Assembly (NCBI GenBank): GCA_031414595.1
Contig: JANNVX010000033.1
Coordinates: forward strand, 1 to 64,000
Origin: Deinococcales bacterium
GTDB lineage: Bacteria; Deinococcota; Deinococci; Deinococcales; JAAFIG01
Length of the DNA stretch: 64,000 nucleotides
Direction of reading: 5' to 3'
Shown: positions 1 through 64,000 of the stretch, in pieces
How positions within the stretch are numbered: the stretch's first letter is position 1
How the letters are laid out: each line of letters opens with the position of its first letter
The notes under the pieces: model-generated
What the model was told of the DNA's origin: nothing
The model's database searches: none
Seen by the model: only the letters and a program-made list of their open reading frames with translations
Made by a program: the position numbers and the translations under genes

Positions 1-139
1 AGCAGGACAGACACAGGGGTCTGTCCCTACAAAATCCATAAAAATACGTCAGGTAGGGGCGGACCCCCGTGTCCGCCCTGTGACCAATTGTCTGTTTTTG
101 GTCTATTTGAAATCAGGAAGTTATTCTTGGACAGTTCCC
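1..139. repeat. MITE/REPIN-like element, copy A (cut by window edge)
   Basis: Nearly identical to 43701-43839; contains GTAG-type REP hairpins (GTAGGGGCGGACCCCCGTGTCCGCCC) and the terminal repeat GGAAGTTATTCTTGGACAGTTCC. Confidence 0.85.
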
Positions 140-363
140 TAGTGAGAAGCGACAAGAACTTTTTCCCTAATTGTGGGAATTGCTTAAAGTTTTAGTAACC
201 TGCCTCTACCACCCGAGAATTTCACCATTCCCCTGCTGCAAAATCTTCCACTGCTCGAGCCAGTTCAGTCGTGGTCTGGGCTACGCTTAAACTTAATTCG
301 CAAATTTAAGTTAGGATATTTTATGACTTGGCAATTTGTAAATGTACAGGTGGGTAGTACATC

Positions 364-1260
364 ATGTTAAAACCCCTAGCTTGGGTGGTGCTTGCCCTAT
401 CCTTTGCTTTTCCATTTATTCCATTTGGAGACCGAACCGCATTTATTCAACAAATTTCGTTGTTTGTCTTGTCTGGGGCGGTGTTGGCGTTGTCTTGGGA
501 TTTTCTGGCGCGTACAGGGCAACTTTCCTTGGCTCATGCGGCTTTTTTTGGACTTGGTGCGTATACTTTTGCGCTGCTGGCAAACGCGGGTGTGCCTCAA
601 CCAATCGCTTTTTTGGCGGCTGGGGTGTTCTCGAGTCTAGCCAGTTTGTTGCTTGGTGCAGTCACCTTGCGTTTACACGGGATGTACTTTGCAATCGCCA
701 CGCTCAGTTTTGCCGAGGTGCTAAAAACAATCATCAATCAACTGCCGTTCACGGGCGGGGCGCAGGGTTTACTTGTACCCGCTTTGTTTGGCGGGCAGTT
801 TCTGACCTTGTATTTTGTGGGTTTAACCATGTTGCTGGTTCTGGTGGTATTTTCCGAGGTTTCTAAGCGTTCTAAACTTGGTTTTGCTGCCACAGCAATT
901 CGTCAAGGGGAACTGGTAGCTCGAGTGCTGGGGGTCAATGCCACCAAAGTCAAATTACAATCTTTTGTGATTTCAAGTTTTTTTGTCGGTTTGGTCGGGG
1001 CATATGCAGCCGGTAAAACCTTTTATATCACTCCACCCGAGGCGTTTAGTGCTTCGGTCAGCGTGACAGCCCTTGTGATGCCGATTTTTGGTGGTTTGTA
1101 CAGCACCGTTGGTCCGATTTTAGCGGCGGTGGTACTGCGGATTCTCGAGGAGTTGCTGCGTTTGGTTTTACCCCAAGGCTACTTAATTGGTTACGGGGTT
1201 ATTTTGGTGCTTTCGATTTTATTCTTACCCAAGGGATTACTGAGTTTATGGAAAAAATGA
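364..1260 (+). CDS. livM: Branched-chain amino acid ABC transporter permease
   Basis: Hydrophobic; GQLSLAHAAFFGLGAY and LRLHGMYFAIATL motifs; upstream of two ABC ATPases. Confidence 0.88.
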   Translation: MLKPLAWVVLALSFAFPFIPFGDRTAFIQQISLFVLSGAVLALSWDFLARTGQLSLAHAAFFGLGAYTFALLANAGVPQPIAFLAAGVFSSLASLLLGAVTLRLHGMYFAIATLSFAEVLKTIINQLPFTGGAQGLLVPALFGGQFLTLYFVGLTMLLVLVVFSEVSKRSKLGFAATAIRQGELVARVLGVNATKVKLQSFVISSFFVGLVGAYAAGKTFYITPPEAFSASVSVTALVMPIFGGLYSTVGPILAAVVLRILEELLRLVLPQGYLIGYGVILVLSILFLPKGLLSLWKK

Positions 1261-1979
1261 TTCTCAAAGCTGCCAACTTGTCTAAGCGCTTTGGTGGTCT
1301 GCAAGCGGTCAATGATGTTTCCTTAGAACTGTTTGAAAACGAGATTCTAGGGGTGATTGGACCAAATGGCGCGGGCAAAACCACATTCTTAAACTTATTG
1401 TCTGGGGTTTTTCTGCCCGACTCTGGAAGTCTGCACTTAGAAAACACCGATATTACCAAAGCTGTGCCAGAAATCAGGGCTAGACTGGGTTTAGGCAGGG
1501 CGTTTCAGATTGCCCAGCCTTTTCCAGAGATGACAGTCCTCGAGAATGTGGCGGTCGGTGCATTGTTTGCCGCCGATTTACCAATGAAAAAAGCCCTGGC
1601 TCGAGCCGAAGAAGTGCTTGAATTAACAGGTTTAAGTGCCAAACGCGATGTGGCTGCCCATAATTTAAGTTTACTCGAGGATAAGCGCCTTGAAATGGCT
1701 CGAGGGCTGGCAACCAATCCTAAGGTCTTACTGCTTGATGAGGTCATGGCGGGCTTGCGTCCATCTGAGGCGCAAGAAGCGGTTGAGGTGATTAAAGTGA
1801 TTCGTAGCCAAGGTATTGCCGTCTTGTTTATTGAGCATTTAATGCACGTCGTTAAAGTTTTGGCAGACCGAGTAATCGTGATGGATCACGGTGAAGTGCT
1901 GGCTTTTGGGACATACAGCGAAGTGACCAAGAATGCGGCGGTCATCGAAGCCTACTTGGGTTCTGAGGTAAACGCATGA
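1257..1979 (+). CDS. livG: Branched-chain amino acid ABC transporter ATP-binding protein
   Basis: KRFGGLQAV, Walker A GPNGAGKTT, LLLDE, C-terminal VIEAYLG; ATGA overlap with livM. Confidence 0.9.
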   Translation: MILKAANLSKRFGGLQAVNDVSLELFENEILGVIGPNGAGKTTFLNLLSGVFLPDSGSLHLENTDITKAVPEIRARLGLGRAFQIAQPFPEMTVLENVAVGALFAADLPMKKALARAEEVLELTGLSAKRDVAAHNLSLLEDKRLEMARGLATNPKVLLLDEVMAGLRPSEAQEAVEVIKVIRSQGIAVLFIEHLMHVVKVLADRVIVMDHGEVLAFGTYSEVTKNAAVIEAYLGSEVNA

Positions 1980-2692
1980 GTCTGGTGTTGCGCCTAAGCA
2001 ATTTGCAAGCCGCTTATGGCAAGGTGCAAGTGCTGTGGGGCATAGACTTACAAGTCGAAGATGGCGAATTTGTAACCGTGGTTGGCAGCAATGGGGCTGG
2101 CAAAACCACCATGCTTCGCACCATCTCGAGCCTCATCCAAGCCACGGGCGGCACAGTTGAACTCTTTGGGCAAGACATCACCAACGCCCCAAGCAGCCAA
2201 ATTGTTCGGGCTGGGCTGGCGCATGTTCCCGAAGGACGGCAGTTATTCCCGTTCATGAGCGTGGCTGATAACTTAGAGCTTGGGGCATCGGCAAAATCAA
2301 GTGCTTGGGCGGCTCGAGAATCCACCAGACGCGAAATGTACACTTTATTTCCACGCCTAGAAGAAAGAAAACCCCAATTGGCTGGAACATTATCCGGCGG
2401 AGAGCAACAAATGCTGGCAGTGGCACGGGCGCTGATGGCACTGCCTCGAGTGATGCTGGTGGACGAACCTTCGCTGGGGTTATCGCCCAAACTGACCCAG
2501 ATTGTTTTTGCTGCCCTTGAAGCCGTTTCAAAACGTGGTGTAGCCGTGCTGCTGGTCGAACAAAATGTCCGCCAGAGTTTACGTTTAGCCAATCGTGCTT
2601 ATGTCCTCGAGAATGGCAAAGTGACGCTCGAAGGGACTGGGGCAGCTTTACTCGAGGATGAACGGGTTAAAAAAGCGTACTTGGCGTTGTGA
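1976..2692 (+). CDS. livF: Branched-chain amino acid ABC transporter ATP-binding protein
   Basis: GSNGAGKTT, VPEGRQLF, LSGGEQQMLA, DEPSLGLSP. Confidence 0.92.
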   Translation: MSLVLRLSNLQAAYGKVQVLWGIDLQVEDGEFVTVVGSNGAGKTTMLRTISSLIQATGGTVELFGQDITNAPSSQIVRAGLAHVPEGRQLFPFMSVADNLELGASAKSSAWAARESTRREMYTLFPRLEERKPQLAGTLSGGEQQMLAVARALMALPRVMLVDEPSLGLSPKLTQIVFAALEAVSKRGVAVLLVEQNVRQSLRLANRAYVLENGKVTLEGTGAALLEDERVKKAYLAL

Positions 2693-2698
2693 GAAAGA

Positions 2699-2765
2699 GG
2701 CGAAAGGCGAAGGGCAAAGGGCGAAAGGCAAAAGGTTTTAAGCTCATAGCTCATAGCTCAAAGCT
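2699..2765. repeat. Composite heptamer tandem array (GGCRAAR)x5 + (AGCTCAT)x3
   Basis: Visible 7-nt periodicity between convergent livF and kinase genes. Confidence 0.8.
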
Positions 2766-3744
2766 ACTTGCGCTTAAAGAGTTTATCCATGATGCCCTGC
2801 TTGGTTGGCGCAGCTGGTTTTTTGCTCACACCGGGTTTGGATTCTGGCTTTGGAGCGCGACCTAAAACCATTTTTGGTTCGGCTGGCATTTCGGGGGCAG
2901 CTTCCCCGACACTGCTCTCTCTGGTTTGGGTGCTGTTTTCGGTCTCTAGTGGTGCATTGCTGCTGAGTAAATCAGTCAGCACCACCCAAAAATCGTGCAT
3001 GGTCGGACGAAAACCTATTTCTTTGGATAAACCACGGTCTATTAGCCGAGCAAGAACTCGAGGTGTGGATGAACTGACATTTTTAAGCGGTAGTGGAATT
3101 TTGGTCATGTGGGCAATTTGTAGTTCTTCTACGGTGTTGCCGACAATTGGACGCTGTTTAGAAAGCAGTTCATAGGACATCACCGAAAAACTATAGACAT
3201 CTGACTTGGGTGTGCCATGCTCACCACGAAAGACCTCGGGTGCCATATAAAACGGGCTGCCAGCAGGCGGTGTTGGGTTTTTATCACTCGAGGCAGCCCC
3301 AAAATCGGCTAGAAAACCACGCCCGTTAGAAGTGTAAATATTGCTGGGTTTAACATCTTGATGAATCACTTTTTTGCTGTGACAATACTCTAATGCACTC
3401 GAGATGTCTAAGAGAATGGCTAAAATACCTTCTAAGGTCAGGTTGCGTGGGTTGAGTTCGCCTTCTGGGAAATACTGGACTGCCAAATGGGCATGACCAC
3501 CCGACGGCACACCGGTAAAGTAACGCACCACATTGGGATGGTCTAAGGTTTTAAGCATCACCACTTCGTTATAAAAAACCTTGCCTAAAATCGGGTCATT
3601 GCGAATCTCTGGTCTGGGGACTTTTAAGGCAATTTCACGCCCATCTTTATCGTCAGCCAAATAGACAATGCTTGTTTGCCCTGTACCGAGCAACAAACGA
3701 GTACGAAATCCGGGGATGGTGCTGCTAAGTTGAGTCACAAACAC
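2764..3744 (-). CDS. Hanks-type Ser/Thr protein kinase
   Basis: LGTGQTSIVY, IALK, HQDVKPSN, ADFG, GSPFYMAPE, SDVYS motifs. Confidence 0.9.
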   Translation of the reverse strand: MFVTQLSSTIPGFRTRLLLGTGQTSIVYLADDKDGREIALKVPRPEIRNDPILGKVFYNEVVMLKTLDHPNVVRYFTGVPSGGHAHLAVQYFPEGELNPRNLTLEGILAILLDISSALEYCHSKKVIHQDVKPSNIYTSNGRGFLADFGAASSDKNPTPPAGSPFYMAPEVFRGEHGTPKSDVYSFSVMSYELLSKQRPIVGNTVEELQIAHMTKIPLPLKNVSSSTPRVLARLIDRGLSKEIGFRPTMHDFWVVLTDLLSSNAPLETENSTQTRESSVGEAAPEMPAEPKMVLGRAPKPESKPGVSKKPAAPTKQGIMDKLFKRK

Positions 3745-3792
3745 ATTCTAAACCAAATTCTGGTTTTTTGTTGTCCAGAACCCACACCAGAT

Positions 3793-4770
3793 TTATGAAC
3801 GAATAACTTCACCATTCAACATCTCAAGATCGAGCAACCCTGCGTGTTTTTCAAAATGCAGCACCCCAGCCGAATCACCGATAAATCGCCCTGAAGTCGG
3901 TGGGACATCGTTATAATCACGCCCAATCGCAACCACGGTATAGCCCAAATTTGGTGTTCTGGCATTGGTTGGGTCAAAGCCAGCAGCCCGACCATCTTCA
4001 AGTAGCACTTCTGCCCACGCATGAGAACCACCCTCACCAAGCATATGCCCAGAAACATAACGAGCCGCTATTCCCTCGGCGCGGCACAGGGCAATAAACA
4101 GATGGCTGTAATCTTGGCAAAGCCCAGCCCCAATTTCAAAGGCTTGGGCAGCCGTGGTTTGTACATTGGTGAGACCACTTTTGTACTGCATAGTCTGACT
4201 GACCCAATCCGAGGCTCGCATGGCAAAATCGAGTTCTGAAACAGATTGCCTGTGCAGTTTTTTTGCAACTTCAAGAATTTGGGGGCTACTTTGGGTCAAG
4301 CTCGAGGCGGCTTTGAATTTTTGCAATTGACTTGGCGAAACCAAGACAGTCTGATTGGCTGTGTTTTCGACGCAAAACATCACTTCAAAACTTGTCCAAT
4401 GGCTGATGTGCGCCACCTCGAGATGCAGCACCGTATTCTCAAAATCATCAATCGTTTGTTTGCTGCAAAGCAAAATCGGTTCAACCCCCAACTTAAAATT
4501 AAGTAAACGCTGTCCCCCATAATTTCTGGGCTTGACCAAAAGATGCTGTGATAAATCTATAACTGTACTTGGGTAGACATACTGAAATTGCTGATAGGCA
4601 AAAAAAACACTGCGTTTAACCTTGGACCAGTCTATTTGTAAAAAATCCAAAAAAGGCACTTGTTGGGCAATTAATTGATCTAAACTGTCCCGACTGACTT
4701 TACGGGTGTCTCCTGCTTGGGCTGTAAAAAATGCCAAAGGTAAGGTGTAAAGCGGAGGTGACTCGAGCAT
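3793..4770 (-). CDS. Transglutaminase-like family protein
   Basis: GLCQDYSH, ARYVSG, SHAWAEV, GFDPTN, AIGRDYNDVPP; start set at ATG 4770. Confidence 0.88.
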   Translation of the reverse strand: MLESPPLYTLPLAFFTAQAGDTRKVSRDSLDQLIAQQVPFLDFLQIDWSKVKRSVFFAYQQFQYVYPSTVIDLSQHLLVKPRNYGGQRLLNFKLGVEPILLCSKQTIDDFENTVLHLEVAHISHWTSFEVMFCVENTANQTVLVSPSQLQKFKAASSLTQSSPQILEVAKKLHRQSVSELDFAMRASDWVSQTMQYKSGLTNVQTTAAQAFEIGAGLCQDYSHLFIALCRAEGIAARYVSGHMLGEGGSHAWAEVLLEDGRAAGFDPTNARTPNLGYTVVAIGRDYNDVPPTSGRFIGDSAGVLHFEKHAGLLDLEMLNGEVIRS

Positions 4771-4849
4771 CGCTGTTAGCCTAACAAAAGCAGAGCAAGG
4801 AAAAAAAGGACTCGAGTTTAGTGCCTTGTCGGACAAGTCGGTAGACCGA

Positions 4850-6310
4850 TTAAAAAAAATCGGCAAACAGGGCATTGGCAGCCAGTTTCCCCGAAAGCAT
4901 CACCAATGGCAATCCGCCACCAGGATGAGCGCTGCCTGTCGCAAGGTACAAGCCCTTGACCGTCTGGCTGCGGTTCTGAGGGCGTAAGAAAGCACTCGAG
5001 ATGGTGTTGCTGCTGCTGCCATAAATCCCACCACGATGGGTCAAATACTTATTTTCTAAGTCGGTAGGGGAGATGATGTGCTGGACTTCTAGGCGCTGAC
5101 GAATATCAAAGCCTCGAGCCGCCAGCAACTCTAAAACCCGAGCCGCATATTTAGGGGCTTCTAAATCCCAGTCCACTTTACCAGTCGGTGGTGCATTGAC
5201 CAAAATAAACCAGTTTTCGCAGTCTTTCGGAGCTTGACTCGAGTCGGTTTTACTCGAGACGCAGACATAAATCGTCGGTTCGGAGGCGGGTTGCAATTGG
5301 CTAAAAATTTGTTCAAATTCTTTTTTGTAATCGCTCGAAAAGAAAATATTATGATGCTCTAAACCAACCGTCTGACCCTTTACACCCAGCAGCATCACAA
5401 AACCAGAAATGCTCGGCTCGAGTTTGGTTTTTTGTGGGTCAAGGGTTTTATTGAGTAGTTCTTGGTAAAGGTGGCTGGCATCGGCATTGCAAACAATTGC
5501 ATCACAGTTTATAACGTCGTTGTTGTCGAGTTGCACGGCTTTGACGACTGCATTTTCGGTCTGAATTTTTGCGACGCTGGTGTTAAAACTAAATTCCACC
5601 CCAAGTTTAAGGGCTAGTTGTTCTAGGGCTTGGGCGATGGTGTACAACCCGCCGCGCACATACCACGCGCCGTAGGCATACTCGGAGTACAAAACGGTGC
5701 TGAGTGTACCCGGTGCGCGGTACGGACTCGAGCCAGTATAAGTGGCATAACGCCCAACAAATTGTTGCAGGCGAGTATCCTTAAAGTAACGCCTGGCTAA
5801 ACCATGTAAGGTTGGAATTGGTAGCAGTGCGGTTAAATCTGTCCAAGGAAGACCATTTTTAATAAAGTCTAAGGGACTCGAGATGCTGCTTTCTAAAAAG
5901 GGCTTGCGACTGCCCCGCCACGCCCGAGCCGCATGACCAAAAAAGGCATTGAAATCCTGCCCTGAACCAGCACTGAACTGCTCTAAGTTCTGCATCATGA
6001 CTGGCATGTCGGCACTGGCATCAAAACCCGTGCCATCAGGGTAAAAGTAGCGGCAAACTGGCTCGAGCCGAATCAGATCAAGCCAATCGGAGAGCTTTTC
6101 GCCTGCTGCTGCAAATAAATCCTCAAAAACCCAAGGCAGCGTTACTAAACTTGGACCTGTATCAAATCGGTATCCAGCCTCCTCAAGCAGATTCAGTTTG
6201 CCACCCGCATTGGGTAGCCGCTCGAGAACCCGTACTTTAACCCCTTTGGCGGCAAGACGAATGGCAGCACTTAAGCCCCCAACACCTGCGCCAATCACAA
6301 TCACATTCAT
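4850..6310 (-). CDS. Phytoene/carotenoid desaturase family FAD oxidoreductase (CrtI/CrtD-like)
   Basis: GAGVGGL FAD motif, GYRFDTGPS, C-terminal GSAHPGGGLP. Confidence 0.88.
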   Translation of the reverse strand: MNVIVIGAGVGGLSAAIRLAAKGVKVRVLERLPNAGGKLNLLEEAGYRFDTGPSLVTLPWVFEDLFAAAGEKLSDWLDLIRLEPVCRYFYPDGTGFDASADMPVMMQNLEQFSAGSGQDFNAFFGHAARAWRGSRKPFLESSISSPLDFIKNGLPWTDLTALLPIPTLHGLARRYFKDTRLQQFVGRYATYTGSSPYRAPGTLSTVLYSEYAYGAWYVRGGLYTIAQALEQLALKLGVEFSFNTSVAKIQTENAVVKAVQLDNNDVINCDAIVCNADASHLYQELLNKTLDPQKTKLEPSISGFVMLLGVKGQTVGLEHHNIFFSSDYKKEFEQIFSQLQPASEPTIYVCVSSKTDSSQAPKDCENWFILVNAPPTGKVDWDLEAPKYAARVLELLAARGFDIRQRLEVQHIISPTDLENKYLTHRGGIYGSSSNTISSAFLRPQNRSQTVKGLYLATGSAHPGGGLPLVMLSGKLAANALFADFF

Positions 6311-6498
6311 GGGTAAAGCATAACTTACTTACTTGAGGGTCATTTAGCTTCTAGCGGCTGATTTTTAGCTGCTAGTTGGTACGTTCTGAACCCATTTCTC
6401 GAGAATTTCCAGTAGCCTTTTTTACCCATGCCAAGCGTAATACCCACCTTGGTTATAGACATGGTTAAAATCGGCAGGTTCAAGGGTCATGATAAAAA

Positions 6499-6849
6499 TT
6501 AAGCTAAAACTGCTTGGATTGCCAGCAAAAATTCGTCCTCAGCAGCCCTTACGCCGTCTACCTTGAGAACCGCTTGGATTTCTTGGAGCGCTCCGAGTCG
6601 AGTATCAGGTGTGTCAAAAACAGCGCAGAGCCGAAGCGCCTGTTCAACCCGAGCAGGCGCTTTTAAGCCCCGAAGATTGGCGTAGCTGCTGTTGATAAAG
6701 CCACTTAAGCCAATTCCACTCGTCCAAGGTAAGGACTCGAGATGGGTACTGAGGGCATCATCCTCGAGTGTGGTTGTGCCATTGTCGGTCAGGGTAGCGA
6801 TGAGCAGCAGTTGTACCAGATTCTCAGATTGGGTTTGAGTCAAAGTCAT
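6499..6849 (-). CDS. Hypothetical protein, weakly TerB-like
   Basis: 116-aa helical ORF with DG..E..E pattern near both ends. Confidence 0.55.
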   Translation of the reverse strand: MTLTQTQSENLVQLLLIATLTDNGTTTLEDDALSTHLESLPWTSGIGLSGFINSSYANLRGLKAPARVEQALRLCAVFDTPDTRLGALQEIQAVLKVDGVRAAEDEFLLAIQAVLA

Positions 6850-6942
6850 GCTTTATTGTACGCTGGTTTTGCCTTGCAAGTTTCTTTTGCTCCTGTTTTT
6901 TTTACGTTTGCCTGTTAGGATGCAAAGCATGAAGGTTTTACT

Positions 6943-7590
6943 ATGATTCGTTTACTTGAAATTATGCGCCGTTTACGCGCCCCTGATGGTTGCCCGTGGG
7001 ATATTGAACAAACCCACCAGTCACTGCGCCCGTATTTACTCGAGGAAGCTGCTGAGGCAGTTGATGCGGTCTCGAGTCCAGACCCTTTAGAACTGGCTGC
7101 CGAACTTGGTGATGTGTTGCTTCAGGTGGCGTTTCATAGTGTGATTGCCGAGGAAGAAAAAACTTTTTCCTATGAAACGGTGGAAAATGCGATTGTTGAA
7201 AAACTGATTCGTCGTCATCCGCATGTCTTTGGCGATGTGGCTGTCTCTGGTGCAGCACAAGTGGTGCAGAATTGGAATGAAATTAAGGCAGCTGAACGAA
7301 TCGGTAAACCCGAACTTCATCCAGCCCAACGGGTTCCCAAGGCACTTGGCGCACTGGCACGAACCCATGAAATCCATAAGGCACTCGAAGTCGGACAAGG
7401 CTCGAGACGGGCGGTGATTGCTGCCCTAGAAAACGGGGACGATGATGCCAGCAGTGTGGCGGCGGTACTCGAGGCAGTCGTGGCTTGGGCGCGGTCTACA
7501 GGGGTGAATTCCGAAGTGATTCTGCGTGAGCGTTTAGAAGCCCAAGTTCAACATGCCGTGGCTCAGTCCTTAAAACAAACCAATGCTTGA
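6943..7590 (+). CDS. mazG: MazG family nucleoside triphosphate pyrophosphohydrolase
   Basis: LRAPDGCPWD, EELGD-like ELGDVLLQ, KLIRRHPHVFG; second MazG domain degenerate. Confidence 0.88.
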   Translation: MIRLLEIMRRLRAPDGCPWDIEQTHQSLRPYLLEEAAEAVDAVSSPDPLELAAELGDVLLQVAFHSVIAEEEKTFSYETVENAIVEKLIRRHPHVFGDVAVSGAAQVVQNWNEIKAAERIGKPELHPAQRVPKALGALARTHEIHKALEVGQGSRRAVIAALENGDDDASSVAAVLEAVVAWARSTGVNSEVILRERLEAQVQHAVAQSLKQTNA

Positions 7591-7604
7591 TTTATTGGTA
7601 ATCC

Positions 7605-8177
7605 ATGCTTGACTTGACTGTTCTCGAGAATAAATTATTGAATCATCCTCGGCGAATTCTCGAGATTCCAGGTTTTCGCCGTGCGGCGGTGCTGGTGGCA
7701 GTGTTGCTTGAACCCGAACCCAGTTTAATTTTAACCAAGCGCACCACCAACCTCAGTACCCATTCTGGACAAATTGCCTTTGCAGGAGGTAGTTTGGATG
7801 TAGCCGAAACCCCGACCCAAGCTGCCCTGCGCGAAGCCGATGAAGAAATTGGTCTCGAGCCAAAGCATGTGCGGGTACTGGGTTTAATGAGTGATGTCTG
7901 GACTCCAGTCGGTTTTCATGTCACTCCAGTGGTTGGGTTGGTCTCGAGTTTAGCGGTTTTGCAACCCAATCCTGCCGAGGTTGCCAAGTTGCTTTTTGTT
8001 CCTTTAGCCGATTTAGGCTTAATCAAACCCACCTTTGAGCAAAAAATCTTACCCGCTTCGGCTCGAGTACCCACCTTTGAAAGCCGTGAACGGGCGATAC
8101 CGCATTATCTTTGGCAAGGCATAGACATTTGGGGAATGACGGCTTTTGTGATTCAAGAATTTTTAGAATTGGTGTAA
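7605..8177 (+). CDS. Nudix hydrolase, CoA pyrophosphatase type
   Basis: HSGQIAFAGG..ALREADEEIG Nudix box, NPAEV, IWGMTA. Confidence 0.88.
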   Translation: MLDLTVLENKLLNHPRRILEIPGFRRAAVLVAVLLEPEPSLILTKRTTNLSTHSGQIAFAGGSLDVAETPTQAALREADEEIGLEPKHVRVLGLMSDVWTPVGFHVTPVVGLVSSLAVLQPNPAEVAKLLFVPLADLGLIKPTFEQKILPASARVPTFESRERAIPHYLWQGIDIWGMTAFVIQEFLELV

Positions 8178-8218
8178 TTGTTGTTTTTTCCCACCTGTCA
8201 ATTTGTTACAGTGCGTTC

Positions 8219-9694
8219 ATGAACCCCCAGCCGAAAGTCATTACCTTAGAGCATGTCTCTTTGGATTTTAACGGGCGGCGTGTCCTCGAGAATGTCTCTT
8301 TATCGGTGGCAGAAGGCGAATTTATTGCTGTGCTTGGCTCGAGTGGTGGCGGTAAAAGTACCTTGTTGCGTTTAATTGCAGGTTTACTAAAAGGTACAGG
8401 TAAACTCGAGGTCACAGCCGCCACAGCCATGGTCTTTCAGGATTATCGTTTGCTGCCGTGGCGGACGGTGCGTCAGAATGTCTTGTTGCCGTCCGAACTT
8501 GGAGGGGCGGGCATGACCCCCGAAGAAGCCCTGACCTTGGTCGGAATGAGCAGTTTTGCTGCCCTCTATCCGCATCAGTTGTCTGGCGGAATGCGGGCGC
8601 GGGTGGCGATAGCTCGGGCTTTAGCCCAAGATGCACCGATTTTATTGATGGATGAACCTTTTGCGGCGCTTGATGCCTTGGTGCGTGAGCGTTTTAATTT
8701 AGAACTTAAAAAAATCCATGAAAAAACAGGTAAAACCATTTTATTTGTGACCCACAGCATCCGCGAAGCCGTCTACTTGGCGGATCGGGTGGTGGTGATT
8801 AAAAACGGACGGATAGAACTGATTCTGACGACCAAAGGGCAAGGCAGAATCACAGCTTTTACCGAACCGCTCGAGGCACAATTGCGTGGTTTACTCGGGG
8901 TGGCAGATTCTACCCACATCGAAGTGCCAATCCCAGCCTTACGTTTCCCGTGGGAGATTCTGGGTGTGTTGGGCATGATTGTGTTACTTTTACTGACTTG
9001 GAATTTCTTTGTGCCAGTCCCAACTCCGTTTACGCCAACACCAGGCTTGGTCTGGCGCACCATCTTTGAAAAGTCCGATGTGCTGCTGCCCGCCGCCCTC
9101 GAGACCTTAAGAATTACGGGCTTAGGCTTGTTGTGGTCGCTGGTTATTGGTATTGGCGCGGGTTACACCATGGGCAAACTGCGTATTCTCGAGCGGATAT
9201 TCTCGCCGTTTATTGTGGCGCTGCAAGCCATTCCCGTGATTATCATTGCGCCGATTCTAGTAACCCTGATTGGTTTTACCGATGCTTCAAGGGTCTTAAT
9301 TGCTACCCTAATCAGTTTATTTCCAATTCTAACCGCCACGATGGTGGGGGTGCGAGAAGTTGACCTTGTGTTCCGCGAGGTCTTCCAAACGATGCGTTCA
9401 AGTTTCTGGGGAGTTTTAAGTAAACTCGAATTCCCCGGGGCGCTGCCTGTGATGCTTGGCGGTCTTCGCAACACGGTTAGCCTTGCCTTAATCGGCACAG
9501 TTGTAGCTGAATTTACCTTCCCTAGCAGCAGTTCTGGACAAAATGGCTTAGGCGCTCTTGCCCAAAGCGCTCGGGTTTCTTTTAACAACGAATTTTCTTA
9601 TGCGGCGGTTTTTATGCTTGTTTTTATTGGTTGTTTTTTGTATTTGCTGGTTTTTCTGCTCGAGACATGGGTGCTAAGCTACCGAAAAAAATAA
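8219..9694 (+). CDS. Fused NitT/TauT-family ABC ATPase + permease, probable riboflavin importer component
   Basis: N-terminal GSSGGGKST, LSGGMRARV, MDEPF; C-terminal TM permease region; next to FMN riboswitch and substrate-binding protein. Confidence 0.82.
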   Translation: MNPQPKVITLEHVSLDFNGRRVLENVSLSVAEGEFIAVLGSSGGGKSTLLRLIAGLLKGTGKLEVTAATAMVFQDYRLLPWRTVRQNVLLPSELGGAGMTPEEALTLVGMSSFAALYPHQLSGGMRARVAIARALAQDAPILLMDEPFAALDALVRERFNLELKKIHEKTGKTILFVTHSIREAVYLADRVVVIKNGRIELILTTKGQGRITAFTEPLEAQLRGLLGVADSTHIEVPIPALRFPWEILGVLGMIVLLLLTWNFFVPVPTPFTPTPGLVWRTIFEKSDVLLPAALETLRITGLGLLWSLVIGIGAGYTMGKLRILERIFSPFIVALQAIPVIIIAPILVTLIGFTDASRVLIATLISLFPILTATMVGVREVDLVFREVFQTMRSSFWGVLSKLEFPGALPVMLGGLRNTVSLALIGTVVAEFTFPSSSSGQNGLGALAQSARVSFNNEFSYAAVFMLVFIGCFLYLLVFLLETWVLSYRKK

Positions 9695-9774
9695 AACTGT
9701 TGAGGCGTTCCTCATGAAGTCACAGTTTGTTTCTCACCGTTAAAAAGTTAAACTCTTTTCCGAGCTTAGGCTCA

Positions 9775-9934
9775 ACCTTTCAGGGCGAGGTGCAATTCCT
9801 CACCGGCGGTGAAGACGCTGTTTATTGGCGTATTAGTCCGCGAGCTTCGAGAAATTTTTAACTCGAGGTTGAGGCAGTAAAAGCTGCCACCGACAGTATT
9901 TGCTTTTAGCATCAGTCTGGATGAAAGAAGGGGT
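9775..9934 (+). promoter_or_regulatory. FMN riboswitch (RFN element)
   Basis: AGGGCGAGGTGCAATTCCTCACCGGCGGT ... AGTCCGCGAGC ... ACCGACAGT ... AGTCTGGATGAAAGAAG consensus blocks. Confidence 0.93.
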
Positions 9935-9938
9935 AAAT

Positions 9939-10958
9939 ATGAAGTATAAATTTGGCTTTTTGGCTGCGGTTTCCTCATGTGCGTTGCTGGTTGGTTTAGC
10001 TAACGTTTCGAGCGCCCAAACGAACTTAACGACTGTTCGCTTGGGTTTAGGTTACATTCCCGATGTGCAATTTGCGCCGTTTTATGCGGCTCAAGAAGCT
10101 GGCTATTACAAAGCCAAGGGCTTGAACGTGACTTTTCAACATGGCTTTACTTCCGAACTCTATCCGCTTCTGGCTTCTGGCAAGCTCGATTTTGTGGTTG
10201 GTGATGCTGAGGATGTAATTTTATTGCGAACCAAAGACCCCAAAGCCACACCGTTTAAGTACCTGATGGCGCTCTACCAAGTCACACCCAATGCACTGTT
10301 TAGTAAGCGCGAAAAGAACATCACCAAATTAGCTGACTTAAAGGGTAAATCAATTGGTATTCCCGGTAAATTTGGTAGCTCATGGACAAGCCTGCAAGCA
10401 CTTTTAGCCGGAGCAAACCTCAAAGAAACCGATGTCAAAATTGTTGAAGTCGGCTTCACCCAACTCGAGGCGCTAACCGCTAACCGCGTAGATGCGGTCA
10501 TGGGCTTTGTCAATAACGAAGCCGTGATTGCCGAAGCAAGGGGTTTGAAACTGAACATTTTCTCGGCAGCCGTGGTCAATAAAAGCCCAAGTAACGGTGT
10601 AATTGCTGTAGACGACACCCTAAAAAACGAAGCCTTGGTCAAAGGTTTTCTCGAGGCTTCACAGCGCGGGGTTAAATTAACCATTGATAACACCAAGCAA
10701 GCCTTTGACTACGCCAAGAAATTTGTACCGAACATGAGCGGAGACCGCCTTAAAATTCTCGAGAAAAGCGTTAAGCTCTACCAAAGTAATTTTAGCAAAG
10801 CCGATTCGCAAGGCATTGGTTTTTCTAACCCCAACAACTGGGAATACGCCTTGGCGCTCTTAAAAAGCCTAGGGCGAATTGACAAAGATGCCAAACTCAA
10901 ACGCAGCGAGTTTTACACCAATAAGTACCTGACTTCTGGAATCCAAGCAGCTAAGTAA
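9939..10958 (+). CDS. ribY: NMT1/THI5-family ABC substrate-binding protein, probable riboflavin-binding RibY
   Basis: Signal peptide, LGYIPDVQFAPFY motif, directly downstream of FMN riboswitch. Confidence 0.8.
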   Translation: MKYKFGFLAAVSSCALLVGLANVSSAQTNLTTVRLGLGYIPDVQFAPFYAAQEAGYYKAKGLNVTFQHGFTSELYPLLASGKLDFVVGDAEDVILLRTKDPKATPFKYLMALYQVTPNALFSKREKNITKLADLKGKSIGIPGKFGSSWTSLQALLAGANLKETDVKIVEVGFTQLEALTANRVDAVMGFVNNEAVIAEARGLKLNIFSAAVVNKSPSNGVIAVDDTLKNEALVKGFLEASQRGVKLTIDNTKQAFDYAKKFVPNMSGDRLKILEKSVKLYQSNFSKADSQGIGFSNPNNWEYALALLKSLGRIDKDAKLKRSEFYTNKYLTSGIQAAK

Positions 10959-10969
10959 AGACCGAGAAA

Positions 10970-11002
10970 AGAGGAAGGAGGAAGTTTATTTCTCCTTCCT
11001 CT
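10970..11002. terminator. Hairpin between convergent ribY and greA
   Basis: AGAGGAAGGAG-loop-CTCCTTCCTCT. Confidence 0.7.
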
Positions 11003-11477
11003 AGGCTTTTATCTCGAGGACTTTGTATTTCAGTTGCCCTTTTGCACCTTCGACCATAAAGACTTCGTTTTTCTTGCGTCCAAAGAGTTTCTGCCCTAAT
11101 GGGCTATCATCCGAAACTTTGCGGATTGAACCGCCGGGGACACTGGCTTCTGCGCCAGAAACCAGTTGAACTTCGAGTTCTTTGCCACTTTTTTCTTCTT
11201 TGAGTTTAATGATTGTGCCAAAACCAATCGCTTTGCCACCCTCTGCGCCCTCGAGAACCACGGCTCTGGTGAGGGTGTCCTCGAGTTCGTCTATGCGGGT
11301 TTCGATGTTCATTTTTTCGCGTTTGGCTTCTTCTAAGCCCGAGCCGTCGTAATCGTCCGAATCTTCCATCTGTTCTTGTAAAATCGCAGTGGCTTCGATG
11401 AGGCGTTGACGCTCGAGGTCGAGTTGTTTTTGCAGGCGTTCAAAGCCTTCTTTGGTTAATTTAATTTCGCGTGACAT
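11001..11477 (-). CDS. greA: GreA/GreB family transcription elongation factor
   Basis: IKLTKEGFERL N-terminus, coiled coil, VSDDSPLGQKL. Confidence 0.8.
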   Translation of the reverse strand: MSREIKLTKEGFERLQKQLDLERQRLIEATAILQEQMEDSDDYDGSGLEEAKREKMNIETRIDELEDTLTRAVVLEGAEGGKAIGFGTIIKLKEEKSGKELEVQLVSGAEASVPGGSIRKVSDDSPLGQKLFGRKKNEVFMVEGAKGQLKYKVLEIKA

Positions 11478-11506
11478 TGGTCTCCTAAATTTAGTAGTTC
11501 ATCCTC

Positions 11507-11535
11507 TTGTCAGATGATGTTTATTTGTGTACACT
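11507..11535 (+). promoter_or_regulatory. Sigma70-type promoter of rplS
   Basis: TTGTCA-17 nt-TACACT. Confidence 0.6.
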
Positions 11536-11650
11536 CTTTCGGCTGCCTCGACATTTATTGTCGTAAGGTAAAGCTGTAGTGAACGCGCCGTGATTATAGC
11601 ACCTTCAAATGGTCAATCGCTGTGCGCTCCGCCTACGCATAAGGGGTATT

Positions 11651-12043
11651 ATGAAGATCAACCGTGGAGCAATCCTCAAAAGCGTCGAACAAGCACATTT
11701 GCGTTCTGACATTCCCGATTTCCAACCCGGAGATACCATTCGTGTGGATTACAAAGTCACCGAAGGGACTCGGACTCGCGTTCAAGGTTTTGAAGGTGTT
11801 TGCATTGCGATTAACGGCAAAAGCACAGGCAAGAGCTTCACTGTTCGTAAAGTTGCTTTCAACGAAGGTGTAGAACGTATTTTTCCGTTTAACACCCCGT
11901 TAATTGATAAAATTAGTGTGATTGAACGCGGCAAGGTTCGCCGCGCTAAGTTGTACTACTTGCGTAAATTGCGCGGTAAAGCCAGCAAGATTAAAGCTGA
12001 CCGTGGTCGGATGCAAAAAGCCAGCGACGCAGCCAAGGCATAA
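11651..12043 (+). CDS. rplS: 50S ribosomal protein L19
   Basis: [46 protein letters not shown]. Confidence 0.97.
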
Positions 12044-12055
12044 TTTTTTTAGGGC

Positions 12056-12084
12056 GAAGGGACTTGTTTGTAGCAAGTCCCTTC
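12056..12084 (+). terminator. Terminator hairpin after rplS
   Basis: GAAGGGACTTG-loop-CAAGTCCCTTC followed by T-rich tract. Confidence 0.7.
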
Positions 12085-12093
12085 ATTTATTCT

Positions 12094-12510
12094 ATGGACA
12101 TCAAACAGCTTTTAGAACAGCAACTCGAGCGTGAACATCAACGCCATGCAAGCCCAACTCGAGCCAGCGAAGGGCTGTACGCGCTTTGTATGGACAATCA
12201 GTTCGCACCTAAAATGGTATTGCGTGAACTCGAGACGATCAGTATTTACCCAGAAACGATTGCGGCAACCCAAAGACTTTTTTTGGAAAACGAAAATCTT
12301 GAAGTCCTGACCAGAGAACGCTTACTAGCAAGGCGCAGTTTCCCTCGAGCCGATGCGCTCAGCCTTGCTCGAGCTTTGGATACCGAGGGCTTACGGCGCG
12401 TAACAGGCAAGGATTTACAACTTGGACTGCGGGCAGCTTCGGTCTTAGAAGCCAAACCGATGATTGAAGCCTGGAATGCTTTATCGGTCTATGAGCAGAC
12501 TCGAGGCTAA
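12094..12510 (+). CDS. Hypothetical protein
   Basis: 138-aa ORF from ATG filling the intergenic gap, composition like neighbours. Confidence 0.65.
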   Translation: MDIKQLLEQQLEREHQRHASPTRASEGLYALCMDNQFAPKMVLRELETISIYPETIAATQRLFLENENLEVLTRERLLARRSFPRADALSLARALDTEGLRRVTGKDLQLGLRAASVLEAKPMIEAWNALSVYEQTRG

Positions 12511-12514
12511 GTTT

Positions 12515-12931
12515 TTAAGAACTTGGGTCAGACATGGTGATGATTGTGCCTAAAGCAGTGGCACAACATTTCTCTGTGTCTGCAATAATTGCAAAGACAT
12601 CACAGCGCACCACAGCTTGACGCTTGCCCGAGTACAATACTGTAGCTCGAGCTTGTAGATATTCGCCTTTGGCAGGGCGCAAATAATTAATTTTGTATTC
12701 ACTGGTAAGGACACTTGCACCAAGCACACTGCCACCTGCAAAAGTCAAGGCGTTATCTACCAAATAAGAAATAACGCCGCCGTGTGCAAAGCCATTTTGT
12801 TGCGACATATCGGCTCGCAACACTAACTCGAGGGTGATGCCTTGTGCCGAAATGCTGTGAATGGTTGTGCCAAGTAAACGGCTAAATGGTTGAGCATCAA
12901 GCACCGTTTGGGCAAGGGTAAGCATATCCAT
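12515..12931 (-). CDS. PaaI-family thioesterase
   Basis: QQNGFAHGG, EYKINYLRPA hotdog motifs. Confidence 0.88.
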   Translation of the reverse strand: MDMLTLAQTVLDAQPFSRLLGTTIHSISAQGITLELVLRADMSQQNGFAHGGVISYLVDNALTFAGGSVLGASVLTSEYKINYLRPAKGEYLQARATVLYSGKRQAVVRCDVFAIIADTEKCCATALGTIITMSDPSS

Positions 12932-12959
12932 AAACTCAGATTACAGCTTAAAGTTATTG

Positions 12960-12988
12960 TAGACAAGAAAAACAAATTTTGTTAGACT
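12960..12988 (+). promoter_or_regulatory. Putative promoter of acyl-CoA dehydrogenase
   Basis: TAGACA-17 nt-TAGACT, with near-palindrome AACAAATTTTGTT in the spacer. Confidence 0.5.
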
Positions 12989-13061
12989 AAGTACAAGAAT
13001 TTTAGTTTTCCCTCGAGTTTCACGGCTTTTGCGTCATGCTGCTCGAGTACAGGAGGTACTT

Positions 13062-14843
13062 ATGATTGCTGAACGCCCCGAAGCCATAAAAACAGTCAAA
13101 CCCGGTGGTACGTTTTTACTTGAAGCCGCCACACCATCTGATGTTTACACCCCCGAAGATTTCACCCCAGACATGCGCGAGATGTTTCGTGCCGTTGAAG
13201 AATTTGTCAAGGCTCGAGTTGTGGCAAACCAAGAAAGTTTGGAGCATCACAACAACGAACTCCTCAAAAAAATACTGCATGAGTGCGGCGAACAAGGTTT
13301 TTTCTTGGTCGAAGTCCCAGAAGAATTTGGTGGCTTAGACTTAAGTAAAGCAATGGCTTGTTATGTAGGCGAAGCGCTCTCGAGGGGCGGCGGGTTTGCG
13401 GTTTCGTTTGGCGCTCATGCCAGCATTGGGATGCTGCCTTTGGTTTATTTTGGTAGCCAAGAAACCAAAGAAAAATACTTGCCAGACATGGCAAATGGCA
13501 AGTTGATTGGGGCGTACTGCTTGTCTGAACCCGGTAGCGGCTCAGATGCCCAAGCTGCCAAAGCCAAAGCGGTGCTGTCCGAAGATGGCAGCCATTATGT
13601 GCTGAATGGTACAAAAATGTGGATTTCCAACGGTGGTATCGCCGATATGTTCACAGTGTTTGCCCATGTGCCAACGCCCGATGGCAATAAATTTAGTGCT
13701 TTCTTGGTCGAACGGGCTTTTGAAGGTGTAAGCATAGGCAAAGAAGAAGAAAAACTTGGTATCAGGTTGTCCAGCACCACCCAACTGATTCTCGAGGATG
13801 TCAAAGTTCCCGTGGCGAATTTACTTGGTGAGGTTGGTTGGGGCGCAAAAATTGCCTTTAATATCCTCAACATCGGGCGCTACAAACTTGGTTCGGGCGG
13901 GGCGGGTGGCAGTAAAGTGATTCTTGAACACAGTGCCAAGTACGCCAAAGAACGCCATAGTTTTGGTAAGCCGATTGCCAGTTACGGCGCTATTCTCGAG
14001 AAATTAGGGCAGATGGCAACCAGTATTTTTGCCGCCGAAACCATTACCTACCGCGTAACAGGGGCAATTGATGCGGCGGTGGAAAAAGGCATGGATAAGT
14101 TAAAAGCCATCGAAACCCACCGTGTCGAAGCCAGTATGGTTAAGGTTTTTGCCACCGAGGTACTGTCCATGTGTGCCGATGAGGGCTTGCAAGTCTTTGG
14201 TGGTTTTGGTTACTCCGAAGAATATCCAATGGCAAGGGCGTACCGTGATTCCCGTATCAACCGTATTTTTGAAGGCACAAACGAAATTAACCGAATGCTG
14301 ATTCCGGGCGAACTCTTAAAAATGGCGCTCAAGGGCGAATTGCCACTGCTCAAAGCGGCACAAAAACTCCAAGCTGAACTGCTCGAGCCTAGTTTTGAGA
14401 TGGACGAATCGGATGCCCCGTTAGCTGTTGAGACCAAAGTCGTGGCAAACCTCAAAAAAGCAGCCTTGGCTGTGGCGGGAAGTGCGGCGCAGAAATTTGG
14501 TCCTAAGCTCGGCGAAGAGCAAGAAACGATGATGCGAACTGCTGATATGATTATCCAAGCCTATGTTGCCGAAAGTGCTGTGGTGCGGGCGCAAAAAATT
14601 ATCTCAAGCGGCAAAAATGCCAGTCTTGCAACCGCAATGGCACAAATTCTGGTGGCGCAAGCCGCCGATAAAATCATGAGCGCTGGACGTGAAGCGATCT
14701 CGAGTTTTTTGGAGGGCGATGATTTCCGCATGACTTTGGCAGCCTTAAAACGCTTTACCAAAACAGATTCAGTCAACATCATTAAGTTGCGTCGTGAAGT
14801 AGCCGCCGCCGTTCTCGAGGCAGACGGCTATCCGTTAAAATAA
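13062..14843 (+). CDS. Acyl-CoA dehydrogenase, long (FadE/VLCAD-like) form
   Basis: CLSEPGSGSDA, NGTKMWISNG, QVFGGFGY, RIFEGTNEINR; SD AGGAGG. Confidence 0.93.
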   Translation: MIAERPEAIKTVKPGGTFLLEAATPSDVYTPEDFTPDMREMFRAVEEFVKARVVANQESLEHHNNELLKKILHECGEQGFFLVEVPEEFGGLDLSKAMACYVGEALSRGGGFAVSFGAHASIGMLPLVYFGSQETKEKYLPDMANGKLIGAYCLSEPGSGSDAQAAKAKAVLSEDGSHYVLNGTKMWISNGGIADMFTVFAHVPTPDGNKFSAFLVERAFEGVSIGKEEEKLGIRLSSTTQLILEDVKVPVANLLGEVGWGAKIAFNILNIGRYKLGSGGAGGSKVILEHSAKYAKERHSFGKPIASYGAILEKLGQMATSIFAAETITYRVTGAIDAAVEKGMDKLKAIETHRVEASMVKVFATEVLSMCADEGLQVFGGFGYSEEYPMARAYRDSRINRIFEGTNEINRMLIPGELLKMALKGELPLLKAAQKLQAELLEPSFEMDESDAPLAVETKVVANLKKAALAVAGSAAQKFGPKLGEEQETMMRTADMIIQAYVAESAVVRAQKIISSGKNASLATAMAQILVAQAADKIMSAGREAISSFLEGDDFRMTLAALKRFTKTDSVNIIKLRREVAAAVLEADGYPLK

Positions 14844-14876
14844 TGACCACAGGCTAAACCCGTTAGAATATGCTTT

Positions 14877-16037
14877 ATGCAAAGTTTTGATGCAATTGTT
14901 ATCGGGGCTGGGGCGGCGGGCAGCAGCAGTGCCTTAGCCCTAGCCAAAGGCGGTAAAAAAGTCTTGCTGCTCGAGCAGTTCAGTGTGCCGCACGAACGTG
15001 GTTCTTCGCATGGGCATTCGAGAATTTTTCGTTTTGCCTACGACGACCCAGATTATGCGCGTTTAGCGATGCGTTCCTTGGCAGCATGGCGTGAACTCGA
15101 GGCAGACACAGGGCAACGGATACTGGATTTATTTGGCGGTTTGGATGTGGGAAACAGTGGTAACGCCAGTTTAGAACGAACTGCCCAAGCCATGATCGAG
15201 GTCGGCGCAGCCTTTGAACGTCTCGACTCGAGTACCTTAAAAGAGCGTTTCCCACAGTGGCGTGTGCCGAATGATTGGGTTGGTTTGCACAGCCCAGACG
15301 CTGGGATTGTGATGCCGTCGCGGGGGGTGGAATTGATGGTGGCGCAAGCTCGAGTCTTGGGTGTGACCCTGCTTGAACACTGCAAAGTTTTGCAAATTGA
15401 TGTGACGCAGAACATGGTCAAAACCAATCAAGGGGTTTTTGTGGCGGAACAAATTGTGATTGCCGCAGGTGCATGGTTGCCAAAACTTGTACCAGCCTTA
15501 GCCCTGAAACTCGAGGTGACTTTAGAGAGCGTGATGTATTTTGCGCCAAAAGACTTGGGCTTATTTATGCCTCAACACTTCCCAATTTTTATTGACCACA
15601 ACAGTTTGGTCTATGGTTTTCCGGTGCAGGGTTTACCGGGGGTCAAACTTGGGTATCATCAAAGTGGAGATGTCACCAATCCCGAAACTCGAGAATTTAC
15701 AGTGCCACAAACCACGATTACGCAAGCCCACAACTGGCTAGAGACACATCTGCCTAAGCAAAATTGGGCGTTGATTCAAGCCCGAACCTGTTTATACACC
15801 AACACCCCAAGTCATGATTTTATACTTGACAATCACCCAGACTCGAGCCAAATCATGCTGGTTAGCCCGTGTTCGGGGCATGGCTTTAAGTTTGCGGCAT
15901 ACATTGGGCAAATCGTCGCCGATAAATTAAACGGTATTCAAAACGAATTTGATTTACCGCGTTTTAAGCTAACCAAGGCGCTGCAAAAAGGTACGGCTAA
16001 ATTGTTATCTCGAGAAACTCTGCAAGGGCATATGTGA
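14877..16037 (+). CDS. solA: N-methyl-L-tryptophan oxidase / monomeric sarcosine oxidase
   Basis: GAGAAG, GSSHGHSRIFR, CLYTNTP, CSGHGFKF. Confidence 0.85.
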   Translation: MQSFDAIVIGAGAAGSSSALALAKGGKKVLLLEQFSVPHERGSSHGHSRIFRFAYDDPDYARLAMRSLAAWRELEADTGQRILDLFGGLDVGNSGNASLERTAQAMIEVGAAFERLDSSTLKERFPQWRVPNDWVGLHSPDAGIVMPSRGVELMVAQARVLGVTLLEHCKVLQIDVTQNMVKTNQGVFVAEQIVIAAGAWLPKLVPALALKLEVTLESVMYFAPKDLGLFMPQHFPIFIDHNSLVYGFPVQGLPGVKLGYHQSGDVTNPETREFTVPQTTITQAHNWLETHLPKQNWALIQARTCLYTNTPSHDFILDNHPDSSQIMLVSPCSGHGFKFAAYIGQIVADKLNGIQNEFDLPRFKLTKALQKGTAKLLSRETLQGHM

Positions 16038-16816
16038 AAGCCCGCTCAAGTCTATTTACGATTTTTGGAGAATTTGTCCATCCCAGAGGCGATTTGGTTT
16101 GGGTTGGCACAATTATTACTTGGATGGAGGCACTTGGTTTCTCCGAAGGTGCAGTTCGTGCGGCGGTTTCGCGTAGCTGCCGCACAGGTTGGCTAGAAGT
16201 TCAAAAACGTGGACGTAAATCATACTTTGCCCTAACCCCAGAAGTTCGCTGGCGGGTTCATCGGGCGGTTGGGCGCTTATACCAACCGCTCGACCGAATT
16301 TGGGATGGTCAGTGGCGGGTGCTGACCTACTCGATTCCAGAAACCGCCAAAGAAGCCCGTGATAACTTACGCAAAGAACTTTTAATTCTTGGTTTTGGGG
16401 CATTACAACCCGGCGTTTGGATTAGCCCGAATCCGCTTGTCCAAGAAGCCCTTGCCCTTGCTAAAGCGTATCATCTCGAGCAGTATGTGGATGTTTTTGA
16501 AGCAAAACATTTTGGACGCAGCAACGCTGAACTTGTCAAAGCCACATGGGATGTCCCAAGCCTCAACCAACAATTTGAGGGGTTCTTAGAACAGTTTAAG
16601 TCAAAAGCCGCCCCAGAAAACCCTAGGGCGGCTTTTGGGATGTATGTGACGATGCTCCATGCCTACCGCAAATTCTTATTCTCAGACCCAGATTTACCAC
16701 TCGAGTTACAACCTCATGTTTGGCGCTCTCGAGAAGCAGCCCTGCTGTTTCGGGAACAACGCACTGCCTTTGAACCAATGGTCACTGAATTTGTACACGA
16801 AACCTTTGTGCATTAG
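16034..16816 (+). CDS. paaX: PaaX-family transcriptional repressor
   Basis: RSSLFTIFGE, AVRAAVSR, WDGQW, YRKFLFSDPDLP. Confidence 0.88.
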   Translation: MKARSSLFTIFGEFVHPRGDLVWVGTIITWMEALGFSEGAVRAAVSRSCRTGWLEVQKRGRKSYFALTPEVRWRVHRAVGRLYQPLDRIWDGQWRVLTYSIPETAKEARDNLRKELLILGFGALQPGVWISPNPLVQEALALAKAYHLEQYVDVFEAKHFGRSNAELVKATWDVPSLNQQFEGFLEQFKSKAAPENPRAAFGMYVTMLHAYRKFLFSDPDLPLELQPHVWRSREAALLFREQRTAFEPMVTEFVHETFVH

Positions 16817-16925
16817 ATTGGCTCTTGCCTTACAATTATGGTAAACTGATGATTCCTCGCACAACGCATCCAAAAGTTCTAAGCATTGTGGCAGCAGGAG
16901 CGGAAAATGTCCGTTTGGAGAGTTT

Positions 16926-17141
16926 ATGGCACAAGAAACAGGTACAGTCAAATGGTTCAACGCTGAAAAGGGCTTTGGTTTTATTGCTCGAGAAGGCGGA
17001 GCAGACGTGTTCGTGCATTACAGCGCGATTAGTCAAGCTGGTTTCCGCAAACTGCTTGAAGGACAAAAAGTCAACTTTGATGTTGAAAATGGTAAAACGG
17101 GCAAAGGTCCGCAAGCCATTAACGTCAGTGTCGCACAATAA
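16926..17141 (+). CDS. cspA: Cold-shock protein
   Basis: [24 protein letters not shown]. Confidence 0.95.
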
Positions 17142-17189
17142 GTCTGAATAGAGATAGCTCGAGTCAAGCGGCTCGAGTTATTCTTTGTT

Positions 17190-17426
17190 ATGGACTGGAC
17201 AACCAAAGAAGGCGAATTTAGCATTTGGTGCGAACTAGAAACCCCAGATACTTTGCTTTGGCTCGAGTGGAACGAACGGGTTTTTGCTTACCGTTGTGGC
17301 GTTTCTAAAAATGGAGCAGCCGGACAATCGCACTTAGGCTACGCCGATTCGCTCGAAGATGCCCAGAGTATTGCTTTTGAATTACATCTGCAAAGCCCAC
17401 AAGCGCACCCGAGCCGCGACCCGTAA
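17190..17426 (+). CDS. Hypothetical protein
   Basis: 78-aa ATG ORF; 3' end overlaps recQ end. Confidence 0.5.
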   Translation: MDWTTKEGEFSIWCELETPDTLLWLEWNERVFAYRCGVSKNGAAGQSHLGYADSLEDAQSIAFELHLQSPQAHPSRDP

Positions 17427-19931
17427 AAAACCAGCCTCAGCACTCGAGGCGAGCGTTTCGAGTTGCGTAATGTTCTTTGAAACCCGCAACACCGCCAAAC
17501 GCACCCGAGGGCGAGAATCTTCAAGCATAAAATCCATCTCAAAGTCTGGGTCAAGCACTGCCAAGGCTGATACCGCCGCCGCCGCTACCGATTCTCTTGG
17601 GTCGTCTAAAAATGGTCGCAAGACGGCAAACTGCCCACCGAGTTTAGCCAGAGTTTCCAGCGCTCGAGGTAACTGCGCTTCGGGTAGGGCTGCCAAGTGT
17701 GCCTCGAGCAACGCAGGAGTAAACACTATCCCTTGAGCCGCCGCCTCGAGCAATTCGGCTGCATTTTTGAAGGAATGTGCCATGTTTTTTTGTAGGGGAG
17801 ATGTCCGAAGGACAGAGGGGTCTCGCCCTGTGACTGATAATTTTGTTTGATTTTCTGATTTGGTTACGGATGTTTTAGGTGGGGAAATAACATTTTGGGG
17901 CAAGGGCGAGGCATGCCTCGCCCCTACGGTTTTTTGATTGGGTTGATGATGTCTCGAGACAATTTCTAATAAGACTTGACCGTACTTCTCGAGCATGACT
18001 TTACCAATGCCTTTGATGCTGGCTAGGTCGGCTAAACTTTTTGGCATGGTTTGGGCAATACTTTCTAGTACGGCATTACTAGCGATTAAAAAAGCACTGA
18101 TTCCCGAGGCTCGAGCAATTTCACGTCGCCAAGTCCAGAGGTCTTGTACCAGTGGTTCACTGGGTTCGGGTTTTTTTGTGGTGTCTCGAGTATCTGTTCG
18201 AGCCGAAGAAAAGACCAAATCTTCTTCTTTAGGAATTGCCTTTTTGACTTCTCGAGGTTCTGTTTTAACAGCGCTGACATTGCCATGCAGTATTCGCAAT
18301 TCGCCTTTTTCAATCATCTCGAGCATCACATCACGAATAACTTGCCGCCCAAAGCGTTTAAGATTGCCGTGCATCGGGTGCTTGTGTAGACCTTTACTTT
18401 CTATTGCCGAACTGCTCGAGCCGACCAACAGCGCGGTCACGTCGCGTGGTTCTAAGCTGTGGCTCGAGAGGAGTTTTTGCAGCCCAGCCTTAATAGATTC
18501 TTTTTGTGTCGGACTGGCGCGTTTTTGGCTTGCCACCACTGGGCGGATACTCAGGTCGCCAATGCTCGAGTCGCAAGCATCACAGCGTTTACAGGGCGGA
18601 ATTCGTTCACCAAAATGCCCAATTAAAAAAGCCCTGCGGCAGGCTCTGGTTTGGGCATAGCCGACCACTTTTTCTAAAGCCGTATCCTCGAATTTGCGCC
18701 TTCGGTACATGCTGCTAAAATCCACGGTCTTACGTGCATCCACCACCTGAAAAGCCCCACCAATAGCTTCTAGGTTGCCATTCTCGAGCAATAACTTGAC
18801 CGCCACGTTTATCGGGGTGGTGTCAAAACTCATTCGGGCAGCCACATCCGAAGCGCTGCCGGGCGTATTCTCGAGATTCTTAAGCACCGCTTGGACAACT
18901 TTTTCAGGTGGATAATTTTTCTCCATGATGCTTTTGCGGGTCATCAGGTCTTGTGGGGCATACAGCAGTGCCGCATGAGCAGGTTCACCGTCGCGTCCCG
19001 CCCGTCCAGCTTCTTGGTAATAGGCTTCGATGGTGCTGGGCAGCGAATAATGCACCACAAGGCGCACATCGGGTTTATCCACCCCCATGCCAAAGGCAAT
19101 CGTGGCACAAATGCAGTCAAGCTCACCACTTAAAAAAGCGTCTTGAACATCAGCACGGTCTTTGTCGGGCATCCCCGCGTGATATGCCCTTGTGCCGAGA
19201 ATATCGGCGATTTCCTCGGTGTTTTTACGGCTTAAACAATAAACAATACAAGCCCCCGGATGTTTAGCCCGCAGTGCATGAAGCGCCTCGAGTTTGGTGG
19301 CTTTGGTCGGGGTGTAATGGCTGCTAAAGGTCAGGTTCTGACGGTCAAAACTGCCAACTTGGATAAGCGGTTCGCGCAGCAGCACCCGAGCGATTTCTTC
19401 ACGGACTTTTGGTGTGGCGGTGGCAGTTAAAGCCAAACGCGGCGCACGTATACCTTCGAGTAAACTGCCTAGACTTAAATAATCTGGGCGAAAATCATGC
19501 CCCCACTGGCTAACACAATGGGCTTCGTCCACCACCACAAGACTGGCTCGCTCGAGTAAGCCACGGCTGGCACGGGCGCGTTCTGGGGCGATATAAACCA
19601 GTTTGTACTCGCCGTTACGAATTCCAGCAAAACGCTGGCTGGCTTGGAGTTCGGTCATGCCACTGGCTAAATAGGTGGCTGGAATACCTTTTTTAGTCAG
19701 GGCATCCACTTGGTCTTTCATCAGGGCAATTAACGGACTAATCACCACGGTTGTTCCCTCGAGAAGTGAGGCAGGTAATTGATAGGTTAAAGACTTGCCA
19801 CCGCCAGTGGGCAGTACGGTTAGGGCATCACGTTTTTCTAAAACTGCTTCTATCGTCTCGAGTTGCAGCGTGCGAAAAGACGTGTGTCCAAAGCGTTTTA
19901 GGGCAGTAGAAATAGCGGCACTCGAAATCAC
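17382..19931 (-). CDS. recQ: RecQ-family ATP-dependent DNA helicase with RQC, HRDC and C-terminal HEAT-like repeats
   Basis: PTGGGKS, DEAHCVSQWGHDFRPDY, AFGMGVDKPDVR, QEAGRAGRDG, Zn-binding CRR..C..CDAC, HRDC (LWTWRREIAR...GIGK). Confidence 0.93.
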   Translation of the reverse strand: MISSAAISTALKRFGHTSFRTLQLETIEAVLEKRDALTVLPTGGGKSLTYQLPASLLEGTTVVISPLIALMKDQVDALTKKGIPATYLASGMTELQASQRFAGIRNGEYKLVYIAPERARASRGLLERASLVVVDEAHCVSQWGHDFRPDYLSLGSLLEGIRAPRLALTATATPKVREEIARVLLREPLIQVGSFDRQNLTFSSHYTPTKATKLEALHALRAKHPGACIVYCLSRKNTEEIADILGTRAYHAGMPDKDRADVQDAFLSGELDCICATIAFGMGVDKPDVRLVVHYSLPSTIEAYYQEAGRAGRDGEPAHAALLYAPQDLMTRKSIMEKNYPPEKVVQAVLKNLENTPGSASDVAARMSFDTTPINVAVKLLLENGNLEAIGGAFQVVDARKTVDFSSMYRRRKFEDTALEKVVGYAQTRACRRAFLIGHFGERIPPCKRCDACDSSIGDLSIRPVVASQKRASPTQKESIKAGLQKLLSSHSLEPRDVTALLVGSSSSAIESKGLHKHPMHGNLKRFGRQVIRDVMLEMIEKGELRILHGNVSAVKTEPREVKKAIPKEEDLVFSSARTDTRDTTKKPEPSEPLVQDLWTWRREIARASGISAFLIASNAVLESIAQTMPKSLADLASIKGIGKVMLEKYGQVLLEIVSRHHQPNQKTVGARHASPLPQNVISPPKTSVTKSENQTKLSVTGRDPSVLRTSPLQKNMAHSFKNAAELLEAAAQGIVFTPALLEAHLAALPEAQLPRALETLAKLGGQFAVLRPFLDDPRESVAAAAVSALAVLDPDFEMDFMLEDSRPRVRLAVLRVSKNITQLETLASSAEAGFLRVAARVRLWALQM
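17792..17927. repeat. Pair of inverted GTAG-type REP hairpins inside recQ
   Basis: GTAGGGGAGA...TCTCGCCCTGTGAC and GGGCGAGGCATGCCTCGCCCCTAC; shares CCCTGTGAC with the MITE copies. Confidence 0.75.
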
Positions 19932-20034
19932 AGTTTATATTACGTCAAAAACAGAGAAAATTGATAGGATTTTGTAGGCTCAATTCCTCATCTAGCTAGA
20001 AAGGCGCTCTCATACCCATACCCCAAACTAAAGC

Positions 20035-21285
20035 ATGAAAATAATTCAAGCTCTGCTGGTTGGACTTTTTTTCGCCTCAAAGACGCTTGCCAGCCCAGCT
20101 ACAGAACTATTTCGTGAAGCCAGTTTTTACATGAGTTTTCATTATCATGGGTACTCGAGTGTCAAACCCGAAGAACTGAGTAAAAGCCTAGGTAAGCAAC
20201 TCGAGGAAGCCTGTCAGCCCAAAGGTGAGGCTTGTGGTTTTAGCGATGCCCGCCCGTACATTGAACGATTCGCCCAAGGAATGCGTGATGGTCACACCTA
20301 TTATCTATCACCCAGCACCTACCGCACCACTTTAAGCCAATTTACTGGTATCAACCCTAACCCTAACCCGTTGTATGGCATGAGTTTTGGCAACCTCAAC
20401 TCGAGAAATGAAATTGCTGTGTTGGATGTCATCGCCGATGCACCCGCGTTTAAGGCTGGAATTCGCCCATTTGACCGCATTATTGGCGCAAATGGCAAAC
20501 GAGTTACTAACCTTGCCGATTTACGCAGCAGCTTAAACACCAATGCCCCTGTGCAACTCGAGATTTTACGCGGCGAAGCCACTAGCCCCGTGCGTTTTGA
20601 AACCAGTCTGCAACGCGCTCGACTCGAGAAAACCAATTTGCCATTCTTGTACCAACCACCAAATGCACCTGCGGGCGTGGTTGCCTTAAGAATCCCAACT
20701 TTTGTTGGCAGCAACGACATCGCCCCAAAAGTCCATGAATTGGTGGCGCAAGCCCAATCCCAAAATGCCAAAACCATAATTATAGATGTTCGCAACAACG
20801 GCGGCGGCGAGGAGACCGAATGTTATGGGGCTGCCAGTGCTTTTATCGGCAAGGCGGTCAACATCAATGAAACCCGTTTGGTCAGGGTCAATGTTGGTTT
20901 TGATGGTGGAACATTTATTGGCAATGACCCTAAAGACTTAGGTCGTTACGAGATTGCTAAACCTGCCTTGTGGACTGGCAGTGTTTCGGTGCTGGTCAAT
21001 TCTGGGACTGCCAGTTGCGGCGAATTACTGGCTTACCTGATTCAATATGCCAAACGTGGCATGGTGATTGGCGAAAGTACAGTTGGTGTTTTAGACACCG
21101 CCACCGAATTCTGGCAACTTGTCGACCAAAGCGCCCTTGCGATTACCTATGTCCGCACCCTCAACCCCGATGGCACTCGAGTACCCGAGCGCGTCACCCC
21201 AGACATCAGCGCTCGAGACGACCCCAACACGGCTTTTGAATCTGGACGCGACCCATTATTTGAACGGGCTTATAAATTGCCATAA
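20035..21285 (+). CDS. S41 family peptidase with PDZ domain
   Basis: Signal peptide, PAFKAGIRPFD PDZ, IDVRNNGGG, TASCGE. Confidence 0.85.
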   Translation: MKIIQALLVGLFFASKTLASPATELFREASFYMSFHYHGYSSVKPEELSKSLGKQLEEACQPKGEACGFSDARPYIERFAQGMRDGHTYYLSPSTYRTTLSQFTGINPNPNPLYGMSFGNLNSRNEIAVLDVIADAPAFKAGIRPFDRIIGANGKRVTNLADLRSSLNTNAPVQLEILRGEATSPVRFETSLQRARLEKTNLPFLYQPPNAPAGVVALRIPTFVGSNDIAPKVHELVAQAQSQNAKTIIIDVRNNGGGEETECYGAASAFIGKAVNINETRLVRVNVGFDGGTFIGNDPKDLGRYEIAKPALWTGSVSVLVNSGTASCGELLAYLIQYAKRGMVIGESTVGVLDTATEFWQLVDQSALAITYVRTLNPDGTRVPERVTPDISARDDPNTAFESGRDPLFERAYKLP

Positions 21286-21316
21286 AAAAACCCAACAGCC
21301 TAGGGCTGTTGGGTTG
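21284..21316. terminator. Terminator hairpin between convergent S41 gene and rpsT
   Basis: A7-CCCAACAGCC-TAG-GGCTGTTGGG. Confidence 0.8.
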
Positions 21317-21325
21317 AACCAAAAC

Positions 21326-21676
21326 TTAAGCGGCTGCGGCGACAACGGCGGCTTTGGAACGGTTAATGGCTTTAGCCAAACGGCTTTTTTTACGTGCGGC
21401 GGTGCGTTTGTGCATTACACTGCCCTTGGCAGCTTTGTCAATTAAACTTTCGGCGCGTTGGGTCAGGGTAACAGCTTCGGCTGCACCTTCGGTATTGGCG
21501 ACCAAGGCTTTTTTTACAAAAGTCTTGATTGTGCTTCTGACCGCACGGTTGGCGGTGCGGCGTTTAAGGCTTTGACGGTGACGCTTTTCTTGTGCCATAC
21601 CACGACGCTTAGATTTAACAACCTTGCGTTCCTTACGGGTCTTGGGCTTTTTGACTGCTGGTGCTGCTCCTGCCAT
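21326..21676 (-). CDS. rpsT: 30S ribosomal protein S20 with basic N-terminal extension
   Basis: [40 protein letters not shown] before ATG 21676. Confidence 0.95.
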
Positions 21677-21843
21677 AATTACTCCTTCGCGCTTAAAAAA
21701 GCGGCGGACAAAAGATTGCCCGAAGCGAAATTTACCAAGTCTTAGCAAATCCGCACCCGAGGTGACTCGAGTACCACAAACTGGGTTTGACCAATTTGGG
21801 CTTGGGGAGCTTAGCATAAGAATGAAGACTTGTATACTGACTT

Positions 21844-22293
21844 ATGAATTACTGGCTCTTAAAAACCGAACCTGATGTTTTTTCCTACACCGACTTAGAA
21901 CGCCTTGGCTCGAGTCCGTGGGACGGAATACGCAATTACCAAGCCCGTAATCACTTACGAAGTATGAAATTAAATGATTTAGCCCTGATTTACCACAGCA
22001 GCACCAATCCACTCGGCATTGCTGGAATTGCCAGAATCATAGAAACTGCCCACCCAGACGAACTTCAATTTGACCCAGAAAGCCAGTATTTTGACCCCAA
22101 AAGCCCAAAAGAAAACCCACGTTGGAGTCAAGTTATTCTCGAGCCAGTGCGCCAACTGCCCTTTCTCGAGTTAAGTGTTTTACGTGCCGAACCAAAACTC
22201 GAAGGAATGCTGATTCTACGAAAAGGCAATAGGTTATCAGTCACACCAGTCGAAAAAAAGCATTACCAGCATATTTTAGCAATGGCAAAATAA
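21844..22293 (+). CDS. EVE domain protein
   Basis: YWLLKTEP, WDGIRNYQARN, RLSVTPV. Confidence 0.92.
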   Translation: MNYWLLKTEPDVFSYTDLERLGSSPWDGIRNYQARNHLRSMKLNDLALIYHSSTNPLGIAGIARIIETAHPDELQFDPESQYFDPKSPKENPRWSQVILEPVRQLPFLELSVLRAEPKLEGMLILRKGNRLSVTPVEKKHYQHILAMAK

Positions 22294-22294
22294 A

Positions 22295-22340
22295 CTTCGC
22301 CTTTTGCCTTTTGCCTTTTGCCTTTTGCCCTTTGACCTTT
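22295..22340. repeat. Heptamer tandem array (TTTTGCC)n
   Basis: About six imperfect copies directly after the EVE stop codon. Confidence 0.85.
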
Positions 22341-22367
22341 CCTACTTTTTCGCTTACGCTCTTAGCC

Positions 22368-22682
22368 ATGAGCCAAGCCATCTTAGAAAACCTAAGCAAC
22401 AAACTTACCCCAGAAATCAAAGCCGACCTAAATGCCGTGATTGGATTAGAATTTGATGGCGTGCCGTACACCTTCGATGCCCGCAAAGAAGGGACTGGCT
22501 TACTGGATGGCGCACCTGTTATCCACGGACTGACCCCACGCATCAGCATCAAAGCCTCGAGCAGTGACTTTGCTAAAATCATGAGCGGTGAACTGAACCC
22601 AATGATGGCTGCCATGACAGGTAAACTCAAAATAGAAGGCGACATGGGCTTTGCAATGCAACTCACCAAGTTGTTCGGTTAA
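22368..22682 (+). CDS. SCP2 sterol-binding domain protein
   Basis: GELNPMMAAMTGKLKIEGDM. Confidence 0.88.
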   Translation: MSQAILENLSNKLTPEIKADLNAVIGLEFDGVPYTFDARKEGTGLLDGAPVIHGLTPRISIKASSSDFAKIMSGELNPMMAAMTGKLKIEGDMGFAMQLTKLFG

Positions 22683-22685
22683 ACC

Positions 22686-23408
22686 ATGCTGATTTACGGA
22701 CGTAATCCCGTACTCGAAGCCCTGCAAAGTGGCGCGGTGACTCGAGTCTACGCGGCTAACGGCATCGAACGCGCTTTTGCTAAAGAACTCGAGCAATTGT
22801 GCCAAACCGCCGATATTGGCTTGGAATGGCATCCACGAATCGAACTTGACCAAGCGGTTCAAACCACCCAACACCAAGGTGTGGTGGCAGAAATCGAAGA
22901 AACCCAGTGGTCAGAACTCGAGGACTGTTTTGAACTTGCCCAAACTCGAGGTGAAGAACTGCTGTTGGTACTGCTCGATGGTATTACCGACCCGCACAAT
23001 TTTGGTGCAATCATCCGCAGCGCCGAGGTTCTTGGGGCGCATGGTGTGGTCGTCGAAGAACGCCGCAGCGCACCGTTAAGTCCAACCGTGGTTAAAGCCA
23101 GTGCGGGGGCAACAGCCCATTTGCCTTTGGTGCAAATCAAAAACCTACCGCGTTTAATAGATGAGTTAAAAGAACAAAATATTTGGGTTTATGGGGCTGC
23201 CGGCGAAGCCAAAAGTACAATTGCCAAACTTGATTTTAACCGCCCAATCGCTCTGGTTATCGGTTCAGAAGGCGATGGTTTACGCCGTTTGGTACGTGAA
23301 AAATGCGATGAGTTACTCAAAATCGAAACTCGAGGTAAAGTCCAATCCTTAAATGCCAGTGTTGCCGCCGCGATTCTGATTCACGAGATTGTCTCGAGGC
23401 GCATATGA
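22686..23408 (+). CDS. rlmB: 23S rRNA (guanosine-2'-O)-methyltransferase, TrmH family
   Basis: IYGRNPVLEAL, HQGVVA, DPHNFGAIIRSA, GSEGDG, SLNASVAA. Confidence 0.92.
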   Translation: MLIYGRNPVLEALQSGAVTRVYAANGIERAFAKELEQLCQTADIGLEWHPRIELDQAVQTTQHQGVVAEIEETQWSELEDCFELAQTRGEELLLVLLDGITDPHNFGAIIRSAEVLGAHGVVVEERRSAPLSPTVVKASAGATAHLPLVQIKNLPRLIDELKEQNIWVYGAAGEAKSTIAKLDFNRPIALVIGSEGDGLRRLVREKCDELLKIETRGKVQSLNASVAAAILIHEIVSRRI

Positions 23409-23914
23409 AATGGTTTGAGCGCAGCTTCCCAAGTAACACGCCAGCTTGGATGTACCCAAGTCTGCTCGAGCGCTTACGCGGCACACCCGCCCGACTCGAG
23501 GAACGTATGAAAAGCATCCCCAATTCGTATTACATTATTAAACTCGAGGATAAATGGTCAATTCAAGAAAACCTTGGGCATTTACTTGACCTCGAGCCAC
23601 TTTGGAGCAACCGGATAGATGATATTTTACTCGGACACGAAACACTCCGACCGACCGACCTTGCTAATAGTGCCACCGACCAAGCCAATCACAATGCCCA
23701 AGCAGTACAGGGTTTACTCGAGAAATTCCGTACCGCCCGAAGCGCTTTTGTTGCTAAACTCGAAGCCCTCGAGCCGACCCAATTTGATAAAACTGCACTT
23801 CACCCACGGTTAAATACACCTATGAGTATCTTGGATGTTATGTACTTTGTCGCCGAACATGACGACCATCACCTTGGGATGATGACAAGAATTCATAAAA
23901 AACTCGAGACTTAA
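23405..23914 (+). CDS. DinB family protein
   Basis: WSIQENLGHL, HDDHH metal-binding motif. Confidence 0.85.
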   Translation: MKWFERSFPSNTPAWMYPSLLERLRGTPARLEERMKSIPNSYYIIKLEDKWSIQENLGHLLDLEPLWSNRIDDILLGHETLRPTDLANSATDQANHNAQAVQGLLEKFRTARSAFVAKLEALEPTQFDKTALHPRLNTPMSILDVMYFVAEHDDHHLGMMTRIHKKLET

Positions 23915-23916
23915 GA

Positions 23917-24567
23917 TTACTTTGGTGCGTGACGTTTCTCGAGTTCGTGCTGCACATCGGTCAGGCTCACACCGACCTCTGCCATGACCCACATGGTATG
24001 AAACAATAAATCGGCAGCCTCGAGGGTCAGTTCGGCTTTATCGTGGTTCTTGGCGGCAATAATCACTTCGCCGGCTTCTTCGCCAATTTTTTTAAGGATT
24101 CGGTCTAAACCTTGGGCGTGTAGTTTAGAGACATAACTGCTTTCTGTTGGGTTTTCGATGCGGTCTAGGATGGTGGCGTAAACCTCGGCGGTAATACTGC
24201 CAAAACTCGAGATTGGCGCAGTTCCCTCGAGACTATTGTGAAAACACGAGTGCTGATTTGGCTGATGGCAGGCATCCCCGGTTTGCTCAACTGTGTACAG
24301 CACCGCATCACCGTCACAATCGAGCGTGACTGCTACAACTTTTTGCGTATGCCCAGACTCTTCGCCTTTGACCCAAAGCGCTTGGCGCGACCTCGAGAAG
24401 TATGTGCCGCGTTTGGTTAAAAGGGTCTGCTCGAGGGCTTGGCGGTTGGCGTAAGCAAGCATCAGTACACGCCCAGAAGCGGCTTCTTGGGCGATTACGG
24501 GGACTAAGCCGCTCGAGTCGAATGTGATGGAGTTGATGGAAAACGGAGCAGTAATATCTTTGGGCAT
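23917..24567 (-). CDS. hisIE: Bifunctional phosphoribosyl-AMP cyclohydrolase / phosphoribosyl-ATP pyrophosphatase
   Basis: [30 protein letters not shown]. Confidence 0.95.
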
Positions 24568-24575
24568 GGTGTACC

Positions 24576-24612
24576 TTTTGGCTCTGAGTTTGAGCTATGA
24601 ACTATGAGGAGA
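24576..24612. repeat. Heptamer repeat arm (TGAGCTA-like), downstream of four-helix gene
   Basis: GGCTCTGAGTTTGAGCTATGAACTATGAGGAG; inverted relative to 24805-24837. Confidence 0.75.
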
Positions 24613-24616
24613 GGGT

Positions 24617-24799
24617 TTAAGTTTTCTCGAGAAAGTAATATCCTTCGGCGATATTAGCGGGAATTGAACTTGCAGCCCGACGAACCTGTGATGTAAGTCC
24701 ATACAGTTCTGACTTAGGGAAATCTCTTGTTATTTGATAAATTTCTAGTGTTAAATGATGTCCTTTTTGCCAAACGATTAACTCCTGAAAATCACGCAC
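24617..24799 (-). pseudogene. Truncated four-helix-bundle protein (23S rRNA IVP / Avd-like family)
   Basis: FQELIVWQK..FPKSELYGLTSQVRRAASSIPANIAEG, then stop at 60 aa (about half the usual length); SD AGGAGG + GTG. Confidence 0.8.
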
Positions 24800-24804
24800 A
24801 CGAC

Positions 24805-24837
24805 CTCCTCATAGCTCAAGACCCATAGCTCATAGCC
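24805..24837. repeat. Heptamer repeat arm (CATAGCT-like), upstream of four-helix gene
   Basis: CTCCTCATAGCTCAAGACCCATAGCTCATAGCC. Confidence 0.75.
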
Positions 24838-24838
24838 T

Positions 24839-25600
24839 TTATAACCTCACCGAAACCCCTCGAGAAGCCAAATACTCCTTGACCTCCCGCACCGAGTACG
24901 TTCCAAAATGAAAAACACTGGCTGCCAGTGCAGCATCGGCTTTTCCAACAGTCAGGACATCATAAAAATCCTCGAGCGTCCCAGCCCCACCCGAAGCCAC
25001 GATTGGCAAATCCACTTCGGCTTTGACCGCCGCGCATAACTCGAGGTCATAGCCTTTTTTTGTGCCATCACCATCAATGCTGTTCAGCACAATTTCCCCA
25101 GCCCCGAGGCTCTGCGCTCTTGCCGCCCACTCGAGCGCATCTAAGCCAGTCGGTTCACGTCCGCCTTTAATAAAGGTTTCCCAGCCCTTACCATTGGCGC
25201 GGCGCTTGACTTGCATACTTAAGACCACGCATTGACTGCCAAAATGCTCCGATGCGGCTCGTATCAGGTCTGGGTTTTTGACTGCACCTGTGTCTATGCT
25301 GACCTTGTCTGCTCCTGCCAAGGTCAATTTACGAAAATCCTCTAAAGTGGTCACGCCACCACCCACAGTTAAGGGCATAAAGATACTCTCGGCAACTTCT
25401 GTCAGCGTCTCGTAAATCAGTCCGCGTCCGTCTGAACTGGCGGTAATATCGTAGAACACCAGTTCATCCGCCGATTGCGCGTCATAACGCCTGCATAACT
25501 CGAGCGGGTCGCCAACATCGCGGACATTTTGATACTGCACGCCCCTTGTGACTTTTCCTTGGTCAATGTCGAGGCAGGGGATGATACGTTTATAAATCAC
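24839..25600 (-). CDS. hisF: Imidazole glycerol phosphate synthase cyclase subunit
   Basis: [42 protein letters not shown]. Confidence 0.96.
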
Positions 25601-25676
25601 GGGTCAATTCTAACAAGTCAATACGGTAATTTGCCTATCTGCTAAAAGCTAATTTAGGCGTATAATTCTGTTTAGC

Positions 25677-26333
25677 ATGAAACCAGATTCTAAGACACAT
25701 CTATCCATGACCAAACTCGAGTATCCTAAACATCAGATGTTTACCTCCAGTTCACAGTCAGGTCGCTATTCGGCTCGCGCCTTGAATGTGGGCGGTGGAG
25801 TGGTTGACTTGACCGCAGGGCTAAGGGCTGCCGCCGAGGACATTGTGGCTCGAGTCCCAGAACTTGGACATATAGACCTTGAACGGGTGCATTTTGCGGT
25901 CTTTTACTCGAGACACGCCAAACGAATCCTGACTTTTGCCCGTTGCTACCCTCTGCCAAGCGGAACTCGGAAACGTGGACGTTACACTTACCGACTCGAG
26001 ACAGTCAACACCGAGTACGGTAAAAAAGCCCGTTATATTGTTGCCTTTGCTTGGGAGCGTTTCTGGGGACTAAGCCCCCGAGACCGCCTCGAGACGCTTG
26101 TACACGAACTGTTTCATATCTCTCCAGCCTTTGATGGTACGTTGCGGCAATTTGGCGATAAGGTTCACGGCAGGGGGCTTGAATGGTTTGACACCATCGT
26201 TTATGCCCTGTCCGAACTCTATTTACCGCACGGCACGGAACTCGAGCATCAAGCGTTAAGCCTGGAATTAAAACCCGGACTTGAAGTGACTTTTAATAAA
26301 CTCAAACCCCCACGCTGGTTGGCAGAGCAGTAA
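25677..26333 (+). CDS. Putative zincin-like metallopeptidase
   Basis: LETLVHELFHISPAFDG HExxH motif. Confidence 0.7.
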   Translation: MKPDSKTHLSMTKLEYPKHQMFTSSSQSGRYSARALNVGGGVVDLTAGLRAAAEDIVARVPELGHIDLERVHFAVFYSRHAKRILTFARCYPLPSGTRKRGRYTYRLETVNTEYGKKARYIVAFAWERFWGLSPRDRLETLVHELFHISPAFDGTLRQFGDKVHGRGLEWFDTIVYALSELYLPHGTELEHQALSLELKPGLEVTFNKLKPPRWLAEQ

Positions 26334-26392
26334 AGGGCTATGGGCTATGAGTCTTGAGCTTTGAGGGTTTTGCCTTTTTCCCCTTTTCCCCT
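26334..26392. repeat. Composite heptamer array (TGAGCTA-like + TTTTSCC-like)
   Basis: Same two-block layout as the reverse complement of 2699-2765. Confidence 0.7.
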
Positions 26393-26404
26393 TAGACTGC
26401 TCTT

Positions 26405-27346
26405 ATGAAGCACTCTTTTAAGGTGGCGACGGCATTCTGCGCGGTTTTACTTCTGCTTATGGCAGCAACTTTAGCCCAGACAACGACTTACCCAATGGTG
26501 GTTAAGCATGATGGGGGCGAAGCCAAAATAGCCCAACGACCACAAAAGATTGTGGTCTTGGGTGCAATTTCGCTCGAGGTGGCTTTGGCTTTGGGGTTAC
26601 AACCGGTTGGTTATGGCAGCACCCCGCCGTATGTGCCGGAAAATGCCGAGCTTGGCAAGCCCATCGAGAGTATTCCCGCTTATGCCAAACTGATTAAAAC
26701 CATGCCTGTCTTGGTTGGTTCTTCGAGTAATCCTTCGCTCGAGGCAATCAAAGCCCTTGGTGCAGACTTAATCATCTCAGATGCTAGGTTCACCGAACTG
26801 AACACCAAATTAGATGACCTTGCTCCGACCCTTGCTTTTAATTTCTCGAGTGTCGGTTCTTCACAACGCGCCATGGATGCCCTTGGACTGGCGACAGGGC
26901 GTTCGGCTCGAGTGGCGGAAGTCAAACGCAACTTGGAGCGCACCGTGGCAATCAACAAAGCCTTATTGCAAGATGTGGTGACAAAAGGCAAACGCATGAA
27001 CATTTTTTTTGTGACCACCGATTCGGTCTTTCGGGGTGGTGTGGCATCCGACACAGGGCGGCAAATGACCTCTTTGGGATTTGAAGTGGTTGGCGTTAAT
27101 AAGGATTCTAATTTGGATAAGGTTTCGCTCGAGTCGCTACCGTTACAACGGGCAAATGTTGGTCTAATCATCATGAGCGCGATTGCCCCAGAAACCCGTA
27201 AAGCTCAAGTGCTGGGCTTACTGAAAAAAAGCAGCATCACCAAATTATTTCGTTATGATTTACGGGCAGACCGTTTAATCACTGGTCCAATTTCCGAACC
27301 ACTACTGCTTGACGAATACACTAAATTACTGCGCGGAGGCTCTTGA
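26405..27346 (+). CDS. Iron-siderophore/cobalamin-type ABC substrate-binding protein
   Basis: Signal peptide, PQKIVVL, LGLQPVG, PSLEAIKALGADLII. Confidence 0.8.
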   Translation: MKHSFKVATAFCAVLLLLMAATLAQTTTYPMVVKHDGGEAKIAQRPQKIVVLGAISLEVALALGLQPVGYGSTPPYVPENAELGKPIESIPAYAKLIKTMPVLVGSSSNPSLEAIKALGADLIISDARFTELNTKLDDLAPTLAFNFSSVGSSQRAMDALGLATGRSARVAEVKRNLERTVAINKALLQDVVTKGKRMNIFFVTTDSVFRGGVASDTGRQMTSLGFEVVGVNKDSNLDKVSLESLPLQRANVGLIIMSAIAPETRKAQVLGLLKKSSITKLFRYDLRADRLITGPISEPLLLDEYTKLLRGGS

Positions 27347-27384
27347 TGCGTCCTTGGTTGTTGTTGCTCTCGAGCCAAATAAGT

Positions 27385-27834
27385 TTAGTACCAATTGTGT
27401 GATGCCACCGCCACACCAACCCCAAGCAAAAAACCGACAAAAACCTCAAAATAGGTATGCCCCAAAAGCTCCTTTAAGGGCTTAGGCGCAAAACCCTCAC
27501 GCAGCACCGCCTCGAGTTCCTGAACCAAGTCGTTTAAGACCTCGGCTTGCATTCCACTGGCACGGCGAATCCCTGTGGCATCGTACATTACAATACTGCC
27601 AAAAATTGCCGCAATTGCAAAATATCCACTTCCCCAACCAAACTCAAGACCACACATCACCGCCAGAGCCGCTACCGAAGCGGTGTGTGACGAGGGCATT
27701 CCGCCTGTCTCGAGGAAACGCTCTGGTATCCATTTGCGTTCGCTTAAAAGAATCAGCAGAACCTTTAAGACTTGGGCTAAAGTCGAGGCAAGAAGGGCAG
27801 TCCAAAGCACTTGGTTACTCATTAGGGCTTGCAT
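27385..27834 (-). CDS. Divergent PAP2 family (DUF212) protein
   Basis: GGMPSSH, VMYDATGIRR, LKELLGHT. Confidence 0.9.
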   Translation of the reverse strand: MQALMSNQVLWTALLASTLAQVLKVLLILLSERKWIPERFLETGGMPSSHTASVAALAVMCGLEFGWGSGYFAIAAIFGSIVMYDATGIRRASGMQAEVLNDLVQELEAVLREGFAPKPLKELLGHTYFEVFVGFLLGVGVAVASHNWY

Positions 27835-27905
27835 GAACAACAGTCTACCAAGTTATGGCAGCCAGCAACACCAGACCAGCCTGTACAAAACAAAACCATC
27901 AAACA

Positions 27906-27932
27906 AAGAAGCCCCTTTATCAGGGGCTTTCT
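27906..27932 (-). terminator. Terminator after tRNA-Asn
   Basis: AAGCCCCT-loop-AGGGGCTT followed by T-rich tract on minus strand. Confidence 0.7.
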
Positions 27933-27934
27933 CT

Positions 27935-28009
27935 TGGCTCGGAAGGTAGGGATCGAACCTACGACCGATCGGTTAACAGCCGATTGCTCTACCGCTGAGC
28001 TACTTCCGA
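27935..28009 (-). tRNA. tRNA-Asn (GTT)
   Basis: TCGGAAG/CTTCCGA acceptor stem, AGCTCAGCGGTAGAGC D arm, CT-GTT-AA loop, GGTTCGATCC, encoded CCA. Confidence 0.96.
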
Positions 28010-28115
28010 ACACGGTAACGCGTTTGAAAATTTATCATGACTTTTTGAAAAACGCAATACCCCCCGTTTAAGGTGTGAATCACAGCTTCTCGAGTTTTGG
28101 CTTTTATTTGGGTAC

Positions 28116-28144
28116 TTGACGTTGGGCTTAATAGCGTGTATCTT
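28116..28144 (+). promoter_or_regulatory. Promoter of tRNA-Leu
   Basis: TTGACG-17 nt-TATCTT with extended -10 TG. Confidence 0.65.
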
Positions 28145-28159
28145 TTGTTGCCCGCGAGT

Positions 28160-28246
<87 letters not shown>

Positions 28247-28272
28247 CCTTGACCACGACTTGGATTTGTTTT

Positions 28273-30072
28273 CTAAGTCGTGGTTTGCCCCACCAAATCG
28301 CAGAATTCATCTACTCGAGACCGAATCTGATCTAAGCTCGAGCGCCAGAAATCTGGGGTGCGGAGGTCAATGCCAAAACCACTGGCAAGGGTGGCAGCGT
28401 CTGCCAGTCCAGTAGATGAAAGCAGGGTGTCGTACTTGGTTTTGAAGCTTTCTGGGTTCTGTTGGTACTGAGCGTATAACCCAAGCCCAAAGAGCAGCCC
28501 AAAGGTGTACGGATAATTATAGAAACTCAGTCCAGCGCTGTAATAATGCCCTTTGACTGCCCACATATATGGGTGATAGGTGCTGGCATCTAAGCCGTCG
28601 CCGTAGGTCTCGAGTTGTGCCTCGAGCATCAGGTTTTTAAGTTCGGCGACCGACAATTCACGCGCTTCGCGAGCCTTAAAAACCCGACTTTCAAATAAGA
28701 ATCGGCTGTGGATGTCCACCACAACTTGGGTTTGTCCTTGCAGTTCAGTGTCTAAAATGTAGAGCTTCTCTAATGTCTTGGCTTCTTTTAAGGCAGCGTT
28801 AGAAACAATTGTTTCACAAAAAATACTAGCGGTTTCGGCAAGGGTCATCGGGGTTTGGCGTTGTAGGGGCGCACGGTCTTTTAAGCAGAGGTTGTGGTAG
28901 CCATGTCCGAGTTCATGGGCAAGGGTGGATAAACTGTCTAAGCTCGGTTCAAAATTCATTAAGATACGGCTTTCGTCATCGCGTACCGACATGCAGAACG
29001 CCCCATCGCGTTTACCGGGGCGCGGGGCAGCATCTATCCAGTTCTCACTTAAACTGCGCCGTGCAAAAGCCTCGAGTTTTGGGCTGTACGTTCCAAACTG
29101 CGTCGCAATAAACTCTGAACCTTCCGCCCATTCCCATGACTTACCGGGTTCACCAACAGGAGCAAGCATGTCGTACCAATTTAAGGCATTCGAGCCGAGC
29201 AATTTGGCTTTGGCTTTTAAGTAGCGCCTAAAGTCTGGAAAAGACTCGGTACAGGCTTGGTGCATGGCATCTAAGGTCTGACGGTCTATGTTGGCGCTGT
29301 GCAGACTTGGTGTGATGGCATCGCTAAAGCCTCGTCTGGCATTGACCACACCTACTTCGCCTTTGATGCTGTTTAACGCGGCGGCTAGTGGCACTTCTAC
29401 GGTTTGCCACGCCTCGAGTTCCGCCGTGTATGCAGCTTTGCGCCGCGCCGTATCGGGGCTTCGGGCGGCGGCTCGAGTGGCACTCATCGGGATGGATTCA
29501 TTCTGCACCATCACTTCTAAACGACTGACGATGTTGCCATGTAATTTAGCCCAGGCACTCGAGGCACTGGGGCTTAAACTGCTGCGTAAATCCTCTTCTT
29601 CTGGACTCATTTGGTGTTTAGCCGCAAACTGCATTTTCTGCAAGGCAAAGGTGTACTCCCTTATATTTGCAGAAAACTGAAAAGTGCCATCCAAGTCTAT
29701 ACTGCCAATCCAAGCTGCCAAGCGCGTGTACAACTTATTTTGACGCACATAAAAAAGTTGTAACTCAGAAGCCTTGGCTTGGGCAAAGTCGTTTCTTGAA
29801 TTGGTGCTGGTAAAACAATGAATATAGGCAGACACCAAACGCACTTTTTCGGCTAAAGAATTGAGGCTCTGTAACACCATCTCGAGTGACTGAGCAGCCT
29901 CGGCTGGCTTTGGGCTGGTCTCGAGTTTTTTAATTTTCTGTTGCTCGAATAGCGCCTCGAGTGCCGTTAAATCGCTAAACAACCCTACAAAATCAGTCGT
30001 AAATTCGGCGGAATCAAGGGCTGGATAAAAGGCAGTCGTGTTCCATTCGGGCAGGGATTGAATTTGGCTCAT
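28273..30072 (-). CDS. pepF: M3 family oligoendopeptidase F
   Basis: GKRDGAFC, TLAHELGHGYH, AETASIFCE, FYNYPYTFG. Confidence 0.92.
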   Translation of the reverse strand: MSQIQSLPEWNTTAFYPALDSAEFTTDFVGLFSDLTALEALFEQQKIKKLETSPKPAEAAQSLEMVLQSLNSLAEKVRLVSAYIHCFTSTNSRNDFAQAKASELQLFYVRQNKLYTRLAAWIGSIDLDGTFQFSANIREYTFALQKMQFAAKHQMSPEEEDLRSSLSPSASSAWAKLHGNIVSRLEVMVQNESIPMSATRAAARSPDTARRKAAYTAELEAWQTVEVPLAAALNSIKGEVGVVNARRGFSDAITPSLHSANIDRQTLDAMHQACTESFPDFRRYLKAKAKLLGSNALNWYDMLAPVGEPGKSWEWAEGSEFIATQFGTYSPKLEAFARRSLSENWIDAAPRPGKRDGAFCMSVRDDESRILMNFEPSLDSLSTLAHELGHGYHNLCLKDRAPLQRQTPMTLAETASIFCETIVSNAALKEAKTLEKLYILDTELQGQTQVVVDIHSRFLFESRVFKAREARELSVAELKNLMLEAQLETYGDGLDASTYHPYMWAVKGHYYSAGLSFYNYPYTFGLLFGLGLYAQYQQNPESFKTKYDTLLSSTGLADAATLASGFGIDLRTPDFWRSSLDQIRSRVDEFCDLVGQTTT

Positions 30073-30126
30073 GGGGAAGAAGTATAAAACATCTCAACTT
30101 TAAGAATCAGGGGGTAATGATGGTTA

Positions 30127-31023
30127 TCAGGTTTCTTTGCGTCCTGTAAAAATCGAAAGTAACCTTTGATGCCATGGGACTTTATGATGCTGCACAAAAC
30201 TCTGGGTGGCGACTTTAGAACCCACATCCTGTCCGTAGTGCTGACTTAAATTAAAGCGGTGATCCATCATAAAAATATATAAATCGGCTTCGGTGCGGTT
30301 TGGGAAGCTCTCCAAGGCATTGACTTCACGCATTTCGTCCACCATACGTTTGTAAAGTCTCGAGTACCAGCTTTCTACGGCTTCGGCTTGGCTAATATCA
30401 CGTTTTAAGTTTAAGCCCAAAAAATACTGGCGCTTTTCGATGTGGTCAAGCAAAATATCGTAACGTCCGGGCGTGGTAAAGCGAATTTCTTCGTGGTCTG
30501 GGACAATTTGGGGCAAATTTGTGCTTTGTAAAAACTGGGCATATTCGCCTTTGATAATAAAATCCTTGATGTCATCGCCTTTTTCGGGGGCAATCGGCAC
30601 ATCAAGTTCAATCACCTCGGCATCAATAAATTTTTGCCCCTCGAGATGCCCAACACTGACGCGGTGGTTTCCGTCTTTGACAAAGTAGGTTTCGCCGACC
30701 TTATAGACTTGAATGGCGGGCATTTCTTTACCCTCGAGTTTTAAGCGCCGAATGTTTGTCCAACGTTCTTTTAAGTGGTCGGCTCGAGGAAAAAAAGCCT
30801 CATCAAAATCACGATACCGGTCTACACTGCCAATGATTTGGTCTATGGCGATGGTCTGAATCCCTCGGTAATGCTCGGCGGTTGGATGTAGATGTTTGAC
30901 GGCATCAAAAGGCAATAAGTCGTTGTCTTCGCCACGTAACCAGGCGCTTAAATCGGCTAACCACGATTTTCGGCGTGCGGTTTTTAAGTCGTGTTCTGCT
31001 TGTTGTTCAAACCATCCCATCAA
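30127..31023 (-). CDS. ParB/Srx-like N-terminal domain protein (DUF4032-like)
   Basis: IIGSVDRYRDFD, PAIQVYKVGETYFVKDGNHRVSV, RTEADLY. Confidence 0.72.
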   Translation of the reverse strand: MMGWFEQQAEHDLKTARRKSWLADLSAWLRGEDNDLLPFDAVKHLHPTAEHYRGIQTIAIDQIIGSVDRYRDFDEAFFPRADHLKERWTNIRRLKLEGKEMPAIQVYKVGETYFVKDGNHRVSVGHLEGQKFIDAEVIELDVPIAPEKGDDIKDFIIKGEYAQFLQSTNLPQIVPDHEEIRFTTPGRYDILLDHIEKRQYFLGLNLKRDISQAEAVESWYSRLYKRMVDEMREVNALESFPNRTEADLYIFMMDHRFNLSQHYGQDVGSKVATQSFVQHHKVPWHQRLLSIFTGRKET

Positions 31024-31089
31024 TGCACCTTACAAGAAAAGCGTGAACCAAACATCAGCTTAGGTTGTGAAACCCTTTCACGACCCTGC

Positions 31090-31815
31090 TTAATCTGCTA
31101 AAACCGACGTGTCCGACGCAAAAACACTGGACTGAGGATTTGCTTTGAGACTCGAGCCAGCCGAACTTTGTGCATTTGGCAATTCGAGTTCAAGCACCGT
31201 ATAACCATAAGCATTGACAATTTTAGAACCGAAATCGGTCTGGTACTCGACTTTTTTGCCTTCATAGGCATGGACATGCCCATGTACCATCAGGGCTGGT
31301 TTATGGCGATTTAAGAACTCACCAATTTCTTTGCAACCTCGGTGGGCATGGTCTGTTCCCGCGTGTCGACCCGGCGGCGGGGCATGGGTTAAGAAAATAT
31401 CAAAGGGCGTGGTTTTACGGCGTTTCTCGAGCCATAAACCCCATTCGAGTCTGCCCAGCCCCAGTTTGACTTGCGCCCCTGTGTACTGCCCGCCATCATT
31501 GCGTTCGTTGTAGCGCGGCGCACCACCCCAACCGATAATTCTAAAATCACCTGCCCTGATAAATTTACCATGGGCGTTGATTGCCCCGCCCGGGTCCACC
31601 ATTTGCCCAAGATAATCCTTGACTTTTTCTTCGCCATGATTGCCATGCACAAAGACCACTGGACAAGTGCAACGGGTGGCAATAAATTCGATGTAATAGC
31701 CCGGTAAGTCCCCAGCAATCAAGACCAAATCAAGCGGCTCGAGACCACTTGGGAAGGTATCGCGGTAGATATACGGATGAACCATATCCGCCACCGCCAA
31801 AATGCGTTTAAGCAT
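31090..31815 (-). CDS. Calcineurin-like metallophosphoesterase
   Basis: AVAD, AGDL, HGNH, THAPP, HGHVH. Confidence 0.88.
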   Translation of the reverse strand: MLKRILAVADMVHPYIYRDTFPSGLEPLDLVLIAGDLPGYYIEFIATRCTCPVVFVHGNHGEEKVKDYLGQMVDPGGAINAHGKFIRAGDFRIIGWGGAPRYNERNDGGQYTGAQVKLGLGRLEWGLWLEKRRKTTPFDIFLTHAPPPGRHAGTDHAHRGCKEIGEFLNRHKPALMVHGHVHAYEGKKVEYQTDFGSKIVNAYGYTVLELELPNAQSSAGSSLKANPQSSVFASDTSVLAD

Positions 31816-31840
31816 ACGAATGACTGGTATTGTAACCCAC

Positions 31841-31883
31841 GCTGCTGACATTGCCAAGTCTTGTGCTGCTGACATTGCCAAGT
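31841..31883. repeat. 19-bp direct repeat (24-bp period) in divergent promoter region
   Basis: GCTGCTGACATTGCCAAGT twice. Confidence 0.8.
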
Positions 31884-31927
31884 GCGAATCTGAAACAAAA
31901 AACAAAATTTAGGTCTACACTATGACC

Positions 31928-32860
31928 ATGAAAAATTTGCAAACCTTGCTGTTGGGACTGCTTCTCACTTCGAGTTTGGTCTTGGCACAAAGTCTGCCCA
32001 GTGGCATAGAAGCCCAAATTGGGCAGCAATACCAAGCTGGAACTCGAGTCAACATTGCTAAACATGGTTTGTCATTTATTGTTCCAAGCGCTTTTACGGG
32101 AACAACCGTGCTGAGTGCGGGCAGTCAAATCACCGTCTTGTCTCGAGCGCAAGATATTTCGGTGCTGGTTTGGGCTTTTTCTGGTCTCGAGCCTAGGGAA
32201 GCTGCCGTATGGCTGGCTTATCCAATTGAAATCAGCCAGAACCTCAAATTTCAACTTCAAGCCCCGCCAGTGACGCAAAATAACTTGGTTTATGCCTATC
32301 ACACCAGCCCGCAACTCGATAGTCTAACCGTAATTGCTTTTGGGCAGAATAACGCGATTGGTTTTACAATTATCAGTGCCAAAAGCGCCAGCCAAGAATT
32401 ATCTAGCATTGCCAATACCTTACTTGGCAATTTAGCCTTTGCCCCAAGCCCTACTTTTGAGACGGTACAACAACTTCGCCAAGGTTTAGGCGGCTTATAC
32501 ATGCTGCACTATTCGTTCAAGGCAGTTGGCTCAAGTGGTTTTGGCGGCACAGAGAACAAACGCCAATGGGATTTATGTTCTAACGGCACATATGCTTATT
32601 TTGGTCGGGTCGAAAGCAGTTACACCACCAATAACCCCTATGCGGACACCAGTTTATCGGTTTTTAGCACCAGTGGAGCAAATGAAGTCGGCGTTTGGCG
32701 GGTTTTTGCAGTGAATGATGTCTACACCCTGCTGACCATTTCTAACCAAGGGGTCTTAGATTCGCATATTTTAAGTAATCTTGAACGAGCAAATGGAAAA
32801 CTCCCATTCTTAAACGGCAAAGAACTTGGGGCGTTTGGACGCAGTAACGTTTGTCAGTGA
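31928..32860 (+). CDS. Secreted hypothetical protein (paralog 1)
   Basis: Signal peptide ending VLA-Q; aligns with the C-terminal two-thirds of the next gene. Confidence 0.8.
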   Translation: MKNLQTLLLGLLLTSSLVLAQSLPSGIEAQIGQQYQAGTRVNIAKHGLSFIVPSAFTGTTVLSAGSQITVLSRAQDISVLVWAFSGLEPREAAVWLAYPIEISQNLKFQLQAPPVTQNNLVYAYHTSPQLDSLTVIAFGQNNAIGFTIISAKSASQELSSIANTLLGNLAFAPSPTFETVQQLRQGLGGLYMLHYSFKAVGSSGFGGTENKRQWDLCSNGTYAYFGRVESSYTTNNPYADTSLSVFSTSGANEVGVWRVFAVNDVYTLLTISNQGVLDSHILSNLERANGKLPFLNGKELGAFGRSNVCQ

Positions 32861-32868
32861 GGTCAAGT

Positions 32869-34212
32869 GTGAAAAAAATAATGATGCTGATTGTCGGTTT
32901 AGCGCTTCTAGTCTCGAGTTTTGTCTTGGCACAAAGCCTAAGTGGAACTTGGACACTTCGCACCCCAGAAGGACAAACCATCACCCTGAGCCTACAAGAT
33001 TCAAATAGGCAAATTATCGGCAAGCTCAGCAACGGCGCAAACGTCTATGCTTTGCAAGGAAATTCGAGTGGTTCAAAAGCCGAAGGTTTGTATGAGGGGG
33101 CTGGAGAACAAGGTTTTTTTAGCCTGAGTGTCCAAGGTAATACCCTGAATTTTATTTTTGGTCAACTTGATGCCAATGGACAAGCCAACACCAGCACCGC
33201 GCAGCAAGTGGTGTTTACTCGAGTTGCGGTCAGCAGCAAACCACCTGTTGCAGCCAGTAGCAAACCACCAGTCACCGCCGCAAAACCAAGCAGCCCAAGC
33301 ACCAATACCTCGAGCAGCATTACCCGAAGCCCCATTGCTGCCAAATTACCCAGTGGTACAAGCGCCCAAGCAGGTGCAAAATACACGGCGGGTACTCGAG
33401 TCAACTTGGTTAATCATGGGGTTTCTTTTGTTACCCCGAAAGGTTTTACTGGGCAAACAACGGCTACCGCCAATGGCAATGTGACGCTGTTTAGCCAAGG
33501 CAAAACCGCCAATATTTTCATTTGGGCATTTACGGGTTTAGAACCCAAAGATGCCAGTGCATGGCTTGAGTACCCGTTAGAATTGGATGCCAACCTAAAA
33601 CTCGAGCCGCTTGGCACACCAAAAGTTGTTGGTGGGGTCTTGAGCGCCCGTCACACCCATCCTCAACTTGAATCACAAACCAGTATAGTTTTTAGCAAAA
33701 GCAGCGCCATTGGCTTTACCGTCCTGACCAGCAAAGCCAGCCAAAACCAACTCGAGGGCATCAGCAAAAGCCTGATTCAGACCAGCAAATTTGCCCCAAG
33801 TCAACTGGGGGATACCGTCAAGCGCTTAAAACTTGGTTTAAGTGGGCGGTACTTACTGCATTATTCTTTTACTGGCGCGGGAAGTGGTAATGTTGGCGGC
33901 ACAGAAAATAAACGTCAATGGGATTTATGTTCAAACGGACAATACGCCTATACTGGCAGGGTCGAAAGCAGTTACAGCAGCAATAATTACTGGGCTGGAA
34001 CAAACACCAGTTTTTTTAGCAGCAACGGCGCAGACCAAGTTGGAGTCTGGCGGGTCTTTGCAATCAACGACCTGTTTTCATTGTTGACCATCTCGAGCCA
34101 AGGCACACTGGACTTGCGTTTATTGAGTAATCTTCAGGGTGCAGGTGGAAAATTACCGTTTTTAGATGGTAAAGAACTTGGGGCTTATGGCAAAAGTAAT
34201 AAATGTACCTAA
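32869..34212 (+). CDS. Secreted hypothetical protein (paralog 2) with extra N-terminal domain and Ser/Pro linker
   Basis: Signal peptide; shares GTENKRQWDLCSNG.YAY.GRVESSY and KLPFL.GKELG with upstream gene. Confidence 0.8.
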   Translation: MKKIMMLIVGLALLVSSFVLAQSLSGTWTLRTPEGQTITLSLQDSNRQIIGKLSNGANVYALQGNSSGSKAEGLYEGAGEQGFFSLSVQGNTLNFIFGQLDANGQANTSTAQQVVFTRVAVSSKPPVAASSKPPVTAAKPSSPSTNTSSSITRSPIAAKLPSGTSAQAGAKYTAGTRVNLVNHGVSFVTPKGFTGQTTATANGNVTLFSQGKTANIFIWAFTGLEPKDASAWLEYPLELDANLKLEPLGTPKVVGGVLSARHTHPQLESQTSIVFSKSSAIGFTVLTSKASQNQLEGISKSLIQTSKFAPSQLGDTVKRLKLGLSGRYLLHYSFTGAGSGNVGGTENKRQWDLCSNGQYAYTGRVESSYSSNNYWAGTNTSFFSSNGADQVGVWRVFAINDLFSLLTISSQGTLDLRLLSNLQGAGGKLPFLDGKELGAYGKSNKCT

Positions 34213-34238
34213 TAAGCGCAACCCTGTGCTTAAATTGC

Positions 34239-34949
34239 CTAACTGATTATCCGCCAACCACGTTCTTTTGCGACTATTTCTAGGGTGCTGTCACCACTGG
34301 CAACAATTGCTTCTGCTGCCAATTCAAGCATGGGAATATCTGGCATCGTGTCGCCGTAGGCTATGGTTAAAACCTGCCCTGCTAAGAAATTCTCGAGTCC
34401 AAGGCGTTTTTCTAAACCCACCCGAATTTCGCCAATCACCAGCCCTGTAAGCCTCCCATTTTGTGTGGCAATCGGTGTACCAAGGGCTTCAAAGCCAAAA
34501 GGGGCAGCAAACGCCTCGAGGACTGGTTGGTATGTACCACTGGCAAGAATCACTTGGAAACCATTTTTTTTGGCTGTCTCGAGTTCTTGTAAAACACTGG
34601 GTCTGATTTTTGGCAGCAATTCATGTTCGGCAACCCAAGTGGCAACCTGCTTAAATTCTTCAACGCTTATGCCGGCAAAAAGCCGCATGATATTGGCTGT
34701 CCAACGGTTCTGAAATTCACGTTTGGAAATCAGACCGAGCTTGCTGCTTATAAATTGTGGCAACTGACTTACAAAAAATAACCAAAAATCTGTTTTGCGA
34801 TTGTGCTGCTCTAAATAGGCTCGAATTCCACGCCAAGTTTCACCGACTGTTAGCGTTCCCTCGAGGTCAGAGGCAATAATGATTTGACCAGATAGGCTCA
34901 TGTCTCGATCAAAAGTACCGTTCATGTCTTGATCAAAAGTACCGTTCAT
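34239..34949 (-). CDS. HAD-IB family hydrolase (SerB-like)
   Basis: DLEGTLT, LASG, AYGDTMPD; ATGA overlap with upstream thioesterase. Confidence 0.85.
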   Translation of the reverse strand: MNGTFDQDMNGTFDRDMSLSGQIIIASDLEGTLTVGETWRGIRAYLEQHNRKTDFWLFFVSQLPQFISSKLGLISKREFQNRWTANIMRLFAGISVEEFKQVATWVAEHELLPKIRPSVLQELETAKKNGFQVILASGTYQPVLEAFAAPFGFEALGTPIATQNGRLTGLVIGEIRVGLEKRLGLENFLAGQVLTIAYGDTMPDIPMLELAAEAIVASGDSTLEIVAKERGWRIIS

Positions 34950-34955
34950 GTCTTG
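34899..34955. repeat. 24-bp tandem repeat at HAD gene start
   Basis: CATGTCTYGATCAAAAGTACCGTT x2 plus a partial third copy. Confidence 0.85.
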
Positions 34956-35338
34956 GTAATCGCCATGGTGCATCTGGAAACACAGACCAATTTACTGGCT
35001 TCATCGGTAATTTGGATATCCCAAACATGGGTACTTTTGCCTCGGTGCAAAGGTGTGGCTGTGGCTGTCACAAAACCATCGCGTTTAGGACGAACATGAT
35101 TGGCGTTAATTTCGAGACCAAAAGCATTTTCGCCGTTTTCGACAACATTTAAGTATGCGCCAACACTGGCGACTGTTTCGGCTAAAGCCACCGAAGCCCC
35201 ACCATGCAAAAACCCAAACGGCTGCGAGACTTTGGGCTGGACGGGCATTTTAGCGACCACTCGGTCTTTTGTAGCCTCGAGTATTTCTATTTCTAAGGTT
35301 TGAACCAATGTTTGCTGCAAAGCGCTTAAATCATTCAT
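34946..35338 (-). CDS. Hotdog-fold thioesterase (YdiI/MenI/ComA2-like)
   Basis: QPFGFLHGGASVALAET, GLEINANH, HRGKSTHVW. Confidence 0.88.
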   Translation of the reverse strand: MNDLSALQQTLVQTLEIEILEATKDRVVAKMPVQPKVSQPFGFLHGGASVALAETVASVGAYLNVVENGENAFGLEINANHVRPKRDGFVTATATPLHRGKSTHVWDIQITDEASKLVCVSRCTMAITKT

Positions 35339-35386
35339 GTTTGCCTCCGGGCTTAAAAAAATGTACCACTGCCATTTTGCGCTGCT

Positions 35387-36001
35387 CTAACCCCCTGCGT
35401 ACAAGTATGGGCGAACTTCCAAGCCATCAATTTGTAACTCGAGAAAACGCAGTACCCGTTCAATATGCACCGGGTCACGGTACATTTTAGAAAGCATCAC
35501 TGCGCCTTCTAAGGATGCCAGCATCACGCTCGAGAAACTTTCGGGGTCTAGGTCACGGCGTAGTTCGCCGCGAGCAATGCCCCGCTCAAGAATCCCTTTG
35601 ATGGCGGTTCGCCAGCCCTCAAGCGCTCGGCGCACACTCGGACGCAGGGCAGGCAAGGCATCATCGGCTTCGATAGCGGCGTTAAGCATTGGGCAACCAC
35701 CACGCACTGGCGGGTCGGTTAAAAAACTCTTGAAGACCTCGAGAACTGCATAAAGCCGAGAACGTGAATCGCGGCGTTCCTCGAGCAAGCTGTTATAGCG
35801 CGTTTCGACTTGTTGGACGGCGAACAAAAAGGCTTCTTGCATCAAGGCTTCTTTGTTGGCAAAATGATTGTAAATCCCGCCTTTCTCGAGTTTGGTGGCT
35901 GCCATGATGTCCGATAAACTGGTACTGGCATAGCCTTGTTTGTTGAACAAAGCTGCGCTCTGCTCGAGAATAAATTCTTTAGTTCGTTCGCCTTTACGCA
36001 T
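35387..36001 (-). CDS. TetR/AcrR family regulator (NemR/LmrA-like)
   Basis: GYASTSLSDI..KGGIYNHF HTH, GGCPMLN. Confidence 0.9.
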   Translation of the reverse strand: MRKGERTKEFILEQSAALFNKQGYASTSLSDIMAATKLEKGGIYNHFANKEALMQEAFLFAVQQVETRYNSLLEERRDSRSRLYAVLEVFKSFLTDPPVRGGCPMLNAAIEADDALPALRPSVRRALEGWRTAIKGILERGIARGELRRDLDPESFSSVMLASLEGAVMLSKMYRDPVHIERVLRFLELQIDGLEVRPYLYAGG

Positions 36002-36013
36002 TTTAATCCTTGT

Positions 36014-36036
36014 AAAAAAACCATTCGGTCTTTTTT
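36014..36036. promoter_or_regulatory. Putative TetR autoregulatory operator
   Basis: Imperfect palindrome AAAAAACCATTCGGTCTTTT directly upstream of the tetR start. Confidence 0.5.
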
Positions 36037-36191
36037 AAGGTACAGCAAGAAATAAGCAATTGTCAAGTATCAAGTTATGTGCAGCCTGTGTCTTGTGGAC
36101 TCGAGCAGCCCAAGACCTAAATCCCTATATTTTGTACGGATTTTACGTGTTAAACTAGGAATGATTCTCAGTTCTACCCAGAGGTGTACCC

Positions 36192-36677
36192 ATGTGGATT
36201 TCAACCAAAGCTCAGTACGGACTTCGCGCCCTTGTCGAAATTGCCAATGCAGACGGTCAATCTGTGGCATTAAAATACGTTGCCGAACGCCAAGACATAA
36301 GCCAGCATTACCTAGAACAGATTGCTTCTAATTTGCGCCGTGCTGGTTTTATTCGCAGTGTCCGTGGTGCTTTTGGTGGCTATAAACTGGCTCGAGCGCC
36401 CGAATTGATCTCTGCCCTTGAAGTGGTTGAAGTGATGGAAGGCAGTATTGCTCCGGTTTCTTGTATCGAGGACTCGAGCAGTTGCAGCCATGCAAATTCT
36501 TGCGGCACAGAAAGCCTTTGGCGGCGCGTGGACAGTGCCATCCGCGATGTCTTGGGCAATGCCACCCTCAAAGACCTGATGCTCGAGGCTCAGATGATAG
36601 ATGCCACCAGCAAAGCTCGATTACTGGCAAACCCCGCCACCCAAAGCGGAATCGCCTTGCCAATGGCAGGGGATTAA
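36192..36677 (+). CDS. iscR: Rrf2 family regulator, IscR-like
   Basis: STKAQYGLRAL, YLEQI, SVRGAFGGY, three Cys (C..C..C); upstream of cysteine desulfurase. Confidence 0.78.
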   Translation: MWISTKAQYGLRALVEIANADGQSVALKYVAERQDISQHYLEQIASNLRRAGFIRSVRGAFGGYKLARAPELISALEVVEVMEGSIAPVSCIEDSSSCSHANSCGTESLWRRVDSAIRDVLGNATLKDLMLEAQMIDATSKARLLANPATQSGIALPMAGD

Positions 36678-36715
36678 GAGCAATAAAGTAGGGGTTTCCC
36701 CTGTCTAAGTCTTTT

Positions 36716-37849
36716 ATGCGTGTTTATTTAGATTTTGCAGCCACCACGCCACTTGACCCAGATGTCGAAGTGCAGATGCGACCATACCAATTTTTATTGG
36801 GCAATGCCTCGAGTGTCCATCGGGAGGGTTCGGCAGCTAAAGAAGCACTCGAGGCAGCACGAGAACGGCTTTCTCGAGTGCTTGGGGTGCTGAGTCAGGA
36901 ATTGGTCTTTACTTCGGGTGGGACAGAAGCCAATAATCAAGTTTTATTTTCGGTGATGCTTACAGGTGGGCATATTGTCACCACGGCGGTAGAACACAGT
37001 GCGATTCTTGCGCCGCTCCGGGCTTTGGTAAATATGGGTCGGGTTACAGCCACAATTCTTAGCCCAGACGAATTTGGCATGGTCAGTGCGGCTCAGGTAC
37101 GCCAAGCAATTACTCCCGAGACTAAACTGATTTCTGTGCAGCATGTCAATAACGAATTAGGGACGATTCAACCGCTTGGCGAAATTGGGCGGATAGCCAA
37201 AGAATTTAAGATTCCTTTTCATGTGGATGCGGTGCAGAGCCTTGGGCATGTGCCGCTTGATGTCAAGGACTTGGGTTGTGATTTACTATCGGTGGCTGCC
37301 CACAAGTTTTATGGACCCAAAGGGATTGGAGCGCTGTGGGTCTCAAGGGAACTCGAGAAGCACGGATTTGTCCTCTCACCTATTTTGTATGGCGGACAGC
37401 AAGAACGTGGTTTTCGTGGCGGAACTCAAGATGTTCCCGCGATTGTTGGCATGGGTTTAGCTGCCGAAAAAGCGGCTGCATTGCAAGAATCTGAATCTGC
37501 ACGGCTCGAGCCAATGCGCGATTGGTTGGCGGGGGAACTGACCAGTATTGATGGGGTAAGCCTAAATGGGCATCCGACCAAGCGCAGTCCAAGACACATC
37601 AATATTACCGCCGCAGGAGCAGATGGCGAAGCGCTTTTAATGAACCTTGACCTTGAAGGAGTGGCTGCCAGTTCTGGCAGTGCCTGCAGTTCTGGGACGC
37701 TCGAGCCGAGCCATGTACTGCTGGCAATTGGCAAAAGTAAAAGTGATGCTCGAGCCAGTTTGCGGTTCTCGCTTGGGCGCAGCAGCACCCAGAATGACCT
37801 CGAGTTTGCAGTTGGGGCGTTCAAAAAAGCCTTGAAACGCTCAAGGTAA
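36716..37849 (+). CDS. iscS: Cysteine desulfurase (NifS/IscS family)
   Basis: YLDFAATTP, TSGGTEANN, HKFYGPKG, SSGSACSS. Confidence 0.9.
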   Translation: MRVYLDFAATTPLDPDVEVQMRPYQFLLGNASSVHREGSAAKEALEAARERLSRVLGVLSQELVFTSGGTEANNQVLFSVMLTGGHIVTTAVEHSAILAPLRALVNMGRVTATILSPDEFGMVSAAQVRQAITPETKLISVQHVNNELGTIQPLGEIGRIAKEFKIPFHVDAVQSLGHVPLDVKDLGCDLLSVAAHKFYGPKGIGALWVSRELEKHGFVLSPILYGGQQERGFRGGTQDVPAIVGMGLAAEKAAALQESESARLEPMRDWLAGELTSIDGVSLNGHPTKRSPRHINITAAGADGEALLMNLDLEGVAASSGSACSSGTLEPSHVLLAIGKSKSDARASLRFSLGRSSTQNDLEFAVGAFKKALKRSR

Positions 37850-37915
37850 TGTTAAGTTATTGGTCTGGCTGTGAGAAGTTGTGGTATCCTCGAGTAGGTA
37901 AACAGGAAAAATCCT

Positions 37916-39382
37916 ATGAAAAGTAATCCTTTGCTGCCTTTGATTGCCTTGTTGCTGCTTGGATACGGTGGATTCACCTTGTATCAGCGTGGTCAGTTGA
38001 ACTTACCGGGTTTACCGCCGCGAACAACCTCGAGTAATGCGCCTAGCACACCGACTACACCCACCGCGCCGCCAGTCACTACGCCAACCACGCCAGTCAC
38101 TACGCTAACCACGCCGCCAGCCAATACCACCTCGCTCGAGATTGAACCAGCCTTGTTTGTGCGGGCAGAATTAAAAACCTTGTTCGATTTTTACAATAAA
38201 AAGGATTGGGCGAATTTACTGACCAGTTCTGACACCTACCGTCGTAAAAACCCAACCGATGCCATGGCGGGTTTGCTGCGTGAAGAAGCAATTCTAAAAC
38301 TCGCCAAGTCCGACAACTACCGAATTGGTGTTTCTGCGCCATTAACAGGCTCGTTACGTCAAGTTGGCGAGGCTTTTTTACAAGGTGTCTATTTGGCAGT
38401 CAAAGAAGTCAACGACGATGGTGGTTTTTTACGTAACCAAAAAGGCGATAAAAACAAAATCAGTGTGCGAATCCTCAACGACGCAGGAGACCGCACCACC
38501 GCCATTAAAGTGGCTTCGGAAATGATTAACGATCAGTACATTTGGGGCGTAGTGGGTCCGTACTCGAGCAGTACGCTGCTTGCCAGTGCGCCGATTTACA
38601 ATGCGGCTTCGCCAGGAACACCGATTATTGCCCCAGCCGCCACCAACCCTAAAATTACCACTGCTGGCAGAATGATTTACCGCGTTGCACCGTCAGACAG
38701 CACCCAAGGCGCGGCGTTAGCCCGCCTTGTCAAGTCTCGAGGTGCAAACAGTGTGGCGGTCTTATTTGACGAAAATGATGCCTATTCTTTGGGGTTAGCC
38801 CAGACTTTCAAAGCCGAAGCCGGAAAGATTGGTTTGACCACTTCCGATATTCCTTTTGTGCTAAATTCAATCACCCAAGCCAAGGTCGGTAATTTTGCAG
38901 TGGACGCGATTTTTGTTTCTGGCTATACTGCCGATGTTGCAGCCGCCGCACGGGTCGAAAAGCCTTTTAATAAACCAATTTATGCAGGCGACGGGGCATA
39001 TGGACAAGACCTAATTGCCCAAGGTGGCTCGAGTGTCAACGGGGTGATTGTCACCAGTTTTTGGCACAGCACCCTGACCGATAAGAACTCGGTGCGTTTT
39101 ACCAAGCGTTTTCAGAATTTATTTGGTGGTGGCACACCAAACGCCAACGCCATGCAAGCCTACGATGCGACTCGAGCCATGATTGAAGCCATGCGGCGAA
39201 TGCGAGCCAAGCCCGAAAATGGCGAAGGAATGCGCCTTGCCCTCGAGACTCTGCGCTCTAAACCCATAGACGGGATTACTTCACCGATTCGGTTTGACAT
39301 CAACGGCGATATGAATGACCGCCCGTGGGTGGCAATAGCTATCGAAAATGGGAAATTCAAAGCCGTGGGGTATGCCAAATAA
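37916..39382 (+). CDS. LivJ/K-type periplasmic binding protein with membrane anchor and Pro/Thr linker
   Basis: RIGVSAPLTG, VVGPYSS, YRVAPSDSTQG, AYDA; N-terminal TM then PT-rich tract. Confidence 0.8.
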   Translation: MKSNPLLPLIALLLLGYGGFTLYQRGQLNLPGLPPRTTSSNAPSTPTTPTAPPVTTPTTPVTTLTTPPANTTSLEIEPALFVRAELKTLFDFYNKKDWANLLTSSDTYRRKNPTDAMAGLLREEAILKLAKSDNYRIGVSAPLTGSLRQVGEAFLQGVYLAVKEVNDDGGFLRNQKGDKNKISVRILNDAGDRTTAIKVASEMINDQYIWGVVGPYSSSTLLASAPIYNAASPGTPIIAPAATNPKITTAGRMIYRVAPSDSTQGAALARLVKSRGANSVAVLFDENDAYSLGLAQTFKAEAGKIGLTTSDIPFVLNSITQAKVGNFAVDAIFVSGYTADVAAAARVEKPFNKPIYAGDGAYGQDLIAQGGSSVNGVIVTSFWHSTLTDKNSVRFTKRFQNLFGGGTPNANAMQAYDATRAMIEAMRRMRAKPENGEGMRLALETLRSKPIDGITSPIRFDINGDMNDRPWVAIAIENGKFKAVGYAK

Positions 39383-39421
39383 GCGTGATGGGTTACGCCA
39401 AATAGGGTATACTCCGTCCGC

Positions 39422-40429
39422 ATGAAACGGGTTTTTAGTGGCATTCAACCAACTGGCGAGATTCACATTGGCAATTATCTTGGGGCAATTCGCAATTGGG
39501 TAAAAATTGGTGAGCAGATTGGTAAAGAAGCCATTTTTTGCATTGTGGATTATCATGCCATCACCATTCCACATGATGCGGTCAATTTAGGGCGTTTAAC
39601 CTTCGAGGCAGCCCTAGCAAATATGGCGGCTGGGCTTGACCCGAATAAAATTACGCTTTTTGCCCAGTCGCATGTGCGTGAACATGTTGAACTCGGTTGG
39701 GTTTTTACCACCCAAACTCCTTTGGGCGACCTCGAGCGGATGACCCAATTCAAGGATAAGTCCGAACAGCACAGTATTTTGTCTGGCTTACTGATGTATC
39801 CAGTGCTGCAAGCCGCCGATATTCTCTTGTATAAAGCCGATACTGTTCCCGTTGGCGAGGATCAAATTCAGCACATCGAACTGACCCGAGAAATTGCACG
39901 GCGTTTTAATTACCGTTTTGCCCCAGACAAACCAATTTTCCCAGAACCAAAAGCCAGTATTGACCAGAATGCGGCTCGAGTTCCGGGTTTAGATGGCGCG
40001 GGTAAAATGAGTAAGTCCAAAAACAACACAATTGGGGTTCTCGAGCCAAAAGAGACGATTTGGCAAAATATCCGAGTTGCCCCAACTGACCCACAACGGG
40101 TACGCCGCAACGACCCCGGCAACCCAGAAGTTTGCGTCATTTTTGCTTACCATAAGCTCTTCTCGAGTTTAGAAAGCATCGAAATGGTGGACACCGAATG
40201 CCGCAGGGCTGGGATTGGTTGTGTAGACTGCAAAAAACTTTTGATGGAAGGCATTTGGGCGACCTTAGAACCGATTCAAGCCAAAGCCGCCTATTTACGC
40301 CAGCATCCGTCGGAAGTGACCGATGCACTGGTGTCTGGGGCGGATTATTGCCGTGCGATTGCCCAAGAAACCATGTCGGAGGTTCGTGAAGCGATTGGGC
40401 TGCTTGGTTTGGACAGCCGCAACCCATGA
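39422..40429 (+). CDS. trpS: Tryptophan--tRNA ligase
   Basis: SGIQPTG, HIGN, VPVGEDQ, KMSKS. Confidence 0.96.
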   Translation: MKRVFSGIQPTGEIHIGNYLGAIRNWVKIGEQIGKEAIFCIVDYHAITIPHDAVNLGRLTFEAALANMAAGLDPNKITLFAQSHVREHVELGWVFTTQTPLGDLERMTQFKDKSEQHSILSGLLMYPVLQAADILLYKADTVPVGEDQIQHIELTREIARRFNYRFAPDKPIFPEPKASIDQNAARVPGLDGAGKMSKSKNNTIGVLEPKETIWQNIRVAPTDPQRVRRNDPGNPEVCVIFAYHKLFSSLESIEMVDTECRRAGIGCVDCKKLLMEGIWATLEPIQAKAAYLRQHPSEVTDALVSGADYCRAIAQETMSEVREAIGLLGLDSRNP

Positions 40430-41151
40430 TTTTTGAAACCACCTTTGTGGCGCGTTTTGCTGGCTTTGAAGGCACACTGCCCGAGCTTGCCGCTGCCCTG
40501 CGCTCCGAACATATTCTGCCCAGTGCCGTGCCTCTGCTCGAGTTGACTCGAGCCGTGCTGCTGCGTTACACCCAAGTCAAGGCGGTTTTACCACCCGATG
40601 AAGCGCTTGAACTGGCTTCGGAGGCATTGCCGCATTTGTCTGGGGTGATTGAATTAAAAGCGCGGTTGTTATTGCCAAAAGCCCCTCGGGTCATTCTCGA
40701 GGATGATGCCGACAGCGCCGACAGCAGCCTTGAAGATGTGCTTGAAGGGGTGCAAGCCCTTGCCAAACTTGAGGGGGCAATTTCTTTTCTAAAAGACCAA
40801 CGGGCTTGCCAGTCTTTGGTGATGCTGCCCCGTGTTCCCGAGATTCGTTTGCCACGCAAGTCCAAACCAGTCTCGAGTGGACTTGGAGCGCTTTTAGAAG
40901 CTGCCAGACGACGCATCCGTGCTATAGATTTTTTGGACTTGGCATTCGAGCGCCTGACCATGCCGCTTGCTTTGGCTAGAATTCGCCAGTTTGGAGCTTT
41001 GGTGAAGAACTTTTTTTTTCATCAAGTCCCTGCCGAGGATTGGGGTGAACGCACCGTTTTATTTTCGGCACTGCTGGAAGGGGTGCGTGACGGAACTTTT
41101 GAAGCTGTCCAAGAAGTGGCGTATAGCGAGATTGACGTGCGGTGCGTCTAG
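40426..41151 (+). CDS. scpA: Segregation and condensation protein A
   Basis: FEGTL, IELKARLLLP, FSALLE..Q...YSEI kleisin termini. Confidence 0.8.
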   Translation: MIFETTFVARFAGFEGTLPELAAALRSEHILPSAVPLLELTRAVLLRYTQVKAVLPPDEALELASEALPHLSGVIELKARLLLPKAPRVILEDDADSADSSLEDVLEGVQALAKLEGAISFLKDQRACQSLVMLPRVPEIRLPRKSKPVSSGLGALLEAARRRIRAIDFLDLAFERLTMPLALARIRQFGALVKNFFFHQVPAEDWGERTVLFSALLEGVRDGTFEAVQEVAYSEIDVRCV

Positions 41152-41219
41152 CCCTAACGGGTTTTTACACAGTCGCAGACACCAAAAGATGTTACGATAA
41201 GTTTTAGTTCGGTGATTTT

Positions 41220-43643
41220 TTGATTGACTCTTTTTACCCTGTTCTTGATGCACTTGGCGAAGCGGCTTTGCTGACCGATGCCGAGTTGAACTTGGTGATG
41301 CTCAATACGGCGGCTGAATCTTTGTACGAAGTTAGTCACCGCAAAATGTTGGGACGTAAATTGGTGGATTTAATCGGCTCGAGTGTCAGCGCTTCTCAAG
41401 ATGAAGGTTGGGCAACGGTTTTAAGCGGTGATGTCTGGCGCGGGGTGGTTTGGCATCAAAAACCAAATCGGCAACGTTTCAGGGCAGAGGTCAGTGTTCG
41501 GGCTGTGTTTGATAATAACAATGCGCTTGAGGGCATTATTGCGATTATCAAAGATGTCACCGAGCGCGAAGCCGAACTGATTAGACAACGTATTTTAAGC
41601 CGCTCTTTGCGTGCCATTGGTGATGCCACCACCAGCGACGATTTGTATCAAGTGATGCTCGAAGCCTTAACTTTAGATAATGGGGCTGACGGTGCGGTTT
41701 TCCGGATTAAAGAAAACAATGGCTACCGAATTTTAGCTGTTTCTGGGGTCAATAAAGAACTGCTTGAACCAATTCGGATAGGCGATTTCACCGAAGAAGA
41801 ACCAGCTTTTTTGCGTGGTGAAACCGTCAGGGTTGTTTTTGCCGAACCCCGAATTCATCGTAAATACAAACTGATCGAAAGCCTTGGTTTCCGCGAAGCT
41901 CATCTGGTTGGTCAACGGGTGGCGGGTGAGTTAATTGGCAGTATTGCCCTGATTTACCGCTCAGCCCCTTGGGTAGATTTACGTCCTATTTTGCCAGAAG
42001 TGGCGGCGGCGCTTGGCGCAAGACTCGAGCGTGAACGCACCCATATGCGTTTAGAGCGCGAACGGGCAGCTTTAGAAGCTCTCGCCCAAGTTTCGATGGT
42101 TATGCGTCAAGCCCAAACCCAACAAGAACTTTACCGAATCTCGACTGAATTTGCCTTAAAAGCCACCCATGCCTCGAGTGCCTCGGTGCTGCTTGCAAAT
42201 CCGGACCGCTCACAAATGCGTCCCGCTTGGTGCAGTGGCATGTTAGCTGAAGAAACGATTCATCTGACGCTGACCAGAGAACGCGGCTTGTCTTGGCGGG
42301 TGCTTGATACTGGACAACCACGGGTCGAAGAATTCGCGGCGCAACTGCCCGAGGCGTACACTATGCGTACTTTAGCGCAAGGGGCGTACATTGGTGCGCC
42401 AATCCGTCAAGATACAAGCACCCAAGTTATCGGGGTTTTATGTGCTGATACTTTAGGCGATAGAGACCGGTTACTACCCGTGGATTTAGATATTTTAATC
42501 GCCATTGCCGAAGCCTTATCCAGTGCTTTGGTTCGTTTGGAAGCGCTACAAACCGCCCAGCAACGCGCCGATGCCTTTGCAAAACTGGCACAACTTTCCA
42601 GCGACCTCGAACAACTCGATGATGAACAAGCCATTGCCACCCTAGGAATGCAAACCTTACTTGATTTAACGGGTTTAGAAGCGGCGGTCTATTTTGCCCT
42701 AGATGGCGAAATGGTCAGACCACTGGCAGTCTTGGGGGAAGTGCCAGAAGGGTTTTTATTGTACCGCCAGAACATGCCAGTATCGGCGCAAGGTATTTTT
42801 AATTCTGCGATTATGTCTGGTCAAATGGTCTTACTGAGCGACTACCAAGTATTAGCCGATGCCAAACCAGAGTTGCAAAAATTTGGTTTTCGCACAGGTT
42901 TACTAGCCCCTGTTCACTTGGGTGGTCGGGTTCGGGCTTTTTTAAGTGCCGCTAGTTTTTCTCATCCCATGCCTTTTCCTGCCAACACCCGCGAAATTGC
43001 CGAATTTATTGCGGGGCGTTTAACCCGTGCGATGGAACGTGCCGAGGCGATTCAGGAAGTGCTGAACACCCGAGCGCAGACTTTTAGAACCCTAGGACTT
43101 GCCCTCGAGATGCGCGACTTTGAAACCAAAGGTCATACTGACAGGGTTTTAGAACTCGCCATGCGCTTTGGTAGGGCGCTGCATCTCGAGGAGAACCAAC
43201 TCCAAGCCCTAGAATGGGGTGCTTTGCTGCACGACATTGGTAAGGTGGCTGTGCCAGACCATGTGCTGCTCAAACCCGGTCAACTTTCGCCGGACGAATG
43301 GCTTTGGATTCGTCAACACCCAACCATCGGTTTTCAAATGCTCCAAGGCTTAGAATTCTTACCCAAAGCCACCTTGGATATTGTCTTGTACCATCAAGAA
43401 CGCACCGATGGCAGTGGCTATCCCGAATGCTTAAGGTTGGAGCAGATACCATATTTAGCCCGTTTATTTGCGGTGGTGGATGTCTTTGATGCCCTGACCA
43501 GCGAACGTCCATATAAAAACGCATGGACAACCCAAGCCGCGATTCTCGAGTTACAACGCCAAGCAGGGAGTACCCTTGATGCCCTGTTGGTGGATGTTTT
43601 TTTGCAAACCCTAAACGAAACCAGCTTACTCAGTCTTGTCTGA
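41220..43643 (+). CDS. PAS/GAF-HD-GYP cyclic dinucleotide phosphodiesterase
   Basis: N-terminal PAS/PAC, several GAF-like segments, HDIGK, HQERTDGSGYP, RPYK. Confidence 0.9.
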   Translation: MIDSFYPVLDALGEAALLTDAELNLVMLNTAAESLYEVSHRKMLGRKLVDLIGSSVSASQDEGWATVLSGDVWRGVVWHQKPNRQRFRAEVSVRAVFDNNNALEGIIAIIKDVTEREAELIRQRILSRSLRAIGDATTSDDLYQVMLEALTLDNGADGAVFRIKENNGYRILAVSGVNKELLEPIRIGDFTEEEPAFLRGETVRVVFAEPRIHRKYKLIESLGFREAHLVGQRVAGELIGSIALIYRSAPWVDLRPILPEVAAALGARLERERTHMRLERERAALEALAQVSMVMRQAQTQQELYRISTEFALKATHASSASVLLANPDRSQMRPAWCSGMLAEETIHLTLTRERGLSWRVLDTGQPRVEEFAAQLPEAYTMRTLAQGAYIGAPIRQDTSTQVIGVLCADTLGDRDRLLPVDLDILIAIAEALSSALVRLEALQTAQQRADAFAKLAQLSSDLEQLDDEQAIATLGMQTLLDLTGLEAAVYFALDGEMVRPLAVLGEVPEGFLLYRQNMPVSAQGIFNSAIMSGQMVLLSDYQVLADAKPELQKFGFRTGLLAPVHLGGRVRAFLSAASFSHPMPFPANTREIAEFIAGRLTRAMERAEAIQEVLNTRAQTFRTLGLALEMRDFETKGHTDRVLELAMRFGRALHLEENQLQALEWGALLHDIGKVAVPDHVLLKPGQLSPDEWLWIRQHPTIGFQMLQGLEFLPKATLDIVLYHQERTDGSGYPECLRLEQIPYLARLFAVVDVFDALTSERPYKNAWTTQAAILELQRQAGSTLDALLVDVFLQTLNETSLLSLV

Positions 43644-43646
43644 CCA

Positions 43647-43839
43647 AGGATTTGTCCGTAAATAACTTCCCTATTTGGAAATGATGAAACATTGTTTCCT
43701 AGCAGGACAGACACAGGGGTCTGTCCCTACAAAATCCATAAAAATACGTTAGGTAGGGGCGGACCCCCGTGTCCGCCCTGTGACCAATTGTCTGTTTTTG
43801 GTCTATTTGAAATCAGGAAGTTATTCTTGGACAGTTCCT
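43647..43839. repeat. MITE/REPIN-like element, copy B (complete, 193 bp)
   Basis: Imperfect 24-bp terminal inverted repeats (AGGATTTGTCCGTAAATAACTTCC / GGAAGTTATTCTTGGACAGTTCCT) enclosing two GTAG REP hairpins. Confidence 0.85.
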
Positions 43840-43897
43840 AAGAAGCGGTCAAACTGTCACTTTAGCCGTCCCTGCTCCTTCTTAACTCTTAAACTTC

Positions 43898-44788
43898 TTA
43901 ATAACATTTCCCATTGCCACCATCTTTGAAATCCGAGCCTTTGGCTGCCAAAAACTCCCAACTGTACCCATTTGGCTCGAGAACAAATTTGCTTACGCCT
44001 AGGCTCGAGTTTTGCTTGACTTGGCTGTGCGGGTGCGGGTTGGTAAAAGCGTATAAACTACGTCCACCCGTACCAATCACAAAAGAACGAATCCCTTTGA
44101 GGTCAGGTTTTCCATTCGCGCCTAGCGGTGCAAAGCGTTCATAGGTATGGTCATGTCCAGCCAGAACAAGTTCTACACCAGCTTTTGCCAGTACCGCCCA
44201 AATATCCTGCATAAAGGGCGTGTTGCCATGTCGTCCACTCGAGAACCGAGGGTGATGCCAGTACGCCAAGCTGCACTGACTTGGGTTGGTCAGCAGCGTT
44301 TGTCTTAACCATTTGACTTGAGGGCTGTTAGAATCGCAGCCGCCAATGTAATTACAATTGCTGTTCAGAGCATAAACCCGCCAGTTGCCAAGTTTATAGG
44401 TGTAATAGCCAAGTTTAGGGTTTCCTGCTCGAGTACCAAAATACTTGTAGTAGCCGCTTGCATTTGGGGTGTAATACTCATGGTTGCCGGGGGATGGATA
44501 AGTTATATCCTTAAATTGCCCATAAGCTGCGTCATAGCACTTAAATTCTTCATCCGTGCCGCGTTCATAAGCTATATCGCCAAGTATTGCCAGTTTGCTG
44601 TTTGGGTGCTTCCCCAGTTCTTTTTGAATAATTCCCGCCGTGACAAATGCCCCAAGATTGCCGCAAGTGGCAATGTCGCCAACCGCCAGTAAAGTCGGAC
44701 TCGAGGCAGACAAACTCACCACGCTCAAGACAGACAAACTCAAGGCGCTTACGATAATCACGAGGCTTAGAATCAAAGGCTTTTGCAT
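43898..44788 (-). CDS. Secreted metallophosphoesterase (purple acid phosphatase-like)
   Basis: Signal peptide, VGDIA, LGDIAY, PGNHEY, WHHP, GHDH. Confidence 0.88.
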   Translation of the reverse strand: MQKPLILSLVIIVSALSLSVLSVVSLSASSPTLLAVGDIATCGNLGAFVTAGIIQKELGKHPNSKLAILGDIAYERGTDEEFKCYDAAYGQFKDITYPSPGNHEYYTPNASGYYKYFGTRAGNPKLGYYTYKLGNWRVYALNSNCNYIGGCDSNSPQVKWLRQTLLTNPSQCSLAYWHHPRFSSGRHGNTPFMQDIWAVLAKAGVELVLAGHDHTYERFAPLGANGKPDLKGIRSFVIGTGGRSLYAFTNPHPHSQVKQNSSLGVSKFVLEPNGYSWEFLAAKGSDFKDGGNGKCY

Positions 44789-44818
44789 TGTTCTCGAGTA
44801 TACGCATAGAATTGTCAG

Positions 44819-45763
44819 ATGCAAATTTTGATGCCCGATTCTGTGCCGTTGTCCCTCGAGAATTTTCCGCTTGAAGTGGTTCGTTTTGGTTCTCAAGATG
44901 ATTTAACCGCTCTGAATACCGATGCGCTGATTGTTTGGGGTTTTTCCAAAAAGATTCTCGAGCCATTGTTGCAAATGCCAAATCTAAAGTATATTCAGAC
45001 CCTCTCGGCGGGGGTAGATCATGTGCTGAATATGTCACCTCGAGACGAAATCCTGATTTCTAACGGTAAGGGTCTGCACGATGCCCCCACCGCAGAATTG
45101 GCGGTCAGTTTATTGCTGGCTGGCGTGCGCCGTTTGCATCATTTCCGCGATTCCCAAAAACAAGTTTCTTGGGATAGAGGCGCGTACCAACACGCCCTAA
45201 GCAGCAGGCACTTTCTGACCCTCGAGTCCGCCAAAGTCCTGATTGTTGGTTTTGGCAGCATCGGCTTAGCCATTGCCCAACGCCTCAGCCCATTTGGTTG
45301 TGATATGGAAGGGGTTGCCCGTTCAAGCGGCTTACGAGGCGGCTACACGGTGCATTCACTGGATAACATAGACAACCTCCTACCCGATTTTGACGCGGTG
45401 ATTCTGGTCTTGCCAGACACCCCAGACACCCACGGTTTTTTCTCGAGTGACCGCCTAGCAAAAATGAAAAAAGGCGCATGGCTGGTCAATGTCGGACGCG
45501 GCAGTGCGATTACCGAACCGGATTTAATTGCCGCCCTCGAGTCTGGGCATTTAAGTGGTGCAGCCCTCGATGTCACCCAAACCGAACCTCTGCCCGAAGA
45601 TTCACCTTTGTGGAAACTCGAAAACCTGATTTTAACGCCGCACATTGCCGGCGGAGGACCTAATTTTTACCGCAAAGCTGTAAGTCTACTGCGTCGCAAT
45701 GCCGAGAATTTTGTGTCTGGCGCACCGCTCGAGAATCTGGTGGATAGGGAAAAAGGGTATTAA
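44819..45763 (+). CDS. D-isomer-specific 2-hydroxyacid dehydrogenase
   Basis: SAGVD, VGFGSIG, NVGRG, ALDV, TPHIAG. Confidence 0.9.
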   Translation: MQILMPDSVPLSLENFPLEVVRFGSQDDLTALNTDALIVWGFSKKILEPLLQMPNLKYIQTLSAGVDHVLNMSPRDEILISNGKGLHDAPTAELAVSLLLAGVRRLHHFRDSQKQVSWDRGAYQHALSSRHFLTLESAKVLIVGFGSIGLAIAQRLSPFGCDMEGVARSSGLRGGYTVHSLDNIDNLLPDFDAVILVLPDTPDTHGFFSSDRLAKMKKGAWLVNVGRGSAITEPDLIAALESGHLSGAALDVTQTEPLPEDSPLWKLENLILTPHIAGGGPNFYRKAVSLLRRNAENFVSGAPLENLVDREKGY

Positions 45764-45996
45764 AGAATTGGCATTTAATAACTTCCCGATTTCAAATTCA
45801 TAACCATACAATCAGTTACAGGGAGGACACGGGGGTCCTCCCCTACGGGTGAATTGTGTATGAGGCAGAACACCCGTAGGGACAGGCGACCATGCCCGTC
45901 AGGTGCATCTTATGGTCAAGAAACCCCTGTGTCTGTCCTGCTTAGAGATAATTGTGTATTGTTCCCAAATCGGGAACTTTTCTCTGGACAAATCCT
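45763..45996. repeat. MITE/REPIN-like element, copy C (reverse orientation, diverged, with internal insertion)
   Basis: Ends AATAACTTCCCGATTTCAAAT and GGACAAATCCT match copy B; GTAG hairpins present. Confidence 0.78.
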
Positions 45997-46047
45997 AAAG
46001 GCGAAGGTTGTTTACTTTTGCCCTTTGCCTAAGCTGTTTAGCTTAGC

Positions 46048-46076
46048 TTGCACAATTGTGTTTGGCTTAGTACACT
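46048..46076 (+). promoter_or_regulatory. Sigma70-type promoter of small ORF
   Basis: TTGCAC-17 nt-TACACT. Confidence 0.65.
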
Positions 46077-46133
46077 TGGCGTACTCAAATCTGCCTAGCC
46101 CAATCTGGGGCAGAAAATCCAAAAGGAGCGTGA

Positions 46134-46229
46134 ATGCACATGGTCAACAATTTATTCATCCAACCCAGCGCACTCAAGGCTCGAGGTTTTCGTCTGTCCA
46201 CCGATTTTGTTTTTGCCGAACCCATCTAA
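46134..46229 (+). CDS. Small hypothetical protein, 31 aa (MHMVNNLFIQPSALKARGFRLSTDFVFAEPI)
   Basis: SD AAAAGGAG, own promoter and terminator; below ORF-track cutoff. Confidence 0.5.
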   Translation: MHMVNNLFIQPSALKARGFRLSTDFVFAEPI

Positions 46230-46246
46230 GTGTTTACTTATAGATG

Positions 46247-46276
46247 ACCTCGGCTTCCACGCCGAGGTTTTTTGTT
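46247..46276 (+). terminator. Rho-independent terminator
   Basis: ACCTCGGC-TTCCAC-GCCGAGGT followed by T-run. Confidence 0.85.
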
Positions 46277-46521
46277 ATTCCCTAGTTTCAAAGGAGCTTG
46301 TCATGACCAATAGAGAATTCGCCGCCCAAGGTTGCAATGCAGCCAAACACCGTCCCTTTGTTCTCCACCGCGCTGCGCTCCGCGTCTCTGAGCCAATCCG
46401 ACACCATGACAAAGACTTTAAGAACAATCACAACTGCCCCTAAACCCGAAACCCGCGCTGTTCTCGAGGCTGTGCGTTGCGAGAGCAAAAACGCTTGGAG
46501 TTTAACCAAAACCAAGCCAGA

Positions 46522-46561
46522 GAAAAAAAGTGGCGCATCGCTTTGATGCACCACTTTTTTT
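46522..46561. terminator. Bidirectional terminator
   Basis: A7-GTGGCGCATC-GCTTT-GATGCACCAC-T7. Confidence 0.8.
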
Positions 46562-46569
46562 GTTGGACT

Positions 46570-47760
46570 TTAATGCCCAAGGGTGGCTTTGCGAATACTC
46601 CGCAGGTCAGAAGCAGATTTTGCCCAACTGGTCAGGAGTTCCGAAACGCCCCAACCGATTAAGGGCAGCAGCAATCCCCCAAAAAACGAAACAATAATTA
46701 ACGCCCATTGACTTAAATTAGGCGAAAACTCGCTTTCGATTAAAAGCGAAGCAGGTAAGACTGAGCCGACAAATAAGTAAATCACCGAAAGTATTCTGAG
46801 CCAACGGGCGATGCTTTCAATGCCAGCCGTGGGATCACCCAAACGCATGGTTTGCCCTTTGCCACTCTTTTGCGGTTTGGAGTCTAGGGCGGTGCTGGCA
46901 TCCATAATCTCGCCGCTCCATTCTCCACTGGCACTCGAGGGTACCATCACGGCGGTGGGGCTATTATCGGGTTTTAGGTTAATCGGGGCGGCATTGGGGT
47001 TGCCCCAATCATCGCCACTATTTGAACGATTCCCAGAATTTTTGGCAAGGTCGGCAAATGGGTCTATCGGCGGCTTGGCTGTAACTGGCGCTGGGTTTGG
47101 AAAAACTGGGCTGGGCGGGGGAATCATGGCGGAGGCATTCAAAAACCCGGGGGTACTGCCCGATTTGGCTGGGTTCAGTTCAGATTCTAAATCTGCCCAT
47201 GAGTCTTTTTCTGGTTTTTGGGTAATCGCATCAGGTCCAACTTCAAAGGTTTGCTTTTCGGGCATCCAAGTGTTTGGCGGCGAGGCTGGTGTGGCATCCC
47301 AAGAATTGGCTGGAGGCGGGGTGCTGTCCCAAGTTGAGGTGGGTGGTGTATCCCAAGCACTGGCTGGGCTGCTGACTGGAGCAGCTTGCCAAGGGGCAGC
47401 AACTGGGATTGGTTCTGGACTCAGGGCTTTAGGGGCTGGGAAGTCTGTGCCTGTGGCACTGGCTTTGGCTCGAGCAATTGCCCCTTTGACATTCTCAAAA
47501 AAGAACTTTAATTCGGCTAAATCAAAGCCTTTGATGCTGCCTTCAATCAGGCTCTCCGTTGGGGATTTAACGGTTAGCTCACCTGTTTTGGCGGTTTTAA
47601 CATTGACGATTTCCCGAAGTCGTCCGCGTTGTAAACGCGAATCTTCGTAATACATCAGTTCACGGGCGGTGATAATCAGGGCTTTACCACCCTGACCATC
47701 AAGCCGTGTTTCGATGTCCTCGAGTTGAATTCCGGCTTCACGTAAGACTTGATCAATCAT
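46570..47760 (-). CDS. Hypothetical membrane protein with Pro/Trp-rich disordered linker
   Basis: Globular N-terminus, repeated WD.TPP units, two C-terminal TM helices. Confidence 0.75.
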   Translation of the reverse strand: MIDQVLREAGIQLEDIETRLDGQGGKALIITARELMYYEDSRLQRGRLREIVNVKTAKTGELTVKSPTESLIEGSIKGFDLAELKFFFENVKGAIARAKASATGTDFPAPKALSPEPIPVAAPWQAAPVSSPASAWDTPPTSTWDSTPPPANSWDATPASPPNTWMPEKQTFEVGPDAITQKPEKDSWADLESELNPAKSGSTPGFLNASAMIPPPSPVFPNPAPVTAKPPIDPFADLAKNSGNRSNSGDDWGNPNAAPINLKPDNSPTAVMVPSSASGEWSGEIMDASTALDSKPQKSGKGQTMRLGDPTAGIESIARWLRILSVIYLFVGSVLPASLLIESEFSPNLSQWALIIVSFFGGLLLPLIGWGVSELLTSWAKSASDLRSIRKATLGH

Positions 47761-47836
47761 GATGGACTCCCCATACGATTCTTAGGTTTACTAACATAAG
47801 CACAGTATAGCCCCAAAACATGGGTTACAATCCAGT

Positions 47837-48532
47837 GTGACTCTTTTACTGGCTCATCGGGGTGCAAATCGGGTGCATTTGGAGAATACCATGCCCGCAT
47901 TTGAGGCAGCATTACAAGCTGGACTGCATGGCATTGAACTGGATGTGCAACGCACTAAAGATGGCGTTTTGGTTGTGCATCACGGCTTTCATTTACCAGA
48001 TGGTCGTTTGATTGCATCCCTTGACTTTGCTCAGTTGTGCCTACCAGAGCCGTACACCATTCCAAAACTCGAGGAAGTGCTGACGTGGGCAAAACAAACT
48101 GGCGCATATCTCAATATCGAAATTAAACTCGAGACTTTTGCCACCGACGGACGTGAAAAAGAAGTGGCTGCCTTGGTCGAACGAAGTGGGATTGGCAATC
48201 AAATCATCATCTCGAGTTTTAACCCTGTTTCTTTATGGCGAATTAAACGCCTTGCTCCAGCCCTCGAGACCGCCCTGCTTTTTTACAACACCAAAAAGAA
48301 TTGGTTACTTGACCACGGTTACTTAGCTCCTTTTTTGGGAATCAGCGCCTTGCATCCGCACCACAGTCAAGTCAGCTTAGACATGGTGTTAATGGCACAC
48401 CGCATGGGTTGGAAAGTCAATGTTTGGACAGTCAACGAACCCGAAATCGTGGCTAAATTGCTCACCTTGGGTGTAGACGGAATCATTGGCGATGTTCCAA
48501 ATGTTCTGCTCGAGCGCCATGACACGCGGTAG
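47837..48532 (+). CDS. Glycerophosphodiester phosphodiesterase
   Basis: AHRG, ENT, IELDV, NIEIK, VWTVN. Confidence 0.9.
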   Translation: MTLLLAHRGANRVHLENTMPAFEAALQAGLHGIELDVQRTKDGVLVVHHGFHLPDGRLIASLDFAQLCLPEPYTIPKLEEVLTWAKQTGAYLNIEIKLETFATDGREKEVAALVERSGIGNQIIISSFNPVSLWRIKRLAPALETALLFYNTKKNWLLDHGYLAPFLGISALHPHHSQVSLDMVLMAHRMGWKVNVWTVNEPEIVAKLLTLGVDGIIGDVPNVLLERHDTR

Positions 48533-49574
48533 GCACAAAATTTATTTAGGCATGGCGGCTGGTGTCGGTAAAACCATGCGGGCATTAAACGAAATCCGTG
48601 ATTTACGCGCCGATGGACTAGACGCAATTATTGGTTTCCTCGAGACCCATAAACGCAAAGATACCGTAGCCGCCGCCCAAGACCTACCGCTTTTTCCTCG
48701 GCTCGAGATTTTATATAAAGGTACGACCCAGACCGAACTCGATGTGGCGGGGATTCTCGAGCGCCGCCCCGAATGGGTGATGGTGGACGAATTAGCGCAC
48801 AGCAATGTCCCCAATTCCAAGCACCCAAAACGCTACTTGGATGTTGAAGAGATTTTAGAAGCCGGAATCAACGTTATCAGTACCCTCAATATCCAACATT
48901 TAGAAAGCCTGAACGATGAAGTCGCCCGTCTGACATCGGTGCGGGTGCGTGAGCGCGTGCCAGACCAAGTGGTGCTTGAAGCCGACGAAGTGGTGATTGT
49001 TGATATTTCGCCCGAGGCACTGCGTGACCGCCTTGGGGCTGGAAAAATCTATGCTAAAGAAAAAATTGACCAAGCCCTCAACAGCTTTTTTACAACCGAA
49101 AATCTGGCGGTGCTGCGTGAATTGGCACTGCGACGAACTGCCGATGTGGTCGAAGAAGAACCAATGAACCCAGCCGAAATTTTAGGGCGTGGGGTCAAAG
49201 AACGGATTGTCGTGGCGGTTCGCGCTGAACAACACGATGCTCGTTTGATACGCCGTGGGGCGCGAGTGGTGCAGCGCTTGAAGGGCGATTTACTGGTGGT
49301 GCATATCAAAAATCGTGCTTATAAACAAGTCGAATTTGATGTCCTGAACGAACTCGAGAATCTGGCTAGGGAATTTAGGGCAACTTGGACAGTTTTAGAT
49401 GGCACAGACACCGCCTCGAGTCTGGTGGCGTACTTAAAAGCCGAACACGCCACCCAAATTATTATTGGTGAATCGCACCGCCCAAGGTTTAAGGAAATTA
49501 TCTCTGGGTCGGTGGTCTTAGAAATTTTGCGCCGCAGCACAGGCATAGATGTGTACATTATTGCCGATGATTGA
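48519..49574 (+). CDS. kdpD: Stand-alone KdpD N-terminal sensor + Usp domain (no TM, no kinase)
   Basis: GRHKIYLGMAAGVGKT, VDELAHSN, TLNIQHLESLND, LRELALR, C-terminal Usp-like domain. Confidence 0.9.
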   Translation: MTRGRHKIYLGMAAGVGKTMRALNEIRDLRADGLDAIIGFLETHKRKDTVAAAQDLPLFPRLEILYKGTTQTELDVAGILERRPEWVMVDELAHSNVPNSKHPKRYLDVEEILEAGINVISTLNIQHLESLNDEVARLTSVRVRERVPDQVVLEADEVVIVDISPEALRDRLGAGKIYAKEKIDQALNSFFTTENLAVLRELALRRTADVVEEEPMNPAEILGRGVKERIVVAVRAEQHDARLIRRGARVVQRLKGDLLVVHIKNRAYKQVEFDVLNELENLAREFRATWTVLDGTDTASSLVAYLKAEHATQIIIGESHRPRFKEIISGSVVLEILRRSTGIDVYIIADD

Positions 49575-49581
49575 ACCACCT

Positions 49582-49648
49582 AGAGTCACTTGACCGACCC
49601 GCATCACTCGAGTGACCGATGGTGCATATTGAACCAAAAAAATAGACT
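49582..49648 (+). promoter_or_regulatory. Putative response-regulator operator + -10 box (site 1)
   Basis: AGAGTCA-CT-TGACCGA, second TGACCGA 22 bp later, TAGACT 30 bp after that. Confidence 0.65.
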
Positions 49649-49654
49649 CTTGGC

Positions 49655-49828
49655 ATGAATCTTGTGCTGCTAACTTGTGCAACGGTGACCGGTTTTTTCG
49701 CCATGTTTGGTTTTATGGCAGGAATTCGTCGGGAAGAATATGAAAAACCAAATCTGACCCAATGGTACATCAGTGGCTTGGTTGGATTATGGGTTGCTGC
49801 AATGGTACTTTCTTTATTCCGAACTTAA
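49655..49828 (+). CDS. Small two-TM membrane protein, 57 aa
   Basis: MNLVLLTCATVTGFFAMFGFMAGIRREEYEKPNLTQWYISGLVGLWVAAMVLSLFRT; TAGACT 6 nt before ATG (leaderless). Confidence 0.6.
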   Translation: MNLVLLTCATVTGFFAMFGFMAGIRREEYEKPNLTQWYISGLVGLWVAAMVLSLFRT

Positions 49829-50451
49829 ATCATGCCGCGCCGTAGGGCTTTAACCGCCGCTTGGGTACGGTCAGAAACACTCAAGCGCAGCAAAATCTCT
49901 TCAACATGGGTTTTAACCGTACTTAAACTAATCTCGAGCCGCAAGGCAATATCTTTATTGCCTAGCCCATCGGCAATTAAGCGCAGCACCTCGAGTTCTC
50001 GGGGCGATAGAACCGCACCGTCTTGGTTGATTGGTGTAATACGGTTTAAGACCACATGGGCAATTTGTGGGTCGAGGTACGCGCCACCCATTGCCACGGC
50101 TTGCACCGCTAAGCGTAAACTCGAGGGGTCGGTGCTTTTTAAGCAGTACGCATTAGCACCACTTGCCAAGGCTGCCAATACTTCCTGCTCGAGTTGATGG
50201 ACGGTCAGCATCACGACTTTAAGGTTTGGATACAGGGTTTTTAAGCGTTTGGTGGCTTCGATGCCATCTATGCCCGGTAAGCCAATATCCATGACCACCA
50301 CATCGGCTAAAAAGTTCGGGTACTGCTCTAAGGCTTCTTCGCCGCTTCGGGCTTCGCCAACCACTTGTAAATTAGGATCGCGTTGCAATGCCACCCGCAA
50401 GCCATCTCGAGTAAAAGCGTGGTCTTCAACTAAAAACACACTGTAGGTCAT
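49825..50451 (-). CDS. NarL/FixJ-family response regulator
   Basis: VEDH, VMDIGLPG receiver; LSPRELEVL..TVKTHV LuxR HTH. Confidence 0.93.
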   Translation of the reverse strand: MTYSVFLVEDHAFTRDGLRVALQRDPNLQVVGEARSGEEALEQYPNFLADVVVMDIGLPGIDGIEATKRLKTLYPNLKVVMLTVHQLEQEVLAALASGANAYCLKSTDPSSLRLAVQAVAMGGAYLDPQIAHVVLNRITPINQDGAVLSPRELEVLRLIADGLGNKDIALRLEISLSTVKTHVEEILLRLSVSDRTQAAVKALRRGMI

Positions 50452-51917
50452 GCTGCACCCGCCTTGGGTAACTCGAGCCAGAAAACACTGCCGCCGCCAA
50501 CCCGAGGATGATAGCCAATCCGTCCGCCGTGGCTTTCGGAAATGCGCTTGGACAAATATAAGCCCAAGCCTGTACCGCCACCAGCTTTGCCGCTCGAGAA
50601 ACGCCCGAATAAACGCGGTTCGAGTTCGACTGGCACACCCTGCCCTCGGTCTGAAACTTCTAGCCGTACTGCATTTTCGCTTACCCCGAGTTTAATTTCA
50701 ATTTGGCTACTGGCAGGGCTGTACTTAGCAGCATTCTCGAGTAAATTCTGAATGATTCGTCGTAAATCGGCTGGATTACCAAGCACTGTTGTTTCACCGC
50801 TTATTTGCCAAATAAAATGGCTTTGTGGCAACCTTGCAGCACTTGACCGCGCTGCATTCTCGAGATTGACCGCTTGGGGTGTACTCTGAATTTGTTCTGA
50901 CTCGAGTTTAGCCAACACCAACAACGAATCAGCAAGGGTCAGTAAATCCTCATTGGCTTCGATACCATTGTGGAGTGTCCGCAAATAGGCTTCGGGCAGT
51001 TCACCAAATGCCCCCTCGAGTGCCAAGCGCATATTCATCCCGTTAGCAACCAAAGGCGTGCGGAGGTCGTGGCTAAAAGCATAGACCAAATCTCTGATAA
51101 CTTCGGCACGGCGCTCGAGTTCAGTGCGGTTGCGCTGCAAACGCTGGCTCAGTTCGGCACGTTCCAAAGCATCACGCAGGGTCGGCAATAAAGACTGCAA
51201 CGACTCGGTATGATTCTGCGGCTCGAGCAGTGCCAACAGCATTGGCGCATGACCCGCCCATTCAAAACCAGCAATTAAGGCATGATTGGCATTTAAGCCA
51301 AATTCACTCGGGGTCTGAGCCAGAATTGTTTGCGTTGGCGGCGCACCAAGCAAGCGCGAAGGAATCGGGCTACCAATGCTCCACGCGCTTTGGGTAGCTG
51401 GAAAAGCTGTTCTCGGTGCAGAAAACTGACTCATCCCAGCACTGGACAGCAGCACCCCTCGAGCTTCAAAAGACGCTGCCAAAACCTCGGCAGCTTTATG
51501 CAGGGCAGCCTCGAGCGAAGGTTCTTGACCAATTGCCGCAATTCGTTCACGGTCACGCTCCCGACGCAAACGCGCCTCCTCGAGCCGAGCCTTTTCGAGC
51601 CGACTCGAGAATTGGGTTAATTGCACCGTCATAAAACCAACCAAAATAAACGAAGCCGCCAGTAAAACACGGTTCAGCACACTAATCGAATCTACACCAC
51701 CTTCTGACGAGGCGTTCAGCAGCCCAGCCACGACGTTCATGGCTACTGCCACGACCACCAAAGCAAAGGTAAAACGGCGTTTAAGCACCAAACCAGACAA
51801 GGCAATTGGGATATTCAGTAAAATTGCGGCAACCAAGCGTTGCGGCGTTAATAAATCCAAGGTAACAATAGCCACGAACAACAGCACCGAAGTCAAAACC
51901 AGCATGGGGACTTTCAT
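50448..51917 (-). CDS. Membrane sensor histidine kinase (TM bundle, GAF-like, HisKA, HATPase)
   Basis: N-terminal TM helices, SHDLRTPL, NLLENAAKY, DRGQG, GTGLGL. Confidence 0.92.
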   Translation of the reverse strand: MKVPMLVLTSVLLFVAIVTLDLLTPQRLVAAILLNIPIALSGLVLKRRFTFALVVVAVAMNVVAGLLNASSEGGVDSISVLNRVLLAASFILVGFMTVQLTQFSSRLEKARLEEARLRRERDRERIAAIGQEPSLEAALHKAAEVLAASFEARGVLLSSAGMSQFSAPRTAFPATQSAWSIGSPIPSRLLGAPPTQTILAQTPSEFGLNANHALIAGFEWAGHAPMLLALLEPQNHTESLQSLLPTLRDALERAELSQRLQRNRTELERRAEVIRDLVYAFSHDLRTPLVANGMNMRLALEGAFGELPEAYLRTLHNGIEANEDLLTLADSLLVLAKLESEQIQSTPQAVNLENAARSSAARLPQSHFIWQISGETTVLGNPADLRRIIQNLLENAAKYSPASSQIEIKLGVSENAVRLEVSDRGQGVPVELEPRLFGRFSSGKAGGGTGLGLYLSKRISESHGGRIGYHPRVGGGSVFWLELPKAGAA

Positions 51918-51925
51918 CGGGGCTA

Positions 51926-51969
51926 ATTCTAACGGTTAGAAGTGAAAACGGGGTCAGTCAGATGACCGA
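51926..51969 (-). promoter_or_regulatory. Putative operator + -10 box of HK-RR operon (site 2)
   Basis: Minus strand TCGGTCA-TC-TGACTGA 7-2-7 inverted repeat, TAGAAT 29 bp downstream. Confidence 0.62.
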
Positions 51970-52037
51970 TAGCAGAATAGTTTTCTCGAGCATAATTTTA
52001 TCTTTGCAAAAACCAGTTTTTATGGCACAATACGAAC

Positions 52038-52298
52038 ATGAGCCTCGTAGAAATGAAAACTGCTGCACTGCAATTACCATTTGCCGAACGAGGTGAATTG
52101 GCAAAAGCACTGCTTTTAAGTATGGAGCAACCCTCAGAAGCCGAACTCGAGCGAGCCTTAGAAGCCGCTCAGTACGCCCATTTGGACGAAGCGACCCGAA
52201 ATGCAATTCTTAGTGCGCCGATAACCACTTGGGAAGAGATGATGCAAGATACCGACCCTGACGCACCAGAATTTGACATTCCAGAGGATAAGCAATGA
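52038..52298 (+). CDS. Putative antitoxin (addiction-module-like N-terminus)
   Basis: ALQLPFAERGELAKALLLS, acidic tail; ATGA overlap with PIN gene. Confidence 0.7.
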   Translation: MSLVEMKTAALQLPFAERGELAKALLLSMEQPSEAELERALEAAQYAHLDEATRNAILSAPITTWEEMMQDTDPDAPEFDIPEDKQ

Positions 52299-52693
52299 CT
52301 CCACAAGCTGTTTTAGTGGATACCAATGTGATGAGTTACCTGTTCCGAAAAACACCAAAAGCCGAACCGTTCCGCCTTTTACTTGAGGGTAGACGAAAAA
52401 TTATTTCTTTTCAAACTCGAGCCGAATTGATGCTTTGGTCAGCGTACTGGTCAAAGTCCAATCAAGCTAAGTTAGAACGCTTTCTTGTCAATCAATTTGG
52501 TTATTTACCGCACACTGAAGCTGTAAACGTAGCATGGGTAGCAGCAATGAAGAGCGCTAAAAAGAATGGCTACCCAATTTCTGCGGCGGATGCTTGGATA
52601 GCTGCGACTGCTTTAAGCTCTGGGTTATTGCTACTGACGGCTGATAAAAACGATTTTCTGGGCGTGGAAGGTTTGAAACTGTTAAGCGTGTAA
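52295..52693 (+). CDS. vapC: PIN-domain toxin
   Basis: LVDTNV, T.AEL, ADAWIAATA, LLTAD..DF. Confidence 0.88.
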   Translation: MTPQAVLVDTNVMSYLFRKTPKAEPFRLLLEGRRKIISFQTRAELMLWSAYWSKSNQAKLERFLVNQFGYLPHTEAVNVAWVAAMKSAKKNGYPISAADAWIAATALSSGLLLLTADKNDFLGVEGLKLLSV

Positions 52694-52761
52694 TTTGGTT
52701 TTCCGTACTCTAGCGGGAAGTAAGATAAAGTTTTAGATTTTTTTATAAAAAGGAGGGTTTT

Positions 52762-54054
52762 TTGTCTAAAAGCAAAAATTCTGATATGGTCGAAAATAGA
52801 ATACAAAACACGGCTTTATCACAACTCAATTGGCAGAACAAACTATCAGGAAAACCCGAATTGGGTATAATCGAATACCCACTCTTTTGTGATGCTCAAA
52901 TTACAGGAGATTTTGTCAGTGGATTAGAACCATATAGCTTCCTAAATACTGTACCTATTACTGACGGAACTAATGCAGTGGTTGCTCCTTTTGTTTTACG
53001 AATTGCAGTCTACTTAGAAGAACACAAACCAAATTTTAGTAAAACTGATGAATCCCTTTACCACGGTGGAACTTTAGTTGATGAAATAGCTGCTCTAACT
53101 TCTGTTGCACTTGGGGTTCGCATTCGTGCTGGTGGGGAGACACGGCGGTTTGAGCTAGGAAAAGACCCATATGGTCGACCTAGTGCGTGGCATGATATTC
53201 CAAGACCTACTGTGCAGATTAAAAGAAATCGACCAATACTACCTTCGGTTTTGGGAGAACATTCAATGAGTAAATTAGAAGTATTGAATTTAGTACCTAA
53301 AATTGACACAAAGCGATACATTAGTTTGATTCGTGCTTGCAGATTATACCAAGATGCACTTTGGATTGTTGAATCTGATCCAAATCTTGCATGGCTTATG
53401 CTCGTTTCGGCTCTTGAAACCGCAGCCAACGACTTTATGGCATCAGACAATGACTTAACTGAACAATTAAAACTTTCATTACCTAGACTTGCCTCACTTC
53501 TCGAGAAGTTTGGTGGTAATAGTCTTGTTGAAGCAGTAGCAGACGAGATTGCTCATACCTTAAAAGCAACTAAAAAATTCATTGATTTTACCATGCACTT
53601 TCTTCCTAATGAACCAACGGAACGACCTGAAACTGATTGGCTTCGGCTTGATTGGTCAAAGTTGAAGAAAATCTTGAGCGTGGTTTATGAGTATCGCTCA
53701 CGTGCTTTACACACTGGACTACCATTTCCTGCTCCAATGCTCCATTCACCGTTTTATTTGCACCCCTCGAAAATACCATCAGAAGTACCCCTGATGGGAC
53801 TAGCAGCACATTCATTGGGAGGTACTTGGATGCCAAAAGATGTACCAATAAACCTGCATTTTTTTCACTATATTACACGCGGTGTACTGCTTAGGTGGTG
53901 GCAAGAAGAGCTTGCCACCACTGAAAGTATTCAACAAACAACCAATCCTCGACTCGAGTACCCTGTCATGACCAGCTTAGGAATTGCTGAAAGTGATTGT
54001 GACGCTGCAACCAACGAATGGGTTAGCACCAGTAAAATTAGAGTTCTGCCGTAA
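52762..54054 (+). CDS. Hypothetical protein with putative C-terminal HEPN (ApeA-like) domain
   Basis: AT-richer than flanks; LVSALE helix and YEYRSRALHTG RxxxxH motif; SD AGGAGG before TTG. Confidence 0.6.
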   Translation: MSKSKNSDMVENRIQNTALSQLNWQNKLSGKPELGIIEYPLFCDAQITGDFVSGLEPYSFLNTVPITDGTNAVVAPFVLRIAVYLEEHKPNFSKTDESLYHGGTLVDEIAALTSVALGVRIRAGGETRRFELGKDPYGRPSAWHDIPRPTVQIKRNRPILPSVLGEHSMSKLEVLNLVPKIDTKRYISLIRACRLYQDALWIVESDPNLAWLMLVSALETAANDFMASDNDLTEQLKLSLPRLASLLEKFGGNSLVEAVADEIAHTLKATKKFIDFTMHFLPNEPTERPETDWLRLDWSKLKKILSVVYEYRSRALHTGLPFPAPMLHSPFYLHPSKIPSEVPLMGLAAHSLGGTWMPKDVPINLHFFHYITRGVLLRWWQEELATTESIQQTTNPRLEYPVMTSLGIAESDCDAATNEWVSTSKIRVLP

Positions 54055-54094
54055 TTTTTCTGCTCGAGCAATCTGCTTTGGCTTAAATTCGTTT

Positions 54095-54514
54095 TTATTT
54101 TCTTAAATCAAGCTGAGTCGCGCTTGAACCAAACTGTAATCCTTGTACCCTCGAGAAGTGCGTGTCAAAAGTAAAAAGTGGGTTCTGATACTGGATTGCC
54201 ATGGCTGCAATCCAAAGGTCGTTGGTTGGTACTATTTGCCCTGCTTGCCCTAGTGCTGCATTGATGCTCGAGTAAGTAAAAGCGGTTTCTTGGTCTGGGA
54301 AAATCAGTTCTACTCGAGGTAAAGCTAAGAATTCCTCGAGCTTAACTAGGTTTTGAGTGTACCGATTACCGCCCCGAAAGCCACTGAGTAATTCTGCCAT
54401 GACGATGATTGGCATGGCGATTCTTGGTGATAAACGCAGCACTTCGATACAATCGGGTTGACCTCGAAACAAGTTGCTGTACGCATTGGTGTCAAAGATT
54501 ACTCGTGTGTTCAT
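54095..54514 (-). CDS. vapC: PIN-domain toxin
   Basis: FDTNAY, VMAELL, PTNDLWIAA, TFDTHF. Confidence 0.9.
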   Translation of the reverse strand: MNTRVIFDTNAYSNLFRGQPDCIEVLRLSPRIAMPIIVMAELLSGFRGGNRYTQNLVKLEEFLALPRVELIFPDQETAFTYSSINAALGQAGQIVPTNDLWIAAMAIQYQNPLFTFDTHFSRVQGLQFGSSATQLDLRK

Positions 54515-54741
54515 CGTTCATGAACCGTATCTAATTGTTCAAATTGTTTGGTGTGTAGTAGAAAATCTTGGTATTCGGTTTCGTTCCAAATTCCAATTAG
54601 GAAATCAGCATCATGGTGCAAAATTGGTACAAATGAATTTTGTAATGTTTCAAGGGCTATTTCCTCGGGTTTCAGACCACGTTTTGTCGCTTCCTCGAGT
54701 AACCGAGCTTCTAATTCTGGATTCTCAAGGGTTAATGTCAT
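54511..54741 (-). CDS. Putative antitoxin (RHH-like VapB)
   Basis: LTLENPELEARLLEEATKRG; overlaps vapC start by ATGA. Confidence 0.75.
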   Translation of the reverse strand: MTLTLENPELEARLLEEATKRGLKPEEIALETLQNSFVPILHHDADFLIGIWNETEYQDFLLHTKQFEQLDTVHER

Positions 54742-54773
54742 AGGTCAATTGTACAAGATTTTCTTGGCTTAAT

Positions 54774-54840
54774 TTCGTCAACTGACCGACCCCTCAAAAC
54801 CATCTGACCGATGCCCGAATGCCATTCTCGAGCCTAGGCT
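54774..54840 (+). promoter_or_regulatory. Putative operator + -10 box of kdp operon (site 3)
   Basis: TTCGTCA-AC-TGACCGA, second TGACCGA 22 bp later, TAGGCT 30 bp after that. Confidence 0.68.
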
Positions 54841-54858
54841 TCTAAGCGGAGGTCTTTT

Positions 54859-54942
54859 ATGCTTTGGGTTCTACTGATTCTGGCGGTTTTGTTGGTTGTC
54901 TACTTGTTCTATGCACTCCTTCGACCAGAGGCATTCCAATGA
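54859..54942 (+). CDS. kdpF: K+-transporting ATPase subunit F
   Basis: MLWVLLILAVLLVVYLFYALLRPEAFQ with YL.YALLRPE.F signature; SD GGAGG. Confidence 0.88.
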   Translation: MLWVLLILAVLLVVYLFYALLRPEAFQ

Positions 54943-55016
54943 TTGGCGGCTTGCTGATTTTACTTGGTTTATTTTTGTTGTGCGCTGCTTTTATTGGCGC
55001 TGTTGAGAGGCTCTAA
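54939..55016 (+). CDS. Second small hydrophobic kdp peptide, 25 aa
   Basis: MIGGLLILLGLFLLCAAFIGAVERL; ATGA overlap with kdpF and stop abuts kdpA ATG. Confidence 0.7.
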   Translation: MIGGLLILLGLFLLCAAFIGAVERL

Positions 55017-56762
55017 ATGGATATTTTCTTTTCGTATGTTCTGCTGTTCGCGCTTGCATTGCCACTTGGTTGGTATATGGCACGGGTGTTCTCGAGTCAA
55101 CCCACTTTTTTAGACCCTATTTTTAATTGGCTCGAGCATCTGATTTTTAGGGTGCTGCGGGTTAATCCGCGTCAGGGCATGACGTGGCGCGGCTATGCCT
55201 TGGCACTGCTTTTTAGCAATATCCCAATTGGTGTATTGGCGTACCTGATTTTTGTTTTTCAGGGCAGTTTGCCACTGAACCCAGACAACATTCCAAGTAT
55301 GTCATGGGATTTAGCCCTGCACACGGCGGCTAGTTTTATCACCAATACCAATCAGCAGCATTATTCTGGTCAAGCCCAACTCTCGTATTTTTCGCAGTTA
55401 ATCGCCATTGTCACAATGATGTTTGTGACTCCTGCGGCGGGTTTAGCGGCAATGGTGGCGGTGCTGCGTGGCATTACTGGCGGTCTGCGACCTGAAGGCA
55501 GCATTGGTGCAATTCCAGTTGCCAATCTGGGTAATTATTATGTGGATGTCACCAAGGCATTAACTCGAGTCTTACTGCCATTATCGTTTGTGTTGGCACT
55601 GATTTTAACGTGGCAGGGCGTTCCAAGTACCTTCGACGCGGCAAAAACCGCGACCCTTCTCGAGCCAAACGCAGAAATCACCACTCAGACCATTCCAGTC
55701 GGACCTGTCGCGGCAATGGTGGCAATTAAGCAACTTGGTACAAACGGCGGTGGTTGGTATGGACCTAACAGCGCTGTGCCGCTCGAGAATCCCACGCCGC
55801 TCAGTAATTTGTTGCAAATGCTGAGTATTTTGTTGATTCCAATGGCAAGTATTTTTATGGTTGGGTTTTTTACCAAGCGCCCAAGTTTTGGAATCTCGGT
55901 CATGGGAATTATGGTGCTTCTGAGTGCAACCTTAACATTGTTAATTGTGCCAGCCGCATTAGCTCCTAATCCTGCTTTTACAGGTTTAGCAGTTCAATCC
56001 CCAAATCTCGAGGGGATCGAACAGCGTTTTGGTACAACCCTTTCGGCACTCTGGGCAACGTGGACAACCCAAACCAGCAACGGCAGTGTCAATGCAATGC
56101 ACGACAGCCTCAATCCACTAGCTGGGCTTGTGCCGCTTGTGGGGATGTGGCTGAACATGACCTTTGGCGGTGACGGCGTGGGTTTTTTGAACTTTTTTAT
56201 TTATTTAACGATTGCGGTCTTTATTGCTGGTTTGATGGTCGGGCGTACCCCAGAACTCTTTGGGCGTAAAATCGAGGCTCGAGAAATGAAATTGGCTTCG
56301 ATTGGTATTTTGATTGCCCCAGTTTTAATCCTTGTCCCAAGTGCTTTAACCCTTGGAATTCCGAGTTTAACCGCCAATTCCAACCCTGGTTTTCATGGAT
56401 TAAGCCAAGTGGTTTATGAATTCTCGAGTGCCACCGCCAATAACGGTTCGGGTTTTGAGGGCTTGGGCGACAACACCGTGTGGTGGAACGTCATGACTTC
56501 GGTCTGTTTGATTCTGGCACGGTTTATTCCGATGATTGTGCCGCTCGCCATTGCGGGTTTTCTGGGGGCTAAAAAAGCTGCGCCAGCCAGTGCTGGAACG
56601 TTGCGGGTGGACACACCGATTTTTGCGGTCACAACCCTAAGCGTGATTCTGATTGTCGGGGCGTTATCATACTTTCCCTTAGCGGTCATGGGTCCAATTG
56701 CCGAACATCTGACCCTTGGGCAACCCCTGCCGCAACCTGTTCCACTTGAAGGTGTGAAATAA
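55017..56762 (+). CDS. kdpA: K+-transporting ATPase subunit A
   Basis: [41 protein letters not shown]. Confidence 0.96.
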
Positions 56763-58804
56763 TGCAACAAACTGTTAAGAATCGCCGTGCTGCGGCAATT
56801 ATTCCCGAAGGTAAACTTGGTGGCTTAATTGTTGAAAGCGCCAAAAAACTCAATCCGATTTATTTAGCCAAAAACCCTGTGATGTTTATTGTGCTGATTG
56901 GCACAGCCGTGACGCTTTTTCTAACCCTCGAGAAATTATTTTCAAGTCAAACTTTTGCCTACGAATTGGTCATCACGGTGCTATTGTTGCTAACCGTACT
57001 TTTTGCCACTTTTGCCGAAAGTGTCGCCGAGGCTCGGGGTAAAGCCCAAGCTGCCAGTTTGCGTTCGGCTCGAGCCGACACGCCAGCCAATCGGTTGCTG
57101 GGCAACGGACAAACCGAGGTTATCTCGAGTACCAGCTTAAAACAAAACGATTTGGTGCTGGTCTCTGTCGGGCAACTGATTCCAGCCGACGGCGAGATTG
57201 TGACTGGTCTAGCAATGGTGGACGAAAGCGCCATCACGGGCGAATCTGCGCCTGTACTGCGTGAAGCTGGCGGTGATTTCTCGAGCGTGACAGGTGGAAC
57301 AAAAGTCATTTCTGACCAGATTACGGTTAAAATTACCAACTTGCCCGGCGAGAGTTTTTTAGATCGCATGATTGCTTTGGTCGAGGGCGCAAACCGCCAA
57401 AAAACCCCAAACGAAATTGCACTGGGGATACTGCTGGCGGGTTTTACCCTAATTTTTGTGCTGGTGGTCGTTACCCTGCTGCCGTTAGCAGCTTTTATTG
57501 GTGTACGGCTCGAGGTCACAACACTGGTGGCGCTGTTGGTTTGCTTGATTCCGACTACAATTGGTGGTTTATTACCCGCGATTGGTATTGCTGGTATGGA
57601 CAGGGCGCTGCGTGCCAATATCATTGCTAAGTCTGGGCGAGCCGTCGAAGTGGCTGGCGACATTGACACCTTACTTTTAGATAAGACTGGCACGATTACC
57701 CTTGGCAACCGCCAAGCGACGGCATTTTTACCTGTGTCGGGCGTAACCGAAGAGCGCCTCGCTAAAGCCGCTCATTTATCCAGTTTAGCCGATAACACCC
57801 CCGAAGGAAAAAGCATTGTCGAACTAGCCATTCTGCGTGGCTCGAGGGTAGATGCTGGACTGCGCGATGTGGCAGAGTTTATTGAATTTACGGCGCAGAC
57901 CCGCATGAGTGGGGTCAACATCCCAGATGGTAAACAAATTCGTAAAGGCGCACCAGACCGCATGATGCGCCTCGTCAAAGATAGTTTTCATACTGTTCCC
58001 AAAGAACTGCAAGATGATGTCGAAAAAGTGGCTCGAGGTGGTGGTACACCCTTAATTGTTATCGAGGACGGCGAAGCGCTTGGCGTGGTGGCACTCTCGG
58101 ACATTGTTAAAAAAGGCATTAAAGAACGCTTTGCCCAGTTGCGTGCCATGGGTTTACGCACCGTCATGATTACCGGCGATAACCCACTGACCGCTAAAGC
58201 GATTGCCGAAGAAGCTGGCGTAGACGATTTTTTAGCCGAAGCCACACCCGAAGATAAAATGCGCCTGATTAAAGCCGAGCAGCAAAAAGGCAAATTGGTG
58301 GCGATGATGGGCGACGGCACAAACGACGCGCCCGCCCTTGCTCAAGCCGACGTTGGGCTTGCCATGAACAGTGGCACACAAGCTGCTAAAGAAGCCGGCA
58401 ACATGGTGGATTTGGATTCTGACCCGACCAAACTGCTCGAGGTTGTGGAAATCGGTAAGCAGCTTTTAATCACAAGAGGCGCATTAACCACTTTTAGCAT
58501 TGCCAACGATGTCGCCAAGTATTTTGCGATTATTCCCGCGATGTTTGCTGGCACAATTCCAGCCATGAAAGCCCTTGATATTATGCAACTCTCGAGTCCA
58601 GAAAGTGCGATTCTAAGCGCCGTGATTTTTAATGCGGCTGTCATTCCACTGCTGATTCCAGTTGCCCTGCGTGGTGTCTCGTACCGCCCCATGAGCGCCG
58701 ATGCGATTCTGACCCGCAACTTACTGATTTACGGACTTGGCGGCGTGATTGTGCCATTTATTGGTATCAAAGCCATAGATTTATTGGTTGGATTGGTTTT
58801 TTAA
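56762..58804 (+). CDS. kdpB: K+-transporting ATPase subunit B
   Basis: [27 protein letters not shown]. Confidence 0.97.
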
Positions 58805-58812
58805 GGAGATTT

Positions 58813-59439
58813 ATGCGGAATATCAAAATGCTAGAACCAGAACTCGACTCGAGGGGCGGTAACATTGGTACTTGGCTGGGCTTTACAATCATCATGACGA
58901 TTTTCTTTGGTTTGATTTACCCAGTGGTCACAACATTTCTTGGACAGATACTTTTCCCACTTCAAGCCCGTGGTTCTTTGCTCGAGAAGAACGGTACTGT
59001 GGTTGGCTCGAGCCTGATTGGGCAATCTTTTAGCGGCGCAAAATACTTTATTGGGCGACCGTCAAGCGCTGGTAAGGGATACGACCCAACCAGTGCCAGT
59101 GGCAGTAACTTAGCCGTTAGCAATCCAGCTTTACGCCAACGCGCCACAGCTACTGCCCAAGAAATTGCGGTTCGAGAAGACATACAACTCGAGCAAATTC
59201 CAATGGATTTAATCACCGCCAGTGGTTCAGGTTTAGACCCGCACATCAGTACAGCAGCCGCCGAAATTCAAATTACTCGAGTTGCCAAGGCGCGTGGTAT
59301 AAGCCAAAACTTGGTGCGTCAGGCAGTCCAAAAACAAACCGAACAGCCCTTGTGGGGGGTGTTCGGTTTGGCTCGAGTTAATGTGCTTAAACTCAATTTA
59401 GAACTTGATAGACTATCGCCTACCAAGTCTGGGACGTAA
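58813..59439 (+). CDS. kdpC: K+-transporting ATPase subunit C
   Basis: GSSLIGQ, SGSNL, TASGSGLDPHIS, VNVLKLN. Confidence 0.95.
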   Translation: MRNIKMLEPELDSRGGNIGTWLGFTIIMTIFFGLIYPVVTTFLGQILFPLQARGSLLEKNGTVVGSSLIGQSFSGAKYFIGRPSSAGKGYDPTSASGSNLAVSNPALRQRATATAQEIAVREDIQLEQIPMDLITASGSGLDPHISTAAAEIQITRVAKARGISQNLVRQAVQKQTEQPLWGVFGLARVNVLKLNLELDRLSPTKSGT

Positions 59440-59458
59440 TTTTATGTGCGTCCCATTT

Positions 59459-60658
59459 TTAGAATTTGATAGGCAGTGCTTTTAATCCCCGTGGTACAAA
59501 ACTTCTTGCCCAACGCAGTTCTTCGGGTTTAACTGCCAATGTTAAGTTCGGTAAACGCTCAAATAGTACACTAAATGCCACACTCGCCTCGAGCCGAGCA
59601 AGGGGCGCTCCAACGCAGTAGTGCATTCCCATCCCAAAACCAAGATGTTTGTTGTTCTCACGGTCTAGCATCAGGTTTTGCGGATTTTCAAAACGCTGTT
59701 CGTCGTGGTTGGCAGACCCCAGTCCAGCATAGACCACATCGCCTTGGCGGATGCTTGTACCAGCAATCTCAACGTTCTGGGCGGCATAGCGTGGTGTGGC
59801 AATCATGATTGGGGCGGTAAAACGCATCAGTTCTTCGATGGCGGGCTTCATCAGACTCGGTTCGGTTTTTAGGCGCTCGAGTTGCTCGGGGTTGGTCAGT
59901 AGTGCTAATGCGCCATTGCCAATCAGGTTAGCCGTGGTTTCTTGTCCTGCCGAAAGCAGCAATCCAGCCATGCCAAGCAGTTCATCTTGGCTTAAGCTCG
60001 AGCCGTTTTCTTCGGCTTTTAAGAGGGCTGATGTTAAGTTATCTCGAGGATTCTGGCGGTGTTCTTGGAATAAGCGTTTTAAGTATTGTGCCAATTGGTA
60101 AATACTTGGTAGGGCAGTAATTCCATCGAGCGGTGCGCTGATGCTGACCATTTTTAATGACCAATGATGAAAATTAAGGCGATCTTTTTCTTGCACACCA
60201 AGCATTTCGCTGATAATCGTCATCGGGATTTGGGCAGCGAAATCTTTGATTAAATCCATTTCGCCTCTTTGAATGGCTTGGTCAATTAACTGATGCGAAA
60301 GTTTGGTCACATGGTCGTGCATTTGGGCAATTAAACGCGGCATAAAGGCTTGATGCACCAAGCCGCGCAAACGGGTGTGGTCTGGTACATCGGTCTCGAG
60401 CATATTGGTTTGTAGTGCTTTGATAAAACTTGGCATTGGGATTTGGCGTTGATTTAGGCTGCGTTGGTTTTTGACAAATCGCGTATCGTCTTTAAGTAAA
60501 TTCTCGACATCGTTATAGCGTGTCACCAACCAAGCTCGAGAGGCGAGCATATCGCGGATGGGAACAACAGGGGTTTGCTCGCGCCACTGCTTAAACATGG
60601 GGAACGGGTTAGCACGAAAACTTGGGTTGCTGATGTCTATTGGTTTCATTTGCGGCAT
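59459..60658 (-). CDS. Cytochrome P450
   Basis: PDHTRLR, AGQETT, EELMR, FGMGMHYCVG heme motif. Confidence 0.95.
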   Translation of the reverse strand: MPQMKPIDISNPSFRANPFPMFKQWREQTPVVPIRDMLASRAWLVTRYNDVENLLKDDTRFVKNQRSLNQRQIPMPSFIKALQTNMLETDVPDHTRLRGLVHQAFMPRLIAQMHDHVTKLSHQLIDQAIQRGEMDLIKDFAAQIPMTIISEMLGVQEKDRLNFHHWSLKMVSISAPLDGITALPSIYQLAQYLKRLFQEHRQNPRDNLTSALLKAEENGSSLSQDELLGMAGLLLSAGQETTANLIGNGALALLTNPEQLERLKTEPSLMKPAIEELMRFTAPIMIATPRYAAQNVEIAGTSIRQGDVVYAGLGSANHDEQRFENPQNLMLDRENNKHLGFGMGMHYCVGAPLARLEASVAFSVLFERLPNLTLAVKPEELRWARSFVPRGLKALPIKF

Positions 60659-60679
60659 AAGGTGTTTCTCCGAAGAATT

Positions 60680-61897
60680 CTAAAAACTAAGTGTAAGCCC
60701 AAAGCGAATTTGAATTCCAAACGCCCCGCTTGGATTGAGGCTCGAGCCTAACGCACCGTAATTCAAGCTGGCATTGGTCTTGAAACTCAGTCCATCGGCG
60801 AGGGTATAGCTTAAATTGGGTGCAAAAACACCACTGCCATCAGTCAGGCTTTGTACCCAAGCGGCACTGAGGCTGGTGCGGTTATCAAGCGCATAACTGG
60901 CAATCAGCGCAGCGTTCACGCCAAACGTATCCTCCAGACCCATTTCGCCTTTTTGCCAACGAAAGTTAAGTAATCCTGTCAGACCAATCTCAGAGACTCG
61001 AGTTTCGGCTTGAACAGTAAACGCAAAAGCATGATTGCCGATTTCGGGATTCGTGCCATTTGGGTCTTGGGTGAAGGTATATGAAGTCTCGGCACGAATC
61101 GCAACTTCGTTAAGGCTGATGTTGGTTTCTAAACCAAGCACATGAATCCAGTCGTAATTCAGCACAGGCTGAGCAATAAATTCGCCAGCTTTGGCAGTCG
61201 GTAGTAAACGCACGGTTGGGGTTGGCGTGTGCCGATAACCCCTGTAAAAACTGATACTAAAATCTGCACCGTCAAAAATATCGAGGTTGCTCGAGAAGCG
61301 CAGACCATACTGGGTATTCTCGAGCCGAGCGGTTGGGCGGTTATCTATTGGGGCGTTCTGTCCGACAATCGTTATCCCGGGCGGTGGGGTTGGGACTAAC
61401 AGGGCAAAAACGGGCAAGACACTGGGCGTAAAACCGGGTGCAAGCAGACCCTCGAGCCTTGCAGTATCGGAAAAATTCCAAACTGCCCGTAAGACTGGTA
61501 TGGCAAGGCGTTCTTGGCTGGTAAAATCCTGTGGGTTGACATTGCTGACCGAACCCAATAAATCCACTGCGCCCCAATTGACCAACAAATTCCCTGCACT
61601 CAGGTCAAAATCTCCAAGGTAAGCAGTGATAAACGTTTCGCCCAAAGTCACTCGAGTTGTGCCGGTTGCGGCATCAAAACCAGACTTGAGATTGGCGGCA
61701 AAGGCAGCACTCGGGGCTTCTTCTGTGCCAAGCGAACCCGAAAATTTAAGCGTAAAAGCTGTGTTTCCTAAAACTGCACCGCTCGAGACCAAACCAAACT
61801 GCGCCTCGAGAACGCCACCGATTGAAAAACGAGAAGTTTGAGCCAAGCCACTCGAGCCAAGCAGCAGTGCAATCAAGATTAAAATAATTTTAGGCAT
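60680..61897 (-). CDS. Putative outer-membrane beta-barrel protein (DUF1302-like)
   Basis: Signal peptide, G...VNWG..D..NP motif, alternating strands, C-terminal Phe. Confidence 0.65.
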   Translation of the reverse strand: MPKIILILIALLLGSSGLAQTSRFSIGGVLEAQFGLVSSGAVLGNTAFTLKFSGSLGTEEAPSAAFAANLKSGFDAATGTTRVTLGETFITAYLGDFDLSAGNLLVNWGAVDLLGSVSNVNPQDFTSQERLAIPVLRAVWNFSDTARLEGLLAPGFTPSVLPVFALLVPTPPPGITIVGQNAPIDNRPTARLENTQYGLRFSSNLDIFDGADFSISFYRGYRHTPTPTVRLLPTAKAGEFIAQPVLNYDWIHVLGLETNISLNEVAIRAETSYTFTQDPNGTNPEIGNHAFAFTVQAETRVSEIGLTGLLNFRWQKGEMGLEDTFGVNAALIASYALDNRTSLSAAWVQSLTDGSGVFAPNLSYTLADGLSFKTNASLNYGALGSSLNPSGAFGIQIRFGLTLSF

Positions 61898-61904
61898 GGC
61901 ATCC

Positions 61905-62654
61905 TTAGGGTTGTTTCAAAAATCGTTCGGTGAAGACGCTATCAGCAATTTCAACATCCATTTCCATAGCCGTTTGCTTAAAGGTGCTTTTTGAGCCTTG
62001 CGAGACGGTTTCCATCGAAAGGGTTTTAATCAGGTTGTAGCCTTTAATCACCCCAAACTCGAGGGCGCGAAGGGTCTTAAAAACCTTATCGCCTTTGTAG
62101 TAGTCGGTTTTTAAGGTGTTCAGGGTTTTCGCCTCTATTTCGTAAATAATTTTGTCGTAATTGCTGTTCTTTTTGGCTTTGGCTTCAATGATGTATTTGC
62201 CGTTGTCGCTCGAGGTCAGGCTGTAATTAAAGTCCTTAGTGTCGGAGCGCCCAAGGTCGCAGTAACTAAAATCCGAACCAAAAAACGCCCCATCGCAATC
62301 GCTCGAGTCTGAGCCACCAGTCGCCAGTCGGCGGGTGCGCCCAAGGGCTGGAAGGTAGAGCAGGGTTTCGGTCAGACCATTTTTCTTGATACTGAGGATT
62401 CCACTGCCTTTAATATCGGCTGGGGCAAGAAATTTGACAAGACTGCGGTCATTGCTTGCCCATGATTTCATGGTGCGCGATAAGGTCTGCCCGTTTTTGC
62501 TAATCTCGAGGTTGATTGTGCCAATACTTGACTTTGGGGTTGGGCGGTCAAGGGTGGCTTGCATCACTTCTAAACCAGTTTTATACATTTGGTTCTGAGC
62601 GAGGGTCAGCGCTCCAAGTGCAACGACGATGATACTGAATATTATTTTTTTCAT
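61905..62654 (-). CDS. Outer-membrane lipoprotein-sorting (LolA-like) protein
   Basis: FLAPADIKG, LYLPALGRTRR, FFGSDFSY.D. Confidence 0.82.
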   Translation of the reverse strand: MKKIIFSIIVVALGALTLAQNQMYKTGLEVMQATLDRPTPKSSIGTINLEISKNGQTLSRTMKSWASNDRSLVKFLAPADIKGSGILSIKKNGLTETLLYLPALGRTRRLATGGSDSSDCDGAFFGSDFSYCDLGRSDTKDFNYSLTSSDNGKYIIEAKAKKNSNYDKIIYEIEAKTLNTLKTDYYKGDKVFKTLRALEFGVIKGYNLIKTLSMETVSQGSKSTFKQTAMEMDVEIADSVFTERFLKQP

Positions 62655-64000
62655 AAGGTTGCTCCTTCATTGGTACTCGAGGTCAGGACAGGTTTTTTAA
62701 CTGGGTCACGCAAAAATTGTAAACACATGGCAGGCAGTAAAGTCAGGCTCGAGAGACCAACCGCCAGTACCGTAAAAACCATCATTTGTCCAAGGCTGGC
62801 AACGGGTTGCAACTGGCTAAAAGACAGGGCTGCAAACCCAGCCCCAAGGGTTAAAGCCGTAAACAAGATGCTGCGTCCACTGGTGACAATTGTGTTCTCG
62901 AGGGCTTGTTCTGGGGTCTGACCAAGGCGGCGTTCCTCGAGAAAGCGCACCGTCAGATGAATCGCATAATCGCCCACGCCAATTGCCAGAGCGCCAAGCA
63001 GCATCGTCGAGATGTCCAAGTCAATGCCGAGCCAACCCAATAAGCCGTACTGCAAAATCACGGTCATGATTAAACTCGAGATGGTGACCAGTGCGGCTTT
63101 GAAGCTGCGAACAAAACTATCAATAATCACCACCAAAACAATCGCCAGCGACAAACTAATAACAAAGTCGTGAATCATCACATCCTCGAGTGCCAAGCCG
63201 CTCAGGGCTTGTCCGCCGACCTTGACAGTCGCAACACCCTTAAAAACTTCTTCAGAAAGGGCTTTTATTTGATTGTAATAGCCTCTGGTGTTGCTGGTAT
63301 TTTCAAGTGGAATGCCAACCTGAATGATTGTTTGTTGCTGATTTAACGACAATTGCTGAGTAATCGCACTGGTGTCGCTGCTAGACTGGTAAATCAGGAG
63401 TTCCTGAGCCACTTTCTCGCGGCTGGCTGGAATTTGGCGCTGTCCCGTAAATAAGTGATTTAAGGTCATGACGGTATCGCTGATGCTGATGGTGTTGCCG
63501 ACTCCTGAAATTTCGGCTTTGGCTCGAGTCGTGAAGGTCTGGATGGTGTTCAGGATTTTTGGCTCGAGAATATCGCCCTCAATAAGCACAGAGATGCTGC
63601 TTGAACCACCAAAGAGTTTATCCACTTTGGCAATGTTTTTTACGGTTTGTGAGTTCTTAGGAAAAAAACTCAGATACGAGGTATTGGGTTGAATTCGGGT
63701 TGCCCCAATCAAACCAAAAATCATTAAACCAACTGCCGCCATCATCACGATTGTGCGGTGTGTGACGACATATCCTGCCAAGGCTTTAAGAATACCAGTA
63801 AGAGCGCCGCCTTGTGGTTTAACCCGCACTTTTGGAACTGGCAAAACGTTTATCAGGGCTGGCAACAAAAAAACCGCTCCAGACAACGCGCCAATAATCC
63901 CAAAAATAATCAGCGTACCAAGGTCGCGCAGCGTACCAATATCGGATAGCCACAAAGTCATCATTGAGGCAATAATTGCAATCGCACTAATCACCACCCC
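62651..64000 (-). CDS. RND/MMPL-family membrane transporter (5' part outside window)
   Basis: Multiple TM helices, AIGVGDYAIH, GRSILFTALT...GF. Confidence 0.85.
   Translation of the reverse strand, partial: GVVISAIAIIASMMTLWLSDIGTLRDLGTLIIFGIIGALSGAVFLLPALINVLPVPKVRVKPQGGALTGILKALAGYVVTHRTIVMMAAVGLMIFGLIGATRIQPNTSYLSFFPKNSQTVKNIAKVDKLFGGSSSISVLIEGDILEPKILNTIQTFTTRAKAEISGVGNTISISDTVMTLNHLFTGQRQIPASREKVAQELLIYQSSSDTSAITQQLSLNQQQTIIQVGIPLENTSNTRGYYNQIKALSEEVFKGVATVKVGGQALSGLALEDVMIHDFVISLSLAIVLVVIIDSFVRSFKAALVTISSLIMTVILQYGLLGWLGIDLDISTMLLGALAIGVGDYAIHLTVRFLEERRLGQTPEQALENTIVTSGRSILFTALTLGAGFAALSFSQLQPVASLGQMMVFTVLAVGLSSLTLLPAMCLQFLRDPVKKPVLTSSTNEGATL

Follow-up and report, generated by a model that had tools for sequence, protein, structure and literature searches.

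Abundance of CTCGAG in the window and in the genome

The question raised by this locus is why a single six-base palindrome, CTCGAG, recurs throughout a stretch of bacterial DNA, and what process creates or keeps it there. The window, that is, the whole analysed stretch of 64,000 nucleotides (1..64000), contains 341 copies of the exact palindrome (5.3 per kb), compared with a mean of 7.8 (s.d. 2.9, maximum 15) in 100 dinucleotide-preserving shuffles, none of which reached 341. A preliminary description of this DNA had counted 13 sites in the first 2.7 kb and estimated a roughly 20-fold excess; the count is exact (254..2656, with starts at 254, 630, 920, 1144, 1539, 1600, 1674, 1699, 2125, 2313, 2445, 2606 and 2651), and the excess is stronger than estimated. 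The genome to which the window belongs (G000; 4,488,778 bases in 120 contigs, the largest of 305 kb) carries 23,235 copies, one per 193 bases or 5.2 per kb, which places CTCGAG first among all 4,096 hexamers.

The genome-wide ratio of observed to expected counts (O/E) is 24, 43.6, 18, 3.8 and 1.16 under Markov models of order 0 to 4, respectively. The near-unity value of the order-4 (pentamer) model does not refute the excess, because the model is circular: the hexamer itself accounts for approximately 90% of the CTCGA pentamers and for 69% of the TCGA tetramers in the genome. With the motif-masked genome as background, O/E rises to 67–79, and the ratio of the motif to its neighbours is shifted 30–110-fold relative to each of the nine classes of one-off neighbour, all six positions being biased to this extent. 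The Markov-corrected count proposed in the preliminary description thus leaves, as in HIP-type words, an exact palindrome many-fold above its composition-corrected expectation (43.6-fold for dinucleotides, 67–79-fold after masking). The bias acts on the whole word, at each of its positions, and is therefore not the product of T:G-specific repair.

The flanks of the sites are near background composition, so the word is exactly 6 bp long; flank divergence between genomes is constant with distance from the sites, and the constraint is confined to the six bases. No dispersed repeat carries the word, no 12-mer exceeding 125 occurrences in G000. Spacing between sites is near exponential, with a coefficient of variation of 0.99, and counts at 500 bp are slightly more even than Poisson (variance/mean 0.79–0.89). 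Such close-to-random spacing gives little sign of selection for even coverage. Density is flat over genes and their flanks, except for a bump of approximately 35% at stop codons.

Reading frames, codons and proteins

Based on 4,020 crude ORF calls in G000, 12,344, 4,085 and 4,352 sites fall in the three reading frames and 2,454 lie outside ORFs, giving densities of 5.13 per kb in coding and 5.37 per kb in non-coding DNA. Shuffling of synonymous codons within genes leaves O/E values of 9.2, 9.7 and 16.2 in the three frames. Enrichment is thus spread over all frames and between genes, as is typical of HIP1, and the earlier assertion that the word is not a protein motif stands.

In G000 the codon pair CTC-GAG writes 12,374 of the 20,606 Leu-Glu dipeptides (60%); outside this context, Leu is written CTC in 7.9% of cases and Glu is written GAG in 20%. 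No dipeptide of the genome is more over-represented than Leu-Glu (2.22-fold). The bias overrides codon usage and has changed amino acids too. With increasing codon adaptation, the density of the word drops from 6.2 to 4.1 per kb, and the share of Leu-Glu written as CTCGAG stays near 0.6. Genes with less than 36% GC contain 0.78 sites per kb, compared with 6.5 per kb in genes above 52% GC. The only limits on the word are protein constraint and the short residence time of foreign DNA. These observations define a weak but pervasive fixation bias for the exact word, acting everywhere in resident DNA, in three frames and in non-coding sequence.

Genes of the window illustrate this range. The densest is a 148-residue ORF without a Pfam family (12064..12510, plus strand; six sites, 13.4 per kb), and the RecQ-family helicase gene (17382..19931, minus strand; 19 sites, 7.5 per kb) is an example of a native gene rich in the word. 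The gene rplS, encoding ribosomal protein L19 (11609..12043, plus strand; Pfam Ribosomal_L19, E = 1.6e-45), contains no site. The ORF containing rpsT (21326..21817, minus strand) has its S20 domain in the C-terminal part, at residues 76–152 (Pfam Ribosomal_S20p, E = 3.2e-20); its one site, at 21766–21771, lies upstream of the domain, which contains none. The absence of sites from these two ribosomal genes had been remarked on before and is confirmed, with little weight, as only approximately 2.2 (rplS) and 1.4 (rpsT) would be expected. An AT-rich (40.8% GC) gene of 430 codons, flanked by VapC/PIN toxin genes (52762..54054, plus strand), carries two sites (1.5 per kb), as originally counted; its product matched no known family, and the gene is probably foreign DNA yet to acquire the word.

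Retention, gain and loss among relatives

The sites of G000 are kept at 92% in G005, 87% in G001 and 76% in G003, compared with 76.5%, 61.5% and 31.6%, respectively, for other hexamers. Within conserved Leu-Glu dipeptides, 88% of CTCGAG sites are kept, against 44% expected from synonymous divergence. Conservation beyond that of the surrounding sequence, as seen in HIP1-type words, is thus present.

Substitutions into and out of the word, polarised against relatives as the preliminary description had proposed, run in opposite directions in different lineages. Gains and losses show a net loss in G000 (4:21), G005 (5:17) and G004 (12:42 and 5:32), and a net gain in G003 (26:6, 48:24, 22:9 and 21:6); in G007 the excess of gains is non-significant. 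The strength of the bias therefore differs by lineage, with erosion of the word in G000, G004 and G005, growth in G003 and approximate balance in G001, G002 and G006. Relative to other hexamers, its loss rate is 0.52–0.77 in G000, G005 and G004, and 0.16–0.32 in G003, G006 and G007. Equilibrium GC is 0.38–0.47 in the losers and 0.49–0.57 in G003 and G007; across seven related lineages and approximately 50 kb of alignment, erosion goes with AT-ward and growth with GC-ward substitution drift. Given its net erosion in G000, the word can be dispensed with, at least in the short term. The gains in G003 and G007 arose mostly from sequences several steps away from CTCGAG; they changed the amino acid in 13 of 21, 30 of 50 and 19 of 27 cases.

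Distribution across Deinococcota

The family carrying the hyper-abundance belongs to the uncultured Deinococcota. All 18 of its other genomes contain 4.3–6.8 sites per kb, and the five genera in this range have four-fold sites near saturation, with GC contents from 47% to 59%. In the single-contig genome G013, O/E in the three frames is 3.2, 27 and 9.9. Weaker, frame-independent enrichment is found in four further genera (g13, g14, g15 and g27), and strength is graded over 150 further genomes of the phylum, in which one family avoids the word and one genus is neutral. Sharing across a lineage, with exceptions, is also a property of HIP1. In the high-GC relatives G025, a genome of intermediate enrichment, and G030, CTCGAG is the top hexamer in the samples taken, with a frame-0 excess of just 1.1–2.6-fold after synonymous shuffling. 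No published report of CTCGAG hyper-abundance was found in the literature.

Methyltransferases, repair and uptake genes

Adenine methylation (m6A) of CTCGAG has been recorded in three cultured Deinococcota, at 94.6% of sites in Marinithermus hydrothermalis, 94.1% in Meiothermus chliarophilus and 99.5% in Meiothermus ruber (Table S3 of Blow et al. 2016, PMC4752239), and that table lists no cognate restriction enzyme for their methyltransferases. The same paper describes orphan CTCGAG methyltransferases in Nocardia, with clusters of sites adjoining dnaA.

A search for an orphan CTCGAG or TCGA methyltransferase, suggested at the outset, turned up no family-wide gene. G025 has a gene of TaqI-type methyltransferase architecture amid housekeeping genes, without an adjoining nuclease; G000 has no orthologue of it, the best match being 25% identical and limited to the catalytic domain. 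Across 19 family genomes, none of the four methyltransferase classes profiled follows the distribution of the word: TaqI_C-type enzymes were found in 6, N6_N4 enzymes in 16, C5 enzymes in 17 and N6_Mtase matches, heterogeneous in score and length, in 17. G013 has no TaqI_C or N6_N4 match, and G002 (82% complete) has none in any of the four classes. G000 encodes four strong HsdM-like proteins, which are assigned to Type I systems because each gene adjoins an HsdS-like gene.

No Vsr nickase was found in G000 by a search that was positive in 3 of 14 named control genomes, and the deamination-type (transition) neighbours of CTCGAG are in 1.35–2.3-fold excess, not depleted. Together with the bias at all six positions, this disfavours mismatch-type-specific (VSP-type) repair. 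ComEC is intact in 18 of the 19 family genomes; DprA and a ComEA-type protein are present in all five genomes tested, and a secretin in four of them. Such competence genes are common among bacteria at large and occur in lineages losing CTCGAG as well as in those gaining it.

Comparison with known iterated words

The highly iterated palindrome HIP1 (GCGATCGC) of cyanobacteria, which is accompanied by alternate HIPs (Elhai 2015, PMC4390886; Xu, Lawrence and Durand 2018, PMC5861425), is described in the latter source as enriched 15–300-fold over composition-corrected expectation and quasi-periodic at 10–90 kb, with arguments for selection and a nucleoid role. Methylated HIP1 is reported to raise transformation up to >100-fold (Kamoku and Nielsen 2024 preprint), and its abundance to correlate with pilus and competence genes (Rodriguez-Cruz et al. 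2026). HIP1 and CTCGAG are alike in being exact palindromes tens to hundreds of times above expectation that are spread over every frame and intergenic DNA, are retained among related genomes and are common to a whole lineage; for both, orphan methyltransferases recognising the word are known in relatives. CTCGAG differs in being shorter (6 versus 8 bp), several-fold denser (one per 150–230 bp) and located in another phylum, and also in lacking a family-conserved methyltransferase, in being graded across its phylum and in eroding in some lineages. It is not HIP1 itself or a variant based on the HIP1 core CGATCG, which is almost absent from G000 (three copies). The HIP1-like reading of the preliminary description is partly supported: the analogy holds for each feature tested, from the exact hyper-abundant palindrome in all frames and between genes to its retention, its scarcity in foreign DNA and its lineage-wide occurrence.

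The DNA uptake sequences of Neisseriaceae (DUS) and Pasteurellaceae (USS) are also short words enriched genome-wide, in genic and intergenic DNA, at some cost to proteins, and are explained by biased uptake and recombination, a drive without per-site benefit. This drive model fits the uniform, whole-word and lineage-variable bias for CTCGAG. DUS and USS are, however, non-palindromic words of 9–12 bp that occur approximately once per kb and are often paired in terminators, whereas CTCGAG is palindromic, exactly 6 bp long and present at 5.2 per kb. We know of no uptake specificity in Deinococcus or Thermus.

In Escherichia coli, VSP repair together with Dcm leaves CCWGG mildly enriched and CTWGG depleted. 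This is likewise a site-directed, methyltransferase-tied process that shifts word frequencies genome-wide, but the present effect is approximately two orders of magnitude larger, extends over all six positions and comes with an excess of deamination neighbours in a genome without a detected Vsr. The orphan methyltransferases of Marinithermus, Meiothermus (both of the same phylum) and Nocardia recognise the same word, CTCGAG; genome-wide hyper-abundance is absent from the available part of that account (Blow et al. 2016, PMC4752239), and the G025-type enzyme lacks an orthologue in G000.

Candidate mechanisms

The reading that we favour, tentatively and at somewhat below even chances, is that CTCGAG belongs with the highly iterated palindromes of the HIP1 kind, as a methyl-marked tag that may be kept by a recombination- or transformation-linked fixation bias. 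The word would be a methylated mark, as suggested by the adenine methylation, with no restriction partner listed, in cultured Deinococcota. By analogy with the recent work on HIP1, the mark would tag kin DNA and raise its odds of uptake or recombination in natural transformation; alleles with the word would then replace alleles without it. Such replacement would amount to a drive that reinforces itself, as is accepted for DNA uptake sequences. A bolder version, which we regard as rather unlikely in full, is that the methyl-marked word would be a self-propagating kin tag that, by raising the uptake or recombination of DNA bearing it, drove itself to one copy per 150–230 bases throughout a Deinococcota family and rewrote part of the proteome (Leu-Glu 2.2-fold), with the drive switching up and down among lineages, so that growth and erosion are directly observable, and the word recruited as the codon-made commonest hexamer of a high-GC ancestor.

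The strongest competitor, itself unlikely, is selection on a chromosomal role in which CTCGAG is read in methylated or unmethylated form, for example in organising the nucleoid, controlling replication or telling strands apart during repair, with a small fitness value per site and no transformation-linked drive. Retention beyond background and the slightly more even than Poisson distribution at 500 bp are consistent with such a function, as are the nucleoid role and selection argued for HIP1 (Xu et al. 2018, PMC5861425) and the dnaA-adjoining clusters of Nocardia (Blow et al. 2016, PMC4752239). Against it, density is flat over genes and flanks apart from the stop-codon bump, some 23,000 sites are far above the needs of any known structural system, and three lineages are losing the word with no obvious effect.

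Sequence-directed repair or gene conversion within the cell, restoring or creating the whole word in mismatched DNA so that its abundance is a functionless by-product, is improbable. It would account for a uniform density independent of frame and feature, for constraint limited to the six bases, for the amelioration of foreign DNA towards the word and for a strength that varies by lineage, as expected of one enzyme coming and going. Yet G000 yielded no Vsr-type nickase, the excess of deamination neighbours is the opposite of the E. coli CCWGG/CTWGG pattern, and the gains in G003 and G007 start mostly several steps from the word, more than half of them altering an amino acid. To our knowledge, moreover, no repair system can correct the full set of 18 one-off variants that a hexamer has. 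The preliminary description offered several mechanisms without preferring any; the results speak against a repair process specific to one mismatch type, and do not discriminate between a tag for uptake or recombination, a different methylation-read function and a nucleoid-protein site.

The word could also be a relic of a high-GC ancestor that preferred the codons CTC and GAG, in which CTCGAG was already the commonest hexamer, the sites decaying slowly after GC fell. Its top rank and modest frame-0 excess in G025 and G030 agree with this, as does the net loss together with AT-ward drift in G000, G005 and G004. However, within the family, enrichment in the other two frames and in non-coding DNA equals that in frame 0 (frame values of 3.2, 27 and 9.9 in G013 and of 9.2, 9.7 and 16.2 in G000), sites of these classes are few in the high-GC relatives, G003 shows a net gain, and high density persists in five genera with four-fold sites near saturation. 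As a general explanation the relic is contradicted and very improbable; it may still account for the initial choice of the word. That the excess is an artefact, whether of composition (base, codon or dicodon) or of a dispersed repeat containing the word, is refuted, since the order-4 O/E of 1.16 that would speak for it is circular, the masked background and the synonymous shuffle leave 67–79-fold and 9–16-fold (per frame) enrichment, coding and non-coding densities are equal, and no 12-mer is sufficiently frequent.

Bearing on HIP1 and on work with these genomes

For three decades HIP1 has stayed unexplained, and work on it has been confined to a single phylum. CTCGAG is an independent and partly tractable counterpart, a different word in a different phylum, with a strength that spans avoidance, neutrality, an intermediate 2–3 per kb and 5–7 per kb. 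Lineages are caught gaining and losing it, and published methylomes of cultured relatives show m6A on the same word, which moves a descriptive puzzle to comparative and experimental ground, where gene content can be set against strength and fixation bias estimated per lineage. If the kin-tag reading is true, HIP1 and CTCGAG would be two independent inventions of one principle, and bench tests of that principle would become feasible through the weaker form carried by cultured Meiothermus-type genera. The word also shows how far a DNA-level bias can reach in reshaping proteins. On the practical side, its excess bears on XhoI digestion, cloning, k-mer binning and the detection of horizontal transfer in these genomes.

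Abundance and exactness of CTCGAG

The palindrome CTCGAG occurs 341 times in the window, against a mean of 7.8 in dinucleotide-preserving shuffles, none of 100 of which reached that number; the 13 copies that the preliminary description had counted in the first 2.7 kb proved exact. The source genome as a whole (G000; a 4.49-Mb assembly of 120 contigs, 47.2% GC, in which the window is bases 1–64000 of contig C33) contains 23,235 copies, one per 193 bases, and in it CTCGAG outnumbers every other hexamer. The ratio of observed to expected counts (O/E) is 24, 43.6, 18 and 3.8 under Markov models of orders 0, 1, 2 and 3, respectively, and 1.16 at order 4. The preliminary description had named a ratio near 1 after pentamer correction as grounds for abandoning the claim, and formally this is what order 4 gives, but the model is circular: the hexamer accounts for about 90% of CTCGA pentamers and 69% of TCGA tetramers, and thus carries its own pentamers and is predicted from itself. 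The order-4 correction was therefore dropped; masking the word before the background is estimated gives an O/E of 67–79.

The ten positions on either side of the word have approximately background composition, so that the word is exactly six bases long, and its one-mismatch neighbours are present in 173–1,368 copies each, compared with 23,235 for CTCGAG. Spacing between copies is approximately exponential (coefficient of variation 0.99), with counts in 500-base windows slightly more even than Poisson (variance/mean 0.79–0.89). No 12-mer exceeds 125 copies in the genome, so CTCGAG is not carried by a repeat.

Pairs at a spacing of 6, which would make the reversed word GAGCTC, are absent from the genome, and pairs at a spacing of 7 are enriched about two- to three-fold (101 pairs, every context unique). 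The same 4.5 Mb contain almost no copies of most other 6-bp palindromes and words with GGCC, with GGGCCC at 0 copies, TGCGCA at 2, GGCGCC, CGCGCG and CGATCG at 3 each, and GAGCTC and GTGCAC at 6 each. A repeat of about 140–200 bp, with copies 97–100% identical, lies at window positions 1–146 and 43641–43845, the latter, internal copy containing no CTCGAG. It recurs at the ends of some 30 contigs and in the relative G001, and is probably a MITE or an insertion-sequence end that breaks the assembly.

A bias on the whole word

The nine classes of sequence one change away from CTCGAG are not depleted in the source genome (11,992 observed, 9,000–9,800 expected), and the transition neighbours are in 1.35–2.3-fold excess, which is what decay of a large CTCGAG pool should produce. 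The motif-to-neighbour ratio is shifted 30–110-fold with respect to each neighbour class, from which we calculate a scaled fixation bias of about 3.4–4.7 at every position. Divergence at flanking third-codon positions shows no trend with distance from conserved sites, on which ground patch repair or recombination initiation at the sites was rejected, and Vsr was not found in the genome. It follows that the bias favours the word as a whole, extends no further than its six bases and is not T:G-specific repair.

Reading frames, proteins and genes with few sites

In a set of 4,020 crude open reading frame (ORF) calls (the longest ORFs that do not overlap, covering 90% of the genome), CTCGAG occurs 12,344, 4,085 and 4,352 times in the three frames, with 2,454 copies outside ORFs; its density is 5.13 per kb in coding and 5.37 per kb in non-coding DNA. 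Shuffling synonymous codons within each gene leaves a 9.2-, 9.7- and 16.2-fold excess by frame. Enrichment limited to one frame, the other finding that was to count against the claim, is thus not what the genome holds, the excess being present in all three frames and in non-coding DNA. The codon pair CTC-GAG writes 12,374 of the 20,606 Leu-Glu dipeptides (60%); outside the word, 7.9% of leucines are encoded by CTC and 20% of glutamates by GAG. No other dipeptide of the proteome exceeds its expected frequency as strongly as Leu-Glu does (2.22-fold), and the DNA word has thus altered protein sequences. Along genes and across their 300-base flanks the density of sites is even, except that it is about 35% higher near stop codons.

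Codon adaptation was approximated by a proxy that was derived from the ribosomal-protein operon and excluded Leu, Glu, Arg and Ser. From its lowest to its highest decile, CTCGAG density falls from 6.2 to 4.1 per kb (rho −0.24, p about 1e-30), and both the number of Leu-Glu dipeptides and the frame-1 and frame-2 sites decrease. The share of Leu-Glu written as CTCGAG stays at about 0.6 in every decile, which rules out a rare-codon cost that keeps the word out of highly expressed genes. Density also depends on base composition, being 0.78 per kb in genes below 36% GC and 6.5 per kb in genes above 52% GC. Taken together with the decile pattern and its constant Leu-Glu share, this means that genes gather CTCGAG the longer they have resided in the genome, and that the limit is set by constraint on the protein, not by codon preference. 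The ribosomal-protein operon carries 35 copies in 11 kb (3.2 per kb).

Genes of at least 900 bp that lack the word number 29, against 4.7 expected. The 20 longest are of two kinds: low-GC genes of defence or polysaccharide type, and five genes of normal GC (0.47–0.51) for solute-binding proteins of ABC transporters, with 5–7 copies expected in each. These five lie on contigs C15 (16597–17895), C88 (209398–210516 and 1497–2558), C55 (10896–11954) and C70 (24538–25566). The window itself contains a small low-GC islet (52295–54514), composed of a gene for a VapC-like PIN toxin (52295–52693), an AT-rich gene of 430 amino acids belonging to no known family (52762–54054) and, on the opposite strand, a second PIN-domain gene (54095–54514).

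Distribution across Deinococcota

Compared with solved ribosomes in the PDB, ribosomal protein L2 of the source genome scores best (490–496 bits) with entries that we take to be those of Deinococcus radiodurans, followed by Thermus thermophilus (467–474 bits) and the next entry at 376. RecQ was uninformative as a taxonomic probe among named genomes, its best matches being 33–52% identical and scattered over many phyla.

All 18 other genomes of the family, in five genera, contain 4.3–6.8 CTCGAG per kb, densities that use rounded sizes of mostly incomplete metagenome-assembled genomes. Density stays similar although GC in the family spans 47% (source genome) to 59% (a sample of G013). Outside the family, 150 further high-quality genomes of the phylum were surveyed. 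A second family of the same order (f3, 82 genomes) avoids the word, at 0.01–0.46 per kb, which may reflect restriction systems there that cut CTCGAG; its members have 26 to 2,175 copies in genomes of 1.9–6.1 Mb, and the one sampled is about 71% GC. Genus g9 (27 genomes) has about 0.6–1.6 per kb, similar to the reversed control word, and one of its genomes lacks the signature, with O/E after synonymous shuffling of 0.7, 0 and 1.7 by frame. Genera g13, g14, g15 and g27 reach 1.4–3.4 per kb. In samples of intermediate genomes, O/E after the same shuffle is 2.1–3.8, 6.4–22 and 3.7–4.8 by frame, and 45–77% of Leu-Glu is written as CTCGAG; in G025, G021 and G019 the excess is mainly in frame 0 and largely accounted for by codon usage. 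These densities, with the weaker signature of the intermediates, indicate that the trait is graded across the phylum and that the family of the source genome is its extreme.

Retention, gain and loss among relatives

The alignment to the window comprised about 50 kb of orthologous DNA from G005 (94.5% identical), G001 (90.7%) and G003 (79.4%); G004, G007, G006 and G002 contributed less. The CTCGAG sites of the source genome are kept in 92%, 87% and 76% of cases in G005, G001 and G003, and other hexamers in 76.5%, 61.5% and 31.6%. At conserved Leu-Glu dipeptides, 88% of sites are kept in G003, compared with 44% expected from synonymous divergence.

If the process were stationary, each taxon of a triplet should have as many sites of its own (present-only) as sites that it alone lacks (missing-only), an expectation that is violated in several lineages of the window alignments. 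Present-only and missing-only sites number 4 and 21 in the source genome (p = 9e-4), 5 and 17 in G005, and 12:42 and 5:32 in G004, amounting to net loss; in G003 they number 26:6, 48:24, 22:9 and 21:6, a net gain. G001, G006 and G002 are balanced, and the gain excess of G007 (32:18, 29:20, 19:9) is non-significant. These counts come from blastn alignments and parsimony on one 64-kb window in few, related lineages, and may include transient changes on short terminal branches. Relative to other hexamers, the word is lost at a rate of 0.69 in the source genome, 0.52 in G005 and 0.50–0.77 in G004, and of 0.16–0.32 in G003, 0.29 in G007 and 0.21 in G006, a measure that is sensitive to branch length, G004 and G003 having branches of similar length.

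Losses are mainly single C-to-T or G-to-A transitions, and the gains in G003 and G007 occur at fast-evolving positions, more than half of them altering the amino acid. Outside the word, the three losing lineages drift towards AT (equilibrium GC 0.44, 0.47 and 0.38–0.41), and G003 (0.49–0.54) and G007 (0.57) drift towards GC or stay level. Genome-wide densities agree with the pattern of gain and loss, at 4.8–5.2 per kb in the source genome, G005, G004 and G001 and 5.9–6.4 per kb in G003, G006 and G007.

Methyltransferases and restriction

The source genome is rich in DNA methyltransferase genes (at least 24). Across the 19 genomes of the family, the TaqI_C class is found in 6, N6_N4 in 16, C5 in 17 and N6_Mtase, with heterogeneous scores and lengths, in 17, so that none of these four classes includes a family-wide gene. 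The orphan CTCGAG or TCGA methyltransferase that the preliminary description had proposed to look for did not emerge as a family-wide gene; none of the candidates tested tracks the word across the family.

One TaqI_C-type enzyme of the source genome, P0001 (663 amino acids, HTH-Eco57I-TaqI_C), forms a Type II restriction-modification pair with a 246-amino-acid nuclease on contig C4 (28798–31538; locus L114, 1501–4232), and was rejected as the methyltransferase of the word with orthologues in 2 of the 18 other genomes (G001 and G003). The nuclease had no Pfam or NCBIfam match, was classed by PADLOC only as a Type II restriction endonuclease and bears the public name ‘hypothetical’; it belongs to an unnamed, very widespread family of 3,996 relatives that share about 70% identity across phyla. 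A plasmid collection yielded no match to the nuclease and no informative name for the methyltransferase. The pair has 39–41% GC, yet 7.5–8 CTCGAG per kb, about three times other genes of that GC. A Type IIG enzyme of 1,108 amino acids was likewise set aside, with orthologues in 3 of 18 genomes (G003, G005 and G016), as were the HsdM-like genes, all four strong ones adjoining HsdS-like genes and thus being Type I. The TaqI endonuclease family had no match in the source genome, nor did that of XhoI, the model of which also matched none of the control genomes, making the XhoI negative a weak one.

CTCGAG is actively m6A-methylated elsewhere, at 94.6% of sites in Marinithermus hydrothermalis, 94.1% in Meiothermus chliarophilus and 99.5% in Meiothermus ruber, and Table S3 lists no cognate restriction enzyme for these three (Blow et al. 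2016, PMC4752239). Mrub_2385 and its counterparts are the orphan CTCGAG methyltransferases of these species. In G025, a complete genome of intermediate enrichment, an enzyme of TaqI architecture (about 410 amino acids) is flanked by release-factor and aminotransferase genes with no nuclease adjacent; its public relatives, 51–57% identical, come from several phyla. This orphan type was rejected for the source genome, where the best match is 25% identical and confined to the catalytic domain; the TaqI_C scan would have detected an orthologue elsewhere in the family. In the source genome the locus has no synteny: the counterparts of its flanking genes are on different contigs, C109 and C106.

Next to rpsT, the window (21844–22293) encodes a 149-amino-acid protein that consists of a stand-alone EVE (PUA-like) domain. 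Proteins with this fold have been suggested to read modified bases.

Candidate explanations

No published report of CTCGAG hyper-abundance was found in the full-text literature outside subscription journals, and Elhai 2015 (PMC4390886) contained no match to phrases on other phyla or VSP repair. For the cyanobacterial palindrome HIP1, a preprint reports that its methylated form raises natural transformation up to >100-fold, and proposes that it affects uptake and acts on recombination in a Chi-like manner (Kamoku and Nielsen 2024); in a further study, HIP1 abundance shows a correlation with pilus and competence genes but no significant one with the methyltransferases of HIP1 (Rodriguez-Cruz et al. 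2026).

Our leading, still tentative, reading is that CTCGAG may be a kin tag that is marked by methylation and kept up by a drive linked to transformation or recombination. ComEC is present in 18 of the 19 family genomes, and DprA, a ComEA-type protein and a secretin are encoded in the family as well; these are widespread genes, and their content showed no difference between losing and gaining lineages. A scan of viral contigs for clustered CTCGAG was uninformative about phages of the family, the matches listed being mostly generic high-GC phage contigs in which GAGCTC was also common. Maintenance by selection, with CTCGAG serving some function of the chromosome, ranks second, as a distinctly less probable account than the kin tag, and a repair or conversion bias acting on the whole word ranks third and appears improbable. 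That the word is a decaying relic of high-GC codon usage, ranked fourth, is very hard to credit; such usage may nonetheless explain its recruitment, because CTCGAG is already the commonest hexamer in samples of two high-GC relatives.
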